The position numbers and the translations under genes are program-made. This document shows, piece by piece, positions 1 to 64,000 of a stretch of DNA of 64,000 bases. This stretch comes from a virus. Each line of letters begins with the position of its first letter. The stretch's first letter is position 1. The notes under the pieces are model-generated. The model saw nothing but the letters and a program-made list of their open reading frames with translations. It was not told where the DNA came from and did no database searches. The stretch lies in IMG/VR virus record IMGVR_UViG_3300042090_002148; one strand, 5' to 3'.

Positions 1-835
1 CGGTCGGAGGCCCGCCGACGATCAAGACGAAGCCGTGCGATCCTGGGTCGCCGGTCGTGTTGAGCGTTCCGTTCGTGCTCACCGTACCGCCCGCTTGCCC
101 CGGTCGGATTGTCAGCGTCGTCGCCGGAGACGCGTTCGCGGCGGAGGTCCCGCCGTTGCACGTGACCGTGGTGGCGCCGATGACGAACGTCGAGCTACCA
201 CCGCTGACCGCTGGCGATGTTCCGCCCGCGCCGCACGTGTACGTGCACTCCTGGCCGCCCGTGACGGTCGCCGTGTACTCGGCATAGCTCCCCGCGCCAC
301 CGCCACCACCAGCCGCGGAATCGCCGGACGCGCCGCCCGCACCTGTGCCGGCGCCGCCTCCTCCCACGCCGTATATCTTGAGAGTCGTGGCCTCCAGGCT
401 CACCTGGTAGGTCCCCGACGTGCCGGTCAGGAGCGTCCGCCGAATCAGGCGACCGGTCTGCGTCGTGACGACGAGGTTGCCGTTGCCGTCGCGCGTGTCG
501 AACCCGGTCCCCTCGTAGGTGACCGTGTAGCCGATGCCCATCGACACGGACCAGAGCGTGACCACGTTCGTCCCGTCCGTGTGCTCGACGGTGATCGTGT
601 TTGTCGCGACTACGTTGTTGACGGTGATCGACTTCACCACGCGGACCACGCCCGAGGCGGGGCTCGCGACGACCACGACGGGCGTCGTCGCGGTCGCGTA
701 GGTTTGATTGAGGCGCCCGGGGGTGTAGGTGCCTGCGCTGCTATTGTAGTCGACCCAGGACGCTTGAATGTCGACCGTGTGGGCGACGGACAGGGTCAGC
801 TCGATCTCGTCGGACGTCGACGCGAGGACCAACAT
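1..835 (-). CDS. Glycine-rich tail fibre/accessory virion protein, paralog of 835..1896; runs off the window edge and is missing from the ORF track
   Basis: ATG at 835 overlaps the upstream TGA (TGATG). Manual translation MLVLASTSDEIELTLSVAHTVDIQASWVDYN...NTITVEHTDGTNVVTL...KIYGVGGGGAGTGAGG...GGGGGAGSYAEY is open to the edge and colinear with the upstream gene. Confidence 0.85.
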   Translation of the reverse strand, partial: MLVLASTSDEIELTLSVAHTVDIQASWVDYNSSAGTYTPGRLNQTYATATTPVVVVASPASGVVRVVKSITVNNVVATNTITVEHTDGTNVVTLWSVSMGIGYTVTYEGTGFDTRDGNGNLVVTTQTGRLIRRTLLTGTSGTYQVSLEATTLKIYGVGGGGAGTGAGGASGDSAAGGGGGAGSYAEYTATVTGGQECTYTCGAGGTSPAVSGGSSTFVIGATTVTCNGGTSAANASPATTLTIRPGQAGGTVSTNGTLNTTGDPGSHGFVLIVGGPPT

Positions 836-1896
836 CAGGAGAACTCATCGATAATGACCACACCCTGCGTCGAGGTCCCGCCCGTGCGCACCGTCGACGC
901 GCCCGTACAGGCGCCGCCGCCGCCCGCGCCGTAGCCCCCCGCCGCGTTGCCGTTGCCCACCGCAATGATCCCCGCGCCGCCGCCCCCGAACGGCGAACTG
1001 CCGCCCTTGCCGCCGCAGACGATCGGCGTGGCGACGATCAGGCACATGCCGGGCTCACCCGGGTTGCCCGTGCAGTTGACCGTGCCGCCCGTGGCGATCG
1101 TGCCGCCGGCCGCGCCCGCGTAGACCGTGAGGGTCGTGGCCGCGGTGCCGACCGCGCCGCCCGCCCCGCCCGGACACGTGACCGTTCCCGTGGGCGCGGC
1201 GAAGGTCGTGCTGTTCCCGTTCGTGCCGGCCGCGCCGCTCGTCCCCGTGACCGCCGCGCCGCACGTGTAGCTGTAGTTCGTGTTCGGCGTCACGGCGCCG
1301 ACCCACTCCGCGTAGGCGCCCGCGCCACCGCCAGGCGCCCCCGCCGCGGCCGACGCGAGCGAGGTGCACCCGCCGCCGGAGCCTCCCCCGCCGACCATGC
1401 GCACGCGCAGCGAGCGCGTCTGGGCCGTGGTTGTGAAGTTCGTGGCCGTGGTCGCGGTCAGCACGCTCGTCTTGAGCCACCGTCCCTGGATCGGGAAGCC
1501 GATCTGGCCGCCGTTGGCGTCGATGAGCTGCCAACCGGACACGTCCGAGTAGGTGAGCGTCCAGAGAGGCTGGAGCACGACGCCCTGGAGCGTGACGACG
1601 TTCGTCCCGTCCGTGTGCTCGACGGTGATCGTGTTCGAGACGGTCGAAGACGTGTTGTAGATCGAGAGGTACTTCAGCGCGCGCGAGTAGCCCGTCGTCC
1701 CCGGCGCCGACACGATCGTCGTCGTGCCAGAGCTGCCGGTGATGATGGTGTTCTGCCGACCCGGCGCGACCGGGGTCGATGCGCTCGCGGGCGACCCCTG
1801 GAGGTCGACGTACGACGCGTGACAGTGCGTCGTGATCGACGATGCCGAACTCACGACGAGCTCGATAAGGTCGCTCGTTGTGGTGAGCTCGATCAC
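835..1896 (-). CDS. Glycine-rich tail fibre/accessory virion protein
   Basis: 353 aa, T/S/G/A-rich; VRMVGGGGSGGG...GGGAGAY and GGxSxFGGGG glycine-rich repeats typical of phage fibre proteins; located in the tail module. Confidence 0.75.
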   Translation of the reverse strand: MIELTTTSDLIELVVSSASSITTHCHASYVDLQGSPASASTPVAPGRQNTIITGSSGTTTIVSAPGTTGYSRALKYLSIYNTSSTVSNTITVEHTDGTNVVTLQGVVLQPLWTLTYSDVSGWQLIDANGGQIGFPIQGRWLKTSVLTATTATNFTTTAQTRSLRVRMVGGGGSGGGCTSLASAAAGAPGGGAGAYAEWVGAVTPNTNYSYTCGAAVTGTSGAAGTNGNSTTFAAPTGTVTCPGGAGGAVGTAATTLTVYAGAAGGTIATGGTVNCTGNPGEPGMCLIVATPIVCGGKGGSSPFGGGGAGIIAVGNGNAAGGYGAGGGGACTGASTVRTGGTSTQGVVIIDEFS

Positions 1897-1954
1897 GTCG
1901 TCACGCTATCCCGCGCGGTCGGGGCGCGCCAGACCCCCCACCCCTTGCAAAACA

Positions 1955-2824
1955 CTAGATCGTCACGGTGACGGTGTTTTGCAGCGTGTCCCCCGAGACA
2001 AGCGTCGGAGGGCTGGGCTCCGCGGACTCGAAGGGGAAGACGCCGCCGTAGTTCGGCGAGCCGAGGATGGTCGCCGCGCCGGACTGCCCCTCGTTGTTGA
2101 TGGTCTCTGTGCCTGTCGCCGTCCACAGATGGACCAGCGTGTAGGTGGAGGCCGCTGCCGTGTGAGCGTAGGTCCCGACGGCGCGAGAGAAGCCATTCGT
2201 CGTGAGCTCGGCGCCCTGGGTGTTGAGGGAGAGGTCGGAGGTGGCCGGCGTGAAGGTCGAAGCCGAGACGCACATCCAGGAAGCAGGGTTCTGCCCTGGA
2301 AGGATCGTGTACTGTCCCGTCGCGGAAGGCGTTGTACCTGCGGCACCCGACGTTGACGCCGGGTTGTACCACTGGTCGACAGTCAGAACTGTCGAAGTGT
2401 TCGACGTGATGATGCCGTAGACGATGGACGGCGTCGTCGTGTACGCCACGACGATCTGACCTGCCAGCCCTTGGCCTGCCGTTGGGAACGACGCACCGGA
2501 GTTCGTCAGTGACGTCGCACTCGTAGCCGTTGCCGCACCCGTCGCCGTCGCGAATGCGAACGCCGGGCCCATGCCCATTGCTTTCGCGAGCCAGTCGTAG
2601 GCGTTCGGATAGCCCGAGGAGGTCGTGGTGGTGAGGTTGTGGCGCCAGCCCGAGGAGCTCTTGCGCGTCTTCCCGTTCTTCCCCGGCGAGACGCTGGTGA
2701 GCCAGTGCGAGTGCTTGTCCGAGGACTTGACCGCCCTCGAGGCCGCGCGGATGGCAGCAGAGACCGAGCGCGGCGCGCGCGCCGAGGAACGTCCGACTGC
2801 AGCCTTGACGAGATGCTTTCTCAC
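1955..2824 (-). CDS. Putative virion structural (tail) protein
   Basis: GTG at 2824 overlaps the upstream TGA; T/S/A/G-rich beta-type C-terminus (...ESAEPSPPTLVSGDTLQNTVTVTI). The track's longer N-terminus is a shadow extension. Confidence 0.6.
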   Translation of the reverse strand: MRKHLVKAAVGRSSARAPRSVSAAIRAASRAVKSSDKHSHWLTSVSPGKNGKTRKSSSGWRHNLTTTTSSGYPNAYDWLAKAMGMGPAFAFATATGAATATSATSLTNSGASFPTAGQGLAGQIVVAYTTTPSIVYGIITSNTSTVLTVDQWYNPASTSGAAGTTPSATGQYTILPGQNPASWMCVSASTFTPATSDLSLNTQGAELTTNGFSRAVGTYAHTAAASTYTLVHLWTATGTETINNEGQSGAATILGSPNYGGVFPFESAEPSPPTLVSGDTLQNTVTVTI

Positions 2825-3480
2825 GGCGACACCGCCTTCACCTTGAAGTGCTTGGAGAGATGGGCGATGTGGTCCTTCGCCGTCGCCGGCTGAAGGTACG
2901 CCTTCACGTGGGCCTCGACCTCGGAGGGGTCGATGTTGGGGACGTCGATCGTCTCGGCGCCCTCGTGGTGGCCGCACTTGGGGCACTGCGGTGGGACCTT
3001 CATGGTCCCCGCAGTCGGACCCTCGCCGACCGCGATCTCGCCGATGTACGTGTGAGCGTTGGCCGTCTTGCAGGCCTCGACTCGCGCCGTTTCGGACACG
3101 GTGTGCGGCGCGAGCATCGCGCGCATCATCTTCTCGTCCGGACCGTCGTCGTGGACGTCGAAGCCCTTGATCCAGGTGCGGTGCGCCTGGTGAGGCGTCA
3201 CGTTCTCACCCAGGTAGAAGGCAACCGCCTCGGTGCGGGTGAGCGTACGACCACCCTCAGGACGGCACTTCTCGTGGATGATCTTCGCGATGACCTGCTC
3301 CTCGGGCATCTGGACCGTGGTGACAGTCCCACCTGGGGGCGACTTGGTCACCTTCATCAGGTAGCCGCCGGCGGCGTTGGGCTTCACCTTCTCGGAGGCG
3401 ATGTCCTGGGGCGTGACGGGCACACCGACAGGTACCGGCTCCCAGTCGTAGAACTTGCTGACCTTGACGGCGATGTGCAT
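2821..3480 (-). CDS. Hypothetical protein with CPKC motif
   Basis: 219 aa, phage-like GC3-rich codons, RBS-like GAGG upstream. Confidence 0.6.
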   Translation of the reverse strand: MHIAVKVSKFYDWEPVPVGVPVTPQDIASEKVKPNAAGGYLMKVTKSPPGGTVTTVQMPEEQVIAKIIHEKCRPEGGRTLTRTEAVAFYLGENVTPHQAHRTWIKGFDVHDDGPDEKMMRAMLAPHTVSETARVEACKTANAHTYIGEIAVGEGPTAGTMKVPPQCPKCGHHEGAETIDVPNIDPSEVEAHVKAYLQPATAKDHIAHLSKHFKVKAVSP

Positions 3481-3540
3481 GTGGCCTCTGCCTCTTGAGT
3501 TGAATCTACACCGCCGCGCGCCAGTAAGGGAACCGCCGGG

Positions 3541-4293
3541 CTAGGGGTGCCAGTGCTGGATGAAGTACGCGATGCCGCCGCCGATCAGCGTCAGAACACC
3601 GACTGTGGTGCCCACGATGAACGTCCACTTCTTGCGGGTAGCATCCGCCTCGGCGAGCTCGATCTCGCGTTCCTGGCGTTGCTGCAGAAGGAGGTCACCC
3701 CTCGCACGCTCTGCGGCCTCGCGCTCGGAGGAGATGCGCTGGCTCTCCTCGATCTGCTTCTTCAGGTTCTCGATGACCTCGAGGGGCACCGTGAAGTTCG
3801 AGCCCGTCGGACTACGATTCGCTGGCATCTCGACCGGAGGAGGCGGAGGAGGGACCGAGAGGATGACCGGCGCGGGCACGGCCTTGAGGCTCCCGGAGAC
3901 GGTTCTCTTCGCCTTCACGTAGAGCGCCGGGTTGTCCTCGAGCATCTGCTGGACGAACTTCCGTGTGGCGATGGACTCTTGCTTCGCCGCGCTCGCTTCG
4001 CTGAACGCCCTGCCGGCCATCTCGAAGGCCTCAGCTGATGCGTTCGCGGAGCGGTGCGAGTGCACGGCGGACATCCGGGCGTACCACTCCGGGGTCTTGC
4101 CCAGGGGGATAGCGTCCAGTGCTCGCTTCAAGGACTCGTCCATGGCCTCGGCTCGCTCGTCGGGTACGGTGCGGCGTGTCGCGACTTCTGTGGCTCCCAG
4201 CGGCGGAGGACGTAGCGGGGTGATCACTTTGGCTTCCTCTGTGGCTGAAGCGGGGCTGGTGGGGGGCACACGGAAGTCGGCGGGGTCGTGCAT
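3541..4293 (-). CDS. Coiled-coil protein with single C-terminal transmembrane helix (holin/XhlA-like possible)
   Basis: GGAGG RBS; charged helix followed by KKWTFIVGTTVGVLTLIGGGIAYFI. Confidence 0.55.
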   Translation of the reverse strand: MHDPADFRVPPTSPASATEEAKVITPLRPPPLGATEVATRRTVPDERAEAMDESLKRALDAIPLGKTPEWYARMSAVHSHRSANASAEAFEMAGRAFSEASAAKQESIATRKFVQQMLEDNPALYVKAKRTVSGSLKAVPAPVILSVPPPPPPVEMPANRSPTGSNFTVPLEVIENLKKQIEESQRISSEREAAERARGDLLLQQRQEREIELAEADATRKKWTFIVGTTVGVLTLIGGGIAYFIQHWHP

Positions 4294-4341
4294 GGGGCCT
4301 CCAGCTCGTCTCTCAGGCTACCACGCGGCCCTGTGACCTGG

Positions 4342-4680
4342 TCAACCGCGCCGCTTCGTCTTGGCCGGGAACTGCACGACCGATGGGGGCAGCAGGTCCG
4401 TGAAAACTGCCTGCACATACGGCATCGCCGCACGCTCGATCCACGTCGGGATGACCGGTTCACCGGGGAGGGGCACCACCGCGTTGATGGCTGCGAGCTC
4501 CGCCGACGTGGGACGCCGTCGCGTGCCGAGAAGGGAGTGAGGCACCTCCCTGCTGTTCGCGTCGGTCGCAATGACGTGCAGACCGATCACCGTCTTGTTG
4601 TTCTTCGGATCCATGACGGGCTTGATGTGCAGCCCCGTGACGGTCGCCGAGACCGTGACTACTTTCGACACCGGGATCAT
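4342..4680 (-). CDS. Hypothetical protein
   Basis: 112 aa, fills the gap between virion genes, GC3-rich. Confidence 0.6.
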   Translation of the reverse strand: MIPVSKVVTVSATVTGLHIKPVMDPKNNKTVIGLHVIATDANSREVPHSLLGTRRRPTSAELAAINAVVPLPGEPVIPTWIERAAMPYVQAVFTDLLPPSVVQFPAKTKRRG

Positions 4681-4696
4681 GTAGACCGTCCTTCTC

Positions 4697-7600
4697 TTAG
4701 GTGCCCTTCATCATGATGAAGGCGTTGCCGCCCGTCGCAGTGACGAGAGCGCTTGTGTTTGCAGGAATGGGGACCGAGCTCCCTGACGACCAGGAGAAGT
4801 CGCAGGTGTAGGACGTGACGTTCCGCACAACGACCTGGCAGCCGCTCGCGGGTGGTCTCTGGCTGGTGACGCTGAAGGTCGTCGAGAGGCCGCCGTTCTC
4901 GACGTAGAGCATCGCCGCTGCGCTCTGTGCAGCAGTCAGCGCGTTGGCTCCCGGAGTAGCAAAGAGGGTGCAGAAGCCCTCTCGTTGCGAAGCGCGAACC
5001 ACGAACCAGTTGGATCCGTCCCATTCGATCTCGACGAAACCGTTGTCGGTCTCGAGGACGTACGAGCTCTGCCCGTTGATACTTCCGTAGCTCGGTACGA
5101 GGGTGAGCGGGTTGTCCGCTGCCTGTCCCTGCGCGTCAAGGAAGAGAACCTTGGTGCCGGGCGCCGGCTTCACCTGGATGTCGAAGGTGTTCGGGCCGGT
5201 GTAGCCGCTGTACTCCACCACGCGCGCGCCAAGACGCCCCTGCGACCAGCTCGTGATGCCGCCAACGTTGTTGCCTGGGAAGGTGACGATGGCATCGATC
5301 GTCCCGTAGTCGATGCCCGGTGGCTTCTTCGCGATGCGCTGGATGCTGAGCGTCCCGCCGTAGTCCTGCCAGGACAGCGCCCCGTTGCTTGGGTCGGTCG
5401 GATCCGCAGACGGATTGACGAGACCGATCTGCGTGGGGGAGATCCAGTTCGCAACGAAGAAGAACCCGGAGTTCTGCGTCTCGCCTCCGTAGACGTACAC
5501 ATAGCAGCCCTGGATGTTGCTGCTCCAGGCTGCGGAGGAGTCCGAGAACGTCGCAACATTGCCCACAGGAGACGCCCAGGTTCCCAAGAAGCCGCTGTTG
5601 ACCGACCCCAGCGTATCTTCCCAAGGCCCTGTTGCGACGAAGACCTCGCCATCCTGGAACGCGAGGCCGCGCGTAGCGTTGGCCTGGAAGCCGAAGTACT
5701 CGACAGGCAGCCCTGTCGCCGGACTGATCTTCATGACCGCCGACGTGAACAGGTTCTGGACCAGCCCGGTGATGTAGACGAACTCCCCGTCGAAGTAGAT
5801 GCGACTGTCCGAGCTCAGCGACATCGTGTAGCCGCTGTCGCCCTGCACGTAGAACGAAAAAACAACCTGTCCTGTCTTCGTGATCTGCGCGTAGTAGTTG
5901 TTCTCCCGATCGATGGTCCACAGGTATGTTCCATCGTAGACCATGTCATCGACGTTGCTGACCCCGCTGGGGTACGGGAACGACGCCATGGTCGTGAGGG
6001 CGAGCCCGTCACCCTGATGCAGGTTGATCGTCGCGTAGTTGATCGTCTCTTCCGTGGAGAGGACGAACCAGAAGTTCGGAGTGTCGAGCTCCTGGCAGAT
6101 CGCCGTGGGCGTGCCGCCAGAGGAGTGCACCGCCGTCTGGGCGATGGTGTTGTTCAGCGGGTCCACGGCCCAGACGTTTCCGCCCTCTGGATCCGTCCAC
6201 ACCGCGATCGCGGAGTAGTAGAGGTCTCCGCCTACGGAGTTGAGCGCGTCATCCGCGAGGATCAGAATCCCGCGAGCACCTGGCCAAGAGCCGGTGATCG
6301 CGTTGATGCCGTAGAAGCCCCCAGCCTGTGGGGCGTACCCGATGGCCTGGACGGCCGTGTTCGACACGTAGAGGACGAAGTCGCTCGGTCCTCCGATGAG
6401 AGATGTCGGGTCAGACGCCGTCTTGAAGGCGATGAGTGTGTTCGGCAGGGTGAGGCCGTCGTTCACCGTGAACTCTGCGAGCTTCTGCCCCGTACTGATG
6501 CTGTACGCCAGGATGGAGGGGCTCGAGGCCCCGAACGCCGGCCATCCGCTCATGTAGAGGATGTTCCCGAGCACGGCGATGTCCGAGCTACCCACGGGGT
6601 TGCCCGGCTCGGGGGAGTTGTACGACAGGTCCCCAACCGAGGGAGAGAACGAGCCGTCACTGTACGGGTACTGCACGCGCGGGCTCGCCGTGCCAGTACC
6701 AGGGCTGGGCTGCGCGCCCCACACCACGTCGGCCCCCGTGCCACCCGGGTAGGATCGAGAGAGTGCTGCTGTAGCCGCGCGCTGGGCGCGATACCCGGTG
6801 CGGCGCTCTCGCACTCCCAGCGTAGGGCGCAGGTTCACCACGGAGGTGAAACCCTGACTCCCGTCCCAGACCACCAGCGCCGACGCACCCGGGGGGATGG
6901 GATCGCCAAGCGTGATGTTGTTGTCGTTCGTGACCGTGACGGGCTGCTCCGTCTGGTTGGCGATCCAACCCAAGAAAGGGCTGGCCTGCACTTGTACGGT
7001 CGCAGGAGTCGACGGTGAACCCGTCAGCGTCCACGTGAACGGGTTCTGGAAACTCGCTACAGCACTGCCGCTCGTGATGTCGTTCTGCTGAGCCGAGAAG
7101 ATGGTGGGTGTTACAGGCGGCTGCGTGTCGTAGTTGACGGTTGTTCCGTCGAACGTGATGGCGTTGCCTGGACTCTCGACGGTCACAGAGCTCGGAGAGA
7201 AGACTACCCCGTACCCAGAGGTCGTCTGGTTCTCGAAGAAGCAGCGGAACGGACCTACGAGCTGCGTACAGAGCTGGATGGTGCTCACGCTTGTTCCCGT
7301 CAGCTGAACAACTCCTGACTCCGTGACCGAAGGAGTGGCGTATGCAAGAGAGACCGCGAAGGTCGACTGCGCGAAGGCCCCGAACCACGTGGAGTAGCAA
7401 CCGAGAGTACTGTTGGCGGTGCCGCTGCCGAACGCGATACTGCTCGTCGGTCCGATGGTTGAATCAACCAGCTTGAGCTGCGTGCCGCTGAGCGACGCAG
7501 TGAGTGCCGGCCACGTCGAGTGGATAGCTGCGAACAGTGTCGACATGCTGGCGGCGTTGCCCGTGCCGACGAGGTTGAGCGTGATCGGCGAAGCACCGTT

Positions 7601-8983
7601 CACCGCGATGATGAGCGTTGTCCCATCCAGCGACCCACCCATGCCGTAGAGGCTGCCGGAGGTGATGTTCTGGTAGCCGACGAAGGTAGCGCCCGTCCCA
7701 GAGTCTCCGTTCACAGCCGCGGTGTTCTGAATCTGAACCGTCCCGCTGTCGATCCAGCTTGTGACGGTGAACGTGCCGTTGTTCCCGGAGTTCTTGAAGC
7801 CCGACAGAACAAGAGCAGAGGGCTGCTGAGCACCGACGTTGACTCCCCCAAGACCGACCGTAGTTATCTCCTCGAGGTAGACCGCGTTGTTCGCGCTCCC
7901 GTTCCGGATACCGATCGAGCTCGTGACCCCAAGCACGCTGTCCGTGAGCGTCAGCTCTCCAGCCGGGTTGAGCGAGGCCGTCAGTGTGGGCCACGTCGAG
8001 TGGATAGCTGCGAAGAACGCGGCTTGGTTTGCGGCGTTACCCGTGCCTGACAGAGCCAACGTAGTCGGGCCGGTACTTACGATCCCGCCGCTCGTGTAGT
8101 ACCCGGTGTACGAGGACCCCTGGAGCGTGAAGTGCGTCGAGTCGATGACCGTGACAAGCCAGTCACTGTTCTCGCCGTAGTTCGGCGTGACTCCGGTGAT
8201 CGTGATGGAGTCGTTCGTCGCAAGACCCGTCGGTGCTGCTGTTTCGATCTCCCACAGGCCGCCGTTGTCGGTGACGTTCACGATCGTCCCGAGCTCGACG
8301 GGGTTCACGTTGATGATGAGGTGCGTCCCATCCAGTGTTCCGCCGACGCCGTAGACCCCGCTTCCCGGCACCGCGTAGTAGCCGTGGTTGACCGCGCCCT
8401 TGGGGCCCAGTCCCGAGATAGTGGCGTGCGTCCCATCGAAAGCGGTCACAGAGGCCGCGGGCTGAGCAGTGCCGGCGCTCGTGCAGTCAACCTCGGTGAC
8501 CTGCACGCTCCCGCCGGCGCTGAGCGTCAGAACGTACGCGAGGATGGCCTCGAAGAACGGGGCGTAGCCACGCTCGTTCTGCGAACCCGTGATCGGCGGA
8601 ATGAGGACGTTGTCTTCGTTGACGCGCTCGCCGAAGGCCGGCAAGCACAACCCGTGAAAGAGTAGAACGCCGGTGCTGCTGTAACGAACGCGGATGACGA
8701 GAACAACGATGTTCCCAAGACCGCCGCTGTTCGTGACGAGCTGGATGCGGTAGGTCCCAGGCAAGTCGGGCGTGAAGGTCGCCGTCGGTGTCGTCGAGCC
8801 TGAGAAGACCACCGCGCTGCCCGGCGGAACATCGAGGAAGGACCACTGCCAGGCGGTGTTTCCGGAGAGCGTGCTGTGGCAGGACACCAGCTGCGACAGC
8901 CAGATGTCGTCGCGAGCAACGCCAGGTGTGCCAACCGGGATCGGGTTGGCGGGCTGGTCAAACCTGATCTGCGCACCGGGCAT
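4697..8983 (-). CDS. Large modular tail fibre/spike-like protein (N-terminal PKD/Ig-like domain, internal repeats, FCCH-like beta domain, beta-propeller-like segment)
   Basis: 1428 aa; AWQWSFLDVPPGS...ATFTPDLPGTYRIQL is PKD-like; repeated YGxGGxLDGT..II.VN...GTGNAA...AAIHSTWP.LTASL module; TAAPTGLATNDSITITGV...VTVIDSTHFTL. Confidence 0.75.
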   Translation of the reverse strand: MPGAQIRFDQPANPIPVGTPGVARDDIWLSQLVSCHSTLSGNTAWQWSFLDVPPGSAVVFSGSTTPTATFTPDLPGTYRIQLVTNSGGLGNIVVLVIRVRYSSTGVLLFHGLCLPAFGERVNEDNVLIPPITGSQNERGYAPFFEAILAYVLTLSAGGSVQVTEVDCTSAGTAQPAASVTAFDGTHATISGLGPKGAVNHGYYAVPGSGVYGVGGTLDGTHLIINVNPVELGTIVNVTDNGGLWEIETAAPTGLATNDSITITGVTPNYGENSDWLVTVIDSTHFTLQGSSYTGYYTSGGIVSTGPTTLALSGTGNAANQAAFFAAIHSTWPTLTASLNPAGELTLTDSVLGVTSSIGIRNGSANNAVYLEEITTVGLGGVNVGAQQPSALVLSGFKNSGNNGTFTVTSWIDSGTVQIQNTAAVNGDSGTGATFVGYQNITSGSLYGMGGSLDGTTLIIAVNGASPITLNLVGTGNAASMSTLFAAIHSTWPALTASLSGTQLKLVDSTIGPTSSIAFGSGTANSTLGCYSTWFGAFAQSTFAVSLAYATPSVTESGVVQLTGTSVSTIQLCTQLVGPFRCFFENQTTSGYGVVFSPSSVTVESPGNAITFDGTTVNYDTQPPVTPTIFSAQQNDITSGSAVASFQNPFTWTLTGSPSTPATVQVQASPFLGWIANQTEQPVTVTNDNNITLGDPIPPGASALVVWDGSQGFTSVVNLRPTLGVRERRTGYRAQRAATAALSRSYPGGTGADVVWGAQPSPGTGTASPRVQYPYSDGSFSPSVGDLSYNSPEPGNPVGSSDIAVLGNILYMSGWPAFGASSPSILAYSISTGQKLAEFTVNDGLTLPNTLIAFKTASDPTSLIGGPSDFVLYVSNTAVQAIGYAPQAGGFYGINAITGSWPGARGILILADDALNSVGGDLYYSAIAVWTDPEGGNVWAVDPLNNTIAQTAVHSSGGTPTAICQELDTPNFWFVLSTEETINYATINLHQGDGLALTTMASFPYPSGVSNVDDMVYDGTYLWTIDRENNYYAQITKTGQVVFSFYVQGDSGYTMSLSSDSRIYFDGEFVYITGLVQNLFTSAVMKISPATGLPVEYFGFQANATRGLAFQDGEVFVATGPWEDTLGSVNSGFLGTWASPVGNVATFSDSSAAWSSNIQGCYVYVYGGETQNSGFFFVANWISPTQIGLVNPSADPTDPSNGALSWQDYGGTLSIQRIAKKPPGIDYGTIDAIVTFPGNNVGGITSWSQGRLGARVVEYSGYTGPNTFDIQVKPAPGTKVLFLDAQGQAADNPLTLVPSYGSINGQSSYVLETDNGFVEIEWDGSNWFVVRASQREGFCTLFATPGANALTAAQSAAAMLYVENGGLSTTFSVTSQRPPASGCQVVVRNVTSYTCDFSWSSGSSVPIPANTSALVTATGGNAFIMMKGT

Positions 8984-9017
8984 TGCTCTGGTCTCCTACA
9001 CGCTGTACTTGTACGTG

Positions 9018-9287
9018 ATGCCGCCCTTCAAGGAGCTCGACCCCGAGGTTACCAGGAAGCTGCTCGAAGGGCACGAGGACGTCCTGACTCCAGCCGTCCT
9101 GAAGCAGGACGAGTTCTACCGATCGTGTCGCTGCCCACGATGCGGGAAGACGTGCCAGAAGGAGTTCGTGAAGGGACACACCTTCGCCGACGAGAACAAC
9201 ATCGCGCCAAGGTCTTGTCTTCGCTGCACCACCTGCAAGTGCCTCTTCGACCCGCATTCCGGCATCATCCTGGAGAACGCAGGCTAG
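9018..9287 (+). CDS. Small zinc-ribbon protein on the opposite strand within the baseplate cluster
   Basis: 89 aa MPPFKELDPEV...CRCPRCG...CLRCTTCKC, GC3-rich in this frame; its TAG overlaps the baseplate gene TAG (CTAG at 9284-9287). Confidence 0.7.
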   Translation: MPPFKELDPEVTRKLLEGHEDVLTPAVLKQDEFYRSCRCPRCGKTCQKEFVKGHTFADENNIAPRSCLRCTTCKCLFDPHSGIILENAG

Positions 9288-12200
9288 TTCCCGCTGCCAG
9301 AGATGTTCCGCGAGATCTGCAGCACGTCAGGGAAGAAGGCCGCGAGCCGTCCGGTGTTGAGTGCGTTCTGGCTTCGCTCCGCGATGAGCGAGCGGTCGAT
9401 GTTGTAGATGATGGCGATGAGGTCGATGGGGTTCTGGACCGAGGTCGCGTTGCGGTTCGCGCAGATGTTCTCGAGGTCGCTGACGTTGAGTGAGCCGCTC
9501 GGAAGAATCGCCGCGATGAAGGCCTCCACGTCTGAGGTCACCAGGTCTGCTGTCGAGCCTCCGAAGTAGACCATCGTGAGCCGCACGAAGTAGGGGATGA
9601 GATGCCGCGCGAGAGGGCTTGAGCAGATGACGCGCTCGGTGTCCGCGGTGATGAAGTTGCTCGTGTCCTGCACCGTCGCGGATTGGTCGTAGTTGACCTG
9701 CAGGTTCTGCCCTCCCAGGAAGGTCGCGTTGTCCGGGCTGTCGCTGACGCCAGGCGCGAGGATGGAAGTCGAGAGAATGAGCTTGGGGCGTTCGACTGGT
9801 GAGAACGCGAGGTTCGGGTCGTCGGTGGTCAGGTAGTAGCCGTCGGAGCGGTAGTTGTCGACGCTGAGCTGGAGGTTCGCGCCCAGGTTGTACTGAGGGC
9901 CCGTGCCCTGCGACACGAGCTGCACCTGGAAGCCGTAGAGCCCGCCGTCCTCCGTGTTGGTGGACATCGTCGTGGAGACGATGCGCTGCACGCCTGGTCG
10001 GAGGATGAAGAACTGCTCCATCCCGGCGCCGGTCCCCGCGCTGGGCAACGCGGGCTCGACCTGAAGGATGTTGACGTTGCCGCCGGGGGCGATGCCTGTG
10101 ACCGTGTAGGTCCCTGCATCCGGGGCCTCGTTGTTCTGGTCCACGCCCGTGATGAGCGAGAAGCCGAGGATGGCGTTCGCAGCTCCTGGACCCACGCCGG
10201 CTGTCCCAGGAGCTCCTCGGACAATGAGAGAGATGGTGGGATCGAATGTGAGCTGGTTGCTCGCGTTGAGGGAGCAGATGGTCGACCCGACGACGTTGTT
10301 GATCTGAGTCACCACGCCAGCGCGCGTCACATCGGTCGGCCCGATGGCGGAGCTGTCGTTGATGAAGATGATCGTCTTGTCCGGACCGCCTCCCAGGCTG
10401 ATGGTGAGGGTCTTCGTGTTGAGGTTCACCACCGGGTCGGCCAGGGTCATGGTGCCCGTGAGCGGCGCGAAGTCGATGATGAGCTCGTCGCCGTACTGGA
10501 CGCCTTCGGTGACGAAGTTCGTCGAGAGCGACTGGAAGAAGAACGCGCTGCCCAGGAGTGCTGTCCCCGTCGTGCCGTCGAGCGGCTTAGCTCCACTGGG
10601 AAGAGCTGGGATGCGCTGGTACTTCTGCGAAGGATCGGGGAAGTAGTTCAGCACCGAGCCGTCGGCCGCGGTGTACGAGAAGACCGTGTTCCCGTTCACC
10701 TCGAAGCTGGTGGGATCGATGAAGTAGAGCTCGACGGTGCCCAGCGAGCGCGCGCCCACTTGGACATGCGTGCCGATCGCCGGGTTGAAGTCGTTGAGCG
10801 TGCGCAGCGGATCGTACGCGAGGTTGTTGAAGGGGATGTTCGGAACCGGATCGAACCCGTCACCGAGGACATTCGCGGCCAGCTGATAGAACCCCACCTG
10901 GTTGCCATCCAGGGTCTGGGCGACGTCGTAGCTGGCGTCGAGCGAGGGACGAAGCGAGGCCCAGCCGCCGTTGGCGTACACCGTGGCCGAGGTGATGTCG
11001 CGCGTGGTGAAGGTCCCCGAGTGGTAGCCGAACAGCGCGAGCAGAGCAGTGCCGCCGTTGACGCGCATCCCTGGGATGATGGGGAGGAACCCGACGCGGT
11101 TCGGGTGGTTGTTGATGTCCGCGCCGAGCGTGACCACGGATCGCGGGATGGAAGGTGTCGTTGCTCCGGCGATGGCAAAGCCGACCTGGGCCGCCACATC
11201 TGCCGGCGAGAGCCAGCCACCAGAGAGAGAACCCGTGGTGAAGGTCACGTTGACGATGGTGCTGTTGTTCTCGTCGGCGATGTTGAGCGTCAGACCCGCT
11301 AGGTTGAGACCGGGAAGGCTGGTGTGCTCGGGGAACGCGACAGAGACGAGGCCCAGGATGCCGTCCTCGATGTCCGCTTTGACTCCGCTGCCGATGCTGG
11401 CGAAGCCGTTGGTCTGGCAGTCGACCGGCTTGGCGTAGGGGATGGTTGTTCCTACCGGCTGCCCCGAGGTGTCGAGCAGGTCGATGGAGGTGATGCGAAC
11501 GAAGGGCATCACCATCCCCCCGTCAGCATTCGGGGTGTAGATGATGTACGAGACGTCGTTCACGCTCGCGGGCAGAGGACGATCTACGAGGACCTGGTTG
11601 AAGAACGGATCCTGGACGGCCTTCACTGTGTACTGCCCCATGACGAGGCCGCCGTTCAGAAGCTGAAGGATGTCCCCCTCGGCGACCCCGTAGTTCGCGA
11701 AGTCCACGCCGCTTGTAGTCGTAACAACGGGCTGTCCCAGCACCGTCGACATGTCGCTGCCGCTGATCTTCGTCTGCTTCGGGTTCAGGAGATCGATGAA
11801 GATGCTGTCGCTGATGTGCCAGCGATACGTCCCCGTGACCTGCTCGATGGCAGGGGTGATGAGCAGCCGCGGGGAAGCTCCGGTGACCTGCTGCGCCGTG
11901 AGGATGCGGTAGGTCCCCGCGTTCGGCGGATCGAGGATCTCGATGGACAACCCGTTGGCCTCTGCGTCGTTGAGCGCCGTCCATACGGGATCGTTGACCG
12001 AGTAGTTGCTCCCCGTGCCTGGGGCGAGGACGTAGTCCTCGAGCTCGACCCAGGAGGTGTTGGGGAGCGTCGGCGTGATGTTCGCGTTCAGCAGCACGCC
12101 CTCGAGGACGGGGTCGTCGTCGACGATGTCGTTGAGGGTCAGCACCTTCACGTTGAAGGCGGAGCCCGCGACGTAAACGTCGGTGCAGCCGCCGATGTGG

Positions 12201-13444
12201 ACCTCTCCGTTCGGCATCTGGATGGTGCCGAAGGGCGTGTTCGGGAACAGGATGCCCCCGGGGATGCCCGAGATGGTCAGGGAGTTCTGCCGAAGCGTCC
12301 ACGGGAAGGTTGGGGTCGGCGTGTTGTAGGCCAGCACCTGGTCGACGAGGTCGAGGGTCTGCGGGTCCACCACGGCGCGGACGGCGATGTCGCGGATGGC
12401 CGGCAGACTTCCCACCGGGAAGGCGTTGAAGACCGTCAGCACGAAGCCAGCAGGAGCCGCGCCGGTCGGTCCGATGAGCTGCGTGAAGTCGACGCCCGGG
12501 TCTGTCGTCGTCACGCGGCGCGTGAGGATGGCGTCCTGCGTGTCCGACTCCGTAGCCATGAGGAAGCCGGCGGACAGGATGGGCCCCAAGCCTCCTCCCG
12601 TCAGGACGTCGCGCTCCATCTCCGGGTCGTTGAACCCGATGGGGAAGCACGAGGTGACCTCCGAGAGGGTGTTCTGGACCTGGAAGATGATGCCGCGCTC
12701 GGTGACCAGGGAGCGCTCGGTGAGCGCCTGCTCGATGCTGCTCACATACTCGGTGACGGTCTGGGCGTCGATTCCGTTCGAGAACGCCACCAGATTCGTG
12801 ATGCGTGTCGCGCTCGCGACGTTGGCGATGGTGACGAGGTCGTCTGCGGCGATGTTGTACTGACTGCCGGGTGCTTCCGCGATGAGGTTGATGTCGAAGT
12901 AGTAGAGCGTGCCGTCGAGGTTCATCAGCATCTCGTCGACGCGGATGGACTGCGACTGTGTCGGGAAGAAGTGGTAGCCCTCCTGCGAGGTCACGAAGTT
13001 CGCAGGGGTCACGCCTACGCTCTGCGGCGACGCGAAGTAGATGCGAGCGACGCCGGTGGCGTACTGTCCGCTCTCGATCGACGCGAAGAGGTTTGCTCCC
13101 AGCGCCTGCGCCTCGTCCGAGGTGAGGATGGTCGGGTTGGCGAACGACAGGTTGTTCGCGACGCGAGTGATCTCCCGGACGATGGGGTTCCACAGGACGA
13201 TGCCCGCCTTGATGAGCAGGTCCGTGATCGCGTCCCCCTCCTTCGTCGGCATGTCGGGGAACTGCTGGTTCAGCGTCGTCTGGATGAAGAGCCCGATGTC
13301 GACGGTGAAGGGATCCGTGCCCAACCGCTGGAGGATGGGCTGGACGACGCTCACCTGGTAGGGGCTGCCAGGCGAAAGATCCAACGTCGGGTCGACGTTG
13401 TTCAGGCACTGCACGATGAATGCCTGCAGGTCTGCCAATGCCAT
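9284..13444 (-). CDS. Baseplate J-like wedge protein, very long
   Basis: 1386 aa; N-terminal DLSPGS...EGDAITDLL and ATGVARIYF, NLIAEAPGSQYNI motifs typical of baseplate J; follows a gp25-like gene. Confidence 0.75.
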   Translation of the reverse strand: MALADLQAFIVQCLNNVDPTLDLSPGSPYQVSVVQPILQRLGTDPFTVDIGLFIQTTLNQQFPDMPTKEGDAITDLLIKAGIVLWNPIVREITRVANNLSFANPTILTSDEAQALGANLFASIESGQYATGVARIYFASPQSVGVTPANFVTSQEGYHFFPTQSQSIRVDEMLMNLDGTLYYFDINLIAEAPGSQYNIAADDLVTIANVASATRITNLVAFSNGIDAQTVTEYVSSIEQALTERSLVTERGIIFQVQNTLSEVTSCFPIGFNDPEMERDVLTGGGLGPILSAGFLMATESDTQDAILTRRVTTTDPGVDFTQLIGPTGAAPAGFVLTVFNAFPVGSLPAIRDIAVRAVVDPQTLDLVDQVLAYNTPTPTFPWTLRQNSLTISGIPGGILFPNTPFGTIQMPNGEVHIGGCTDVYVAGSAFNVKVLTLNDIVDDDPVLEGVLLNANITPTLPNTSWVELEDYVLAPGTGSNYSVNDPVWTALNDAEANGLSIEILDPPNAGTYRILTAQQVTGASPRLLITPAIEQVTGTYRWHISDSIFIDLLNPKQTKISGSDMSTVLGQPVVTTTSGVDFANYGVAEGDILQLLNGGLVMGQYTVKAVQDPFFNQVLVDRPLPASVNDVSYIIYTPNADGGMVMPFVRITSIDLLDTSGQPVGTTIPYAKPVDCQTNGFASIGSGVKADIEDGILGLVSVAFPEHTSLPGLNLAGLTLNIADENNSTIVNVTFTTGSLSGGWLSPADVAAQVGFAIAGATTPSIPRSVVTLGADINNHPNRVGFLPIIPGMRVNGGTALLALFGYHSGTFTTRDITSATVYANGGWASLRPSLDASYDVAQTLDGNQVGFYQLAANVLGDGFDPVPNIPFNNLAYDPLRTLNDFNPAIGTHVQVGARSLGTVELYFIDPTSFEVNGNTVFSYTAADGSVLNYFPDPSQKYQRIPALPSGAKPLDGTTGTALLGSAFFFQSLSTNFVTEGVQYGDELIIDFAPLTGTMTLADPVVNLNTKTLTISLGGGPDKTIIFINDSSAIGPTDVTRAGVVTQINNVVGSTICSLNASNQLTFDPTISLIVRGAPGTAGVGPGAANAILGFSLITGVDQNNEAPDAGTYTVTGIAPGGNVNILQVEPALPSAGTGAGMEQFFILRPGVQRIVSTTMSTNTEDGGLYGFQVQLVSQGTGPQYNLGANLQLSVDNYRSDGYYLTTDDPNLAFSPVERPKLILSTSILAPGVSDSPDNATFLGGQNLQVNYDQSATVQDTSNFITADTERVICSSPLARHLIPYFVRLTMVYFGGSTADLVTSDVEAFIAAILPSGSLNVSDLENICANRNATSVQNPIDLIAIIYNIDRSLIAERSQNALNTGRLAAFFPDVLQISRNISGSGN

Positions 13445-13454
13445 GGGTCGCTCC

Positions 13455-14114
13455 TCAGATCGCCAGGTTCGCGGTGGCGGCGGTGCCCGCCTGTGAGAGA
13501 AGGCTGATGCTCGCGATGAGCGCGCCCTCTTCCTGATTGAACTCCGCGTTGGTCACGGTGGCGGAGAGTAGCCGCTCTGCGGGCGGGATGGTGGGGTCTT
13601 GCGACTGGATGGTGAGGATCTGTCGCTGGGTCTGGGTGACCGAGAGGATGATGGAGCTGATGATGCCGGCCGAGGAGGACTCGCTGTAGTACATCGAGAG
13701 CGGCGCGAGGGCGTTGCCGCCGACACGGGGCGCGAAGATGTCGCGGCCTGGCGTGGTGAGCAAGACCTTCAGGAAGACCTGCATCAGGCGGAGGATGCCG
13801 GAGACCTTGCTCGAGACCGGTGGGATCTCGAACTTGATGAGGGAGCGCGGCGAGACCGTGAGCTGGTTCGAGACCACCGTCACCGAAGTGAGGGTCGCGT
13901 TGGCGAGGAGCAGCGGTACCTGCGCGAGCAGCCGGTTCTTCGAGAGAACAACAACGCTCGGAGAGGCGACGTCGTTGATGAAGACCTGCGCGACCGACGA
14001 GAAGTCCTTGCCGTAGATGTCCAGCGTCCGAGGCAACGCCGAGGAAGGCAGGATCTTCACCTTCGTCAACGGGATGACGGTTTGCGGGAAGACAACCTGC
14101 AGATCGATGGCCAC
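13455..14114 (-). CDS. Baseplate wedge gp25-like protein with N-terminal IPT/TIG-like domain
   Basis: LDIYGKDFSSVAQVFIND (TIG-like), then LLTTPGRDIFAPRVGG and PPAERLLSATV...LIASISLLS (gp25-like). Confidence 0.65.
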   Translation of the reverse strand: MAIDLQVVFPQTVIPLTKVKILPSSALPRTLDIYGKDFSSVAQVFINDVASPSVVVLSKNRLLAQVPLLLANATLTSVTVVSNQLTVSPRSLIKFEIPPVSSKVSGILRLMQVFLKVLLTTPGRDIFAPRVGGNALAPLSMYYSESSSAGIISSIILSVTQTQRQILTIQSQDPTIPPAERLLSATVTNAEFNQEEGALIASISLLSQAGTAATANLAI

Positions 14115-14134
14115 ACGGGCACTATACCCCGGGT

Positions 14135-14165
14135 AGCTAAGGAAAAGGAGGGCGGGGCCGCCCCT
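14135..14165 (-). terminator. Intrinsic terminator with TTAGC tail after rnhB
   Basis: GGGCG-gccc-CGCCC stem followed by tccttttccTTAGCT. Confidence 0.6.
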
Positions 14166-14174
14166 GGCGACCCC

Positions 14175-14753
14175 TTACCTTGGCCTGCTCCACTCAGGAT
14201 GGCTCTTCATCGGCTCGTAGGACCGGCGATGCCACGGGGTCATCCCGTGAGCTGCCAGGCCCGCTTCGTGGCGCGCGTTGCGGTACCCCGCTCCCGTGTC
14301 GAAGCCCCAGTGCGGGTACTGCTGGTGGTACTCCCGCATGTCCTCGTCACGGTTGAACTTGGCGATGACGCTGGCCGCGCTGACCGCCGGGAAGAGCGAG
14401 TCAGCCTTCGGCACGAGCCGCGCCTTGGGGAACATCGGCAGCGGGACGTTCCCGTCGACGATGACCTCGGCGTGCGGGAAGAGGCGCAGCATCTCGTAGA
14501 TGGCCAGCGAGTGGCACCATACGAGGCAGTTGCGGATCCCGTACTCGTCGATGGCCTCCGAATGGCTTTCCACGAGGACCGACGGGAGCTTGTAGAGCTC
14601 CGGATAGAGCCGAGCATGGTCCTTCTTCTCGAGCTCCTTGCTGTCGTCGAGCCCTGGCATGGTCCACCCCTCCGGGACCGCGACCGCGCAGACGAGGAGA
14701 GGGCCGGCGAAAGCCCCCAAACCCACCTCATCCACACCGATGACATACTTCAT
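14175..14753 (-). CDS. rnhB: Ribonuclease HII
   Basis: VIGVDEVGLGAFAGPL, LDDSKEL, VIVDG, KADSLFPAVSAASVIAKFNRD, GY...H motifs. Confidence 0.92.
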   Translation of the reverse strand: MKYVIGVDEVGLGAFAGPLLVCAVAVPEGWTMPGLDDSKELEKKDHARLYPELYKLPSVLVESHSEAIDEYGIRNCLVWCHSLAIYEMLRLFPHAEVIVDGNVPLPMFPKARLVPKADSLFPAVSAASVIAKFNRDEDMREYHQQYPHWGFDTGAGYRNARHEAGLAAHGMTPWHRRSYEPMKSHPEWSRPR

Positions 14754-14926
14754 GTGCGTGCGTAGCTCTGAGACGTCGTGGTGCCATCTTTCAGCGAGAA
14801 CCCGTAGGTTTCAGTCATCTTCCCGCAATCACACAGGCATCGCCAACGCGTGCCCGAGTGCGTCGCGCCCGCACGTTCTTGCACCAGCAGGCGCCCAAAG
14901 CGTCGCCCTACTAAGTTCTCTTTCAT
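14750..14926 (-). pseudogene. Truncated homing endonuclease: N-terminal DNA-binding module only (58 aa, not in track)
   Basis: MKENLVGRRFGRLLVQERAG...RWRCLCDCGK...SLKDGTTTS stops just where SCGC and the nuclease would follow; homologous to the N-terminus of 17377..17958. Confidence 0.75.
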
Positions 14927-15171
14927 GTGTCCCAGAAGGTGGAGAGGAACTCCTCGATGGCGAGGAGCTCCTCGAGCAAGGGGGAGGACAGTACATCCCG
15001 CTGCAGAGCGAGAGCATCGCGGCGAGTGGTGATCTCCGAGATGAGGTTCAGTAGCGCCGAAACCGGCGTGGGACCTGTCCCAGACGTCGTGATGATCGAC
15101 GGCTCCTGGAAGGTCGCCACGAAGACGTGCGCTTCGTCCTCAGATGCCGTGATCTCGATGGTCTCTTTCAT
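14923..15171 (-). CDS. Small protein, HicB-like fold possible
   Basis: IEITASEDEAHVFVATFQEPSIITTSGTGPTPVSAL resembles the HicB N-terminal pattern; ATGA overlaps at both ends. Confidence 0.5.
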   Translation of the reverse strand: MKETIEITASEDEAHVFVATFQEPSIITTSGTGPTPVSALLNLISEITTRRDALALQRDVLSSPLLEELLAIEEFLSTFWDT

Positions 15172-15386
15172 GCGTGTCTCGCCCGAAGAATCTCCAGGTC
15201 GAGGAGGCACTGCACGAGCTCCTCCGACGGCTTCAGACCTTTCTGGTACCCCGAGGGCTCTTTCTTCGGGGACACTTTCGCAGCCAGCTCCGCGATTCTC
15301 TCGAGGAGCTTCCTCTCTGCCTTTAGGATCAGTTCGTGGTCTTCGTCGCATGACGGTGCTTTCTCACGCTTGCGGGGCACGCGCAC
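15168..15386 (-). CDS. Hypothetical protein
   Basis: 72 aa, coupled to neighbours. Confidence 0.55.
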   Translation of the reverse strand: MRVPRKREKAPSCDEDHELILKAERKLLERIAELAAKVSPKKEPSGYQKGLKPSEELVQCLLDLEILRARHA

Positions 15387-15388
15387 TC

Positions 15389-15751
15389 CTACGAGTCAGA
15401 AACGGTGACCGGTGTGTTTACATCCTGCGTGGGGTCCGGGTCTGCGAATGACGCCGGGGGCTGCGCCTTGATCTTCGCCACCGCAGCCGTGACGTTGTTC
15501 AAGACGTTCTGGATGGCTTGGAGCGGGCTCGGACGGTTTGGCGTCGGAGACGTCGTCAGCCGCGTGATCTGAGCCTGCGCGAGCTCCTCGAACGTGATGG
15601 CGTTGAAGGACTGGGTGGTCTTGTCGCCCTCGACCGCAGCGTACGCGTCGCTGAGCGAGGTCCTGAGCTCGAGGTTCTGCTGCTGTTGGGCGGCCGTGGT
15701 GCTGGTCTGAGAACCCGCAGTCCCACCGCTACCCGAGGGTGTGTCTCCCAT
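15389..15751 (-). CDS. Hypothetical A/T/Q-rich protein (possible virion component)
   Basis: 120 aa, GGAG RBS, low-complexity composition. Confidence 0.6.
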   Translation of the reverse strand: MGDTPSGSGGTAGSQTSTTAAQQQQNLELRTSLSDAYAAVEGDKTTQSFNAITFEELAQAQITRLTTSPTPNRPSPLQAIQNVLNNVTAAVAKIKAQPPASFADPDPTQDVNTPVTVSDS

Positions 15752-16235
15752 GCTCCAGCTCCTTCGCGTGGAGCTTTAGTAGAGCAGGGATCGTCTTGGC
15801 CTCATAGATGGACATCGAGCAGGCGACGATCTTGATGGGCAGCGGCCAGTCGCCGCCCTCGAGATGCGTCTTCAGGAGAGTCAGTGCCTCCACCATCGTC
15901 GCGCACTTCTGCGTGACGACAGCAGCACCCGGCGCGGGAGCGTAGGAGTAGAGCACCTCCTGGTACTGGTCCCCCTTCGGCTGGTACGAAACCGCGCGCC
16001 GCAGGGGATGCCGGACTTCGGTGGGAGGACTCTCCGGAACAGGCTCTGGTCGACAGGCCGTGATGATGAGGGTGTCGCCGCGGTACACTTGTCCGAGCAG
16101 CTGCCAGTTCCCGTCCGAGAGCTCCTGGAGCGTGGCCTCTACTGCGGCAGCGAACTTGTGCGGGTCCTTCTCGGAGACGGCCTGCACCTTCCACCGCGCG
16201 CGCATCGGCCTCTGCGGAGGCGTGGGCGCGTTCAC
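15729..16235 (-). CDS. Hypothetical protein
   Basis: 168 aa, GGAGG RBS. Confidence 0.6.
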   Translation of the reverse strand: MNAPTPPQRPMRARWKVQAVSEKDPHKFAAAVEATLQELSDGNWQLLGQVYRGDTLIITACRPEPVPESPPTEVRHPLRRAVSYQPKGDQYQEVLYSYAPAPGAAVVTQKCATMVEALTLLKTHLEGGDWPLPIKIVACSMSIYEAKTIPALLKLHAKELEHGRHTLG

Positions 16236-16814
16236 CTACTTCCTCCTCGAGAGCTTCTTCACCACCGAGATCACCTCCGGCCAGGACTGGGTACAGAGCA
16301 CGTAGTTCGGGAGCTCCTCGCGGAACTGCGGGTTCTTCCAGTAGATGGGCTTACCCTCTGGATGGGCCTCGCGCCACTCCTGGAGGTTGCTCGGCTTGTC
16401 GTCGATCAGGACGTCACCGCGCACGAAGGCCTTTCGCTTCGCGTGGATGACATCCTCATGACGGATGCCGAAGTGCTTCTCGAGCGCGCCTTCGCGCACA
16501 TGGGTCCACGTCGCCGACCCGTGGAAGGGGCTGGTGACGACGAGGACCTCCGCGATGTCCTGGAGCTCCTTCACCGCCTCTGCGGCCCCGGGGTACGGCT
16601 TGATGCCCGCACCTCCGTAGGCCTTCATGCGCTCGTAGACCTCGTACTTGAAGGCGCGCGCGGTGTCAGGCAACGAATCGAAGACCTCCCATGTGCTGAC
16701 GGCATCGTGGGAGTAGTCGTGTACCCCTCCGGAGATGTCTCGCAGGATGTCGAGCGCGTGGTCGATGAAGTTGAGTAGGACGCCGTCCGCATCGAGCAAG
16801 ACGATTGGTCGCAT
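16236..16814 (-). CDS. 5'(3')-deoxyribonucleotidase, HAD superfamily
   Basis: VLLDADGVL (HAD motif I), VVTSP, RGDVLIDDKPSNL; ATG at 16814 overlaps the upstream TGA. Confidence 0.85.
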   Translation of the reverse strand: MRPIVLLDADGVLLNFIDHALDILRDISGGVHDYSHDAVSTWEVFDSLPDTARAFKYEVYERMKAYGGAGIKPYPGAAEAVKELQDIAEVLVVTSPFHGSATWTHVREGALEKHFGIRHEDVIHAKRKAFVRGDVLIDDKPSNLQEWREAHPEGKPIYWKNPQFREELPNYVLCTQSWPEVISVVKKLSRRK

Positions 16815-17380
16815 CAGATCTTCTTCCCACCGTGACGAAATTCCCGGGTACGATTGTACGCCTCTTTGGTATCGATGGCGGCCCACAGATCAATGCCGCG
16901 ATCTTCAAAGAACAAGAAACTCTCCACCAGTGCTCGCCCCAGGTAGGCCAGGTGCGGTCGCTTGGGGTCGCGAAAGTCGTAACACTGCTCCGACAGGGAA
17001 ACAGCCCGATGAAGGTCCGCAAGGAACAACTCAAAGTCGATCTTTGAGAAGTCGCGCTTACCGTCTGGCGTCTTGTAGTGATCGGCCATACCTGCCTCGA
17101 GTTGTGCCACATGCCCGTCTGTGCCGGTGCGTTGGCAAATTCTGATGACCAGATCGGCGATTTCCACTGGAATACCCTCTGGCTTCCCGCCCACGCCGGC
17201 ATAGACCTCCCCCAGCTCCTTGTGCTTGCGATACTCCTCCAGTGCTTCGGAGATCTCTGAATGGAACAGGATCACAGCCGTGTGATACGGCCGCGGGTCC
17301 GTGTCATTCACCCAGCCCTTCTCGCGCGCAATCAGCGCAGAGCGTTCGCAAAGAGAAGAAATCGTATGTGTCTCATTCAT
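16814..17380 (-). CDS. MazG-like all-alpha NTP pyrophosphohydrolase with internal insertion
   Basis: HSEISEALEEYRK, KPEGIPVEIADLVIRI, IDTKEAYNRTREFRHGGK signature. Confidence 0.8.
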   Translation of the reverse strand: MNETHTISSLCERSALIAREKGWVNDTDPRPYHTAVILFHSEISEALEEYRKHKELGEVYAGVGGKPEGIPVEIADLVIRICQRTGTDGHVAQLEAGMADHYKTPDGKRDFSKIDFELFLADLHRAVSLSEQCYDFRDPKRPHLAYLGRALVESFLFFEDRGIDLWAAIDTKEAYNRTREFRHGGKKI

Positions 17381-17958
17381 GTCGTTGTCCTCTTCAAGTA
17401 CTCAGCCAGGCTGAGGATGGTGAGCAAGCTGTCCTGCAACAGCCCTAATGCCCGATTGTGCTTGCCGCACAAGAACCCACGAGGTTTGCTATTGGCATGA
17501 TCATGGTCCAGGTGCAGGTCCGTAGTGGCAGGACAGACCGCGCACTTACCGCCCTGCTCTCTCAGTAGCTCGTCAGCCTGTTCTCTGGTAATGCCGCACG
17601 TCCGATACCAGGCGTAGTCCAGAGCACAACGCCTACAGCGCGTCTGAAGACCGGAGACCGTCTTACTGCTGCGTGAGAACTCCTCAACCGACAGTACGCG
17701 GCCACACTTCCTACAGGCGCGCAAACCATCCACGGTCTGGGTAGCATTCGCCTTGAGATGTGTCGTCAAACGCTCGGCGCGCAAGCAACCACAAGACTTC
17801 TGCTCACCGCTTAGCAGCCGCGCGGTGCGTACCTGCCGCGTGTTGCCGCAGTCGCAGACGACGTTCCAGAACCAACCCGAGGCAGAGGTGCGCGCCCGCG
17901 AAACGACCAGCAAGCGGGTGAAGCGTTGCCCTGTGAGGTCTACTCGTTTTCCGCCCAT
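17377..17958 (-). CDS. Homing endonuclease, endonuclease VII-type His-Me finger with N-terminal CDCG/SCGC DNA-binding module
   Basis: DLTGQRFTRL...CDCGN...KSCGC; QGGKCAVC...HLDHDH...PRGFLCGKHNRALG; lower GC3 than neighbours. Confidence 0.85.
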   Translation of the reverse strand: MGGKRVDLTGQRFTRLLVVSRARTSASGWFWNVVCDCGNTRQVRTARLLSGEQKSCGCLRAERLTTHLKANATQTVDGLRACRKCGRVLSVEEFSRSSKTVSGLQTRCRRCALDYAWYRTCGITREQADELLREQGGKCAVCPATTDLHLDHDHANSKPRGFLCGKHNRALGLLQDSLLTILSLAEYLKRTTT

Positions 17959-17990
17959 GCGGCTTAGACTAAACCATCTGGCTTATGCAA

Positions 17991-18236
17991 TCAACCGACG
18001 CGTACCTTCTTCAGTTCGGCGTTCTCAGTCTCGAGCAACTCGATGCGGTCGCGGAGAGCCTTCATGGTCTCGTCCGCCTTCCTCATCAGCTCGGTCATCT
18101 TCAGCATGTTGCCCGCGGTCTCACGCTGGCCCTTCACGGCCAGGTTCAAGAGGCGGAAGAGCTCCTCCTTGTCGAGCTTCAGGAAGGACGTGCGGTCCAG
18201 GTCGGGCGGCGGTGCTACGGGAGCTGCTTCAGGCAT
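17991..18236 (-). CDS. Hypothetical coiled-coil protein
   Basis: 81 aa, GGAG RBS. Confidence 0.55.
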   Translation of the reverse strand: MPEAAPVAPPPDLDRTSFLKLDKEELFRLLNLAVKGQRETAGNMLKMTELMRKADETMKALRDRIELLETENAELKKVRVG

Positions 18237-18293
18237 GATCTCTCCAAGCGCGCGCCGGCGGCGCACGTACGTCAACAAGTATGGGGGTGGGGT

Positions 18294-18509
18294 CTACAGC
18301 GCGACGGCAGCGCGAGACGACGAGAAGTTCTTCGGCAGCTGCCACGGGCGCGCCGTGAGCTCCGAGATCTGCATGAGCGTCGCCCGGTGTTCCACGCAGA
18401 TGGTCTCGAACTCCCTCTGAAAGGCTGCGCTCTCCTCTGGAGAACTGGCCTGCACGATGGCGAGCTTCAGGATGGCGAGACGATCCACGCGGCGGTCCAC
18501 TACGGGCAT
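18294..18509 (-). CDS. Hypothetical protein
   Basis: 71 aa directly downstream of the putative lysin. Confidence 0.45.
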   Translation of the reverse strand: MPVVDRRVDRLAILKLAIVQASSPEESAAFQREFETICVEHRATLMQISELTARPWQLPKNFSSSRAAVAL

Positions 18510-18520
18510 GAACAACTCCT

Positions 18521-19153
18521 TCAGGCGGCTACGGTCCAAACAAGAGACCGCCCCAAGCGGTCCCCCTGGATCATGTCGATGTCCACCTCGAGGGTGGTGG
18601 TCCCGACCGTGATGATCTGGTCGGGCGGGAACAGCTGGTACATCACGTATCCGCAGGTAGAGACCTCCGGGACCTCCGAGCACGAGTGCCAGTAGGCGTG
18701 GATGTGGTTGAGCGCGTAGAGCTGCACTCCGGTGAGCGGGATGCCTGCGCCGACGTAGACGCCGGGGATGTAGCCGGCGGCTTCGACAACAGCGCCCCAG
18801 GCTTCTGCGAACGCGATGGTGTCGGCGGCCGTGCCGCCCATGCCCTCGAGGTCGAGGAATGTGTGCGTCCCCTTCGGGATGCCGAGCTGCTCAAGCTTGC
18901 GGACGTGCGCGTCGCCGTCGGTGGTCCCGAGGCTTGCGTCGGGCATCCAGCCGACAGCTCGCGAGAAGCTCACAGTGACGAGACCCAGACCCGCGGCCGT
19001 AATGAGCTCTACCTCGCCGACGGTCAGCTGCTCGACGTAGCGGGCAACGAAGTCGTACTTGGGACGGAGCCCTTGTACATCGGCCTCCGTGAGCGTCGCG
19101 ATGGTGTCGATGCCGCGCGCACCCACGAAGGCCTTCTGTACTGCCAGACTCAT
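18521..19153 (-). CDS. DUF1906/Rv2525c-like glycoside hydrolase (putative endolysin)
   Basis: RGIDT...YDFVARY...GEVELITAAGLGLV...TFLDLEG...GYIPGVYVG...YW...MYQ...VDID. Confidence 0.75.
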   Translation of the reverse strand: MSLAVQKAFVGARGIDTIATLTEADVQGLRPKYDFVARYVEQLTVGEVELITAAGLGLVTVSFSRAVGWMPDASLGTTDGDAHVRKLEQLGIPKGTHTFLDLEGMGGTAADTIAFAEAWGAVVEAAGYIPGVYVGAGIPLTGVQLYALNHIHAYWHSCSEVPEVSTCGYVMYQLFPPDQIITVGTTTLEVDIDMIQGDRLGRSLVWTVAA

Positions 19154-19201
19154 GTAGCTGATGTACCGGTTCTGTCGGAAGTACGCAAGAACAACTTGTT
19201 C

Positions 19202-19696
19202 TTACGGATGCGCCCCCCACCTCGTCAGGTGCTTCGCGCTGGCCTTGGCGTCCTCGAGGCCAGGGAGGCTTGCCACGGGAGTCGTGGCTTTCGCGGTGTA
19301 CTGGTCAACGATGGCGATGACCTGGTTCACAGCATCCGTCACCGCCGCCATGGCGCCGGAGAAGTCCGGGTTCGCCTGCTTCGCATCGGCTGCGGCCGTG
19401 ACCGCGTCGTTGAGCGCGACGAGAGCATGGTTCACCGTGGCGATGGCGTTGTTGAAGTCCGTCGTGGCCTGGGCCTGATCCGCCGGCGCGAGCCTGGGCA
19501 GGAGAAGGTTGAACGCGACCTGTGCGCCCGAGAGCGCGACCTGAGCTCCCTGCTCGAACGTCGTGACCTGCGCGACCGGGTTGGACTGGAAGTTCTGCCA
19601 CCAGGTGCTCACCTCGGCGCATCCCGCCGACACGGCCGTGACCGCGAGCAACGCCAGCATCCCGACCAACGCGACCAGACTCTTCTTCCTGTTCAT
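19202..19696 (-). CDS. Lipoprotein (alpha-helical)
   Basis: Signal peptide MNRKKSLVALVGMLALLAVTAVSAG|C lipobox. Confidence 0.7.
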   Translation of the reverse strand: MNRKKSLVALVGMLALLAVTAVSAGCAEVSTWWQNFQSNPVAQVTTFEQGAQVALSGAQVAFNLLLPRLAPADQAQATTDFNNAIATVNHALVALNDAVTAAADAKQANPDFSGAMAAVTDAVNQVIAIVDQYTAKATTPVASLPGLEDAKASAKHLTRWGAHP

Positions 19697-19699
19697 GGA

Positions 19700-20290
19700 C
19701 TACCTCTTCTTGTGACCGACTTCACTGCAGAGGCGCTGCATTGCCGCATCGTCCGCCGGCACGTGACCACCACGCACCATCGCGGCCAAGATGTAACCGC
19801 AGGCCTCGGCATCGGCAACCGCGCGATGCGCGCCGCTCAGCGTGACCCCGAAGCGAGGAGCCACCTCCGCGAGCTTGTTGCCCGGCGTTGGGTGGTACTT
19901 CCTGGCTAAGTCGAGCGTGCAGATGCGAAACTCCGGTGCGCGATACTTCGCGTTGCACCGGTTGAACTCCTGCAGCAGCATCCGCTCGTCGAAGCTGAAG
20001 TTGTGGGAGACCCACACCGGTGCGTCGAGCTCCACGAGGAGCTGCGGAAGCATGTCCTGGAAGGTAGGTTGTCCCTGGAGCTGCTCTCGGGTGATGCCGT
20101 TCACCTTGAGGGCGCCCTGCACGTCCTGGTCGTTCCAGTCCACGTCCGACGGACAGAACAAACTCGACCAACGCCGCACGGCGATGCCGCGCTCGAAGGT
20201 CACCACACCCAGCTCAATGATCCGCGAGCTCTTCTTGAAGCCCGTCGATTCCACATCCCACGCAGCCCACGATTGCTCAAACCACCGCAT
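19700..20290 (-). CDS. DEDDh 3'-5' exonuclease (DNA polymerase III epsilon-like)
   Basis: AAWDVESTG, IIELG, SHNFSFDERML, CTLDLA, AHRAVADA. Confidence 0.9.
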   Translation of the reverse strand: MRWFEQSWAAWDVESTGFKKSSRIIELGVVTFERGIAVRRWSSLFCPSDVDWNDQDVQGALKVNGITREQLQGQPTFQDMLPQLLVELDAPVWVSHNFSFDERMLLQEFNRCNAKYRAPEFRICTLDLARKYHPTPGNKLAEVAPRFGVTLSGAHRAVADAEACGYILAAMVRGGHVPADDAAMQRLCSEVGHKKR

Positions 20291-20852
20291 GATGGCCTCT
20301 TTTATGCGGGCATCCGCCTAGATGATGGCTCTTCGCGAAGTTGCAGTTGTGACACAGTACTTGAAACCCTTTCGGGAACTTGTTCCGCACCAACCACGCG
20401 TACATGTTGCTGCTTCCAACCATCTTGCCTGAGGAGCTGAGAGAGCGCCGATGGGCATTGCCTCCGCCTTTCTTGTGGTCGATGGCCAAGAATGCGGGGT
20501 GTGATTCGCCACAGCACGAACACTCCCCTCCATACGCGGCTAACACGGCTACGCGATTAGCGCGGTGCCTCTCATTGGCGCGCGCGTTGTCCTGTAGACG
20601 ATGCTTCTCCTTGTTCGTTTTCCTCCACGCGTACGTGTCCTTCTTCTTGCACTTCTTGCAGATCCGGTGCCCTTTGAATGTCGGACCGCTACCACCGCAC
20701 CGAGGGCAGACTCGGCGGCGCTCTGGGCCTTTGACGACCGTCAATGGATCTCCGTGCCTTCGCCAACGACGGTAGTGCCGCTCGCACCAGCCACGGCAGA
20801 GAACCTCTCTGCTGCAGTGTTTGACGGAGCACTTGGACGGCACGAGACACAA
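20277..20852 (-). CDS. HNH homing endonuclease
   Basis: CSCCGESHPAFLAIDH...FQVLCHNCNFAK; N-terminal CxxxxC...GWCERHY; lower GC3, AT-rich upstream spacer. Confidence 0.8.
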   Translation of the reverse strand: MCLVPSKCSVKHCSREVLCRGWCERHYRRWRRHGDPLTVVKGPERRRVCPRCGGSGPTFKGHRICKKCKKKDTYAWRKTNKEKHRLQDNARANERHRANRVAVLAAYGGECSCCGESHPAFLAIDHKKGGGNAHRRSLSSSGKMVGSSNMYAWLVRNKFPKGFQVLCHNCNFAKSHHLGGCPHKRGHHAVV

Positions 20853-20874
20853 GTAAAGCCTAACTGTATCAAAG

Positions 20875-21378
20875 TCAAGCCAATCTCGTCAGCGTTGAAG
20901 GAAGGTCCTCCCAGGTCACCGCTGCTCGCCCGCACATGGAACAACGTCCGGCGTGAGCGTCTCGGATGATCCCAGTAGCCTCCTTGGCTCCTGCCAGCAG
21001 ATCTTCTGCCATCTCCTTGCGCAGCATGCGCTCCACGAGGAGTCCCATACCTTCTCCCTCATCGGAAAGAAAGATTGCCCCGTAGAGCGCGGACATCTGG
21101 AGCGCCCGATCCCCATCGGCGAGCCACCTCTCGAGCCACGCCCGTACCAGAACACCCCGGACAAGGCCCGGTCCGATGACTAAGAAACCGGACTCGAGCT
21201 GGCCCCTGCCCAGCATGCAGTCCGTGATCGTGGTCCGGAGGCGCTCGATGCCGTACTTCGCCACGTAGACAGCCAAGGCCGTGTCGTTCAGCACCGTGAC
21301 ATCCGCGGTAGCGAGCTGCTTGTTCCCCAGCCTCTTGCGCCAATGCGCGAGAACGCAGCTGAACTGGGGAACAAGCAT
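20875..21378 (-). CDS. Hypothetical protein
   Basis: 167 aa starting MLVPQFSC. Confidence 0.5.
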   Translation of the reverse strand: MLVPQFSCVLAHWRKRLGNKQLATADVTVLNDTALAVYVAKYGIERLRTTITDCMLGRGQLESGFLVIGPGLVRGVLVRAWLERWLADGDRALQMSALYGAIFLSDEGEGMGLLVERMLRKEMAEDLLAGAKEATGIIRDAHAGRCSMCGRAAVTWEDLPSTLTRLA

Positions 21379-21386
21379 CGCCTGCT

Positions 21387-21866
21387 TCACTTGCCGTCGT
21401 TGTAGTGGATCTTGCCGTCGTCGCCCAGGTAGAACTCCGGGACGCCGTATGCCGCGCAAGCGATCGTGAGCGCCTCGCCGTGGAACCAGCTGCCGTCCCA
21501 GAACCCCATCGTGCTGGAGTCGGCACCTCTGCGAGTGTGCCAGAAGTGCTCGCCGGCGAACTGCATGTCGGTCCGACTGATCGGGTCGGAGAAGACGCGC
21601 CCGCCGATGATAAGGCTCTCGTATTCCTCCCTGAAGATGGCGCACTCCTTCCAGATGCGCGCGAGACTCTCATGGTGGAGATCGAGTCGCGTGTACTTGT
21701 TATGGAGCGTGGTCACGGCCACGTCATCCTCGTTGTAGATGTACGTGTTGCCCAGCCCCGCCTCGATGAAGGCGTTGCCGAACAGACCAAGCGCGTGGGC
21801 CGGCGACCGGCCCATGAAGAGACAGTGATGAACGAACTCAGCCGTCACACTCGTCGTCATCGTCAT
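21387..21866 (-). CDS. Hypothetical phage protein
   Basis: AGEHFWHTRRG...GFWDG...YLGDDGKI, a motif pattern common in phage accessory genes. Confidence 0.6.
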   Translation of the reverse strand: MTMTTSVTAEFVHHCLFMGRSPAHALGLFGNAFIEAGLGNTYIYNEDDVAVTTLHNKYTRLDLHHESLARIWKECAIFREEYESLIIGGRVFSDPISRTDMQFAGEHFWHTRRGADSSTMGFWDGSWFHGEALTIACAAYGVPEFYLGDDGKIHYNDGK

Positions 21867-22047
21867 CGAGCACCTGCTTCTCGTCCTCCTCAGGGCGTAA
21901 CGCCTCGAGCACCTCGTTGTTCAGCTCCTCGCGGACGATCTCGTAGAACCCCGGGATCGCCATGAGCTGGTCGACACTCATCCGCCCGAGAATCTCCTCG
22001 AGCTTCTCGTCGAACTCCTCCTGCGTCACGCTGCTGTAGTCAGGCAC
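21838..22047 (-). CDS. Small acidic protein
   Basis: 69 aa, LMAIPGFYEIVREELNNEVL. Confidence 0.6.
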   Translation of the reverse strand: MPDYSSVTQEEFDEKLEEILGRMSVDQLMAIPGFYEIVREELNNEVLEALRPEEDEKQVLDDDDDECDG

Positions 22048-22306
22048 CGATCTTCCCCTGCGTCTCTACGAGACGCTGCTTGGCACTGCGGCACAGGCGT
22101 TTGATGTGTGCTTCGCGCTTCAGCGCGTGTTCTCTGAACTCGAACCGTTCCTGGTAGACCAGCGTCCAGGGCCGCCCCGGACGTGTGGCCTTGGCTCCCC
22201 CGACGCCGTTGTGCTCGCCAACACGTCGCTCGAGGTCGTTCGTCATCCCGGTGTAGAGCTTGGTCTTCGACTTGTTCTCGAGGATGTAGACGAAGAACTC
22301 CATCAA
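22040..22306 (-). CDS. Short GIY-YIG nuclease (Slx1/YhbQ-like)
   Basis: FFVYIL...LYTGMTNDLERRVGEHNG...GAKATR..RPW.LVY.E...ALKRE..IK. Confidence 0.85.
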   Translation of the reverse strand: MMEFFVYILENKSKTKLYTGMTNDLERRVGEHNGVGGAKATRPGRPWTLVYQERFEFREHALKREAHIKRLCRSAKQRLVETQGKIGA

Positions 22307-22560
22307 CCCTCCTTCGGCTTGAGCGCGCCCGTTTCCAAGTCCAGCATCCCGATGAAGAGGTACTTCCAGCCAAGCCCGTGCGGACCGTCTGGGGCATGAG
22401 GTGGCGGGGTCTTGTGCGTGCAGTCTGTGCCAACCTTCATGCAGAGGACGCGCCCACAGTCCGCACTGTCCATCGCCTCGTTGCGAAACACGGCCCAGTC
22501 ACCGCCGCGCTTCTTCAGATCCTCCCGCATACCTTCCGTAACAACTGGTTCACTTGCCAC
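22303..22560 (-). CDS. Hypothetical protein
   Basis: 85 aa, coupled to neighbours. Confidence 0.55.
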   Translation of the reverse strand: MASEPVVTEGMREDLKKRGGDWAVFRNEAMDSADCGRVLCMKVGTDCTHKTPPPHAPDGPHGLGWKYLFIGMLDLETGALKPKEG

Positions 22561-22885
22561 GCGCGGCCTTTCTGGCGGTCACAGCCGCCGGAGTGTGTTG
22601 AGCTGCGAACGCCGACGCGCTCGCCTTGGGGACACGGATGGTCACTTGGGTCTTCGCCATCGTCGCGGTGGCGGTTGTTCCGTCAGTGAGGACGGTCACA
22701 ACCCCTTCCGCCCCTTCTGCAAGCGCACAGACGAAGTCGACGTAGACGTTGCTCGTCTGCTGCTCGAGAGGCGCGCAGACTGCGTCGGTGATGTCGGTGA
22801 TGAAGGTCTCGGCGTTCTTCGCCTCCTGGGCGGTGCAGGCGATCAGCGCCAGAACGGCTGCGCCCACAACGACTGTCTTCCTCAT
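22550..22885 (-). CDS. Lipoprotein
   Basis: MRKTVVVGAAVLALIA|C lipobox; AAGGAG RBS. Confidence 0.6.
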   Translation of the reverse strand: MRKTVVVGAAVLALIACTAQEAKNAETFITDITDAVCAPLEQQTSNVYVDFVCALAEGAEGVVTVLTDGTTATATMAKTQVTIRVPKASASAFAAQHTPAAVTARKAARGK

Positions 22886-23217
22886 GTCGATCTCCTTTGT
22901 GGTGGCTTCTTGGGAAGGAACTGTAGCGCAGGCGGGGTCGGGACCGGCTTGCCGATGGCGACCTTGCCCGAGCTCACCAGATTCGCGTACTGAGGCTCGT
23001 TCTTGTCCAGGACGCTCTGCGCCCACTTCCGCTGCTTGGGGCTCAGCGTTGTGCGGCCAGATCGCTGGAGCTGGTGGTGCATGTCGTCGAACGCTGAGTG
23101 TTCCTCGTCGCTCAGCTCGAAGGCGAGCAACTTCTTGATGAGGCTGACATCGGCGGCGTGAACCTCCTCCTTCGAGAGTTCGCTGACATCATCCCTGTCC
23201 TCTTCGTCCTTGAACAT
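22882..23217 (-). CDS. Hypothetical protein
   Basis: 111 aa, first gene after the leftward promoter at 23235. Confidence 0.6.
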   Translation of the reverse strand: MFKDEEDRDDVSELSKEEVHAADVSLIKKLLAFELSDEEHSAFDDMHHQLQRSGRTTLSPKQRKWAQSVLDKNEPQYANLVSSGKVAIGKPVPTPPALQFLPKKPPQRRST

Positions 23218-23234
23218 CTAGGGCCTCCGTTATT

Positions 23235-23261
23235 CTTGTACCGCGTAGTTCCGCCAGCTTG
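23235..23261 (-). promoter_or_regulatory. Bipartite phage promoter motif (leftward)
   Basis: CAA-N15-CGGTACAAG, then GGAGG and ATG at 23217. Confidence 0.7.
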
Positions 23262-23263
23262 CA

Positions 23264-23290
23264 CAAGCACGGAAGAGAACACGGGACAAG
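23264..23290 (+). promoter_or_regulatory. Bipartite phage promoter motif (rightward)
   Basis: CAA-N15-CGGGACAAG, then GGAGG and ATG at 23308. Confidence 0.7.
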
Positions 23291-23307
23291 AGGAATGGAG
23301 GAAGAAC

Positions 23308-23673
23308 ATGGCCAAGACGCTGAAACTACGCCCGGAGGTTGCAGCCTTCGCACAGCTGATGGAGCGAGAGCTCCGGAAGAACGATCACAAAGGAGGGTGG
23401 AAGGATGACACCACTCACGAGCTCCTGGAGCGTCTCTTCGAGGAGACTGCGGAGCTCATCGGCTCCTTCCGGCCTTCGGGGAAGCGCGACCGGAAGAGGT
23501 GGAACGAGCGCCAACTGCTCCTCACCAAGCACCACGCCGAGATGGCCGCGGAGCAGATTGCTGATGTGACGATGAAGCCCACACGCACGTCCGTTTCCGA
23601 AGCGGTGGACGTAGCGAACTTCTGCCTCTTCGTAGTCGACGTGATGGGCAGCCTGCCCAAGGAGACGCCGTAG
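23308..23673 (+). CDS. All-alpha NTP pyrophosphohydrolase-like (MazG-like) protein
   Basis: AFAQLMERELRKNDHKGGW...RLFEETAEL...SEAVDVANF (ExxE / ExxD pattern). Confidence 0.6.
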   Translation: MAKTLKLRPEVAAFAQLMERELRKNDHKGGWKDDTTHELLERLFEETAELIGSFRPSGKRDRKRWNERQLLLTKHHAEMAAEQIADVTMKPTRTSVSEAVDVANFCLFVVDVMGSLPKETP

Positions 23674-24005
23674 TGCTCGACCCCGACCTTGCCGCACGGA
23701 AACTCTACGAGACAGTCAGCGCAGACTCGGACCATGTGACCTGGCTCAACTTGCGGCCCGGCGCAAAGGAGAACTACCGAAGGGCAGCAATGCTCATTGC
23801 GGCCAGCACACCGGCCCCTCTGGTCATCCACTGCACCTCGGTGGTGATCGCTCCCTACGCCGTGGACATCCACAAGCATATCTACGCCGACGTCACCAAT
23901 GAGAGTATCGAAGAGGCCGTCGAGGAGTTCCGGAAGTTCCTCAAGGAGGAGGCGGAATCCTGGAAGGCGCGCTACTCGCTGCTTCAGCCCAAGGAGAAGG
24001 CATGA
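23673..24005 (+). CDS. Hypothetical protein
   Basis: 110 aa, coupled to both neighbours. Confidence 0.6.
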   Translation: MLDPDLAARKLYETVSADSDHVTWLNLRPGAKENYRRAAMLIAASTPAPLVIHCTSVVIAPYAVDIHKHIYADVTNESIEEAVEEFRKFLKEEAESWKARYSLLQPKEKA

Positions 24006-24643
24006 CCGAGAACATCCGACACAGCTCGGCCTCGAACGAGCACTACACACCACCTGAGATCGTCGAGGCGGCGCGCTTCACCCTCGGGCACATCGACCTT
24101 GATCCCGCGAGCTGCGCGAAAGCCAACGCCGTGGTGCGCGCCTCGCGCTGGTACGGCCTTGTCGACAACGGGTACCAGCAGGACTTCGAGGGCAACGTCT
24201 TCCTCAACCCGCCCGGGGGCTGGTGCGACGTCTATGGTCGCCCGGTCATCAAGAAGTCCAAAGACAAGGCAGCCTGCACCCTCACGGGCGAGTGCGGGCT
24301 CGCTCCGGGGCACACGCACACGGGCACCGAGTCCTCGCAGAAGCTCTGGTGGCAACGGCTCGCGCAGGCGTGGGCTGAGGGGTACGTCCACAACGCAGTC
24401 TTCGTCTGCTTCTCCATCGAGCTCCTGCAGTCCACACAGGTTGACCCAAAAGGTCCTCTGCCACTCGAGTTCCCCATCTGCTACCCGGCACGCCGTGTGC
24501 CCTACATCGGCGAGGACGGGAAGCCACAGGGCAGTCCCCCACACGCGAGCTGCATCATCTGTCTGACGAACAGACCAGATGTGCTCAAGCGCTTCATCGA
24601 CCACTTCTCAACGTTCGGGCACATCGTGGTGCCGCGTGCCTGA
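24002..24643 (+). CDS. Phage DNA N6-adenine methyltransferase-like protein with NPPG motif
   Basis: EHYTPPEIV...IDLDPASC..AN...VFLNPPGG...ICYPARRVPY. Confidence 0.75.
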   Translation: MTENIRHSSASNEHYTPPEIVEAARFTLGHIDLDPASCAKANAVVRASRWYGLVDNGYQQDFEGNVFLNPPGGWCDVYGRPVIKKSKDKAACTLTGECGLAPGHTHTGTESSQKLWWQRLAQAWAEGYVHNAVFVCFSIELLQSTQVDPKGPLPLEFPICYPARRVPYIGEDGKPQGSPPHASCIICLTNRPDVLKRFIDHFSTFGHIVVPRA

Positions 24644-24833
24644 GGGACGGCCGCTCACCCGCGACGAAGTCCGAGAGTTCCTCAACCGCAAAGGCACACG
24701 GCGAAGAGAGGCACACTCGTTCACGAAGCGAATCCTGCACTGGCCCTACTGCGCGCACTGCGGGCTCGTGCTCCTGAAGAACGAAACCACACGTCGTGCA
24801 GCCAAGGCGCTGTGCGAATGGGAGGACGACTGA
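24636..24833 (+). CDS. Small zinc-finger protein
   Basis: 65 aa, HSF...WPYCAHCGLVLLKN...CEWEDD. Confidence 0.55.
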   Translation: MPEGRPLTRDEVREFLNRKGTRRREAHSFTKRILHWPYCAHCGLVLLKNETTRRAAKALCEWEDD

Positions 24834-24834
24834 G

Positions 24835-24872
24835 GGCTAAGAAGAAGGGGAGCTCCTCCCCTTCTTTTAGCT
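24835..24872. terminator. Bidirectional terminator with a TTAGC tail on both strands
   Basis: AAGAAGGGGAG-ctc-CTCCCCTTCTT stem between convergent genes; ggctaa on the left and TTAGCT on the right. Confidence 0.8.
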
Positions 24873-25083
24873 ATGGCTTCAGGTTCTTGAACGCCTCGTT
24901 GACGCGGTACTCGACCTTGTCATCTTGCTGTCGAGCCATCGAGTTCATGGCGTGCACGAGACGCGCCTGGTTCGTGCTCATCTTGGGCCTGCCGCGGAGT
25001 ACTTTCTCAACGCGCTCGGCCATCGTGAGGGTGTTGTCCTTCATCACAGCGGCTCGCCACGCTGCGTCGTCTGCCTCTGACAT
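24871..25083 (-). CDS. Hypothetical protein
   Basis: 70 aa, AAGGAG RBS. Confidence 0.55.
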   Translation of the reverse strand: MSEADDAAWRAAVMKDNTLTMAERVEKVLRGRPKMSTNQARLVHAMNSMARQQDDKVEYRVNEAFKNLKP

Positions 25084-25090
25084 GCTCCTT

Positions 25091-25606
25091 CTACTCCGAT
25101 AGGGTTACCTCGATCTGAGTCTCCAGCGTGTCTCCCGCGACCAGGGCGACGTCGCTATCGAGCTTCAGATCGAAGCAGATGTACTCGACAGGAACGGGCA
25201 CTGAGATGCTGCAAGTGAACGTGCCGTCCTCACTGAGCTTGGTGTCGCTGACCGTTGCGAATGTGAGAGGCGACGCCTTCATGTCCGGCGTGCCGATGGC
25301 CTTCATGATCTTGGCGATCTCCGCCTTCGCGATGCTGTCACGCATCGTCTGCTCGTCGCGGAGAACCATCTCGACACGGTCTGCCATCGGCACCCGCTCA
25401 TCCTCGAGCACCATCTTTCGCCACACGGCGACACGCCTGTCGATGTCCTGGAGCCACAGCCCTGTGACTTCTTCTTGTGTGCGGGCAGCATCTGCCGGCG
25501 GAAGAGGCTCAGGTGCGGACAACAGGGAGGACACCGAAGCGGCTGTGCATGAAGCGGGGTCGGCTTGGTCCACGGGAACCCCCGGGTGGGGCAGCCAGGG
25601 ATTCAT
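25091..25606 (-). CDS. Hypothetical protein
   Basis: 171 aa, GGAGGTGA RBS. Confidence 0.6.
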   Translation of the reverse strand: MNPWLPHPGVPVDQADPASCTAASVSSLLSAPEPLPPADAARTQEEVTGLWLQDIDRRVAVWRKMVLEDERVPMADRVEMVLRDEQTMRDSIAKAEIAKIMKAIGTPDMKASPLTFATVSDTKLSEDGTFTCSISVPVPVEYICFDLKLDSDVALVAGDTLETQIEVTLSE

Positions 25607-25874
25607 CTATCACCTCCTTGCCGGTGTGCGTGTCGATGACCTTCCAGAGGTACAGGGTGACGGGGACCTTCGTCTTCTTCGACGCGATCGTCGCCTCCTT
25701 GATCCGCTGGGTCTTGCAGGCGAGGGCGTCGGCGACGGTTCCTCGGCTGGCAACGGCTTTCCCGTTGTACTGGATGACGTAGCGCAGACTGCCAGTACGA
25801 CCAGCAGCGCGAACAGATGGGCGCGGTTTAGCCGCGGTCGTTCGGCGGCGTCGGGTGACACTCGGTAGGCTCAT
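25509..25874 (-). CDS. Hypothetical basic protein
   Basis: GC3-rich frame RYVIQYNGK...LYLWKVIDTHTGK; start uncertain. Confidence 0.45.
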   Translation of the reverse strand: MSLPSVTRRRRTTAAKPRPSVRAAGRTGSLRYVIQYNGKAVASRGTVADALACKTQRIKEATIASKKTKVPVTLYLWKVIDTHTGKEVIDESLAAPPGGSRGPSRPRFMHSRFGVLPVVRT

Positions 25875-26196
25875 GCTGCTGGGCAGTGTACTGGTCGCCA
25901 TCCTGCGTGACCAGGACCGTTCTGTCCGGGCCGATGCCCTTGTCGATGCCGAGCACGGCCTCGAACTCCCGGCCCTGGGCGTCGGTGACGATGAACGTGT
26001 CCTTGCTCCTGGGGGTCGTCAGAGCTCGCTCGAGGGCGCGGTCGATCTGAGCCTTGGTGCGGCGCTGCCCGAGCTCTTGCTGCCGGCGCTGACGTCGGTT
26101 CAGCCTCGCCGGTGGCGGGGGAGGGGGAGCTGCCGCGGGGACCTGGGGCGCCTTCTTGCCGAGGGCGACCAGGCTGTTGCGGATGAAGTTTCGCAT
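25828..26196 (-). CDS. Hypothetical protein
   Basis: MRNFIRNSL..., GAGGAG RBS. Confidence 0.5.
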   Translation of the reverse strand: MRNFIRNSLVALGKKAPQVPAAAPPPPPPARLNRRQRRQQELGQRRTKAQIDRALERALTTPRSKDTFIVTDAQGREFEAVLGIDKGIGPDRTVLVTQDGDQYTAQQHEPTECHPTPPNDRG

Positions 26197-26197
26197 G

Positions 26198-27241
26198 TCA
26201 CTCCTCGGGGGGAAGATGCGGGATGTCCTCGCTGCGCGAGATGAAGTAGCGGCGGATGGCGTCACGGAGACGCGGCTTGGCCGTGCTGAGCTGGAGCACG
26301 CCCTGGAAGTCAGGGAAGACGTCGGTCGTGGGGTTGTACTGGTACTCGACCAGGATCTTGTCGCGGCTCGAGTAGCCACGGCGCTTCTTGGGCCCGTGGT
26401 AGTGGTGGATCGCGTGACCGTCGACGTAGCCGATGTTCTTCGTGAGAAGAGCGGCACGCTGCTGCCACGCATGGATGTACGCGCGGTACTCGGGGGCGTA
26501 CCCGTTGTCGTGCATGTCGGGGGCCTGCTCGCCGATGAGGCCGAAGGCCATGAACCAGTCGCCGTGCCCGAGGATGCAGCGGTCGAGGAGACCACCCACC
26601 GTCTCGAAGGCTGAACGTCGGAAGGCCCAAGCACCGCCGGTCGCGCCAACGTGGCGTCCACCGTAGCCGTGACCACCACTTCCCACGGCCCAGCCGCCCT
26701 GGCCGAAGCCCTCGGGCATGCCGTTCTGGATGTAGTTGAACGCAAAGCCGTTGTTCACGCCGAGCGGGCGGTGTCCGTACCCGTAGTGCTCGCCGCTCAG
26801 GTCCATGTACGACGAGAACATCTGCACGAACTCGTAGTGCTGGAGCTGATGTATGGTCTCGAGCGCGATGTCGTGTCGCGTGAAGTGGAAGTCCGCGTCG
26901 ATGACGGCGCCGTACTGCCAGTCCTTCGGGAAGTGCTGCACGGCCAGGTTGAGGAGGTTCTCCTTGTGGAAGAGCTCCGCACGCGTGCGCAAGGCGATGT
27001 CCGTCGGATAGAGCTCCGGGTCCGCGATGTCGAACGGACGATCCCCGTACGCGATCTCGATGAGATGGAGCTCGACGTTCGCGAGGTTCTGCATGTGACG
27101 CCGGAAGTCGTTCGCGAGCTCGCGGCGGTTACGCCAGCGGAACGGGTTGCTGTAGCAGGCCGCGACATGGAGGACTTGCCCTTCCGACCACTCACTCGTC
27201 GGGATGTGAACGTCGGGGTGCTGCAGATGCTTGTGCTCCAT
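26198..27241 (-). CDS. GT-A fold glycosyltransferase-like protein of a family familiar from giant eukaryotic viruses
   Basis: SNPFRWRNRREL, IEIAYGD, HKENLLNL, IDAD (DxD), GAWAFRRSAFETVGGL, ILGHGD, HHYHGPKKRRGY. Confidence 0.7.
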   Translation of the reverse strand: MEHKHLQHPDVHIPTSEWSEGQVLHVAACYSNPFRWRNRRELANDFRRHMQNLANVELHLIEIAYGDRPFDIADPELYPTDIALRTRAELFHKENLLNLAVQHFPKDWQYGAVIDADFHFTRHDIALETIHQLQHYEFVQMFSSYMDLSGEHYGYGHRPLGVNNGFAFNYIQNGMPEGFGQGGWAVGSGGHGYGGRHVGATGGAWAFRRSAFETVGGLLDRCILGHGDWFMAFGLIGEQAPDMHDNGYAPEYRAYIHAWQQRAALLTKNIGYVDGHAIHHYHGPKKRRGYSSRDKILVEYQYNPTTDVFPDFQGVLQLSTAKPRLRDAIRRYFISRSEDIPHLPPEE

Positions 27242-27248
27242 GAATCTC

Positions 27249-27434
27249 CTACTGGTAGGGACGTAACCGTTGTACCCACCGCGCACTGTGGGCTTCGTGA
27301 CAGCTGCGTGAGCAGAACACGACACGGCGCAGCACGGGCCTTCCGCACTCGTTGCACACAAAGTCCTCGTTCGGGTCCACATCGCGGACGAAGAGGGGGC
27401 GGATGAGGTCGAAGAAGAGCTTCTTGAGCAGCAT
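27249..27434 (-). CDS. Small zinc-finger protein
   Basis: 61 aa, CNECGRPV...FCSRSC. Confidence 0.5.
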   Translation of the reverse strand: MLLKKLFFDLIRPLFVRDVDPNEDFVCNECGRPVLRRVVFCSRSCHEAHSARWVQRLRPYQ

Positions 27435-27449
27435 GCGGCTGCTTCTAGC

Positions 27450-27465
27450 GTCTACCTGAGTTTTC
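27450..27465 (-). promoter_or_regulatory. Second-class promoter-like motif GAAAACTCAGGTAGAC
   Basis: 15/16 identical to 59895..59910; both lie just upstream of an ATG. Confidence 0.4.
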
Positions 27466-27529
27466 TCTTCTTCGCCAGAAGAACTTGACCAACCGTCGAG
27501 AGACTGTGAAGAGTCCGTGTCGTACACCA

Positions 27530-27787
27530 TCATCTGTTCGCCGCCTTCTTCTTGGACCAAAACGCCCGCTTACTCCGCACGTCCAGCTGGAGCAAGCGCG
27601 TCGTACTGACGGGCGCCGGTTCGCTGGCTAAGGGCGGATCCTCAGAGTCTCGGAGCAGGCGCTGCTCAGCGCACTGCTCCTCGAAGGTCGCGGGCTTCAC
27701 CAGATCGATGAAGCCCCTCGTCCGGTAGCGATACAGCAAGGCAGCGAACCGCGTCGCTACCGGACGAACTGCGGACTGGTCGCTCAT
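27530..27787 (-). CDS. Hypothetical protein
   Basis: 85 aa. Confidence 0.45.
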   Translation of the reverse strand: MSDQSAVRPVATRFAALLYRYRTRGFIDLVKPATFEEQCAEQRLLRDSEDPPLASEPAPVSTTRLLQLDVRSKRAFWSKKKAANR

Positions 27788-27788
27788 C

Positions 27789-28076
27789 TCAGTTGTCGTT
27801 CGCCGGTCTTGGCGCGTCCATCATACGCACCTGTTCCTCCGTGAACTCAAGGGACTTCCGCAGGATGATGAGAACGTTCTTCGGGTGGGTGTTCCCGAGG
27901 GTCAGGATGACGTTCTCCCCGTTGTAGAGGACGCGTGCGCAGAGGACGCCGGTGGGCAGATGTTCGTTGAGGGTCTTGTTGATCCTCGCGGCGATCTCCT
28001 CCATCTCTTTCTGCGTCTTCACGTCTTCTTCCGTCGCTGCCACCACGCTCGCAGCTTGTTCTTCAGCCAGGCCCAA
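27789..28076 (-). CDS. Hypothetical protein
   Basis: 95 aa, GC3-rich. Confidence 0.5.
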   Translation of the reverse strand: MGLAEEQAASVVAATEEDVKTQKEMEEIAARINKTLNEHLPTGVLCARVLYNGENVILTLGNTHPKNVLIILRKSLEFTEEQVRMMDAPRPANDN

Positions 28077-28121
28077 GCCAGTCCCATGCTCGAGAGCGCG
28101 GTCACAGCAGCCGCCGTCTCG

Positions 28122-28532
28122 TCAGCGCACCAGTGCACGGGACGCTCCCTTGAAGACCTCGGGTCGCGGGCCGTTCACACCGTTGGCCTTCTTCTTTGTG
28201 TCCTCCCTCTTTTTGCGAGCAAGGAGCTCCACCTGCGCCTTCGCGTCGAGCTCGACCCAGGTCTTCATCTCGGTCATCAAGCCGACGACAATAGCGATCT
28301 CTCCCGACACGTCTGCAGACGGCCCGATGTTGTTCGCGTAGTCGACCCGCAGACGGTTGAACGGACGCAGACGCTCATCTGCGGTGCCGTCCGTCGGCTT
28401 GTTCCCCTGCTGCCAACTGTACCCTGGGGGCGACGCGTCATTCCGCGAGACGCGCAGGGTGATGCCTGTCTCCGGATCGGTGAAGTCCTGGACGACCTCC
28501 CACGTGTACGGCTTACGATCCTTCTTTCCCAT
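28122..28532 (-). CDS. Hypothetical protein
   Basis: 136 aa, GC3-rich. Confidence 0.55.
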   Translation of the reverse strand: MGKKDRKPYTWEVVQDFTDPETGITLRVSRNDASPPGYSWQQGNKPTDGTADERLRPFNRLRVDYANNIGPSADVSGEIAIVVGLMTEMKTWVELDAKAQVELLARKKREDTKKKANGVNGPRPEVFKGASRALVR

Positions 28533-28848
28533 GTGAGCGCCCTTTCTTGGTTGTCTTCTTCCGCGAACGCTTGCTGCCGTTCACGAACTCCCAGATGCTC
28601 TTGTGACTGCGGTTCAGCGCGCGTGCGATGGCCGGGTAGCTCCAGCCTTCCTCGCGCAGCTTCTTGCAGACGCGCTTGCGGGCCTCGACGACATGCGTGA
28701 GGCGACCCTTCGCGAGAATCAGCGCCCACGACACCGGCTGCTGTTCCGCAACGGTCAGCTTCTGCGCGTCCTTCTGCAACCACTTCAAGTCGTACTCGTT
28801 TACCTCTTGGAGGAACTTCTCTGCGGCGTCCTTGATGTTGTTGTCCAT
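28513..28848 (-). CDS. HTH protein resembling DnaA domain IV
   Basis: GRLTHVVEARKRVCKKLREEGWSYPAIARALNRSHKSIWEFV. Confidence 0.55.
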   Translation of the reverse strand: MDNNIKDAAEKFLQEVNEYDLKWLQKDAQKLTVAEQQPVSWALILAKGRLTHVVEARKRVCKKLREEGWSYPAIARALNRSHKSIWEFVNGSKRSRKKTTKKGRSHGKEGS

Positions 28849-28855
28849 GCTTCCC

Positions 28856-29197
28856 TCACGAGAGGTAGAAGATGTCGACACGCCGGCCCCGGTAGTCCCA
28901 GTACTCGACGTGCTTGTTGTCCAGCGAGCCCTTCCTGCGCCAGATCTTGAGGATCTGCTCGCGGTTCAGCCCGAGGCGTAGCCCACAGCTTTTCAACACG
29001 CTGTGGACAGCCTCGACGTCCTGCTTCTCCGTGGTGAGCGGGAAGACGATGATGTCCAGGTCCTTGTTGCTGGTCCCGTCCCAGAGGACGCTGCCTGTCA
29101 TCCCGGTGACGTAGCCAACATCCAGCAGCGGTCTGCGGATCATGCGAACGAACTCGAGCGCGAGGGAGCTCGTCCACCCGGGGTACCTCAGTCCCAC
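28856..29197 (-). CDS. Minimal pol-beta-superfamily nucleotidyltransferase-like protein
   Basis: TGMTGSVL...NKDLDIIVF...RVDIF (hGS, DxD, third D). Confidence 0.6.
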   Translation of the reverse strand: MGLRYPGWTSSLALEFVRMIRRPLLDVGYVTGMTGSVLWDGTSNKDLDIIVFPLTTEKQDVEAVHSVLKSCGLRLGLNREQILKIWRRKGSLDNKHVEYWDYRGRRVDIFYLS

Positions 29198-29391
29198 GCA
29201 CGCCTCCTGTCGTCGCGATGCTTGCCTTCATGCCCCTGGAGTTGCTGACAGATCGAGGTGTAGAGCGTGTTCGTACAGAGCGAATAGTGCCTCGCGCACT
29301 TCGCGCAATAGCCGCTACGGCCCGTGTGCCCGTACTCGATGCGGAGCTCTTCCTTGTGCTCGGGGCACTCCGGGAAGAGGAACGCGCTCAT
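29188..29391 (-). CDS. Small Cys/His-rich protein
   Basis: 67 aa, CPEH...CAKC...C...C. Confidence 0.5.
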   Translation of the reverse strand: MSAFLFPECPEHKEELRIEYGHTGRSGYCAKCARHYSLCTNTLYTSICQQLQGHEGKHRDDRRRAWD

Positions 29392-29660
29392 GGCCCTGCG
29401 GGCGGAGCCGGGGGTGCTGGTGGGGTGAGCGCCGCGATGGCGGCCTGGATCTGGTTCGCCAGCGACGGAGGGAGCTGCATGGGCGCGGTGCCAAGGGTGG
29501 CGTTCGCACGGCACGTCCCATTCGAGATGGACGCCGTGAAGCGCCACTGCCCGGTGCTGCCGACCCAGAACGAGTCGGAGGTGTTCTGCCAGTTAGTCAC
29601 CTGCCCGATGGCGGTGGCGGCTTCGGCTAGGGTGTCTTGAACGAAGTTCGGCTGGGTCAT
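29388..29660 (-). CDS. Hypothetical protein
   Basis: 90 aa, first gene after the promoter at 29677. Confidence 0.6.
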   Translation of the reverse strand: MTQPNFVQDTLAEAATAIGQVTNWQNTSDSFWVGSTGQWRFTASISNGTCRANATLGTAPMQLPPSLANQIQAAIAALTPPAPPAPPAGP

Positions 29661-29676
29661 AGTGGTCTCCGAGATC

Positions 29677-29747
29677 CTTGTGCCGTAAAGCCACAAGTTC
29701 TTCACAGCGTACCGTGGCTAAGAAACGGGGCCCAGAGGCCCCGTCTC
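29677..29747 (-). promoter_or_regulatory. Terminator-TTAGC-promoter junction
   Basis: GACGGGGCC-tctg-GGCCCCGTT hairpin, TTAGCC, then GAA-N15-CGGCACAAG. Confidence 0.65.
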
Positions 29748-29749
29748 AA

Positions 29750-30826
29750 TCACTTCGCGAGGATGAGGAGCTCGAAGAGCTTCTTCCCGATCTCGTCCGG
29801 GCTCATCACCTCCGACTCGTGGAGCTGCTTGAAGGAAGCCACAATCTTGGCGAGCTTGTCCGAGCTAGCCGGTCTCGCACGAAGCTCTGCGAGTTCCTTC
29901 TGAGCCTCGCTGTAGAAGATCGTCAGCCCCTCGTTGCGCTCCTTCAGGTTCCTGTTCTCTTCGCCGATCTTGATGCAAGCGTCGTCGAGAGCGTTGATGC
30001 GCTTCTCCCTTTCGGTGAGGCGCACGTGCGCGTGCTCGTTCACCTTCTCGAGCTCGGTGATGCGCTGCTTGTTCACCTCGTGCTCGCGGGCGTACATCGC
30101 CTCCAGCTCCTTGGCCTCCTTCAGCTGGTCGAGGAGAGACTCGACGGTCACTTCGGGGGTCACCATGGGTTCGCTCGGCGGAAGAGGAGGGACGATGGTG
30201 AGCGTCGGCCTGGCGCTCGAGGGAGGAGGCCTGACAGCGGGTGTGGTGTGCGTCGCCCACCACGCAACGAAGTCTGCCGGCAGGTACCGACCCACCGCGA
30301 CAACGCGACCGATGGCCTCCTCCACCTCTGCGATGGACTTGAAGCGCCTCCACGGCTCAAGAGCCCCCAGGATGACGCCTTCTTCTGCCTCTCCCTCGGT
30401 CAGCTGCTTGAAGAGGCTCAGCGAGGACCTGATGGTGTCCGCCGAGGCACGCCCTGGACCTCGTGGTTCGTGGGGCTCGTTCGCCGGCGCAATGACCGGC
30501 AGGCCCGGAGAGCTGGCCGCTTCTCTGCGTGCCACTGCCGTCATGATGGGGCGCAGCACATCGCCCCACTTCGAGGACTGCCTGTCGAGCCCCACGCAGG
30601 GCTTCTTCGACAGCTTGGCCTTGCGGTTGATCTGGTCGAACTGCCCGTGCGACATGAGGAACTTGAAGACCACGACGGCGTCCACCTCGGTCAGGTCGAC
30701 GTCACTCGCGTTCACCCGGTCGGGGACACACGTTCTCACCACGTTCACGCCGAGGTCCTGCAGCTTGGGCTTCAGGTCCCGTTCGTACAGCTCCTCCGAG
30801 AAGTTGTTGAACACGAGCGCTTTCAT
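29750..30826 (-). CDS. DUF2325-like N-terminal domain fused to a coiled coil
   Basis: DAVVVFKFLMSHGQFDQINRKAKLSKKPCVGL; C-terminal heptad-rich helix; AAGGAGG RBS. Confidence 0.55.
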   Translation of the reverse strand: MKALVFNNFSEELYERDLKPKLQDLGVNVVRTCVPDRVNASDVDLTEVDAVVVFKFLMSHGQFDQINRKAKLSKKPCVGLDRQSSKWGDVLRPIMTAVARREAASSPGLPVIAPANEPHEPRGPGRASADTIRSSLSLFKQLTEGEAEEGVILGALEPWRRFKSIAEVEEAIGRVVAVGRYLPADFVAWWATHTTPAVRPPPSSARPTLTIVPPLPPSEPMVTPEVTVESLLDQLKEAKELEAMYAREHEVNKQRITELEKVNEHAHVRLTEREKRINALDDACIKIGEENRNLKERNEGLTIFYSEAQKELAELRARPASSDKLAKIVASFKQLHESEVMSPDEIGKKLFELLILAK

Positions 30827-31766
30827 ACGATGCCTCCTTTGAGATGAGTGGGAATGTGCGGAACTTGTGCGTGCTAGGGCTGGCGACCGGAACGTTTCGG
30901 CTGATCCACGCGTCAACGTCGTCCGGCCAGAACGAAAGTACAAGACCTCGGCTTCGGTGTTCTCTGACGACGCTGATATTCTCCGCCGCTTCGCGCTCGG
31001 TGCCTACGATGGCGGTGGTAGCAACCGGACTTCCGTAGCTCTCGTACGGCCGCAGCCTTGTGTTCGTGTCGCGGGATAGGCCCAAGACAACACCGACGGC
31101 ATTGTTCACGCTGTTCCCGGCAGCGACCGAAGCAAGAACTAGAGGTCTGCGTAGAGAGTTGACGTAGGTCTGGATGAGCGACCCGATCACATGCCCGAGC
31201 TGGATGCTGAGCACGTCCTCGGATCCTCTGACCGTTGTTTTCCAGAGCGCGGAGAGCTCCTTGTCGTCCGCGTCGCTGCTGCGGTAGATGCGGGAGATGT
31301 GCCCCACGTACGCGTTGTGCTTGCAGACTTTGACGACCTGCGGGACGAGACTGACGGTCTTCGGGACCGCCGTGTAGTCGAAGATGAGGCAGGTGTCGTA
31401 CTCCTGGGAGGTGTGTTTCGCGTGCTGCTCGAGTGACTCGCGCACAACCTCGACGTGACGCGGACTACCTCCTGCTTCTTCCTCATCGAGGATGCGTAGC
31501 GCAAGGTCCTCATCCTCGATGAGGAGCACGAGCGACATGTAGCCGGCGTAGAGAGCGACCATCCGCCGCATAAGGTACGGGCTCATGGGGCCCTTCGGAA
31601 GAACGAAGAGGCACTTCCTCCTTCTGTTTCGTGGGATCGTCATGAGGAGCGCGGGCGCCAGAATGGTGAGCGCGTACCGCACCTCCCAGCCAGACAACGG
31701 CCTCTCAAGGCAGTCGTGCGCCGCCAGATGGGCCGGCACGTCACAAGGTCCTTGTTCACACGTCAT
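30702..31766 (-). CDS. Hypothetical protein
   Basis: 354 aa; GC3-rich 5' part; 3' end overlaps the next gene by about 125 nt. Confidence 0.55.
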   Translation of the reverse strand: MTCEQGPCDVPAHLAAHDCLERPLSGWEVRYALTILAPALLMTIPRNRRRKCLFVLPKGPMSPYLMRRMVALYAGYMSLVLLIEDEDLALRILDEEEAGGSPRHVEVVRESLEQHAKHTSQEYDTCLIFDYTAVPKTVSLVPQVVKVCKHNAYVGHISRIYRSSDADDKELSALWKTTVRGSEDVLSIQLGHVIGSLIQTYVNSLRRPLVLASVAAGNSVNNAVGVVLGLSRDTNTRLRPYESYGSPVATTAIVGTEREAAENISVVREHRSRGLVLSFWPDDVDAWISRNVPVASPSTHKFRTFPLISKEASYESARVQQLLGGAVRTGPEAQAAGPRRERGENVCPRPGERE

Positions 31767-32298
31767 CCTTCTTCTCCTTCACGCGCGTCGGAGCAAGGAT
31801 GCCATCAAGCTGGTCGAAGCGCTCCTTGTAGAATTTCGTCCAGCGCCTGAGCGGAGCTCCCCACTCAGTAGGCGGCGTGAGCTCCTTCTCGAGCAGTTTC
31901 CGGCAAGTCGCAAGCCACGCGTCCACCTGCTCGCGAAAAGACACCTGGACATAGTCGAGGGCGTTGTAGCCGATCCACACCTGCTCGACTCGCGCCTTGT
32001 CGACCTGTGTGATGGAGCTCAGGTCGAGCGCCTGAAGCGCCACCATCCCTCGGCCCACCAACTCTTCATCGGTGAACCTCGAGGTCTTCCTCGAGGCCTC
32101 GGCATGCGCGAAGGAACGAATAGCCTCGGCGTGCGCCTTGTGCCTGCAGGTCGCGATGACCTCTGCCCACTTCTCCGTCGGCTTCGTGCGGTAGCAGACG
32201 TGGAACTGGCCCATGTGCTCCACCACGAGCACGCGAGATGTTCCAGGCTCGACCTGGAAGCCACCTCCGATGAGGGTTAGCGTATTGGCGCCGCCCAC
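31756..32298 (-). CDS. Hypothetical protein
   Basis: 180 aa, coupled to neighbours. Confidence 0.55.
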   Translation of the reverse strand: MGGANTLTLIGGGFQVEPGTSRVLVVEHMGQFHVCYRTKPTEKWAEVIATCRHKAHAEAIRSFAHAEASRKTSRFTDEELVGRGMVALQALDLSSITQVDKARVEQVWIGYNALDYVQVSFREQVDAWLATCRKLLEKELTPPTEWGAPLRRWTKFYKERFDQLDGILAPTRVKEKKDDV

Positions 32299-32675
32299 TA
32301 CTTCTTCTCGCGGGGCTTGAGGACGAGGTCGGCATCATCGACCAGGTCGAGAAGCCGCGCCGTCAGGCGACCTGCTCCATACGCCGCCATACTGATGTTG
32401 TCGATGGACTTGGTGACGTCACGGGCGCGACCTCGCTCGAACTCGAGTCGCTTCTCCAAGTCCTTGACGGTGTCGCGGAGGTCGCCGATGCGCTGGAGGA
32501 GCTCCTCGTTGCGGGTCTGCGCCTCGTCGGTGAGCTTCTGCAGCTGATGACTCTCTTCACGTACATGCTTGAGCTCAGCCTCTAGGACATCTGCGAGCTC
32601 AAGGGCCCGCCGAGTCTCTGCAAGACAACGCTCGTGCACCGCTCTACGTCTGTCTATTGTTCTCTTGCTGGGCAT
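32298..32675 (-). CDS. Coiled-coil protein
   Basis: 125 aa, GGAGG RBS after the promoter at 32695. Confidence 0.6.
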   Translation of the reverse strand: MPSKRTIDRRRAVHERCLAETRRALELADVLEAELKHVREESHQLQKLTDEAQTRNEELLQRIGDLRDTVKDLEKRLEFERGRARDVTKSIDNISMAAYGAGRLTARLLDLVDDADLVLKPREKK

Positions 32676-32694
32676 AGAAAGAACCTCCACTGTT

Positions 32695-32755
32695 CTTGTA
32701 CCCGTTCCAGCCGAGGACTTGAGGGCTAAAAAACAGCGCCCGATGGGGCGCTGTT
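32695..32755 (-). promoter_or_regulatory. Terminator-TTAGC-promoter junction
   Basis: AACAGCGCCC-catc-GGGCGCTGTT hairpin, TTTTAGCC, then CAA-N15-GGGTACAAG. Confidence 0.75.
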
Positions 32756-32872
32756 GTCCTTCACGACAGTCCGTTGGTCACCCCACTGACCACGCCCTGG
32801 TTATCCTCGGGAGCGGGAGGCTGCCGTTGCCAGCAGTACAGGTGCTTGCGTCTCCAGTGCATTCTACGGGCT

Positions 32873-33115
32873 TCATGCTCGCCTCCGTGCGACCTTGCGG
32901 ACCTGCTTGGGTGGGTGGGCTGCGCGGTGCTCGGCCAGGATGATGGACTTCACCACCATGTCCGCGACCATGCTCAGCGGCAGCGTGTAGATGCGGCGCT
33001 TCTTGTAGACGCGCACGCCGAATGTCTTCGCCTCACGGTCGATGAGGACCGTGCCGTCTTGTACTCCGCCGGCGCCGTCGAGCGCACCGGTTACCTCGAA
33101 TCGTGACGTGCTCAT
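32873..33115 (-). CDS. Hypothetical protein
   Basis: 80 aa, GGAGG RBS after the promoter at 33132. Confidence 0.6.
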   Translation of the reverse strand: MSTSRFEVTGALDGAGGVQDGTVLIDREAKTFGVRVYKKRRIYTLPLSMVADMVVKSIILAEHRAAHPPKQVRKVARRRA

Positions 33116-33131
33116 GAACACCTCCACGATC

Positions 33132-33188
33132 CTTGTACCGGTTCTGTTGCGCAGATGGACTAAGAGAAAGGGGCCGAAGCCCCTCCCT
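33132..33188 (-). promoter_or_regulatory. Terminator-TTAG-promoter junction
   Basis: AGGGGC-ttcg-GCCCCT hairpin, TTAGTC, then CAT-N14-CGGTACAAG. Confidence 0.65.
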
Positions 33189-33192
33189 CACA

Positions 33193-33411
33193 TCAACCAG
33201 AGATCTTGAAGATCTGCAGGCGACCCTCGTCGGTGAGCTTCCAGCCCTTCTTCGTCTGCTTCGCCCACTTGTTCCGCAGAAGAACGCCGATGGTACCGGC
33301 GAGACCTCCGTGAGCCGAGCGCCCGATGATGGTCTCGCTGCGTGGAGTGCCGTGGTCGCGGATGCACTCCATGGCGCGAATCTGAGCTGGCGTTACCTTC
33401 TTTCGACTCAC
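33193..33411 (-). CDS. Small winged-helix-like protein
   Basis: 72 aa, VTPAQIRAM...LLRNKWA...WKLTDEGR. Confidence 0.5.
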   Translation of the reverse strand: MSRKKVTPAQIRAMECIRDHGTPRSETIIGRSAHGGLAGTIGVLLRNKWAKQTKKGWKLTDEGRLQIFKISG

Positions 33412-33806
33412 GAGAGCAACTCCTTGAGCTCCCTCTTCACGCGCCTCGCCACCGGGCCCTTCCAGAGCGACGCGTTGCAGAGGAAGCGTCGGACGATGTC
33501 CTTCCCGGAGTCGTGACCGAACTTCTCTTCAACGTCGTTCAGATCCTTCATCGCCCGAAGGTAAGGCTCCGCATTGATGGGCACCTTCGCCCAATCCTTC
33601 TTGATCTCGGCGGCGATGACGCTGAGAGCCCGAGGAGCATCAGGCTCTCGGGCGTTGGGTGCGGTGAGCACTGCGTAGAGCCGGCTGATGCAGCCCTCGC
33701 AGTAGTCGAGTTCGTCGTCATGCTCGACTGTTACCCTCACCCCCGGCCTCTTCTTCCGAGCGGTGCAGATGAGGCACTCGGTGACGGTAGCGCGTGCGAA
33801 GACCAT
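33408..33806 (-). CDS. Hypothetical phage protein with CxxC pairs
   Basis: CLIC...YCEGC; AEPYLRAM...FLCNASLWKGPVARRVKRELK. Confidence 0.6.
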   Translation of the reverse strand: MVFARATVTECLICTARKKRPGVRVTVEHDDELDYCEGCISRLYAVLTAPNAREPDAPRALSVIAAEIKKDWAKVPINAEPYLRAMKDLNDVEEKFGHDSGKDIVRRFLCNASLWKGPVARRVKRELKELLS

Positions 33807-34465
33807 CAGTACTCCTCTCCTGGTTCCCATGAGATGGGTCGAAAGGCCTCGGTGAATCCGCGGCCGTACTTCTCGAGCTCCTTGGCCAGTTCGCTGCGTT
33901 GCTTCTCGAGCTCGTCGAGCTCATCTCGCTTCTGCATCATCTGCGTCTTCACGTTGTTCAGCTTCGTGCGTGTCACCACCAGGCCGACCAAGTCAGCGCG
34001 CTCTTCCGGCGACAGATCCGGGAGCATGTACTCCACGGCCGCCTTGGTGGTGAGGCTGATGTGGTGCTCTGCCGGATCCTCACCGTCTTCCCAGGCCTTG
34101 GCGAGCTTCTCGCTGGAGCCGATCTGACCGGTGGCTGCGTGCCACTCCTCGAAGGTGAGACCGTTCTTGTTTCGTTCTGCTTCGGCCATGCGTGTCTTTT
34201 CCTCTTTCGTGGCATTGAGCCACTGATGTGCTGCTGCGAGATGCCTGTGTGCCATCTGATCGCCGAACACCATGTAATCCCGCCCCTCGATGTTCAACAC
34301 AACAGTCCAGTCGTCTCCGCAACGTCTCGGTGGAAACTTCTCGCGGACGATGGCGCAGACGACGATGAAGCGGAACCCCATGAAGCAGTGCAGGGTGTGG
34401 CACACCGTATCTGCCTCAACAGCACGGAGCGGGAGATGGTCAACTCCCGGTGGCAGGATCTTCAT
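33806..34465 (-). CDS. Hypothetical protein
   Basis: 219 aa. Confidence 0.5.
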   Translation of the reverse strand: MKILPPGVDHLPLRAVEADTVCHTLHCFMGFRFIVVCAIVREKFPPRRCGDDWTVVLNIEGRDYMVFGDQMAHRHLAAAHQWLNATKEEKTRMAEAERNKNGLTFEEWHAATGQIGSSEKLAKAWEDGEDPAEHHISLTTKAAVEYMLPDLSPEERADLVGLVVTRTKLNNVKTQMMQKRDELDELEKQRSELAKELEKYGRGFTEAFRPISWEPGEEY

Positions 34466-35066
34466 CTTGCTCGATCCTCTCGGCGGCTACATCAGCCACC
34501 CAGAAGTTCACCTTCACGTTCCGGTCAGCCCAGGCCTCGAGCAGTTCGTCGAGCTCCTTCTTGGCCTCGTCCGAGACCTCGGGGAACTCCGCGCTGGCTT
34601 CGCCGCCGTCCGCTGTCTCGGCCATCTGCTCAACCACCCAGTTGGCGTCGGGCACGTAGGCGCTGGGCGGGCTCTGCGTGCCCTCCATGACGTAGAAGTA
34701 GGGCACGTCACCGAACTCGCTGCGCGCCTCCTTGATGGCCTGCTCACGCGTCTCGCACATCCCCGACCAGGTATCGCAGTCGTCGCTCGTGGCGTAGCCC
34801 CAGACCGTCTTGGCCACGACCACGGGGCGCTGGGTGTGTGCTTGCCCGAGCTGGGCCTCGAGGTCCTTCACTTTCGCCCGCTCTTGCGCAAGGTTCGTCT
34901 CGAGCGTCGTGATGAGCCCGCGCTGTGCCTCGAACGCGTTCCACACGCAGGCGTGGCAGAGCGCGGCCTCCTTCGTGTCCGGCGGCTGGCAGCCCTCATC
35001 GAGCCCGTAGACCACGCCGCAGCTGCTGCACTCCCCGTCCCATTCCCACATGAGCTCAGTCGTCAT
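34440..35066 (-). CDS. Hypothetical protein (Zn finger, coiled coil, acidic domain)
   Basis: CSSC...CHAC; 208 aa. Confidence 0.6.
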   Translation of the reverse strand: MTTELMWEWDGECSSCGVVYGLDEGCQPPDTKEAALCHACVWNAFEAQRGLITTLETNLAQERAKVKDLEAQLGQAHTQRPVVVAKTVWGYATSDDCDTWSGMCETREQAIKEARSEFGDVPYFYVMEGTQSPPSAYVPDANWVVEQMAETADGGEASAEFPEVSDEAKKELDELLEAWADRNVKVNFWVADVAAERIEQDEDPATGS

Positions 35067-35508
35067 CTTCCACCTCCTCTAGCAACCGCGCCATCTTCTC
35101 GCTCTGGTACCTCTGGAAACGGACGAGAGCCGTCTTCTGGTCGATGCCCAGGTGATACGAGAGGAACTCCGCCGGGCGCGCGAAGACCTTGTCTCGGTCG
35201 GCCTTGAGCTCGAGAGGCGGCGTCTTGAGCATCCAGAAGGCACCGCGCAACGACTTGCAGACGTTGGCCCTGTAGATGGCCGCGCCGGCGCACTGGATGG
35301 AGAGCCCGCTGTCAGGGGGAGCCACGAGCGTGTGGCAGAGGATGGGAGCGTCGCTGTGCGCGAGGCTCGCCCACTCTTCAGCCGTCATGCTGCCCAGCCA
35401 GCCCGCGACCGCCACGCGCGTCCACGGGCAGTCGGAGCAGGGCTTCTTGTGCTGCTTGGTTGTGACGGTCGCTTCGTCGTCGGTGACTACCAGACGTCTC
35501 TTCGCCAT
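35056..35508 (-). CDS. Cys-rich protein (DUF6283-like)
   Basis: PCSDCPW...GWLG...CH...QCAGAAIYRANVCK. Confidence 0.55.
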   Translation of the reverse strand: MAKRRLVVTDDEATVTTKQHKKPCSDCPWTRVAVAGWLGSMTAEEWASLAHSDAPILCHTLVAPPDSGLSIQCAGAAIYRANVCKSLRGAFWMLKTPPLELKADRDKVFARPAEFLSYHLGIDQKTALVRFQRYQSEKMARLLEEVEDDD

Positions 35509-35615
35509 GCGCGGTACTTCCCCAAGGCGGTCTCATCGACCACCAGGATGTAGGTGAGCGCGCCCGCAGCAGCTCCTGCGAGGCACGCGATGGTGCGGGC
35601 TTGGTCTCGGGTCAT
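35487..35615 (-). CDS. Small membrane peptide
   Basis: 42 aa with TIACLAGAAAGALTYILVV; ATGA overlap. Confidence 0.4.
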   Translation of the reverse strand: MTRDQARTIACLAGAAAGALTYILVVDETALGKYRAWRRDVW

Positions 35616-35884
35616 CCTGTCTCCTTTGCCGCTGCCTCTTGGGCCTGCTTTACCAGGGCGCGGCGTTCGTCCTCGAGCACCTTCGGGTCGACGTCGCAGT
35701 ACTGCATGTAGAGCCACTCGATGTCGCGCTCGTAGATTCGGGCGTACTCGCCGTCCTCCAACCGCTGGCAAAGCATGACTCCCTTCTCCTCGAGGGCGTC
35801 GAGAAAAGCTGTGATGATGGCTTGATCTCCACGAGCTGCGGCCCAGCGCTCGCACATCGGTGTGGACAGCTCGGACTTGGCCAT
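35612..35884 (-). CDS. Hypothetical phage protein
   Basis: 90 aa, GGAGG RBS after the promoter at 35904. Confidence 0.65.
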   Translation of the reverse strand: MAKSELSTPMCERWAAARGDQAIITAFLDALEEKGVMLCQRLEDGEYARIYERDIEWLYMQYCDVDPKVLEDERRALVKQAQEAAAKETG

Positions 35885-35903
35885 GTGTAAAACCTCCATG
35901 ACC

Positions 35904-35963
35904 CTTGTCCCGGCTTTCGCACGAAACTGACGGCTAAGAAGAAGCCCACGTGGGGCTTCTCTC
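35904..35963 (-). promoter_or_regulatory. Terminator-TTAGC-promoter junction
   Basis: AGAAGCCC...GGGCTTCT hairpin, TTAGCC, then CAG-N14-CGGGACAAG. Confidence 0.7.
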
Positions 35964-35965
35964 TG

Positions 35966-36160
35966 TCATGCCTTCCTGAGCGTGAACCCGGAACGTCGCA
36001 GTTTCTCGTCCTCGTAGATGCGGGCCAGCGAGATCATGACCCGCCTGCCCGGCACGTTCTCGCAGACCGCCTTCGCATCGCCCACGGAGAGAACATTCAG
36101 CGTGCGCCCGGGGCAGCGCGGGTCGTTGTCGATGAGTGTGTCGCCTACTTCCACGGCCAT
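35966..36160 (-). CDS. Small SH3-like hypothetical protein
   Basis: 64 aa, VEVGDTLIDNDPR...GR. Confidence 0.55.
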   Translation of the reverse strand: MAVEVGDTLIDNDPRCPGRTLNVLSVGDAKAVCENVPGRRVMISLARIYEDEKLRRSGFTLRKA

Positions 36161-36384
36161 CAGTTGATCTCCGCCTCCGCTTTGTCCAGGGCGGCCTCGA
36201 GCTCTTTCGCGAAGCCGGGGCCTCGCGTCTTGAACGCCTCATCGAGCGCGTCGTTCATCGCCTTCGCCTCGGGGCCGCAGGTGCTACACCAGTAGATGTA
36301 CGCGCCCTCGGCGTCGGTGAAGTCCATCGTGTACTCGGGGTCAGCGAGTGCCCCACAGTCCTTGCACGTGTGTGGCTCGCTCAC
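36160..36384 (-). CDS. Small zinc-ribbon protein
   Basis: CKDCG...WCSTC. Confidence 0.6.
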   Translation of the reverse strand: MSEPHTCKDCGALADPEYTMDFTDAEGAYIYWCSTCGPEAKAMNDALDEAFKTRGPGFAKELEAALDKAEAEIN

Positions 36385-36590
36385 CGGATGAACTTCGTCT
36401 CGCCGACGATGTTGTGGACGGTCCCGTCAAAGACAGTGCCCTTGGGCATGAGGTGGCAGTTGTCCCGGTCGAAGATGCCCGCCTTTGCGAGCTCCTCGTT
36501 CTGCTTCTCGGGGCCGAAGATGTCCTCTGCCGTCTCGCCTGCCTTGAGCCGCTCCGTGATGGAGGGCGCCTTCCTACGCTTCTTTCCCAC
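36381..36590 (-). CDS. Hypothetical protein
   Basis: 69 aa, coupled to neighbours. Confidence 0.5.
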   Translation of the reverse strand: MGKKRRKAPSITERLKAGETAEDIFGPEKQNEELAKAGIFDRDNCHLMPKGTVFDGTVHNIVGETKFIR

Positions 36591-37005
36591 CAGCTGCCCC
36601 CTCTTCCTGCTTCTTCTTGAGGAGCTTCGCAGCTTCCTCCTCGGCGCTCTTCAGCACGGCCTCGACGATGTTGAAGGCCTGGGCTGCGGCCATGACCCCC
36701 ATCATCGCCACGCGCTTGCGGTCTCCCAGGAGACGGTGGAGCGTGACGAGGCACATGCCCCACTTCTCCGAGATGATGCGGAGCGTCTTGTTCTCTTCCT
36801 GGAGGTCCGCGATGATCTTCCGAAGCGAGTCGACAGTCTCCTCCGGCGAAGGCACCCACACGTCGGAGTGAGGCGGAGACGGCAGGGTCTCCATGTCCTT
36901 GCGTGTGGGTGCCTCGCGGATCTCGAGGGCCTTCTTTGCAAGCTCGGCTCGCTCCTCGAAGTCCTCCGGTGTCATCACGGCCTTCGGTTCTTCATCACCC
37001 GGCAT
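36574..37005 (-). CDS. Hypothetical protein
   Basis: 143 aa, GGAGG RBS. Confidence 0.55.
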   Translation of the reverse strand: MPGDEEPKAVMTPEDFEERAELAKKALEIREAPTRKDMETLPSPPHSDVWVPSPEETVDSLRKIIADLQEENKTLRIISEKWGMCLVTLHRLLGDRKRVAMMGVMAAAQAFNIVEAVLKSAEEEAAKLLKKKQEEGAAGGKEA

Positions 37006-37307
37006 CACGCTCCTCCGTTCCGCTTCCTGTAGTCCTCGTCCTCTGCGATGAGGGTCTGCAGCCGCTTCGCACCATAGCGCGCCTCGATGAGCTTGAAACA
37101 CTCTTCGAGCGTGACGGTCACAGCTTCGGGGCCACAGAAGTCCGCCGGCACCGTGAACACCTTGGCGGTCTTGTCGTACTCGACGACTTCGAGCATGCGC
37201 CAGAACGGCCTTCGACCGTTGTCGAGCCTTCCCTCATCGACGAGAGTGTCCCAGTACGCCATGAGAGCCTGGCGCACCAGATGGTAGGCGCTGAGGCCCG
37301 TGATCAC
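37005..37307 (-). CDS. Hypothetical protein
   Basis: 100 aa, GTGA overlap. Confidence 0.55.
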   Translation of the reverse strand: MITGLSAYHLVRQALMAYWDTLVDEGRLDNGRRPFWRMLEVVEYDKTAKVFTVPADFCGPEAVTVTLEECFKLIEARYGAKRLQTLIAEDEDYRKRNGGA

Positions 37308-37510
37308 CTTGTCTTCTCCTTGGTGACTCTTGCGAATCCGACTCTGTTCCCGTTGATGTCGCGCAGGTTCGTCTCCTCGAAGACGCGGATGCCCGGGTCC
37401 GCGCAAACGATGCCGAGGACCTGCTCTTTGAAGATGCGGTGCACCTCCGTCCGCTTCCTACCTGCGGTGAAGGCGTCGTTGTCCATCTCGATCTCGATGA
37501 TGAGCTTCAT
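37304..37510 (-). CDS. Small conserved phage protein
   Basis: KLIIEIEMDNDAF...EVHRI...LRDINGNRVG. Confidence 0.65.
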   Translation of the reverse strand: MKLIIEIEMDNDAFTAGRKRTEVHRIFKEQVLGIVCADPGIRVFEETNLRDINGNRVGFARVTKEKTR

Positions 37511-37935
37511 CCGTGCCTCCTTGAGGGACGTCCCTTTGTTCCGAGCAGGTCCTTGCACGACGCCTCAAGCTGGTCGAGAAGCACGCGCATGTACTCGCTC
37601 TCTTCACCCACGCGCAGCAGAGCTGCAGCCACGGCCTTCTCGGGCGTTGTGCCCTCCACGACGAAGCGCTCCGCATAGACCCTAAACAGCCTCTTGCCGT
37701 GCTGATGCAGGTCAAGCAAACCGGTACTGTCCATGACGGACCAGTACCAGGTGCCGTTCTCCCAGGTACGCACCTTCCAGCCCTTCCCGAGGCGCTTCGC
37801 GAGCGCCCAGCCCTCCTTGACGGCCTGCTGATAGGCCGCCCACGTGCAACCGAACCCACACCCTAGCGAACAGTACTTCGTCCCTCGACGCCGCGGCTTC
37901 CGGCGGTCCAACTCCTTCTTCTTCTTGGCAGCCAT
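37507..37935 (-). CDS. Hypothetical protein
   Basis: 142 aa, GGAGG RBS after the promoter at 37953. Confidence 0.6.
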   Translation of the reverse strand: MAAKKKKELDRRKPRRRGTKYCSLGCGFGCTWAAYQQAVKEGWALAKRLGKGWKVRTWENGTWYWSVMDSTGLLDLHQHGKRLFRVYAERFVVEGTTPEKAVAAALLRVGEESEYMRVLLDQLEASCKDLLGTKGRPSRRHG

Positions 37936-37952
37936 GTTGTTCCTCCGCGGTC

Positions 37953-38013
37953 CTTGTCCCGCGTTTCAGAGGAGATTGGCTAAGCAAAAGAACAAGGCCC
38001 GCCGAAGCGGGCC
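37953..38013 (-). promoter_or_regulatory. Terminator-TTAGC-promoter junction
   Basis: GGCCCGC-ttcg-GCGGGCC hairpin, TTAGCC, then CAA-N14-CGGGACAAG. Confidence 0.75.
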
Positions 38014-38018
38014 ACGCT

Positions 38019-38471
38019 CTACTTCTTCAGCAGGAGATCCCAGCTGACCTCGTCCGTGCGCACACCGCGGTCGATGCGCTCAAGAATGCTGTAGAAGCTC
38101 ACTCCGCGCTCAGTGATGACGAGCTGTTCGCAATCAGCGCTCTCGGCGCAGTGATTGAAGTCCACACCCTTGGCGTCCCCGGGTAGCACTCGTGCATCGG
38201 GCACGCGAAGAAAGCCCTCGGTCTCGAACTCCTGGATCTCCACCTCCGTGAGGAAGTCCTCGAAGTCCACATCACCGTCCTCGTAGAAGTAGGCCGGATG
38301 CGACCAGAACCACATCTCGTAGATCTGGTCGCTCCTGCTCTTCACCATCTGGAAGAGCTCTCTCTTCTCGAGGAGCTCTTTGACATCTGCGTCGTCGAGA
38401 ACAACCCAGGCCCAACCAGCCCACGCGTCATCGTCGAACTCCTGTTGCATCGCTCGAATCATGGACCTCAT
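38019..38471 (-). CDS. Acidic hypothetical protein
   Basis: 150 aa. Confidence 0.6.
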   Translation of the reverse strand: MRSMIRAMQQEFDDDAWAGWAWVVLDDADVKELLEKRELFQMVKSRSDQIYEMWFWSHPAYFYEDGDVDFEDFLTEVEIQEFETEGFLRVPDARVLPGDAKGVDFNHCAESADCEQLVITERGVSFYSILERIDRGVRTDEVSWDLLLKK

Positions 38472-38659
38472 GTGCTCACCACTCCTTTACTCCTGCAGTC
38501 CTCGCACTTCATCCTGTCCGTACCTCCGGCGTGAGACTCCTCTACACGTCCAGTCCCTCCGCAACGCCTGCACTTCTTGGTCGTGAGAGTCGCGACCTTC
38601 TTCGTCAGGGCCGCAACCTGCTTCTCGAGCGCTGTAATCCGCTCTCCGTCCGACGTCAT
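38468..38659 (-). CDS. Small protein with CxxCxGxG zinc motif
   Basis: CRRCGGTG...CEDCRSKG. Confidence 0.6.
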   Translation of the reverse strand: MTSDGERITALEKQVAALTKKVATLTTKKCRRCGGTGRVEESHAGGTDRMKCEDCRSKGVVST

Positions 38660-38687
38660 GCACTCACCTCGTAGATGATGTCGCCGC

Positions 38688-39095
38688 TCATTCCCGTACG
38701 CCTATAAGCCTGAGCGTCATCGCCTCCTGTTCCGTGAGAACTTGACGAAACTCCTGCATGCCAACGTCCTCCTTCTCGACGATCTTCCGGATGAGTGCAT
38801 GTGAGCCTATATGCGGTTCCAGATGCAAAAGCGCGGCAGCGAAGCCCTTGTAGTACTCGCTCTGGTACTCATCGAGTCTGACCCCACCTCGATGGCGAGC
38901 TCGATTGCGCGCTTCCTTGTTCTTGATGCGCGCATCACGAGCAGCCTGCCTTTGGTTGTCCGCGGCGAACCGTCCGCAGTTAGGACAACGCTTCGGATAC
39001 TTCTGTCCTGGCTTCTTGTCTGGCTCGATGCTCTCGAAAGAACAACCGAGACACACAACTGTCTGTGCATCTTCGAGCTGGCTACGCTGACCCAT
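38688..39095 (-). CDS. Zinc-ribbon protein
   Basis: CLGC...CPNCG; 135 aa. Confidence 0.55.
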   Translation of the reverse strand: MGQRSQLEDAQTVVCLGCSFESIEPDKKPGQKYPKRCPNCGRFAADNQRQAARDARIKNKEARNRARHRGGVRLDEYQSEYYKGFAAALLHLEPHIGSHALIRKIVEKEDVGMQEFRQVLTEQEAMTLRLIGVRE

Positions 39096-39523
39096 CAGCC
39101 TGTCTTCCTTCCAAGCTGCCTCATCGAGTGGGCGTCCTGTTGGTAGTGATGTACCTGATCTCGCGGATGGTTGCGTTGAGTTCGCTGTCGTACTCCTTCT
39201 TCAAGGCATGCTCCACAGCAGGAACAACCTCGAAGGCAAAGCGCAGCTCAAGCCGCGCGTCTTCCATGCTGTTTGCGTAGCAGCGTCGCCAGTTCAGTGC
39301 TCTATGCAGTAGCTGACGCACCTGCTCGGCAGAGAGTGGGCCCAGCCCGTCGCCTCTCCGCACAACCCCGCCGATCTCTTTGTAGGTCAGGCCGCGGCTG
39401 AACAACCGCAGGGCCAGATCGAGGTCATCCTTGGTGCGCTCGTTGTGGTGGCGGTATTCATCACTCCTCGCCATCAACGCCCTCATCTCTGGGCTGCGCA
39501 TCAGCCCGTCTTCCTTCCAAGCT
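39093..39523. repeat. 25-bp direct repeat (24/25 identical) flanking one gene
   Basis: catcagcc(t/c)gtcttccttccaagct at 39093-39117 and 39499-39523; each copy contains the RBS and ATG of a gene. Confidence 0.8.
39121..39501 (-). CDS. Stand-alone sigma-70 region 4-like HTH protein
   Basis: RLFSRGLTYKEIG...LSAEQVRQLLHRAL. Confidence 0.55.
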   Translation of the reverse strand: MRSPEMRALMARSDEYRHHNERTKDDLDLALRLFSRGLTYKEIGGVVRRGDGLGPLSAEQVRQLLHRALNWRRCYANSMEDARLELRFAFEVVPAVEHALKKEYDSELNATIREIRYITTNRTPTR

Positions 39524-39746
39524 TCGCCACCGGGAAGCGCACGTTCATGGTCTTCACGACCTTCTCGAACTGTTCGGGCGTGAGCTCGAAGAGCTGCATC
39601 TGGCCCACTGGTGCGGTGAGCCAGGACTCGGTGTTGAAGTGGCCGACCTTCGAGTAGTCGTCCGTGTACATCGCCTGAACGATCGCGCACATAGGGCGAA
39701 GCTCGGTCATGTCGAAAACAAGACGCACCGGGGTAGAGACGAGCAT
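39501..39746 (-). CDS. Hypothetical protein
   Basis: 81 aa, GGAGG RBS after the promoter at 39764. Confidence 0.6.
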   Translation of the reverse strand: MLVSTPVRLVFDMTELRPMCAIVQAMYTDDYSKVGHFNTESWLTAPVGQMQLFELTPEQFEKVVKTMNVRFPVAKLGRKTG

Positions 39747-39763
39747 GTGAAACCTCCACAACC

Positions 39764-39821
39764 CTTATCTCTGAAGAGCAGGCGAAGTTGAGGGGCTAAG
39801 AAGAAGCCCGAAGGCTTCTCT
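39764..39821 (-). promoter_or_regulatory. Terminator-TTAGC-promoter junction
   Basis: AGAAGCC-ttcg-GGCTTCT hairpin, TTAGCC, then CAA-N15-AGAGATAAG. Confidence 0.7.
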
Positions 39822-39823
39822 CG

Positions 39824-40231
39824 TTATCGCTTTCTGATAACAGCCTGCGCCGGCACTCCGGTAGGGAAGGTGCGCATGCGCGTCTCCGCTGGGCGCCATT
39901 CCTCGGAAACAACCACCACAGGAGCGGCCTGCCCACGATCTCGGAAGAGAAGAGGGCTGCGCTCACGCCGCATCTTTTGGTTGCAATCGGCGTGTAACAG
40001 AATGGGCCCTTCTACACCCTCCACGCGCGTGAGCTTGCCGTCTAGGCCGCAATACGTACATATCAATGGCCTTTCCTTCCACCCGACTTTCTTGAGGTAC
40101 GCTGCTGCTCCCCGGAGACCGCCGTGCTCATGAAACAACTTGATGACGGACTTACGGCTGAGTGTTTTGTCCAAATCGAAGCGCCACGTCAATTCGTCAA
40201 TCAACTGTTTTTCGGCCCTCGGATAACTCAT
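39824..40231 (-). CDS. Hypothetical protein with CxxC...H..C motif
   Basis: 135 aa, lower GC3, GGAGG RBS after the promoter at 40250. Confidence 0.55.
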   Translation of the reverse strand: MSYPRAEKQLIDELTWRFDLDKTLSRKSVIKLFHEHGGLRGAAAYLKKVGWKERPLICTYCGLDGKLTRVEGVEGPILLHADCNQKMRRERSPLLFRDRGQAAPVVVVSEEWRPAETRMRTFPTGVPAQAVIRKR

Positions 40232-40249
40232 GTGAACACCTCCGCTATC

Positions 40250-40276
40250 CTTGTCTCTGGATGGCGAAGGAAGTTG
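40250..40276 (-). promoter_or_regulatory. Bipartite phage promoter motif
   Basis: CAA-N15-AGAGACAAG upstream of GGAGG and ATG at 40231. Confidence 0.65.
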
Positions 40277-40280
40277 AGAA

Positions 40281-40478
40281 CTAGTTCGGCGCGTCTGTCT
40301 CTTCTACCTCGAGCACGTTGTCTTCGAAGTCGCCGTAGAGCATGAACTCCTCGCCGCACATGGGGCACGAGAACAAGAGGGTGAGCTTGCCTGTCGCGTT
40401 GCCGTTCTCCGTCTCGGCGTGAAGGTCTTGGGGCGGCTTCCAGCCACACGTGCAGACCAGCTGCTCTTCCTCAGACAT
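40281..40478 (-). CDS. Small zinc-ribbon protein
   Basis: CTCG...CPMCG. Confidence 0.55.
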   Translation of the reverse strand: MSEEEQLVCTCGWKPPQDLHAETENGNATGKLTLLFSCPMCGEEFMLYGDFEDNVLEVEETDAPN

Positions 40479-40800
40479 GATCAGCGGCTACTGCCGGATG
40501 CCACGTCTCATCGACGCTCTTCATCACGGGATGCTCAGGAGACTGTGTGTACGTCACCTTGAGCTCGAGGACTGAGACTCCCGTAGGAAGCATGCGGCAC
40601 TCATCTGCGGCCGTGCCTTCTTCTCCTCGGAACTCTCGCTTGTAGTCGCGACGCACACTGAATGACGCCTCAAGTTTCGCTTCAGGTTCTTCACTCATCT
40701 GGATGTCGTGCGTCCTGCCGTCGCGGTACGTGATGCGCACCTCTACCTTTGTGATGGGCTCGGTCTCGAAGGTCTCTACCTTATGCGTCGCATCGGCCAT
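40471..40800 (-). CDS. Hypothetical protein
   Basis: 109 aa. Confidence 0.55.
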   Translation of the reverse strand: MADATHKVETFETEPITKVEVRITYRDGRTHDIQMSEEPEAKLEASFSVRRDYKREFRGEEGTAADECRMLPTGVSVLELKVTYTQSPEHPVMKSVDETWHPAVAADHV

Positions 40801-40814
40801 GTCGTTCTTCTACG

Positions 40815-43800
40815 TCACGAGCCCTGGTTGTTCAAGTAGGACGTGGGCTGGCCGTATGTGCCGGGCACTTCGGGCTGTGCGCCTCCCAACGTCTCGTTGG
40901 CGAGATTCGCGGGGTACTCGGGGTCAGCCGAGACCGAGGTGCTCTGGATGACACCGTTCTGTTGCTCGGGACGGTTCACCTTGCTCACAGGCAGATCCTG
41001 CATCGCCACCGCACGTGTGGCCTCCTGCATGGCCCCTGAGTAGCTCGCGCCGTCCATGGTGAGGCCGAAGAAGGTCACGAAGTCCCCGGAGAGGAGGATG
41101 TCGACGGCTCGGTCGCTGCCCTGGTTCGTGTAGCTCGTGATGAGGGTGTCGATAACGGTCACGGGCTCGACGTCGTAGTCGGCCAGCGTGGTGTCGATGG
41201 CCTGCGAAGGCGGCAGGTTCATCGCCGTGGCTTGCGCTCCCTGTAGGAAGGACCAGAGCTCGTTCACCGCAGCCGTCGCAGCACCTACCTGAGCCACCGT
41301 CGGGTTGTCGCTGGTGAGCAGCGGGTTGATGACCGCGTTCATGTTCGTGAAGTAGAGCGGCTGCTGCGTGGTGCCGTTGAGCCACGACTGCATGAGGCCC
41401 TGCACGAGGGTGTAGTCGTTGACGATGCCCACACGCAGCCGAGCGAAGGGTACGGGCTGAGGGGTGAACGTCCAGGTTGTTCCATCGACGATGTCCGGGG
41501 AGATCTCGATGACGTTGATGCCTGCGATGACCTGCTCGATGTCGTAGCTCACCGTCGGGCTGTTGTACTGCGTGGCGTACACCTCCATGATGTCGCCCGA
41601 GTTGAGTCCGTTCGGGATGGCAGGGAGCTGGAACCACGGCGTTGTTCCGAGCTGCGTGACCGAGGGGAAGAAGGCAGCGACGTTGTCTAGTGGTCCGCCG
41701 ATTGTCCCACTCGCCACGATGACGTCGCCCATCGTGAGCGCGTGGTTCGTAGCCATGGGATCGCCGTTGATGCTCTGGACGATGTAGCAAGCAGAGGAAC
41801 CCGAGCTCGTGTTCTGCGTGTCGAGCGTGTAGCCCACCGAGATATTGCCTGCGTCAACGATGACGGTGACCGTCCACGTGAGGGTTGTACCCAAGAACGA
41901 GGATGTACCCTGAACGATGCCGTGCAGGGTGGCTGCCTCGCTGAAGAACAACGGCGCAGCGTTGCCGCCCACGAAGACCTTCGAGGCTGTCGTTGTGTTG
42001 AGCGAGGCAAGCGTGAGGGAGCGCTTGCCGTGGCTGATGGTGAAGGTCGAGGGCAGGGAGCCTGCCGCCGGCGACGAGAGAGCGGACTGCAGCGAGACGT
42101 CGAGAGGCGTGAAGCCTGTGCCGCCTTGGCTCGCCACGAGGTAGAGCCCCTGGTTGATGTTCGGCCCTTGCACCGTGATGCAGTCGTACTTCGAGAGCGT
42201 GAGCGTGGGCCCGAACTGGACGCTCACGTTCGTGGCAGAGCCTGCGCCCACAGGCGAGCCCGCACCGAGGACGCCCAGAACAACATCACCCACCGCGAGC
42301 GTGTGCCCTGTCACATCGCTCTGTCCGTTGATCTCGGAGATGACGTAGTAGCTCGCTGGCGTCGGGCCGCTACGTACTGCCATCGTGTCCCCGGTACTGA
42401 TCATCCCGCCGGTCACGAGCCCAGTCACCGTGTACGTGAGGTCGGTGCCTGGGCCCACGAACATCTGGCTGCCCGAAGCCTCGGCCTCCGTGATGACCAA
42501 CGTCGTCGAGCTCGTCGTGCTCCCCTGTGCCGAGCCCACGTAGAGCGAGGAGATGTACGTGCCAGCCTCTACGAGCGAGGTGTTCGCGTTGATGTAGCTT
42601 GCTACGACATCGGGCGTCGTGGGCGAGCAGCTCATCGTCATGCCCGAAGTGAGGCCGAGCATCTGGAGGCAGCCCGTGCTCGCGACGTCATCTGCGTACA
42701 CCGTGATGCTCGTTCCGGCTGTAATCTGCTCGTTCGGGTTGACGCAGATGATTTTGAGCTTGCGGTTGACCGGACCAATCTGAACGGCCACCGTGCTCGA
42801 GATGGGGCCTGCGGTCGTTGTAGTGACGAACGCGCCTCCTGGGTCCACGGTCGCGATGATGTAGAAGCTCCCTGCGCACTCGATCGTGTCGCCTGGGCTC
42901 ACGTTGAGTGTGAAGAGGTTCGCGATGTACGCAGGCGGTGAACCGTAGGAGGGCACGGTCCAGGTTGTTCCCGCACCGTCGGTGATGAGCTTGCCGCTGT
43001 ACTTGAGCGGCGAGTAGTAGCCCTGGGCCTGCACCTGTCCGGTGGGGATGACGGCGTTGATGTCCGCTGCCACCTGGTCTGCTGTGCGTGCGGTCACCGC
43101 GAAGGGACCGGTCGTGTACGGGCTCAGCGTGAGCGGGCACACATAGGCGGTCGTGTTGATCTTCATCTTGAAGGTGTTGTTCTGCGGGATGCCCGTGACA
43201 GAACCGTCGCCCACGAAGAAGTTCAGGTCGCTCCCTTGCCCATCGAGCTCGGCGATGACCGAGGGCGGCAGCGTGATGGGGACGGTCGTCTCTCCCTCGA
43301 GCACGAGCAGAAGAAGGTCGAAGAGGCCCGTGATGATGGCCATCGCCCCGGTCTGGTCCCCCACGGCCACCGCAGGCGTCGCCAGATGCTGAGCGTCGCT
43401 GTACGGCATGCCGACCCCAGCCAGCGTGTAGTAGTCGCTCGGCTGGTTGAGCGTGCCGAACGTGTCGACCGCGGTCTTCGAGGCGATGAGGTTCAGAACA
43501 ACCTGCCGCACCTCGGTCAAACGGTCGGTGGGGCTCAAGCTGTTGAGCAGCGTCGCAGAAGAACCGATGAGCGAAGCCGCGCTCGAGAGCACACTCTCAG
43601 ACACGATGGCCGGTAGGCTGATGCTGTTGTAGTTCGTCACGCCGTTCACGATGAGCGTGATGGAGGCCACGAGCGCCGTGTGCGCTGCCTGGAGCTGCTT
43701 CATGAGCCCTGGGATGGCGGCCTTCGCCTGCTGAGGCGTCTGCACGATCTGCCCGTTGCTCTTCACGTTCTGACCCGGCCCGCTCAGGAACGAGGAGACG

Positions 43801-44219
43801 TTGGCGGCGAACTGCTGGTAGGCGGGGGCGTTCGAGACCTTGCCGATGGCACTTGTCCTATTGGCTGCAGCCGCCGCGAGGTTCTGAAGAGCGGCCTGCG
43901 CGTTGAACAACGGGGACACGTCCGAGACCGGCGTGACCTTCATCCCCGTGGCCGCGATGGCAGCCAGAAGTTGCTGGATGATGACGGCTTCGGCGGTCAC
44001 CTGATCGCGGATGCGCTGCACCCCCAACCAGAGCACGTAGAAGGGTGCGTTGGGGTACAGGACGAACAACCCAGCCGCTGTCTGCTGGAACTGGTTGAAC
44101 GTGAGGTCGGATCGTCTAACCCCGAGCGTATCAATTGGGGTGGTGATGCTCGAAAGGACGAGCTGCTGGACGACGGCGTTGATCTCGTCCGAGGTGTATC
44201 CGGTCGTAGGCTGGGTCAT
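40815..44219 (-). CDS. Large virion-like (tail/baseplate-associated) protein
   Basis: 1134 aa, T/S/G/V-rich and Lys-poor like the 1-14 kb structural genes; internal repeat INGQSDVTGHTLAVGDVV / INGDPMATNHALTMGDVI. Confidence 0.65.
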   Translation of the reverse strand: MTQPTTGYTSDEINAVVQQLVLSSITTPIDTLGVRRSDLTFNQFQQTAAGLFVLYPNAPFYVLWLGVQRIRDQVTAEAVIIQQLLAAIAATGMKVTPVSDVSPLFNAQAALQNLAAAAANRTSAIGKVSNAPAYQQFAANVSSFLSGPGQNVKSNGQIVQTPQQAKAAIPGLMKQLQAAHTALVASITLIVNGVTNYNSISLPAIVSESVLSSAASLIGSSATLLNSLSPTDRLTEVRQVVLNLIASKTAVDTFGTLNQPSDYYTLAGVGMPYSDAQHLATPAVAVGDQTGAMAIITGLFDLLLLVLEGETTVPITLPPSVIAELDGQGSDLNFFVGDGSVTGIPQNNTFKMKINTTAYVCPLTLSPYTTGPFAVTARTADQVAADINAVIPTGQVQAQGYYSPLKYSGKLITDGAGTTWTVPSYGSPPAYIANLFTLNVSPGDTIECAGSFYIIATVDPGGAFVTTTTAGPISSTVAVQIGPVNRKLKIICVNPNEQITAGTSITVYADDVASTGCLQMLGLTSGMTMSCSPTTPDVVASYINANTSLVEAGTYISSLYVGSAQGSTTSSTTLVITEAEASGSQMFVGPGTDLTYTVTGLVTGGMISTGDTMAVRSGPTPASYYVISEINGQSDVTGHTLAVGDVVLGVLGAGSPVGAGSATNVSVQFGPTLTLSKYDCITVQGPNINQGLYLVASQGGTGFTPLDVSLQSALSSPAAGSLPSTFTISHGKRSLTLASLNTTTASKVFVGGNAAPLFFSEAATLHGIVQGTSSFLGTTLTWTVTVIVDAGNISVGYTLDTQNTSSGSSACYIVQSINGDPMATNHALTMGDVIVASGTIGGPLDNVAAFFPSVTQLGTTPWFQLPAIPNGLNSGDIMEVYATQYNSPTVSYDIEQVIAGINVIEISPDIVDGTTWTFTPQPVPFARLRVGIVNDYTLVQGLMQSWLNGTTQQPLYFTNMNAVINPLLTSDNPTVAQVGAATAAVNELWSFLQGAQATAMNLPPSQAIDTTLADYDVEPVTVIDTLITSYTNQGSDRAVDILLSGDFVTFFGLTMDGASYSGAMQEATRAVAMQDLPVSKVNRPEQQNGVIQSTSVSADPEYPANLANETLGGAQPEVPGTYGQPTSYLNNQGS

Positions 44220-44737
44220 GACGCTCTCTTCTTACGGCGATCGTAGGGGACGTAGTCTTCGCTGGCACGGCGACGGTTGCTACGCACGTGGTAGACGTAT
44301 GCACGAGGACAGCCGTGACGTCGGGCACACTCCGCTCCGCTGTCCGTAGAGGTGCGGATGTCCTCGATGACGGCGTCGCTGTACCTGGCCGCCTGGTGTT
44401 CTTCCCCGCGTAGCGGCTCTGTCGACGTCAAAGCTCGCCTGGCTTTGGCCTGCTTGCCGATGTGTGCCCGGCACTTCGCGCAGCTCTTGTAGCCAGGCGT
44501 GGGCTCGCACCGACCGCAGATGTAGCAGAGGCCGCTAGTCTTCTTCTTAGCGGCCCAGCGGTCCCTGCTTGGCTTGCACGCCTTCTTGAACTTCTCGTAG
44601 CAGTTCTTGCAGCGGTCGCTCGAGTAGGTCTGCGTGGCCGGGCAGTCCTTGCAGTGGCCCATCGCCTTCTTCTTGGCGCGTCGTTCTCGTTGCTTGCGTA
44701 ACCGGTGTGCATGAGCAGCGGGAGTCATGGCCCTCAT
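44216..44737 (-). CDS. Cys-rich zinc-binding protein with a homing-endonuclease-type C-terminal HTH
   Basis: Four CxxC pairs, then RGEEHQAARYSDAVIEDIR...CARRHGCPRAYVYHVR. Confidence 0.55.
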   Translation of the reverse strand: MRAMTPAAHAHRLRKQRERRAKKKAMGHCKDCPATQTYSSDRCKNCYEKFKKACKPSRDRWAAKKKTSGLCYICGRCEPTPGYKSCAKCRAHIGKQAKARRALTSTEPLRGEEHQAARYSDAVIEDIRTSTDSGAECARRHGCPRAYVYHVRSNRRRASEDYVPYDRRKKRAS

Positions 44738-44746
44738 CCTACCGAG

Positions 44747-44780
44747 GGCTAAGAGAAAGCGCCACGTTGGCGCCTCCTCC
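44747..44780 (-). terminator. Intrinsic terminator with TTAGC tail
   Basis: GGCGCCA-acg-TGGCGCT hairpin followed by ttctcTTAGCC. Confidence 0.65.
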
Positions 44781-44783
44781 ACC

Positions 44784-45005
44784 CTAACGTGGCGGCTCTC
44801 TTGTCATCTCGAGTCCACGCAGCACGCCGTTCAACTGAGAGTCCTTGAGCTCCAGCTGCTGTTCGAGAAGCTTGCTCTTCCTGCACTCCTTCGCCAGCAA
44901 GAAGATGAGCCCTCTGCGTTCCATCCCGCTCACGGGCTCCATCTCGTCTTCCTCCGCAGGAAGTGGCGCGAACATCGTCTCGAGCTCGTCGAATCCGGTA
45001 CCCAT
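44784..45005 (-). CDS. Hypothetical protein
   Basis: 73 aa, GGAGG RBS after the promoter at 45025. Confidence 0.55.
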   Translation of the reverse strand: MGTGFDELETMFAPLPAEEDEMEPVSGMERRGLIFLLAKECRKSKLLEQQLELKDSQLNGVLRGLEMTREPPR

Positions 45006-45024
45006 GGTTGCTACCTCCACGAGT

Positions 45025-45051
45025 CTTATCCCGGATCGGCGTGTTGTTTTG
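45025..45051 (-). promoter_or_regulatory. Bipartite phage promoter motif
   Basis: CAA-N15-CGGGATAAG. Confidence 0.7.
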
Positions 45052-45055
45052 CGGC

Positions 45056-45241
45056 CTACTCTCCCTCGCGCCTCACACGGGAACGCTCTTGGTCGAGCAA
45101 CGCGTTGACTTCGCAGCGCAGGGCGTAGACGCGCCGACGTTGCTCTAGCTTGAGCGGTGATTTCTCTGTGGGCGGCGCTAGTGCCTCCTCGAGCGCAAAA
45201 AGTGCGGTCAGCACTGTCGCGAACTCCTTCTCGGGCGTCAT
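45056..45241 (-). CDS. Hypothetical protein
   Basis: 61 aa, ATGA overlap. Confidence 0.5.
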   Translation of the reverse strand: MTPEKEFATVLTALFALEEALAPPTEKSPLKLEQRRRVYALRCEVNALLDQERSRVRREGE

Positions 45242-45414
45242 CGAGGCCACAGCGCAGTGACGAGCACTGCCACCATGATGCCGAGGAGGAGCAGAGTCAC
45301 TTGGCGCTGCTCCTGTGCCCATGCGAGATCCTCTTCGTGGCGTTGCTCGTCCGTCAGCTTGGCTCTGCGTGCGCGTTCTTCCCTGCGCCTACGGTGACGG
45401 CTTGGGCTCAGCAT
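45238..45414 (-). CDS. Small membrane protein (58 aa, not in track)
   Basis: MLSPSRHRRRREER...VTLLLLGIMVAVLVTALWPR. Confidence 0.5.
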   Translation of the reverse strand: MLSPSRHRRRREERARRAKLTDEQRHEEDLAWAQEQRQVTLLLLGIMVAVLVTALWPR

Positions 45415-45757
45415 CCACCTTCTCTTCCGGTACGGGCGTGCGCAAGAACTTCACGAGCCGGTTGTCATCGTCGTACTCGGCGGTGATGTAACCCCAGTCC
45501 TTGCGCGGCCCGTCGGGGATGACACCCACGAGGCCATTGATGAGACCGAGCGTACCGAGGAACACCGTATCCACGGTCTGCAGTGTGGGGTGCTTACGCG
45601 TAGCCGCGCTGACGGGCATGCGGATCTCAAAGAGCTGGCCGATGTCGGTGCGCACCGCCGGGTCCTCGATAAGCTTGTTCAGGCGCTCGATGAGGATGTC
45701 CGCGAGCATCGCGTTGATGCTGTTCTCGCCGGTCTCGGGATCAGGAAAGAGGGGCAT
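45389..45757 (-). CDS. Hypothetical phage protein
   Basis: 122 aa, AAGGAG RBS; LGTLGLINGLVG...WGYITA. Confidence 0.6.
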   Translation of the reverse strand: MPLFPDPETGENSINAMLADILIERLNKLIEDPAVRTDIGQLFEIRMPVSAATRKHPTLQTVDTVFLGTLGLINGLVGVIPDGPRKDWGYITAEYDDDNRLVKFLRTPVPEEKVDAEPKPSP

Positions 45758-45861
45758 GTGCTTCTCCTTGGTTGAACCGGGCGGCCAAAGAAGCACGCCC
45801 TTCTTGTTACGGTGGCGATAGCAGAGGTCCCCACCAGGGGACGCGTTGAGGCGACAGGCGA

Positions 45862-46410
45862 TCACGGATGTCCTGATGTATAGCGGCTCGACAATCCTAC
45901 CGCGTGAAACATGCCGAGCGCTTGCCGCTGCCCCGTGTACTGAGTGTTCGCCTCGGTGCGACGCTGGATCTGAAAGTCGACCGGAAGCCCACTCTGTCGT
46001 GCGAGCCAGTCCGAGATGGTCGAGCACATGAGCGACCATAGTGGATGGTAGCGTGGTGCTCGGTACGCGTCGGGAAAGTAGTGATCGAACTTCTCGTCCG
46101 CGAGGATTAGGCGAACGTCGACATCGCGGTAGTCGCGTGTCACGAGCGACGAACCGACCAGGTAGGGGCAGTCGTCAAACGCGTCGTGAATCATCGCGCA
46201 CGCGTGGTCCAGGTGAAACACCGCAGGCGCGGGTAAGTAGTTGGCACGGACGAGTGACTTTGCCACGGCATCCGCGCGCCTCTCTTCGTGGCTCTTGGGT
46301 TCACGATCCCCGCCAGGAAGCGCACGCTGCGCCTCAATCTGCTTCTCTTGCGCGAGATGCTCGAGAATGTTCTTCACCTCTCTGTTCGTGGGTCGGTCTT
46401 CTTCGCTCAT
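45862..46410 (-). CDS. Minimal pol-beta-superfamily nucleotidyltransferase-like protein
   Basis: PYLVGSSL..RDYRDVDVRLIL...LPVDFQIQ (GS, DxD, third D). Confidence 0.65.
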   Translation of the reverse strand: MSEEDRPTNREVKNILEHLAQEKQIEAQRALPGGDREPKSHEERRADAVAKSLVRANYLPAPAVFHLDHACAMIHDAFDDCPYLVGSSLVTRDYRDVDVRLILADEKFDHYFPDAYRAPRYHPLWSLMCSTISDWLARQSGLPVDFQIQRRTEANTQYTGQRQALGMFHAVGLSSRYTSGHP

Positions 46411-46488
46411 GATGCGCTCCTTGGCACGCCCTCAAGCATACCTGGCCGACGTATCGCTCCTCTACCGTCGCTACAGGTGGGACGTTGT

Positions 46489-46515
46489 AGCTAAGAAGAG
46501 CGTTGTACGCTCCTC
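46489..46515 (-). terminator. Intrinsic terminator with TTAGC tail
   Basis: GAGCGT-aca-ACGCTC hairpin followed by ttcTTAGCT. Confidence 0.6.
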
Positions 46516-46524
46516 CTCCACCTC

Positions 46525-47538
46525 TCACTCCTGAGCGTCTTCTTCGTTTGTCTCTACCCCCCAGCGTGCCCAGGGAACCTTCACGGCGTCTGGTGTATGA
46601 GGGACGTCGAGCACGCGTCGTTGCGCGCAGGATGCTCGGTAGCCCGTGTCTTTGGTGAAGACGCTCCGCAGCTGACGGTCAAGGATGTGGTAGCGCAAGC
46701 AGTTGAGCGCCGCGAACAGAACATGGTTCGAGGCTACCTGCGTCCCAACTGCGGACTTCCACTGCCGGAAGGCGTAGGCCGCATCCCCTCGGTGCAGCAT
46801 CTCTCCGGTCACTACTTCGCGTAGCCACTCGAGAGCGCCCTTACGGCTGATGGGCAGCATCCAGATAACTGCGGCGCGAATACCACCAACGAGGTTGGTC
46901 TTACCCGGTAGATCCTGTGCTTCGAGAATCTCGATCTCCTCAGAGTGACGCGCTGCCGCTGCTTCGATCTCTGCCACCGTCACCGGTGTATTGGTGGCCA
47001 GGATGCCCTGCTCCATGCGATGAATCAAGACCAGGGCTGCGCTCATACGCTGGGGAAGGCCAGTCAGCTGCGTGACCGTGCGCTTACCACCAACATCGAC
47101 GGGATCCTTCATGGTCGCTGCGCTGTTCCAGCTGACCACCATACGCACTGTAACGCCGCTTTCGACTACGGCATGCAGACGGTGCTGACCGTCCGTAAGC
47201 CTTCCCTGTGCATCGAAGCAGATGCCCTGGTGGGTCAGCTTCCAGTTGCCGGACTTCATGTCGTTAGCGAACGACGTCACACGAGACGCAGATAGGCCGC
47301 GCTGATCTTCGTGATTCCTCTTGAGCGCATCTGCCGCAAACTGCGGCGTGATGTCCATGATAGCGATGCGAAAACCTTCGGGACCGAAGTGCTCCTTGAT
47401 GATGGCCTTTGCGAACTCTTTGGTTTGATCGGGCCAGTTTACTGCCGCGACTGCTCGTCGTGCCCCTGCTTCGGAAGTGTATGCTCCCGTGCGCAGCGCG
47501 GATAGGAAACCTTCGGGTGTTGAGATATTCGGTGTCAC
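46525..47538 (-). CDS. ParB/Srx-like (DGQHR) domain protein
   Basis: ITPQFAADALKRN...QRGLS...FANDMKSGNWKLTHQGICFD..GRLTDGQHRLHAVV; GTG start after AGGAGG; lower GC3. Confidence 0.75.
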   Translation of the reverse strand: MTPNISTPEGFLSALRTGAYTSEAGARRAVAAVNWPDQTKEFAKAIIKEHFGPEGFRIAIMDITPQFAADALKRNHEDQRGLSASRVTSFANDMKSGNWKLTHQGICFDAQGRLTDGQHRLHAVVESGVTVRMVVSWNSAATMKDPVDVGGKRTVTQLTGLPQRMSAALVLIHRMEQGILATNTPVTVAEIEAAAARHSEEIEILEAQDLPGKTNLVGGIRAAVIWMLPISRKGALEWLREVVTGEMLHRGDAAYAFRQWKSAVGTQVASNHVLFAALNCLRYHILDRQLRSVFTKDTGYRASCAQRRVLDVPHTPDAVKVPWARWGVETNEEDAQE

Positions 47539-47572
47539 GTCTCCTCCTTGACGCGGTTTCGCGTACATACTC

Positions 47573-47599
47573 GTTGTATCTGAACGCACATTGTTTTTG
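47573..47599 (-). promoter_or_regulatory. Bipartite phage promoter motif (variant)
   Basis: CAA-N15-AGATACAAC upstream of the ParB-like gene. Confidence 0.55.
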
Positions 47600-47625
47600 C
47601 GCTTCCTTGGGTGGCAAGAACCACC

Positions 47626-48921
47626 TCACCTAACAACAACGAGGTACTTCGAGCATCTCGTGATGGCGGTGTAGAGCGCGCGCTTCTTCGTCTCCGCGTC
47701 CATGTGACCTGTGGGCTTGTCGACGACGATGACGTAGGTGAACTGGCTGCCTTGGCTCTTGTGCACGGTGAGCGCGTAGCCGAAGTCGAAGAGCATGCCG
47801 ATGCTCTCCCAGTCACGCACGCGGTAGTCTGCCACCTCTTCGTACTCGTCGAAGTCGCGGATGGTCGCCTCGCGATTGAACTGGACCTTGCTGATGAGCC
47901 CCTCGACCATCAGCTCGTCATCCTCGAAAAGGACCTGCGCGTAGTAGTGGAACTTCGTCTCGCGCTTCTTCGAGAGCTGCACTACGACGCCGCGCATCCC
48001 GTTGAAGATGGTGTGCGCGATGTTCTTCAAGCAGATGACCTGGTCACCCACCTGGAGCTCATCCTTGTAGTCGATGTCCCATGCAGCCCTGCGCGCCATG
48101 CCGTTCAGAGCCACGCGCTCGCGGTTGGTGTTCGTGAGGATGGCCACGTCGTTGTAGGTGGCCTTCTGTCCGAAGAGCTGACTCACCACCGTCTCTAGCT
48201 GGGACATCCCGACGATCTGCACCTCACGCGTGGGCGTGTTGTAGCTGTGGTTGTGGGGGATGAAGCCCTTGCGCCGCACCTCGTCGCTGAGTGCGAGAAT
48301 GGGGCTGCCCTGCGCCTGGCGGTGGATGGTCTCGAGGCGTAGGTCAGGGTCCTCCATCAGGTTGAACTTGCCGTACACCGGCGGCAGCTGCCCGTGGTCG
48401 CCCACCGCGAGGATGGGAATGTCGAACTGGTGCAGCGCGTCGTAGAGCCGCTCGTCCACCATCGAGGCCTCGTCCACGACGATAAGGTCGAGCTCGGGCT
48501 TCTTGCGCGGCCTCCACCCCGTCACGCGCCCGGTGTTCTCGTCGACGACGGGGATGTAGAGAAGCGAGTGGAGGGTGCTGACGGTGTGGTTGGGGTAGTA
48601 GCTGCTGGCGTCCTGGAGCTTGCGGCGCAGTACGCCCGTGGCCTTGCCTGTGAAGGCAGAGAAGCCCACGGGCTGGCGCTTGTAGCGACCCGCGAGGAGG
48701 GACACGAGCGTCGACTTGCCCGAGCCGGCGTACCCACCCAAGGTGAGCAGGCCGCCGCCTCGGTGCTTGCCGTACCACTTGCAGACCTTCTCGAACACCT
48801 CGCGCTGCTCATCGCTGAGCATGCTCTCGTTGAGGACCCGCTTGTGGCCCACGCTGTCGTTGTTCTTCTTGGGTACGTGCGTGAACCTGTACGGGCTGTT
48901 CTCGGTCTGCTTGTGCATCAC
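47626..48921 (-). CDS. SF1B ATP-dependent DNA helicase (Dda/RecD-like)
   Basis: GYAGSGKST, VVDEASM, GDHGQLPPV, HRQ, FGYALTVHKSQGSQF, LYTAITR. Confidence 0.9.
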   Translation of the reverse strand: MMHKQTENSPYRFTHVPKKNNDSVGHKRVLNESMLSDEQREVFEKVCKWYGKHRGGGLLTLGGYAGSGKSTLVSLLAGRYKRQPVGFSAFTGKATGVLRRKLQDASSYYPNHTVSTLHSLLYIPVVDENTGRVTGWRPRKKPELDLIVVDEASMVDERLYDALHQFDIPILAVGDHGQLPPVYGKFNLMEDPDLRLETIHRQAQGSPILALSDEVRRKGFIPHNHSYNTPTREVQIVGMSQLETVVSQLFGQKATYNDVAILTNTNRERVALNGMARRAAWDIDYKDELQVGDQVICLKNIAHTIFNGMRGVVVQLSKKRETKFHYYAQVLFEDDELMVEGLISKVQFNREATIRDFDEYEEVADYRVRDWESIGMLFDFGYALTVHKSQGSQFTYVIVVDKPTGHMDAETKKRALYTAITRCSKYLVVVR

Positions 48922-49406
48922 GCCTTCTTACTCCTCTTCAGCCTGCGCTCCTCCTTCTTTACCTCGACCTCGAGGAGCTGGGCTACGTGGCTCGTGGTGC
49001 GCGCGAGCATGGTCTCCGCCGTGACAGCGATGACTCCGCCCCCGAACGCTCCGATGTGCGGCTTGCTGCAGGTGTGGGCCCACTGCATCACGAAGACCCA
49101 CTTGTAGCCGAAGTGCTTGAGGTAGCCCTGCACGAGCGACGCGACGTTGTCGACGCTCCCGTTCTCCTCGGAGTACAGCCAGAGTCCGTCCTCGTCGTCG
49201 AAGTCCCAATCGAAGCTCGTCCAGCCCACGAAGTCTTCAGGGCCCATCAGGTTGAGGCCCATCTTCTTCAGGAAGTTGTACGTCTTCTGTGGCGTGCCCT
49301 TGTCGGCTGTGAGCGCCTTGGTCAGCCAGTCCTTCTCGAGCTGGCGCTGCTTCGGGTCCTCGGAGAGATCGAGGTTCTCGCTGAACAGAACGTAGTCGTC
49401 GCTCAT
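48918..49406 (-). CDS. Conserved phage hypothetical protein
   Basis: GLWLYSEENG...QWAHTCSKPHIGAFGGGVIAVTA. Confidence 0.6.
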   Translation of the reverse strand: MSDDYVLFSENLDLSEDPKQRQLEKDWLTKALTADKGTPQKTYNFLKKMGLNLMGPEDFVGWTSFDWDFDDEDGLWLYSEENGSVDNVASLVQGYLKHFGYKWVFVMQWAHTCSKPHIGAFGGGVIAVTAETMLARTTSHVAQLLEVEVKKEERRLKRSKKA

Positions 49407-49825
49407 CGCTTCTTCTTCCTTGTCTTGGGCTCGAAGCCCAGCATCTCGGAACCGAGTATGAGGACCTCGTGGGGGAACTCGCCGGCGAGCTCCTTGTTGT
49501 GGATGACGTCGAGCAGGACGCGGATGATGGTGCGGTACACGAACGTGTGCACGTCGGCCGGCGCTACCTCGGCGACGCCGGTGAAGCCTGCCGACTGCAA
49601 GAAGAACTGCCCCACCGGTGAACCTAGCCACTGGATGATGGTGGCTGCGACCGTGGCCTGATCCTGCGTGGGCTCCTGTGGTCGATGCTGGTGGTCCGGA
49701 TCGAGCAAGTAGGCGAGCGTGTTGCCTCACTCGTTGTGCTCCTCCCAGAGCTTGGCGAACAACTCCTCCTTCGGGTTGTCCTTGAAGCGGTACCTACTGA
49801 GTCCCTGATGCTTCAGCTTGGGCAT
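49403..49825 (-). pseudogene. Phage hypothetical gene interrupted by an in-frame TGA at codon 33
   Basis: MPKLKHQGLSRYRFKDNPKEELFAKLWEEHNE*GNTLAYLL...AATIIQWLGSPVGQFFL; TGA at 49727-49729, both halves GC3-rich and in frame. Confidence 0.7.
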
Positions 49826-50138
49826 GACGCTCTCCAGGTGGAACAAAGAGCTTCTTCAGCTCCTCGTTCGTCGCGTTGATGACATCCTTGCGGTACACGT
49901 ATCTGCCGATGAGATCCTCGCTGTACGCGCTCACATGGAAGCTCTCGGCGGTGAGCCAGAACTTCCCACCCATCCCGAGGTTCCCCATGAAGCGGAACTC
50001 CCAGGTGCCCCAGTCATCTCGAGCGTTCCACTCGAGCATCTTGTACATAAAGTTCTCACGCATCGTCTCCGATGCGCCAGCGTGCTTCACGAGCACGTCG
50101 AAGACCTTCTCGAACAACTCGTACGCTCCCAGTCGCAT
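49794..50138 (-). CDS. Hypothetical phage protein
   Basis: 114 aa, EFRFMGNLGMGGKFW; GAGGAG RBS. Confidence 0.6.
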   Translation of the reverse strand: MRLGAYELFEKVFDVLVKHAGASETMRENFMYKMLEWNARDDWGTWEFRFMGNLGMGGKFWLTAESFHVSAYSEDLIGRYVYRKDVINATNEELKKLFVPPGERHAQAEASGTQ

Positions 50139-50150
50139 GACTCCTCGTAA

Positions 50151-50462
50151 GGCTAACAACAGCGGGGGCTGTGCCCCCAGTTGTGTTTTCAGGTTGTGTT
50201 TACCCGATGCTACTTTGCGGTCAGTCCGTGTCGCAGAGAGAGTCTGTCGACCTCCTCGTTTCTCGTGCGCGATGCGGCCTCACACAGCACACTTGTTGAA
50301 GTATTGGGTACCGCTAGCGAACTGCTGCCTTCAGCTAGTCTCCCGAATGTCATCACTCTCGTTTAGTCGCAAAGGGTGCACTGCCTCGTACTGCTATTGG
50401 ACGTCTTGCCTCCTGTTCTGGAGAACAACGGAACACTCCAGACAGACATAGGTGTCTGCCTC
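50151..50462 (-). ncRNA. Candidate structured small RNA
   Basis: No credible ORF between the promoter (50469) and the terminator-TTAGCC (50151-50185); several stem-loops. Confidence 0.35.
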
Positions 50463-50468
50463 ATGATC

Positions 50469-50540
50469 CTTGTCCCGCTTCGCGGTCGACTCTTGCGAAG
50501 GCTAAAAAGAACGAGGAGCAGGCCGAAGCCAGCTCCTCGT
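50469..50540 (-). promoter_or_regulatory. Terminator-TTAGC-promoter junction
   Basis: ACGAGGAGC-tGGC-ttcg-GCC-tGCTCCTCGT hairpin, TTTTTAGCC, then CAA-N15-CGGGACAAG. Confidence 0.75.
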
Positions 50541-50542
50541 GC

Positions 50543-51076
50543 CTACTTCATCTCCTCCGCCAACAACCCACGCACGCGTTCTAGCTCCTCGTTCGTGTGC
50601 ACGACCCCGCCGCTGTTGAGGTCTAGGTACCACTGGAGCACCTCGGCTCGCGTGTCGAGGTCGTTCACGTGCCACTTGAAGCCGGCCTGGGTGATGCGGA
50701 GGCTGTCGGTGTAGTCACTGAACCGGTACTTGCCAAAGATGACGAGTTCGCTGCGCAAGAACTTGGTCACCGCCTGAAGGCGCTGCTTGCCATCTACGAG
50801 GACGAAGTCCTTTACGCCCCCACGGTCCCAGCGAGGGCAGTTCGTGTAGATGTCCTTGCCACTGGCGCCACCGCGCAGGATGAACTCGACGTAGCGCACC
50901 TGCTTCTGTTCGTCCCACACGTGAGCGCGCTGGAAGTCGGGATCCAGGTCGAGGCCGTCCCTCTCGGTATAGCCACGCAGTGCCTCGAGGAGATAGCTCC
51001 AGGAGATGTCGACCTGATAGCTCGCGGTCCGAGTGAACTGCGGGATGTCACGGAAACGAGGGCCTACGCGGGCCAT
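50543..51076 (-). CDS. Stand-alone DUF262 (ParB/Srx-like, GmrSD N-terminal type) protein
   Basis: LDLDPDFQRAHVWDE.KQ...LVDGKQRL. Confidence 0.8.
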   Translation of the reverse strand: MARVGPRFRDIPQFTRTASYQVDISWSYLLEALRGYTERDGLDLDPDFQRAHVWDEQKQVRYVEFILRGGASGKDIYTNCPRWDRGGVKDFVLVDGKQRLQAVTKFLRSELVIFGKYRFSDYTDSLRITQAGFKWHVNDLDTRAEVLQWYLDLNSGGVVHTNEELERVRGLLAEEMK

Positions 51077-51079
51077 CGG

Positions 51080-51790
51080 CTAGTGCCCGTAGTTGCAACC
51101 CAGGATGTACTTCTTGCCATCGGGTCCATCGAGAACCTCCTCATGGCTGCCGCAGCAGCCGCTGTCACGTTGCTTCTTGAAGCGGCGCATCTGGCTCGGG
51201 CTCTTGAGCAAGGCCACGCGGCAGTTGTCCATGCAGTCGAGCTCGAGCTGCGCAAAGTAGGCGTTGGCCCAGCGCACAACGTCGCCGGGCAGCACCTCGT
51301 CCCAGCTCTTCGCCCAGCTGGCGCAACGCGCAGCCGCGATGGCCTCACGCGCAGCGACCCAGAAGACGTGGGCAGATCCTTCGTGAGCGGGACGCCGAAG
51401 GTGACGCAGCGCCCGCATGTTGTCGGCAGTGGAGAGCTTGAGGTCCACGGGGCCGAGCTCAATGGTCATCTGGGGGCACAGGAAGGAGTGCTTCTTGTCC
51501 TTCCACGTCCAGTGCAAGAACAGCGCGCCGTTCGTCACACGAAAAGCGAAGCGCTGACCCCGATCGTCGAGCAGCGTCCACTTCTCCTTGGGCTCTGGGC
51601 GGTACTTCACCGGTCGCTTGAGCAGGACCGTCTGCTGGCGGATCTCCGCGAAGATGTGCGCCATCTCCGCGGGATCCTCCAGCTTGAAGCGGCCCTCGCG
51701 TCTTGCCCACTTCATCGGCTTCAGCGCAGCCGCTGTTTGGTGCATCGCCAAGCGCTTGTACTCACCCGGGTCCATCGCCGTCGACCCCAT
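51080..51790 (-). CDS. Hypothetical protein
   Basis: 236 aa; C-terminal GCCGS...ILGCNYGH. Confidence 0.55.
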   Translation of the reverse strand: MGSTAMDPGEYKRLAMHQTAAALKPMKWARREGRFKLEDPAEMAHIFAEIRQQTVLLKRPVKYRPEPKEKWTLLDDRGQRFAFRVTNGALFLHWTWKDKKHSFLCPQMTIELGPVDLKLSTADNMRALRHLRRPAHEGSAHVFWVAAREAIAAARCASWAKSWDEVLPGDVVRWANAYFAQLELDCMDNCRVALLKSPSQMRRFKKQRDSGCCGSHEEVLDGPDGKKYILGCNYGH

Positions 51791-52037
51791 CGAGCTCGCG
51801 CTCGATGAGCTGCTGCACCTCGAAGCGGCTCATCGAGTGGTTGCGTAGCTCCTTGCGGGTACGGCGCATCGCCTCGAGGAGCTGAGTGCAGCGCTTCTGG
51901 GTGTTCGTGAGGTTCGTGAACATCGCCTGGTACTCAGGGTGCGCGCGCACCTTGTCGAGCTCGGCGGTGCACGGTAGGTGGTCACGGTAGTCCTCGGCCG
52001 TGCGGAACTGCTGTCCGCAGGTGCACTCCTTCTCCAT
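51762..52037 (-). CDS. Hypothetical protein
   Basis: 91 aa, CTCG...HLPC; NLTNTQKRCTQLLE. Confidence 0.55.
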   Translation of the reverse strand: MEKECTCGQQFRTAEDYRDHLPCTAELDKVRAHPEYQAMFTNLTNTQKRCTQLLEAMRRTRKELRNHSMSRFEVQQLIERELDGVDGDGPG

Positions 52038-52048
52038 GCATCTCCTGA

Positions 52049-52504
52049 CTAGAGCGCGATGAGCGCAGCGACGATCTTGATGATGGTCTCTGCAGGCTCC
52101 GCGTACTGTTCACACTTCTTGAGGATGTCGCAGACCTTCTCCCACCCAGACTTGTCGGTGACGAGTCCCAGGTCGATGTAGGTCTGCACGATGGCCTGCA
52201 GCTCGACGGGTGAGGCCTTCTTCAGCCCCACCACATCGGCCGCCTTGAGCGGGGTTTCCTGCTCGATGGCGACGATCATCTCCTGTTCGCTGAACAACTC
52301 TTCGGCCATGGCCATTCTCCTCAGCTGGTCGCCCACGCGGTCTCGCACGGCGGCTGTTACACCGCCATCATAGAGGAGAAGCTCGATCGTCGTCCTCGAG
52401 GTCTGGAAGAGCTTTGCTGTGCGCGTCTCACCGAGCTCGGCGCGTACTCTTCTTAGCCGGTCTCTTTCCGCCGGCTCGAGCTTGAGGTCGCGGGGCTGGG
52501 ACAT
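52049..52504 (-). CDS. Hypothetical protein, possible N-terminal HTH
   Basis: 151 aa. Confidence 0.55.
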   Translation of the reverse strand: MSQPRDLKLEPAERDRLRRVRAELGETRTAKLFQTSRTTIELLLYDGGVTAAVRDRVGDQLRRMAMAEELFSEQEMIVAIEQETPLKAADVVGLKKASPVELQAIVQTYIDLGLVTDKSGWEKVCDILKKCEQYAEPAETIIKIVAALIAL

Positions 52505-52760
52505 CAGGTTCCTCCATGGGCTTGCGTCCGTCGTGGATGGCGATGGCCGCCTGACACTGCCTGCACTGACGGATCTCGGCGATGTGCTGAGGATTGCTGG
52601 CGAGCCACGGTTCCATGGCTGATGTATCAGCGGGCAGCAGTATCCTGCCGCATCCCGTCATGGCGGGCGGTCCGCGGGTCGGCTCAGGAAGCGTGACAAA
52701 GTGCGCAGACTCCTTGCCTGCGTCGCTCAGGATGTACCAGCCCTCTTTCTTCTCGCTCAT
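52428..52760 (-). CDS. Hypothetical protein
   Basis: 110 aa, CG...CRQC. Confidence 0.45.
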   Translation of the reverse strand: MSEKKEGWYILSDAGKESAHFVTLPEPTRGPPAMTGCGRILLPADTSAMEPWLASNPQHIAEIRQCRQCQAAIAIHDGRKPMEEPDVPAPRPQARAGGKRPAKKSTRRAR

Positions 52761-52769
52761 GTTCTCTCC

Positions 52770-53249
52770 CTAGTGAATGACCTCGCCCTTGTACGAGGGC
52801 TTCCGCCGGTTACCGTACACCGAGACGACGGCTGCTTGTGTTCTCTTCCACGCGCGCTCCTGCCATCCCTCGTCCTTGAAGCGCTTCACCGGATCGAACG
52901 AGGGGTAGGGTGTCACGTACGCGTTCGCGTAGCCGTCCGCAGTCTCGTCCTGGAGATTGAACGAGATGGCCGGTCGCCAACCTAGTCCCGTGAGGGCACC
53001 CATGGTCTCGGTGGGCTCGGCGACCAGCGAGCAATGCTTCACGGACTCATCGAACTGCTTCCGCGTCAGCTCCTCTGCACAGAGCTTCCGATGCTTGCCC
53101 TTGGCCCAGCGACCCTCAAGATGGGCCAGGTCGTACTGCTCATCGCCCTCGGTCTGTTGCCACAGTCGGCGCTGGTTCTTCGGGGGCATGAAGTAGCCCA
53201 CGGGCTGCGACCACGGGCAGTCGAAAGAGTAAATTACGGAAAACATCAT
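52770..53249 (-). CDS. Hypothetical protein
   Basis: 159 aa, coupled to the thyX stop. Confidence 0.55.
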   Translation of the reverse strand: MMFSVIYSFDCPWSQPVGYFMPPKNQRRLWQQTEGDEQYDLAHLEGRWAKGKHRKLCAEELTRKQFDESVKHCSLVAEPTETMGALTGLGWRPAISFNLQDETADGYANAYVTPYPSFDPVKRFKDEGWQERAWKRTQAAVVSVYGNRRKPSYKGEVIH

Positions 53250-54061
53250 CCTGTCTTGCCCTCCATGAAGAGCGCCACTGTGCGCGGAAAGATGCCACCC
53301 AGGATCGTCTGCACGACCTGCGCGTATTGGCGGATCTCCCATTGGGCGTTCTTGTCGTTCCGCAGCGTGAGAAAGCCCAACCAGTTGCGAAGATTGGCGC
53401 TAGCCCTCATGCGAGAGTAGCGACCCACCGGCATAGCTACTCGTGCGAGCTCTTTGGGTATGCCGGCAGAGAGCGCCTCTTGATAGAACTTCTCCGAGTC
53501 TTCGTACTGCCTCTTGAGGTATTTACGGAATGCCTCTGCGGTCTCTGGCGTAAGCTCAACCGCGTCCTTTACGGTGCCCGCCTGCTTGTTGGTGCTGCCG
53601 GCGTTGATCATGAGGCGTTCTACGCTGGGAACGTAGTTCACGTCCGGTAGCGGGGCGTAACGGGCGGACATCTCGTTGTAGCTCTGAGTACGGTGGCGAT
53701 GCCACTCACGGAACACGAAGATGGGGGCCATCACCTCGAAAGTTGCGCCGCCCATCTCGAAGGGTGTCATGTGCTTGTTCGCGTAGAGGAAGGCAAGGAG
53801 CTTCTCGTCACCTGACCTCTTACCTGTGCCTCCGCAAGCGATGCACTTCATCGTGGATGCGTCGACGTAGTGCGGCAGAAACGCACTGCTACACGAGGGG
53901 CAGTTCTCTGTGCCTCCCCATCCGAGAAAACCCTTGCCTGTGCTCATACGTGCCGCTGCTACGAGTGCAGCATCGCCTGCGGCATCTTCGACCGATAGGC
54001 GCCCCCAGGTATCAATGAGCTGCACGTACCCATAGTCCAGTACTTTCACTTGCTCAGTCAT
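53246..54061 (-). CDS. thyX: FAD-dependent thymidylate synthase with inserted zinc ribbon
   Basis: AARMS, HMTPFE, PIFVFREWHRHRTQSYNEMSARY (ThyX motif), KELARVAMP, NLRNWLGFLTLR, AQWEIR. Confidence 0.93.
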   Translation of the reverse strand: MTEQVKVLDYGYVQLIDTWGRLSVEDAAGDAALVAAARMSTGKGFLGWGGTENCPSCSSAFLPHYVDASTMKCIACGGTGKRSGDEKLLAFLYANKHMTPFEMGGATFEVMAPIFVFREWHRHRTQSYNEMSARYAPLPDVNYVPSVERLMINAGSTNKQAGTVKDAVELTPETAEAFRKYLKRQYEDSEKFYQEALSAGIPKELARVAMPVGRYSRMRASANLRNWLGFLTLRNDKNAQWEIRQYAQVVQTILGGIFPRTVALFMEGKTG

Positions 54062-54731
54062 TATGTTTGTCCTTGTTGTTCCGGATACGCCACAACATCT
54101 TGCGACTCACGCCGAATGCCATCGCAAGCTGCGCATCTGTCTCTTTACTCAGGCGCCCTATCAGTAGTTGTCGTTGTATCGGTGACAGCTTGAAGGTCAC
54201 TACCTCACGTAGACCTGCTCGGATGTTTTCACGATGTTCCGCACTCAATGGGCCGTACTTGCGGCTCGTACGAATGCGCTCACGTTGTTCTGGCGTGCGC
54301 ATCACGCCTTTCTTGGCCACGCTGATCTTGCGCCGTGTCTCTGCGGATGGTGGCCCCATCTTCACACCTGTCTTGGTGGCAGAGATCTTCCTACGGACCT
54401 CTTCGCTCATGGCGTTATTCCCGCCGTCTCCACCAGCACTCATGTTGTAGCCTACGGCTCGATCATCTGATCGGTACGCTCCGATGTGAAAACGTTCTCG
54501 GTCGTTCGCTTCTGCAACCACGCATTCTTCCAGTAGCTGCTGAGTGAATGCGTCCTTGCCGTACTTACAGATAGCGTGCGCCAGGTGGGTGCGTATGCCG
54601 CGGCGCACAGCGGACGCCACGTGCATACCCCATCGCTCGTTGATGCTTCGCCGCGTCTGCCCGATGTAGATCTTCCCCGTAACAATGCACGTCAGAAGAT
54701 AGATGCGAGCATGGGTCGCCTTTGCTTTCAT
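54054..54731 (-). CDS. GIY-YIG homing endonuclease with NUMOD3-like repeats and C-terminal HTH
   Basis: RIYLLTC..TGKIYIGQT...GYNMSAGG; SEEVRRKIS / SAETRRKIS; low GC3. Confidence 0.88.
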   Translation of the reverse strand: MKAKATHARIYLLTCIVTGKIYIGQTRRSINERWGMHVASAVRRGIRTHLAHAICKYGKDAFTQQLLEECVVAEANDRERFHIGAYRSDDRAVGYNMSAGGDGGNNAMSEEVRRKISATKTGVKMGPPSAETRRKISVAKKGVMRTPEQRERIRTSRKYGPLSAEHRENIRAGLREVVTFKLSPIQRQLLIGRLSKETDAQLAMAFGVSRKMLWRIRNNKDKHND

Positions 54732-54755
54732 AGCTCTCCTTTCGTGCGCTGTACG

Positions 54756-55376
54756 TCAGGTCTTCCGGCCAGGGAACTTAGTCTCGAGCTCGCTCTTCAT
54801 CGCCGAGATGATGGCTGGCTTGCTCTTGCGGATCTCTTCCGCGATCTCGTGGTCCTTCTTCTCCGCCTCGAGCTCGGCCTTCAAGAGCTTCTGGAAGCGC
54901 GGGAAGATGACGTTGCAGAACTGAGTGCACTGCACCTCGGGGACTTGGATGAAGTGGCGACCTGCCTCCTCGAGGTGCGTGAAACCCATCCAGTCATCGA
55001 AGCCCGCCTCTTCATCCAGGTCGAAGGACAACCCGCTCTCGGGGTCCTCCCCTGCGAGGAGCTTCTCCTCGAACGCCTTGTCCTCGGGGTCCTCTACCTT
55101 GTCGATGGCCTGGCGGATGGAGGCGCGCGTCGCCTCGGGGTCGTAGACGCGCTTGTCAGGGCGCTCCATCATCAGCTTGTCGAACAGGTAGTCTGGACGG
55201 ATGCCGAGGAGGAACGCGCGGAACTCCTTGCCAGGATGGGACCACACGTAGACGTAGTTTCCGTGGTCGCTGGCTGTCGCGAAGAAGCCAAGGTCGGTGT
55301 CAATAACGATAACGCACCAACCCTCACCCTTGACGCTGTCGACCTTGTACTTTCGCAGCATGCTCACCTCTTGCAC
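54756..55376 (-). CDS. Hypothetical phage protein
   Basis: 206 aa, SDHGNYVYVW...YLFDKL. Confidence 0.6.
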   Translation of the reverse strand: MQEVSMLRKYKVDSVKGEGWCVIVIDTDLGFFATASDHGNYVYVWSHPGKEFRAFLLGIRPDYLFDKLMMERPDKRVYDPEATRASIRQAIDKVEDPEDKAFEEKLLAGEDPESGLSFDLDEEAGFDDWMGFTHLEEAGRHFIQVPEVQCTQFCNVIFPRFQKLLKAELEAEKKDHEIAEEIRKSKPAIISAMKSELETKFPGRKT

Positions 55377-55627
55377 TTGATGCCCGAGTCGTCTGCGCCG
55401 GCGTCCACCCCGTAGTCGGCCAGCACCTTGCTCACGGCGCAGTACGCGGCGCGAACCTCTTGGCCCTCGACGCTCTCAGCTCCCGTGTGCTGGTAGGCCA
55501 GGCCGGTGTCGACGCGTGCGTTCATCAGGTTCTTCGCCGCCGCCGGCGAGAGCACAGCCCCACCCCCGCAGCCTGCGAGGAAGCCGAGGATGGCGGTGTG
55601 CGTGATGGTCCACTTGAACTTCTTCAT
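55364..55627 (-). CDS. Lipoprotein
   Basis: MKKFKWTITHTAILGFLAG|C lipobox; AAGGAG RBS. Confidence 0.55.
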   Translation of the reverse strand: MKKFKWTITHTAILGFLAGCGGGAVLSPAAAKNLMNARVDTGLAYQHTGAESVEGQEVRAAYCAVSKVLADYGVDAGADDSGIKCKR

Positions 55628-55656
55628 GGGAGCTCCTTCGACGTCTCGAGAGAACG

Positions 55657-55884
55657 TCAGCATGTGCGGTCCGGTACGGCTGCAGCCATCTCGTCGCTGG
55701 AGCACTGCTCTCGCCAGCACAGCTGGCACCAGGCAATGTCCACCGCGGTGCTCGTGTTGTGCGGCATCGAGAGCGGAACGGTGACGCGCACACGGGCGTT
55801 GCCTGCGAGCAGCTTCACGCCGCATCGGCAGCAGACGTGGTCGACCTGCAGCGTGACGAGCTTGGGCTCGGGTGCTTCTCTCAT
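55657..55884 (-). CDS. Small zinc-finger protein
   Basis: CCRCG...WCQLC. Confidence 0.45.
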   Translation of the reverse strand: MREAPEPKLVTLQVDHVCCRCGVKLLAGNARVRVTVPLSMPHNTSTAVDIAWCQLCWREQCSSDEMAAAVPDRTC

Positions 55885-56312
55885 CCATTCCCTCCTTGGT
55901 ACCACCGCGCGTTGCGCAGCCTGCTGGTGTAGTCGGCGATCCACGCCATGGCCTCCTGGACAGTTGGGAAGCGCGCGATGGTGTCGTGCACGCCGGCGAG
56001 CATCTGGATGGCGTAGTCGTGCACGTACTGCGTGGGCGGGAAGTTCATCGGCGCGTACGTCTGCAGCGCGTCGACGAGCCGCTGGTACGACCCAGGGCTC
56101 GGACTTCCGTTCCTCTGGGACTCCGAGAGCACCAGCCAGGCCGCGTTGGCAACGCGCTCGGTGTCGCGCCAGCTGCGCATGAACTCGATGAACTTGTCAG
56201 CGAGCTGCTCCTGCGTGAGTGTCTTCGTGAAGTACTCCTTCACCTGCCCTTCGTCCGCGGCTTCATAGCCACGAATCTCGTCGATGGGCATCCGCCGTTG
56301 TTTTGCTGCCAT
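55881..56312 (-). CDS. Hypothetical protein
   Basis: 143 aa, GGAGG RBS downstream of the promoter at 56347. Confidence 0.6.
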   Translation of the reverse strand: MAAKQRRMPIDEIRGYEAADEGQVKEYFTKTLTQEQLADKFIEFMRSWRDTERVANAAWLVLSESQRNGSPSPGSYQRLVDALQTYAPMNFPPTQYVHDYAIQMLAGVHDTIARFPTVQEAMAWIADYTSRLRNARWYQGGNG

Positions 56313-56346
56313 GATCCTCCAGGGAGCGCGTGAAGCGTCCAAGATC

Positions 56347-56373
56347 CTTGTGCCGCAAGTCAGGCAGGAGTTG
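56347..56373 (-). promoter_or_regulatory. Bipartite phage promoter motif
   Basis: CAA-N15-CGGCACAAG. Confidence 0.7.
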
Positions 56374-56425
56374 TAGCGTGAAGCTCTAGAGCTCCGGACG
56401 TTGACGCGTCGCGAAGCTCTTCTTT

Positions 56426-57097
56426 TCAGTAGAACGTATCCCCCTCGTCCGTGGGTTCTTCGAAAGACATGCCGTCAGGAAGACTGTACGTGTCCTCGCC
56501 TTCAGTGGTGGCTAGGATGCGCGTTCGGTAGCTAGTCGGCCTTCCGACGCTCATCACGTGCCGTGGCGTCAGCTTTCTGATGTGCGCGCGCGAGGTCTCC
56601 GGGTCTAGGCCTAGTTGCTCACACACGACAAGGAAACTGGTACTGACCTTCTCCTCTCTCACGCGCAAGGCCCAGCTCGGATGCCCCGGTGCTTCGACGA
56701 ACAGCCACTCGAACGCCTGATCCGCAAGCTGTCTCTGCAGCAACCGCGTACTGGAGCGATACAGCACCCAGTCGAAGGCGGCGCGACGAATCAACTCCAG
56801 CATCAACCCCCGGCAACCCTCGACCTCCTGCCGCAGCAGCTCTTCTTCGTACGGGGTGCGCCGGACGTAGGGGGTACGCTCCACGGGCCGGCGAATGACG
56901 ATGATGTCTGGAGCCTGTGGCTCCGGATCCCATGCCGAGGGAGCGAGCTCCACCTCGGGAAGGGCCACTAGGGCAGGCGGCGGGAGGACCACCAGCGCGC
57001 GCGCCGGAGGCAGCACGAGCTCAGGGGTGACTAGGCGTGTGTCTCGGGCAGCACCCAGAACCGCAGAACGAATGAGGGCGGAGGGGGTAAGCAGCAC
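56426..57097 (-). CDS. Conserved phage hypothetical protein (possible regulator)
   Basis: LMLELIRRAAFDW...AFEWLF...SFLVVCEQLGLDPE. Confidence 0.6.
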   Translation of the reverse strand: MLLTPSALIRSAVLGAARDTRLVTPELVLPPARALVVLPPPALVALPEVELAPSAWDPEPQAPDIIVIRRPVERTPYVRRTPYEEELLRQEVEGCRGLMLELIRRAAFDWVLYRSSTRLLQRQLADQAFEWLFVEAPGHPSWALRVREEKVSTSFLVVCEQLGLDPETSRAHIRKLTPRHVMSVGRPTSYRTRILATTEGEDTYSLPDGMSFEEPTDEGDTFY

Positions 57098-57100
57098 GGG

Positions 57101-58012
57101 CTACGAGGCTGTGACGAGGACGTCGAGGGGCTGGCCTAGGATCGGTGCATAGGGGAAGCTGACGACGCTGCGGTCCGTGCGCTTGATGCAGATCTGCGCG
57201 GTGCCCGGCGCCCCTGCCTGAAGTGTGATTGTTCGTTCACGCTGGTTCAAGACGAAGCCCACGACGCCCTGGTCGGTGGTGCTGTACCGGACGTCCCCGT
57301 AGCCCGTGCCGAGCTCCTGGCCATCCGAGGCAAGGACCTGGATGCCGATGGTCTGGCTCGTACCCGCGACCAACGCGTAGGGCGGGGGCGGGGTGAGCAC
57401 CACCTCCACGACGCGCGGGAAGATGAGGTCCGGCATGTTCACGTTCGGCTGGTCGGGCACCGTGATGGTCCGGGTGATGTCCTCCTCCCCCTGGATGGTC
57501 ACGTCGTACTGCGCGTTCCTGAAGAGGTTGACCTGCGCGTAGCCGTTCCGGTCCGAGGAGATGACGACGCGCTCCTTGAGGACTGCCGAGCCATCCACCA
57601 GGAGGGGGTCGAACTTCGCGACGAAGTGGATCTGGATGCCCTTCTGCGCCGCACCCGTCATGTCGCGGAAGTAGCCTGAAGCCACGCAGAGCCGGCTGTC
57701 GTTGGCGTCCGGCGGCTGCATGATGGTGCCGACCACGTTGAACGCGTTCACCACCGGGGGCACCGGCGCGGAGACGACCTGGATGTACTGCGGCAGGAAG
57801 AACGAAGTCCCGAACTGGTAGGCACGCAGTTGGTACGTGGTGCTCGGAGATGCCGCTGGGAGAAGAAAGCCTACGTGACCGTTCGTGTCGGTCGTTCCCA
57901 TCGTGAAGGCTTGGGTGCCGTCCTGGGAGAGAATCTTGACGACAGCCCCGACGAGTGGGTTCGCGTTCGGTGTGTTGTCCACCAAGTAGATGTCGACTGA
58001 CTCGTACGTCAC
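57101..58012 (-). CDS. Virion-type protein with carboxypeptidase-regulatory/Ig-like domains
   Basis: PLVGAVVKI...TDTNGHVGFLL; SDRNGYAQVNL; GTGA overlap start. Confidence 0.6.
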   Translation of the reverse strand: MTYESVDIYLVDNTPNANPLVGAVVKILSQDGTQAFTMGTTDTNGHVGFLLPAASPSTTYQLRAYQFGTSFFLPQYIQVVSAPVPPVVNAFNVVGTIMQPPDANDSRLCVASGYFRDMTGAAQKGIQIHFVAKFDPLLVDGSAVLKERVVISSDRNGYAQVNLFRNAQYDVTIQGEEDITRTITVPDQPNVNMPDLIFPRVVEVVLTPPPPYALVAGTSQTIGIQVLASDGQELGTGYGDVRYSTTDQGVVGFVLNQRERTITLQAGAPGTAQICIKRTDRSVVSFPYAPILGQPLDVLVTAS

Positions 58013-58224
58013 CGGGGCACCTGTTCTGACAGTCGTTGTATTAGCCCCATCGTCATGTTCCGACAAGAACCATCGGGCATCGCCGGAAAGATGTCCAGAT
58101 AGACTTGGAGGGCCCGAAGAACGGAGAGGGCCTCGGCCTTCCGCCCTGGTTGCGCCTCCAGGTCTTTCGCGAGAGCGACGCAGTGCCGGAACACGTCCTT
58201 GGTCTGCTGGGACGACATGAGCAC
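58009..58224 (-). CDS. Hypothetical protein
   Basis: 71 aa, GAGG RBS. Confidence 0.5.
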   Translation of the reverse strand: MLMSSQQTKDVFRHCVALAKDLEAQPGRKAEALSVLRALQVYLDIFPAMPDGSCRNMTMGLIQRLSEQVPR

Positions 58225-58254
58225 CTCGCTTCGGGGCGATTCTTACACGTGCAC

Positions 58255-59259
58255 CTAGAAACTCCTACGAACGGCATAATCAAGGGTAGGTGCTTGCACG
58301 GAAAACAAGTCGTCCTTCCCTACGGAGGGACTCAGCAGGTCGAGGGCCAAGACCGACGGGTCCCTCGGGATGCAGACGTCGCGCGCGAGCCCGGTCCCGC
58401 CGATGGCCACCGTGACCTTGATGCCGCGCGTCAGAAGGATCTGGGCGCGGCCGTTGTTGTCGGTCAGGAGGGTGGTGTTGGTTCCGAGGATGGTGGCGCC
58501 CCCCACCTGCAGCCCCTGCGTATCCGCGGTGCTGATGAGAACCTCCTGATTGGCCAGAGGATTCCCGCTGGAGTCGGCGAGCTGCACGAAGCAGGCGACC
58601 AGCTGGTTCGAGTTGAAGACCGGTGCGTTCGGGCCCTGAAGGGGGAGGCTGAAGTCACTGCCGAGGCGCTTGGCCGAGTTCCAGAAGCGGGTCTCATAGA
58701 AGAACTCCGGGCTCCCGTAGGCGTCGACGAAGCCGTACTGCGCCTGCTGCGGGACCAGCAGGATGCGCGCGTCCTGCCCGTAGGCGGTGGACTCGAAGCC
58801 GGTGACAGCGAGCCCAAGGAAGGGTGCGGCCTGTCCGCCGGTGCACTGCAGGGAGGTGATGGCCCCCACGCGCTTGGTCTGCACCACGAGGGTGGAGCCC
58901 GACGAGTAGCTAGAGAGAAAGTTCGAGGCCGCCGCGGCGACCGCTGCGACGACCGAGGCCATCGAGACTAACCCCGAGCCCGGGATGACCACCGAGACGG
59001 GAAACTGGTCCATGACCAGGAACTGGAGGTCGAGCCCTCCGACATTCACGAGCTGGGTGCCGTCGTCTGGAGCTCCCGTGAAGCCGAGGGGGAGAGATGC
59101 CGGCGCCCAGGTGTCTCCGTGCAGGGCCTCGTAGGGCCCCTCGGGAGTCTGCCTGGAGCGCCAGACCTCGAGACGGTCGTACCCCTGCCAGCTTGCTGGC
59201 TCGAACACGAAGTTGAGCGGAAGCTGCTGGGTGATGATGGGGGACGACCGGCGCATCAC
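58255..59259 (-). CDS. Virion-type protein with C-terminal Ig-like module
   Basis: YDRLEVWRS...YGFVDAYGSPEFFYETRFWNS; LADSSGNPL...TDNNGRAQILL. Confidence 0.6.
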   Translation of the reverse strand: MMRRSSPIITQQLPLNFVFEPASWQGYDRLEVWRSRQTPEGPYEALHGDTWAPASLPLGFTGAPDDGTQLVNVGGLDLQFLVMDQFPVSVVIPGSGLVSMASVVAAVAAAASNFLSSYSSGSTLVVQTKRVGAITSLQCTGGQAAPFLGLAVTGFESTAYGQDARILLVPQQAQYGFVDAYGSPEFFYETRFWNSAKRLGSDFSLPLQGPNAPVFNSNQLVACFVQLADSSGNPLANQEVLISTADTQGLQVGGATILGTNTTLLTDNNGRAQILLTRGIKVTVAIGGTGLARDVCIPRDPSVLALDLLSPSVGKDDLFSVQAPTLDYAVRRSF

Positions 59260-59630
59260 GTAGCCGGCGCCTCGGGCGTAGGCTCGACGGAAGATCCCGC
59301 GAGCTCGGCTTCGAGCTGGGTGGGAGTCGACGGGGCTGAGGGCTTGGTCGGGAGAGAGGGCACCATGATCATCCCATCCTCCTTGAGCTGCGTGCCAGGT
59401 CCGAGCGGGACCTTGTACTTCAGCTGCATCCGCGCCTGCAGCGCCACGAGCTGACTGTTCATCTCTCGGCGCAGTGCATCAGCATCGCGCACCGCGACCA
59501 TCGCCAGGTCGTACGTCTTCTGTGCGTTCACGAGCTTGAGGGCCGCGATCTCGATGGCCTGGCGGTCCACTTCCTCGATCTTCACGCCGCTGGGCACGAG
59601 AGGCCCAGACACCTGCATCTTGTCGTTCAT
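59256..59630 (-). CDS. Coiled-coil hypothetical protein
   Basis: 124 aa, GGGAG RBS. Confidence 0.55.
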   Translation of the reverse strand: MNDKMQVSGPLVPSGVKIEEVDRQAIEIAALKLVNAQKTYDLAMVAVRDADALRREMNSQLVALQARMQLKYKVPLGPGTQLKEDGMIMVPSLPTKPSAPSTPTQLEAELAGSSVEPTPEAPAT

Positions 59631-59665
59631 GTAGCTCCCATTGTCCCGCGCCCGCTGTGAACCCG

Positions 59666-59887
59666 TCAACTTCCCCCGGTGAGGAAGTCGCTGATGGAGT
59701 TCACGACGAGCGCGGATGTTGTGCTGACCGCGGATTGTGGAAGGGATGCAGAACCGGTGCGGCCGGTGAGGATGTTCTGCAACACGGTGACCTGGTTGTT
59801 GATGGTCGTGGTCTGCGCGGTGGCCCAGGCCTGGGTCGCGGCGACCAGTGCATCGAGACGAGCGTTGCGAGCTGCTGCGTCAGCCAT
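59666..59887 (-). CDS. Small A/T/S-rich protein (possible virion component)
   Basis: 73 aa, GGAGG adjacent to ATG. Confidence 0.6.
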   Translation of the reverse strand: MADAAARNARLDALVAATQAWATAQTTTINNQVTVLQNILTGRTGSASLPQSAVSTTSALVVNSISDFLTGGS

Positions 59888-59894
59888 CCTCCGA

Positions 59895-59910
59895 GTCTAC
59901 CTCAGTTTTC
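59895..59910 (-). promoter_or_regulatory. Second-class promoter-like motif GAAAACTGAGGTAGAC
   Basis: 15/16 identical to 27450..27465; heads the 57-60 kb structural-type operon. Confidence 0.4.
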
Positions 59911-59969
59911 GCCCGACGTGCGTTCGGGCACCCACGCTCGTGGGTAGCTTCTTCAGCTCCGCCTTGGTT

Positions 59970-60203
59970 CTAGGGCCCATCCTTCTCCTTGTCGACGAGC
60001 TCGATGTCATCCTCGTGCACAATGATCGGCGCTGAGCTACCTATGCGCACGAGATAGAAGCCCTCGCCTTCGTACCCGACGAGAGCCGCGCGTGTGTTCC
60101 CGCCTCTGAATCTGTCCTCGAGGCGCTTTGGTCTAACGACGAGACCCACCTTCACCTTCGAGACAGCTGGAGGTGGAACGATGTGATGGAACGCCTCCCT
60201 CAC
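59970..60203 (-). CDS. Small SH3-like hypothetical protein
   Basis: 77 aa, GTGA overlap. Confidence 0.5.
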   Translation of the reverse strand: MREAFHHIVPPPAVSKVKVGLVVRPKRLEDRFRGGNTRAALVGYEGEGFYLVRIGSSAPIIVHEDDIELVDKEKDGP

Positions 60204-61372
60204 GGGATGCTTTCCTTGGTCATGGCGTCCGCGAGAAACTTCCCGGCCTCGGACTGCAGCAGCATCTTCTTGTCCACGTCCTCGCTCTTCGAGGCGATGT
60301 GGCCGAGCGCGCTCGAGATGAAGTAGAGGTTCGGCACACGCTCATTCTCGGGGGTGTAGCTGATGGGCGGGAGGTCGATGATGTCGTCCCCCTTGTCGAC
60401 GGCCATCTGCAGCCAGGCCATCTCGCTCTTTGTAAGCACGCCCTGAAGACGGCTGCGCACCTTGGTCCAGGGGATCTTCTCCTCGTGTGCGTAGCGAAGG
60501 GCGAAGAGAACGCGCTCGACCGTCTTCTCCGAGAGCTGCGCCTGCACTGCGTCGCGGATGGCCGAGCTCTGCGCAGCCACCTCCTTGTGCATCGTCTCCT
60601 CGCTGATCTCGAGGTCGCTGTCGGTGATGACGCTGCCAAGGTGCACGCGGCTGATGGTCTCATCAAGCACCGCCGAGGTCGCCGTCTTCGCGCGCCAGAT
60701 GGTCTGGCAGACCGAGAGCTTGCCCGCCCCGAAGTCGCTGTTGCTCCACTCCACGCCGATGCCGACGTGCTCTCCGGGGAAGGCCTCGAAGACGTTGGGC
60801 AGCAGGCACTTGAGGCTGGAGCGAACGGGGGAGCTCGCTGCTTCGATGGGGCGGGCTCCCATCTCCGTGCACACATCACGGAAGGCCTTGAGCAGGGGCT
60901 GGCTGGCGAGGTGGCGGTTGAACCGCGAGCTCAGGAAGCCGCGCAGCTCGTCGTTGACCGTGCGATGGAGGAAGCGTGCCGGCGCTCCGCTGCGGTCCTT
61001 GAACTCCTGCATGGAGAAGAGCTCGCGCAGGTTGTTCGCGAGGAGATGCAGCCGAGGGAGCTTCTCCTCCGCACGCGGTGGTGTCAGCAAGCTGTTGGTG
61101 AAGTTCATCGGCAGCGTCGCCTTCTGGCACAGCTGGCCCAGGGCGTGACGGTGGATGCTGACGTCCTTCGAGCCGTCGTACCGGATGCGCAGAGCCTCGG
61201 TCACGCCGCTCACGAAGAACGTCATCCGCTCGACGGGCACCAGCTTGTCGACGATGAGCGTGTTCGCCACCACTGTGACCAGTGCGTCCTCCTGGAGCTT
61301 TCCTGCAGCAAACCGCTTCATGAGATCGCTCTGCGACTTCTCGTACGTGTCGAACAATCCTACTTGTTGCAT
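60200..61372 (-). CDS. DUF932-like protein
   Basis: HRHALGQLCQK...RTVNDELRGFLSSRF...SNSDFGAGKL...RVHLG. Confidence 0.6.
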   Translation of the reverse strand: MQQVGLFDTYEKSQSDLMKRFAAGKLQEDALVTVVANTLIVDKLVPVERMTFFVSGVTEALRIRYDGSKDVSIHRHALGQLCQKATLPMNFTNSLLTPPRAEEKLPRLHLLANNLRELFSMQEFKDRSGAPARFLHRTVNDELRGFLSSRFNRHLASQPLLKAFRDVCTEMGARPIEAASSPVRSSLKCLLPNVFEAFPGEHVGIGVEWSNSDFGAGKLSVCQTIWRAKTATSAVLDETISRVHLGSVITDSDLEISEETMHKEVAAQSSAIRDAVQAQLSEKTVERVLFALRYAHEEKIPWTKVRSRLQGVLTKSEMAWLQMAVDKGDDIIDLPPISYTPENERVPNLYFISSALGHIASKSEDVDKKMLLQSEAGKFLADAMTKESIP

Positions 61373-61379
61373 CGTTCTC

Positions 61380-61535
61380 CTAGTGATGATGCTCTGCTAC
61401 TGCCTTGCAGAACGTGATGACTTCTTCGTCCGAGAAGTCTTGTCGCGCGAGATTCGCCATGACAGCGAGGAACCGCACGTTGCCTTTTATGTAACCCTCA
61501 GCATTACGGATACGATCTAGACTCGCGCTGAAAGC
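61380..61535 (-). pseudogene. C-terminal remnant of an HNH-type homing endonuclease (no start codon, not in track)
   Basis: AFSASLDRIRNAEGYIKGNVRFLAVMANLARQDFSDEEVITFCKAVAEHHH*; AT-richer; in frame behind the TAA of 61536..61775. Confidence 0.75.
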
Positions 61536-61775
61536 TTAGGCTTGGCCAACGACCTGCTTCTTCCCGAAGATGGTGTCGTAGTTGTTCCGGTACTGCGCGG
61601 TCGCCACCTGGGCGGGACCACCTGCCGACGTCGCGTTCTCTGCGTCGCGTCCTTCAAGGGCATCGGCGAACTGTCTGAAGATCTGGCCGACCCCGCAGTC
61701 TTCGCGGTGCTCTGCCGCGGCCCTGCGAAGGACAGCGGCAACTGGGTTCTCTGGTTTCTTCCCGTCGTCACTCAT
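61536..61775 (-). CDS. Hypothetical protein
   Basis: 79 aa, GGPAQVAT.QYRNNYDTIFGKK. Confidence 0.6.
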   Translation of the reverse strand: MSDDGKKPENPVAAVLRRAAAEHREDCGVGQIFRQFADALEGRDAENATSAGGPAQVATAQYRNNYDTIFGKKQVVGQA

Positions 61776-62607
61776 CCGCTTGTCCTGGGTTCAGGTACTT
61801 CTTCAAGACGGTGCCCATCTGCGTCTTCATGCGTGCGATCTGGCTGTCGGACTTGCCCATCTTCTTGGCGAGGACACCGGTGCGCGTGATCTTGGCGTGG
61901 TCGTTCTTCCCGAAGGTGTAGTTGAACAGCGTGTGCATGTCCGGCTTGTTCGGGAAGATGGTGTGCAACGTGTTGGCGGCGAGCTCGAGCTGCTGCTCCT
62001 CAAACGCGCGTCCCCCGACGTTGGAGCCGGGGGTGTAGTCGAACTCCTCGGAGCCAGCGAACATGCCAGCGGGAATGTCTCGACGTTGCGCCTTCTGGAT
62101 CTCTCCGATGAGCTTCGGCGTGAGCTTCCGGAAGTCGTGGTCCGGATCCTTCAGCATGTGCGTGTGGATCTCGTCGTTCGTGGGCTCGCGTCCGAGCTCG
62201 TCGAGCAGCGCATCCTTTGCTCGATTGATGTGGCCGATGTACCGGGCCTTCTCCTCGGGGATGTAGCCGGTGTTCTGGTGCTTGTTGTTGTAGCGCTGCA
62301 CCTTGATGAGGTGGTTCTCGACGTGCGTGTTGAGTGCCGCACCCTTGGTCGGGTCGTAGGTCCTGAACGCCTCGATGGCGTGCTTCTGGAGCTGGGAGCG
62401 GAACGCGCTCTCCGGCACCATCGGGGCCTTCCAAGTCGAAACCTTCCTGGTGAAGACCGGCGCGTACAGCTTGAGGAGCGGCTCGAGATGCTCAGGCTTC
62501 TGCCCGTTCTCCTTCCACTTCCTCCACAGCGAGAGCTCGTGCTCCTTGCGTGCTGATGGGGCCCCGGCCTCTTTCGAGCCCAGGTACTCAGCGAGCGGAT
62601 TGCTCAT
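61768..62607 (-). CDS. Phage RNA polymerase sigma factor, sigma-70 family, FliA/WhiG (sigma28)-like
   Basis: 279 aa; region 2 AIEAFRTYDPTKGAALNTHVENHL, region 3 LGREPTNDEI, region 4 LAKKMGKSDSQIARMKTQ; AGGAG RBS before ATG at 62607. Confidence 0.8.
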   Translation of the reverse strand: MSNPLAEYLGSKEAGAPSARKEHELSLWRKWKENGQKPEHLEPLLKLYAPVFTRKVSTWKAPMVPESAFRSQLQKHAIEAFRTYDPTKGAALNTHVENHLIKVQRYNNKHQNTGYIPEEKARYIGHINRAKDALLDELGREPTNDEIHTHMLKDPDHDFRKLTPKLIGEIQKAQRRDIPAGMFAGSEEFDYTPGSNVGGRAFEEQQLELAANTLHTIFPNKPDMHTLFNYTFGKNDHAKITRTGVLAKKMGKSDSQIARMKTQMGTVLKKYLNPGQADE

Positions 62608-62618
62608 GTGACTCCTGT

Positions 62619-63026
62619 CTAGCGATGACCCACGATGCGCATGACGCTGTCGGTGAGGGTCTCGCTTGCGTCCTTCTCGGAATGCTCCGCCACGGGCAGG
62701 CGCCCGCGCTGGAGGAGCGGAGTGTGCGGATGGCCGTCGCGAGCGTTCTCGAAGAGCTCGGACATCATGGCCTGCTCGGGGGTGGCCGAGGTACGGGGCG
62801 AGTCGAAGAGACGCTCGATCATGTCGGCGCGTGTGTCCTTCGCCGCGCGCATGACGCCCTTGCTGTAGATGTCGGGGTAGCCGTTGGCCCCCTCGGGCGG
62901 CTGGTCCCCCCACTTCGCGTTCAGCGTCCCCGGCTTCCTACCGTCGGACTGCTCGTAGACGTTGTTCACGCTGACGTTCGTGTCCTCGAGGTTCGTCTCT
63001 GCGGCGTCTGCTTGCTTCTCGTTCAT
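62619..63026 (-). CDS. Hypothetical protein
   Basis: 135 aa, AGGAG RBS, TACAAT upstream. Confidence 0.6.
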   Translation of the reverse strand: MNEKQADAAETNLEDTNVSVNNVYEQSDGRKPGTLNAKWGDQPPEGANGYPDIYSKGVMRAAKDTRADMIERLFDSPRTSATPEQAMMSELFENARDGHPHTPLLQRGRLPVAEHSEKDASETLTDSVMRIVGHR

Positions 63027-63056
63027 GGCGGGGACTCCTGCTGGGATTGTACTCGG

Positions 63057-63512
63057 TCAGGCCGGAGGCTGGTAGGCCCAGGCCTTGTTCCGCGCATCCC
63101 ATCGGTCGAAGCAGGCACGGCTGCAGAAGGTGTGAGTGCCGTTGCCATGCAAGGGGATGAGGCACAGCCGACAAACGCGCTCGGTCGGCGTTTCGTACAT
63201 GACGACCTTCCTCGTCTCCTGGTTGTGCAGGTCCTTCTCCTGCGCGAGCTCGCGCTGCAGCTGCTGGAGCTCCTGTCCGAGGCGCAGGACGGAGCTCCGC
63301 ATCGCCGCGATGACCGCCTGCTCGAAGTCGCCGGCGTAGAAGCGGATGTCCTGGTTCAGCCGAGTCACGACGGCCTCCTTCAGGGCCTCGTCGTTGTACT
63401 CCCCCTGCAGCGTGATGGTGAGGTGCCGGTTCCCGTTCGCTAGCTCGCTCACCTTCACGCCGATGCAGTGCATGTCGATGCCCGGTGCTGACCGGTCTTC
63501 ATTCATGATCAT
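63057..63512 (-). CDS. Coiled-coil protein with C-terminal zinc finger
   Basis: CRLC...FCSRAC. Confidence 0.6.
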   Translation of the reverse strand: MIMNEDRSAPGIDMHCIGVKVSELANGNRHLTITLQGEYNDEALKEAVVTRLNQDIRFYAGDFEQAVIAAMRSSVLRLGQELQQLQRELAQEKDLHNQETRKVVMYETPTERVCRLCLIPLHGNGTHTFCSRACFDRWDARNKAWAYQPPA

Positions 63513-63987
63513 TCGCCTTCACCTCCAAGAGTCGTTTGCCTTGTTCCACTGCGAAGTCTGGGCTGCCGTGCGTGTAGCAGACCTCGAAGAGAGCCTCCCC
63601 GAGCTTGCGGGCATGCGCACAGGTCTGCTCGCGGGCGTACGTCTGCGTCGCCACAACCCCGGCACGTGCAGCCAGGAGCGCAAGCCTTGTTTTCTCCCTG
63701 CGTGCGTCCGCCAGCTGTCTTGGACCACGTCGCTCCTCTGGCGTGTCGAGCTTGAAGACAACGTGTGCGACGACGGCCTCGTTGATGCTCTCGTCGATCT
63801 TCTTGATCCAGAGCTCGAGGTACTCCGGGTTCAGCAGGTCCCCCTTCGAGGACATCGAGGGAATCAGCCGGTCCTTGTTCCGGATGATCTGCCAGACGTC
63901 CCCCGAGAGGAAGGCCACGTTGAGGAAGATGTTCGATGCCTCCCACGCGCGAGCGCGTGTCTTGGCGTAAGAGCGTGGCTCCCTCAA
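63499..63987 (-). CDS. Hypothetical protein (may start beyond the window edge)
   Basis: GC3-rich frame open to the window end. Confidence 0.55.
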   Translation of the reverse strand: MREPRSYAKTRARAWEASNIFLNVAFLSGDVWQIIRNKDRLIPSMSSKGDLLNPEYLELWIKKIDESINEAVVAHVVFKLDTPEERRGPRQLADARREKTRLALLAARAGVVATQTYAREQTCAHARKLGEALFEVCYTHGSPDFAVEQGKRLLEVKANDHE

Positions 63988-64000
63988 AGGATCCAGGTCT

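Follow-up and report, generated by a model that had tools for sequence, protein, structure and literature searches.

What are the short two-part sequences that recur upstream of genes in this stretch of DNA from a large, uncultured phage, and what reads them? The first-pass annotation of the window (the whole stretch analysed, 64,000 nt) had described 13 copies of the motif CAA-N15-[C/A]G[G/A]NA[C/T]AAG, and proposed that they are diverged sigma-28-type promoters read by a FliA-like sigma factor of the phage itself. We find no published description of such a promoter in the literature.

A two-part signal upstream of genes

Each of the 13 copies is found at the position and on the strand that had been reported, all are intergenic and point the same way as the gene that follows; scanning the entire 64,000-nt window reveals no further sites. 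The upstream boxes comprise nine CAA-N15 sites and one each of GAA-N15 (29677), CAA-N14 (37953), CAT-N14 (33132) and CAG-N14 (35904), as originally tallied. The downstream box as first written fits 11 of the 13 sites exactly, but not the site at 32695, which begins with G, or the one at 47573, which ends in AAC and is the weakest of the set. A fuller consensus than the original is CAA-N14/15-CGGNAYAAG-GAT-N2-Y-GGAGG, in which conservation also covers positions +1 to +11 past the box, and the gap from box to GGAGG, which had been overlooked, is exactly 6 nt in 10-11 of the 13 sites. In sigma-28 numbering, A-11, A-9 and A-8 are invariant. All sites except the doubtful 47573, which has C, carry G at -7; C occupies -10 in 11 of the 13, against T in relatives, and -12 varies within the window. 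The box opens with C-15 G-14 G-13, and there is no conserved T before the CAA.

A position weight matrix built from the 13 sites told them apart from the rest without error, and was discarded as circular; the statistics are based instead on a fixed seed, on Markov expectations and on k-mers found de novo. The seed CAA-N15-NGNNAYAAG occurs eight times in the window, always between genes (0.2 expected under a first-order Markov model). For the string AYAAG-N6-GGAG the counts are 10 on the minus strand (0.4 expected) and one on the plus strand (0.3 expected), and an unbiased search for k-mers enriched 5′ of called genes in the window yields CAAGGA, GGTACA and TGGAGG. The motif is not equally frequent inside coding sequences, where look-alikes consist of the box only, with neither CAA nor GGAGG. 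The composite site is also absent from 1-23 kb and 57-64 kb, in keeping with the description of the structural blocks as motif-free. The signal marks off an accessory and replication region with promoters (∼22.9-56.3 kb) from signal-free blocks, a division that should aid annotation of many metagenomic relatives.

Two of the 12 solid sites lie back to back. P1 (23224..23261, minus strand; CAA-N15-CGGTACAAG-N6-GGAGG) heads gene 22882..23217 and is conserved in the close relative G001, and P2 (23264..23301, plus strand; CAA-N15-CGGGACAAG-N6-GGAGG) heads the sole plus-strand operon, with an ATG at 23308. Their CAA boxes are 2 nt apart, inside the 90-nt gap that separates the divergent start codons. 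All other sites are on the minus strand. Seven have a terminator upstream: P3 (29666..29703; GAA-N15-CGGCACAAG-N6-GGAGA; heads 29388..29660), with a hairpin and TTAGCC immediately before it; P4 (32684..32721; CAA-N15-GGGTACAAG-N6-GGAGG); P5 (33121..33157; CAT-N14-CGGTACAAG-N6-GGAGG; heads 32873..33115); P6 (35893..35929; CAG-N14-CGGGACAAG-N6-GGAGG; heads 35612..35884); P7 (37942..37978; CAA-N14-CGGGACAAG-N6-GGAGG; heads 37507..37935); P8 (39753..39790; CAA-N15-AGAGATAAG-N6-GGAGG; heads 39501..39746); and P12 (50458..50495; CAA-N15-CGGGACAAG-N6-GAGGC), behind which some 310 nt contain no convincing open reading frame. P9 (40239..40276; CAA-N15-AGAGACAAG-N6-GGAGG) and P10 (45014..45051; CAA-N15-CGGGATAAG-N6-GGAGG) head genes 39824..40231 and 44784..45005, respectively, and at P13 (56336..56373; CAA-N15-CGGCACAAG-N6-GGACG) the real Shine-Dalgarno sequence (SD) and ATG (56312) lie further downstream. 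The doubtful member (47573..47599; CAA-N15-CAGATACAAC) has its SD 25 nt off and has no G001 counterpart in a local alignment. The first genes behind ten of the promoters gave two matches only in Pfam and PHROGs, both to PHROG families of unknown function.

The terminators that precede seven of the 13 sites are strong hairpins, with fold energies of -16 to -24 kcal/mol, and the sites start 10-20 nt beyond them. An example is the GC-rich hairpin with a T-rich run and TTAGCC at 29716..29756 (minus strand); in the others, TTAGCC or TTAGTC starts at 32729, 33163, 35937, 37983, 39799 and 50505. The energies come from RNAfold on the flanks, used because the built-in terminator scan misses most TTCTTCTTAGCC-type terminators, whose T run is interrupted. 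TTAGCC or CTAGCC is enriched 5′ of genes in the relatives G001-G003 as well. TTAGCC was considered as a part of the promoter and ruled out, since it lies anywhere from 30 to 44 nt from the box and is also found after promoterless terminators. In at least one such case, a strong terminator with TTAGCC at 44752, the downstream genes have no promoter; transcription must therefore run through it, and the presence of a terminator is no proof that transcription has to begin afresh. A scan of 23000-42900 for sigma-70-type consensus sites returned none, versus 2.6 in shuffled sequence; together with the terminators directly upstream and the filled 90-nt divergent gap, this leaves no space for another promoter.

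Relatives and the candidate sigma factor

A megablast search of a phage collection with 20 kb of the window gave no match, and our genome-wide statements rest on the genomes of relatives, the window itself being 64,000 nt only. The seed occurs 17, 22 and 20 times in G001, G002 and G003, mostly between genes, versus about one expected, and the two-part signal is enriched 15-20 fold; the sigma factors of these genomes (see below) are 38-94% identical to that of the window. G006 and G005, with sigma identities of 30-33%, have 16 and 6 matches versus none for reversed-pattern controls. The k-mers ATAAGA and GGATAAG emerge de novo 5′ of genes in G002 and G003. In Salmonella phage Arash, NGGTATAAG occurs 31 times (3.2 expected), with 30 copies intergenic and 30 on the minus strand; here the box is a TATAAG version (TGGTATAAG, about 30 copies), and the CAA of the -35 element is weaker. 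The window holds an ACAAG-rich subset of a -10-like class of boxes that also includes GATAAG and GNTATAAG. Base -12 is T in Arash and D69, G in G003, and C in G002 and G005.

Comparison of the window with G001 shows mutated spacers between intact boxes at unchanged spacing. At P12, roughly half of the spacer bases have changed, with the boxes and the downstream 20 nt unaltered; several have changed at P9, with boxes and spacing unaltered; and the P4 box, which reads GGAGACAAG in G001, still obeys the consensus. The signal behaves as a promoter should, as had been claimed: it is bipartite, strand-specific, intergenic and conserved in related phages, with seven copies behind terminators and two filling a divergent gap. 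On this evidence, we regard the sites as very likely promoters.

The candidate reader is a 279-aa protein encoded at 61768..62607 (minus strand), in a block without the promoter signal. A profile search against the PDB aligns residues 74-253 to regions 2.3-4.2 of SigA (E = 7e-18), the AF2 model is all-helical (pLDDT 83), and all Foldseek matches listed for this model are sigma factors, of mixed groups. The Pfam Sigma70_r3 score of 23.1 bits is just under the cutoff of 25.3 bits. Sequence profiles and the predicted fold together mark the protein as a genuine member of the sigma-70 family, with regions 2, 3 and 4 in order on a helical fold. The FliA-like label that it had been given is not supported by any preference for FliA over SigA, SigB or SigF: of 20 members of its family, 15 match FliA_WhiG, 16 match SigBFG and 14 match RpoD_Cterm, with best E values of about 1e-8 to 1e-10, the one score shown (17 bits) is far below the curated cutoff of its model (234 bits), and the PDB profile gives 7e-18 for SigA versus 6e-7 for FliA.

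The Arash homologue of this protein (35% identity) is a component of virions, as are beta and beta′ (PMC10585845), and the genome of the close relative G001 has a gene for a fused Rpb2-Rpb1 polymerase of 2169 aa. Every sigma-bearing relative that we examined carries the box. Region 4.2 of the sigma family and the CAA element are both well conserved; the positions of region 2.4 and box base -12 both vary. From this co-occurrence, the phage's own sigma factor is probably what reads the sites.

The main competing view is that a host sigma factor, of the FliA/WhiG type or another alternative group, reads these promoters and that the phage sigma serves other genes. As a host factor would predict, the spacing of 15 nt and the 3′ end of the box, which reads GATAA in relatives, coincide with the sigma-28 consensus (PMC7286023, PMC12784957), and the phage sigma is tied to the sites only through co-occurrence. 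We nevertheless consider recognition by a host sigma unlikely. The window sites do not keep the extended -10 GC of sigma-28 at -15/-14 or the T of its -35 TAAA; the box with invariant G-7 is found in phages of widely differing hosts and GC contents (Salmonella, 53%; Vibrio, 45%; others, 62%), which fits a factor carried by the phage; and the phage sigma is the sole transcription factor common to all these genomes.

The predicted transcription start

Among 48 non-redundant sites drawn from the window, G002 and G003, position +6 past the box is a pyrimidine in 47 and position +7 is a purine in all 48, even where the SD is further away. The corresponding counts are 29/30 and 30/30 in Arash, and 23/23 and 23/23 in D69. 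The signature, which extends over six genomes, looks like a transcription start. When the invariant A of AYAAG is set at -11, CAA falls at -33..-31 and +1 on the invariant purine. In the six genomes the SD starts at least 6 nt from the box, save two values below 6 among about 100 sites, which we put down to the SD-matching rule; in the window clade the distance clusters at 6-9 nt. We consider it reasonably likely that +1 coincides with the leading G of GGAGG, give or take 1 nt.

The fixed 6-nt gap between box and GGAGG in the window is also what one would expect of an RNA-level signal for translation or processing that is tied to the ribosome binding site, as in the start-associated sequences of cluster K or a RegA-type operator. 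In the relatives, however, the distance from box to SD ranges from 6 to more than 50 nt and the distance from box to the pyrimidine/purine step is constant, and AYAAG-N6-GGAG is not enriched in the more distant G003, G005 and G006, which makes the fixed N6 coupling specific to the window clade. The upstream CAA, with its 14-15 nt of non-conserved spacer, is typical of recognition by sigma rather than at the RNA level, and the window has no Rfam match anywhere. Moreover, seven sites lie just past hairpins and two are paired in a divergent gap, positions at which the box would in many cases stay outside any transcript, and we consider an RNA-level role very improbable. Equally improbable is an operator for a phage DNA-binding regulator overlapping weak, unrecognised promoters: a global repressor or activator would also place dispersed 9-nt boxes before many operons, but this box is asymmetric, with no palindrome, its conserved letters sit at -10-element positions (A-11, A-9, A-8) and at a fixed distance from the pyrimidine/purine step, and no other conserved promoter-like element is found in the flanks of the sites.

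The explanation that we favor as likely is a phage-specific, sigma-dependent promoter, applied to the 12 solid sites. CAA at -33..-31 would serve as the -35 element. Beyond the non-conserved spacer would come CGGNAYAAG at -15..-7 as a composite -10 element, in which A-11, A-9, A-8 and G-7 are invariant, and then a discriminator GATnnY, with +1 predicted on the G that opens GGAGG. Such mRNAs would begin with their own SD and have leaders of just 10-13 nt; an SD at the extreme 5′ end of an mRNA is unusual, and we know of no test of its efficiency. The phage sigma (61768..62607) would probably partner the single-chain beta-beta′ RNA polymerase of the phage, and the two may be delivered in the virion to turn on the non-virion genes at ∼22.9-56.3 kb, presumably as an early/middle class. 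Against the promoter model are the length of the -35 element, only 3 nt, its weaker form in Arash, and the four of the 13 sites counted as N14 instead of N15. In G003 the box is present at the sigma gene itself, which complicates a strict scheme of a late-made, virion-borne sigma driving early genes.

More broadly, we tentatively suggest, as a possibility that may well prove wrong, that phages of ∼180 kb use a virion sigma-70-family factor and a single-chain beta-beta′ enzyme to read a private (T)CAA-N15-YGGNAYAAG, and that the window clade has compacted this to a promoter-plus-RBS cassette of about 45 bp, with the start on the first G of the SD and nothing 5′ of it. The model gives a little-studied phage group a precise promoter (-35 CAA, -10 with G-7, defined +1), in phages that pair a bacterial-type single-chain RNA polymerase with a sigma factor of their own. 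Arash is cultured, and its TATAAG copies leave the model open to quick testing; we found no description of Arash transcription in the literature. If the predicted start is true, the window clade offers natural mRNAs that start at their SD, and a compact orthogonal sigma-promoter-RBS module.

Comparison with known promoters

The sigma-28 consensus is TAAAGTTT-N11-GCCGATAA (PMC7286023, PMC12784957), and the elements of P. aeruginosa fliC are (-36)TCTAAAG(-30) and (-15)GCCGATAA(-8) (PMC12784957). The sigma-28 geometry that had been proposed for the window sites is borne out, in that their register matches sigma-28 numbering and solved sigma-28 open complexes (PMC12784957). As in FliA/WhiG promoters, AA is at -32/-31, the gap is 15 nt, and an 8-9 nt composite -10 spans -15 to -8/-7, with the same A-11, A-9 and A-8 (GATAA in relatives); the bipartite layout is present, with CAA-N15 counted at nine sites and N14 at four. 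Unlike in sigma-28 promoters, the upstream box is CAA, not TAAA, -15..-13 is CGG, not GCC, -10 is mostly C, and G-7 is invariant in the solid sites. The targets also differ, being phage accessory and replication genes, as does the putative reader, a divergent phage sigma of unclear subgroup.

The term diverged sigma-28 captures the geometry, but the box equally resembles an extended -10 with G for T at -7, and we regard the term as one of two fair descriptions. The extended -10 promoter of housekeeping sigma-70 is TGnTATAAT, and the Arash and D69 box, TG[GT]TATAAG, matches it at every letter except the last. The signal differs in having G for the critical T at -7 at every site (C at 47573 in the window), and the window clade differs further in its CGG and ACAAG. 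The sites are not housekeeping sigma-70 promoters (TTGACA-N17-TATAAT): there is no T-7 and no TTGACA, in whose place the CAA box is found.

Other phages encode sigma factors, including SPO1 gp28 and gp33/34, T4 gp55 and phiEco32 gp36. The system proposed here resembles those of SPO1, T4 and phiEco32 in that a specificity factor of the phage's own would use a private consensus to mark one temporal class of genes. In cluster K mycobacteriophages, start-associated sequences have a fixed position relative to the SD and start codon; the present box differs, because it is variable in its distance to the SD and fixed relative to the pyrimidine/purine step. N4 and phiKZ-type phages have virion RNA polymerases (PMC7598289), and in Arash the virion contains both polymerase and sigma (PMC10585845). 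Unlike the multisubunit polymerases of jumbo phages, which are described as sigma-free, the single-chain beta-beta′ enzyme would here be paired with a sigma-70-family protein, and the promoters differ from those of other phage sigma factors in their consensus and, in the window clade, in being fused to the SD.

Sites and their surroundings in the window

All 13 copies of the two-part signal CAA-N14/15-CGGNAYAAG listed by the first-pass annotation are present in the window, which has a GC content of 62.6% and carries almost every gene on the minus strand. Aligned on the G of AAG as position 0, the sites share a conserved CAA at -26 to -24, A or T at -11, the 9-nt box CGGNAYAAG at -8 to 0, a conserved GAT at +1 to +3, a pyrimidine at +6 (T in 9/13, C in 4/13), and the Shine-Dalgarno (SD) sequence GGAGG at +7 to +11, with G at +7 in 13/13. 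The gap between box and ribosome-binding site, absent from the earlier description, is exactly 6 nt in 10-11 of the 13 sites, and in these the start codon lies 5-8 nt beyond the ribosome-binding site. The seed CAA-N15-NGNNAYAAG occurs eight times versus 0.2 expected (8/8 intergenic), and AYAAG-N6-GGAG is found 10 times on the minus strand (0.4 expected) and once on the plus strand (0.3 expected). Box-only matches within genes have neither the CAA nor GGAGG. A scan of the window, with 1-23 kb and 57-64 kb covered, found no more composite sites. Site 47573 is a doubtful member of the set: AAC closes its box, the SD lies at a distance of 25 nt, and no counterpart was found in the close relative.

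Seven sites begin 10-20 nt past a strong hairpin that has a T-rich run and TTAGCC or TTAGTC behind it; sites 23235 and 23290 stand back to back and jointly occupy the 90 nt separating two divergent start codons. A scan for sigma-70-type promoter consensus across 23000-42900 gave 0 matches versus 2.6 in shuffles, and an Rfam search of the window gave no match. No recognisable family was found for the first genes downstream of the putative promoters; a Dda-like helicase is encoded further along the units that they head.

Terminators in the window share a form in which TTAGCC comes after a GC-rich hairpin and an interrupted run of T; TTAGCC, TTAGCT or TTAGTC starts at 14140, 24840, 29721, 32729, 33163, 35937, 37983, 39799, 44752, 46494, 50156 and 50505 on the minus strand, and at 24867 on the plus strand. 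In the relative genomes, too, the TAGCC tail is enriched 5' of genes (G001, G003; as CTAGCC in G002), and because of this enrichment its conservation goes well past the needs of a plain intrinsic terminator; the tail might tell the phage polymerase to stop, or mark a place of processing. The TTAGCC terminator at 44662-44760(-) is strong (-24.6 kcal/mol), and beyond it lie gene 44216..44662 and a 1134-aa ORF without a promoter box, which would depend either on read-through or on an unrecognised start. Between the site at 50469-50495(-) and the next terminator lie about 310 nt in which no ORF is convincing (50151-50495(-)); the first ~20 nt past the box of this site are nearly identical in G001, although the promoter spacer has diverged, and the region is a small-RNA candidate.

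In blocks without the main signal, TAnAnT-like boxes (GTAGACT, GTACATC, GTAGATT) lie 2-24 nt 5' of start codons, at 59888-59894(-), 19154-19160(-) and 3497-3503(-) in the window and at 145661-145667(-) in G001, 5' of the gene for the fused RNA polymerase. These may form a second promoter class, for which the search pattern is too loose to score, and where such a box is 5-7 nt from ATG, the mRNA could be leaderless or nearly so. Just one upstream region holds a good sigma-70-like site: TTGACG-N18-GACAAT at 59639-59668(-), which is 9 nt 5' of the start of gene 59256..59630 and is kept in G001 at about 59034-59063(-).

The signal in relatives and the predicted transcription start

The candidate sigma ORF (61768..62607(-), 279 aa) has 87 metagenomic relatives, many on contigs of ~180 kb, and matches the annotated sigma factor of the cultured Salmonella phage Arash and a protein of Vibrio phages D69, D148 and D181 (35-38% identity). 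Three whole relative genomes were compared: G001, which is collinear with the window at ~80% nucleotide identity, and G002 and G003, whose sigma proteins are 48% and 38% identical to the window's. The seed occurs 17, 22 and 20 times in G001, G002 and G003, respectively (~1 expected), mostly between genes, and unbiased k-mer enrichment 5' of genes in the relatives yields ATAAGA, GGATAAG and GCATAAG. For G006 and G005, with sigma proteins 30-33% identical, the counts are 16 and 6, versus 0 for a reversed-pattern control. Between the window and G001, boxes and spacing are kept while spacers change, most clearly at 40250 and 50469. Arash has NGGTATAAG 31 times versus 3.2 expected (30 intergenic, 30 on the minus strand), and the D69 box is TG[TGC]TATAAG with a tCAA-like element upstream.

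Arash also contains five near-identical repeat copies of at least 85 nt each around the palindromic TTATATAAG (about 26700-26790, 66450-66540, 100200-100290, 138550-138640 and 173320-173410), spaced 34-40 kb apart round the genome. Among the proteins annotated in the 13.6-Mb record of the Pendulispora rubella genome (Myxococcota) is a sigma homologue, P0068 (49% identity), and G002 is classed as a provirus by IMG/VR; both are possible clues to the host or carried state of the phage group.

When the sites of the window, G002 and G003 are pooled (n=48), the base 6 nt past the box is a pyrimidine in 47/48 and the base 7 nt past it a purine in 48/48 (G 42, A 6), and this step persists even though the SD is further off in most G003 sites. 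The corresponding values are 29/30 and 30/30 in Arash, and 23/23 for both positions in D69. The box-to-SD distance has a sharp floor at 6 nt (four high-GC genomes: 6 nt, n=23; 7-9, n=13; 10-19, n=0; 20-30, n=13), and 6 nt is also the smallest distance in Arash and in D69. The only two lower values, 0 in G002 and 5 in G001, seem to stem from the SD-matching rule, the latter because GAGG was aligned one base early. A fixed pyrimidine/purine step with the SD never upstream of it is the pattern expected of a transcript start. In the solved P. aeruginosa sigma-28 complex, the promoter elements are (-15)GCCGATAA(-8) and (-36)TCTAAAG(-30), with A-11 flipped out (PMC12784957). Setting the invariant A of AYAAG at -11 in this register puts the box at -15 to -7 and CAA at -33 to -31 (where TAAA has its final three letters), and makes the invariant purine +1; in the window this purine is the G that opens GGAGG.

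The sigma factor and the proposed reading of the sites

The sigma ORF is a sigma-70-family protein of group-3 size. Its family profile matches SigA regions 2.3 to 4.2 in the PDB (E 7e-18) and FliA (6e-7), and family members match SigB/F/G, FliA/WhiG and RpoD models about equally (best E only ~1e-8 to 1e-10). The AF2 model is all-helical (pLDDT 83), and the fold matches listed for it are all sigma factors, of several groups. Thus the family part of the original "FliA-like sigma" label holds, and the FliA part is not established. Region 4.2 and the CAA element are both well conserved; between genomes, region 2.4 positions vary, as does box base -12.

Purified Arash virions contain abundant beta, beta' and sigma proteins (PMC10585845), and G001 encodes a single 2169-aa protein in which Rpb1 domains come after Rpb2 domains. 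The window's sigma gene sits in a block without the promoter signal, adjoining proteins whose matches to Ig-like domains are weak and sub-threshold. CAA-N15-CGGGATAAG stands in front of the sigma gene in G003 (147677(-)), and in Arash a GGGTATAAG box lies at 11587-11595(+), just 5' of gp9 and the sigma gene gp10; autoregulation is possible in these relatives, and is not seen in the window.

From the sequence comparisons, we infer both the start site and the reader: the sites would be promoters specific to the phage and read by a sigma-70-family factor, most likely its own sigma, which probably arrives in the virion together with the phage polymerase. In the window's clade the leader would have shrunk to nothing, so that the message begins with the ribosome-binding site. 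Reading by a host sigma is weakened by conservation of the box across phages of unrelated hosts, and the same conservation weakens an RNA-level signal and the operator of a regulator. All three are further weakened by the box-to-SD distance, which varies in relatives whereas the box-to-start distance is fixed, and by the placement of sites right behind terminators and in the divergent gap.

Comparison with known promoters

A literature search for promoters of this phage group found no paper. The initial description as a diverged sigma28-type promoter is right as to layout, which is the same as in sigma-28 promoters, and GATAA is common to these and to the box in relatives; the phage sites lack the extended -10 GC and the T of TAAA, and the G at -7 is their own feature. 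Compared with the extended -10 element (TGnTATAAT), the Arash and D69 boxes are identical except for this G at -7.
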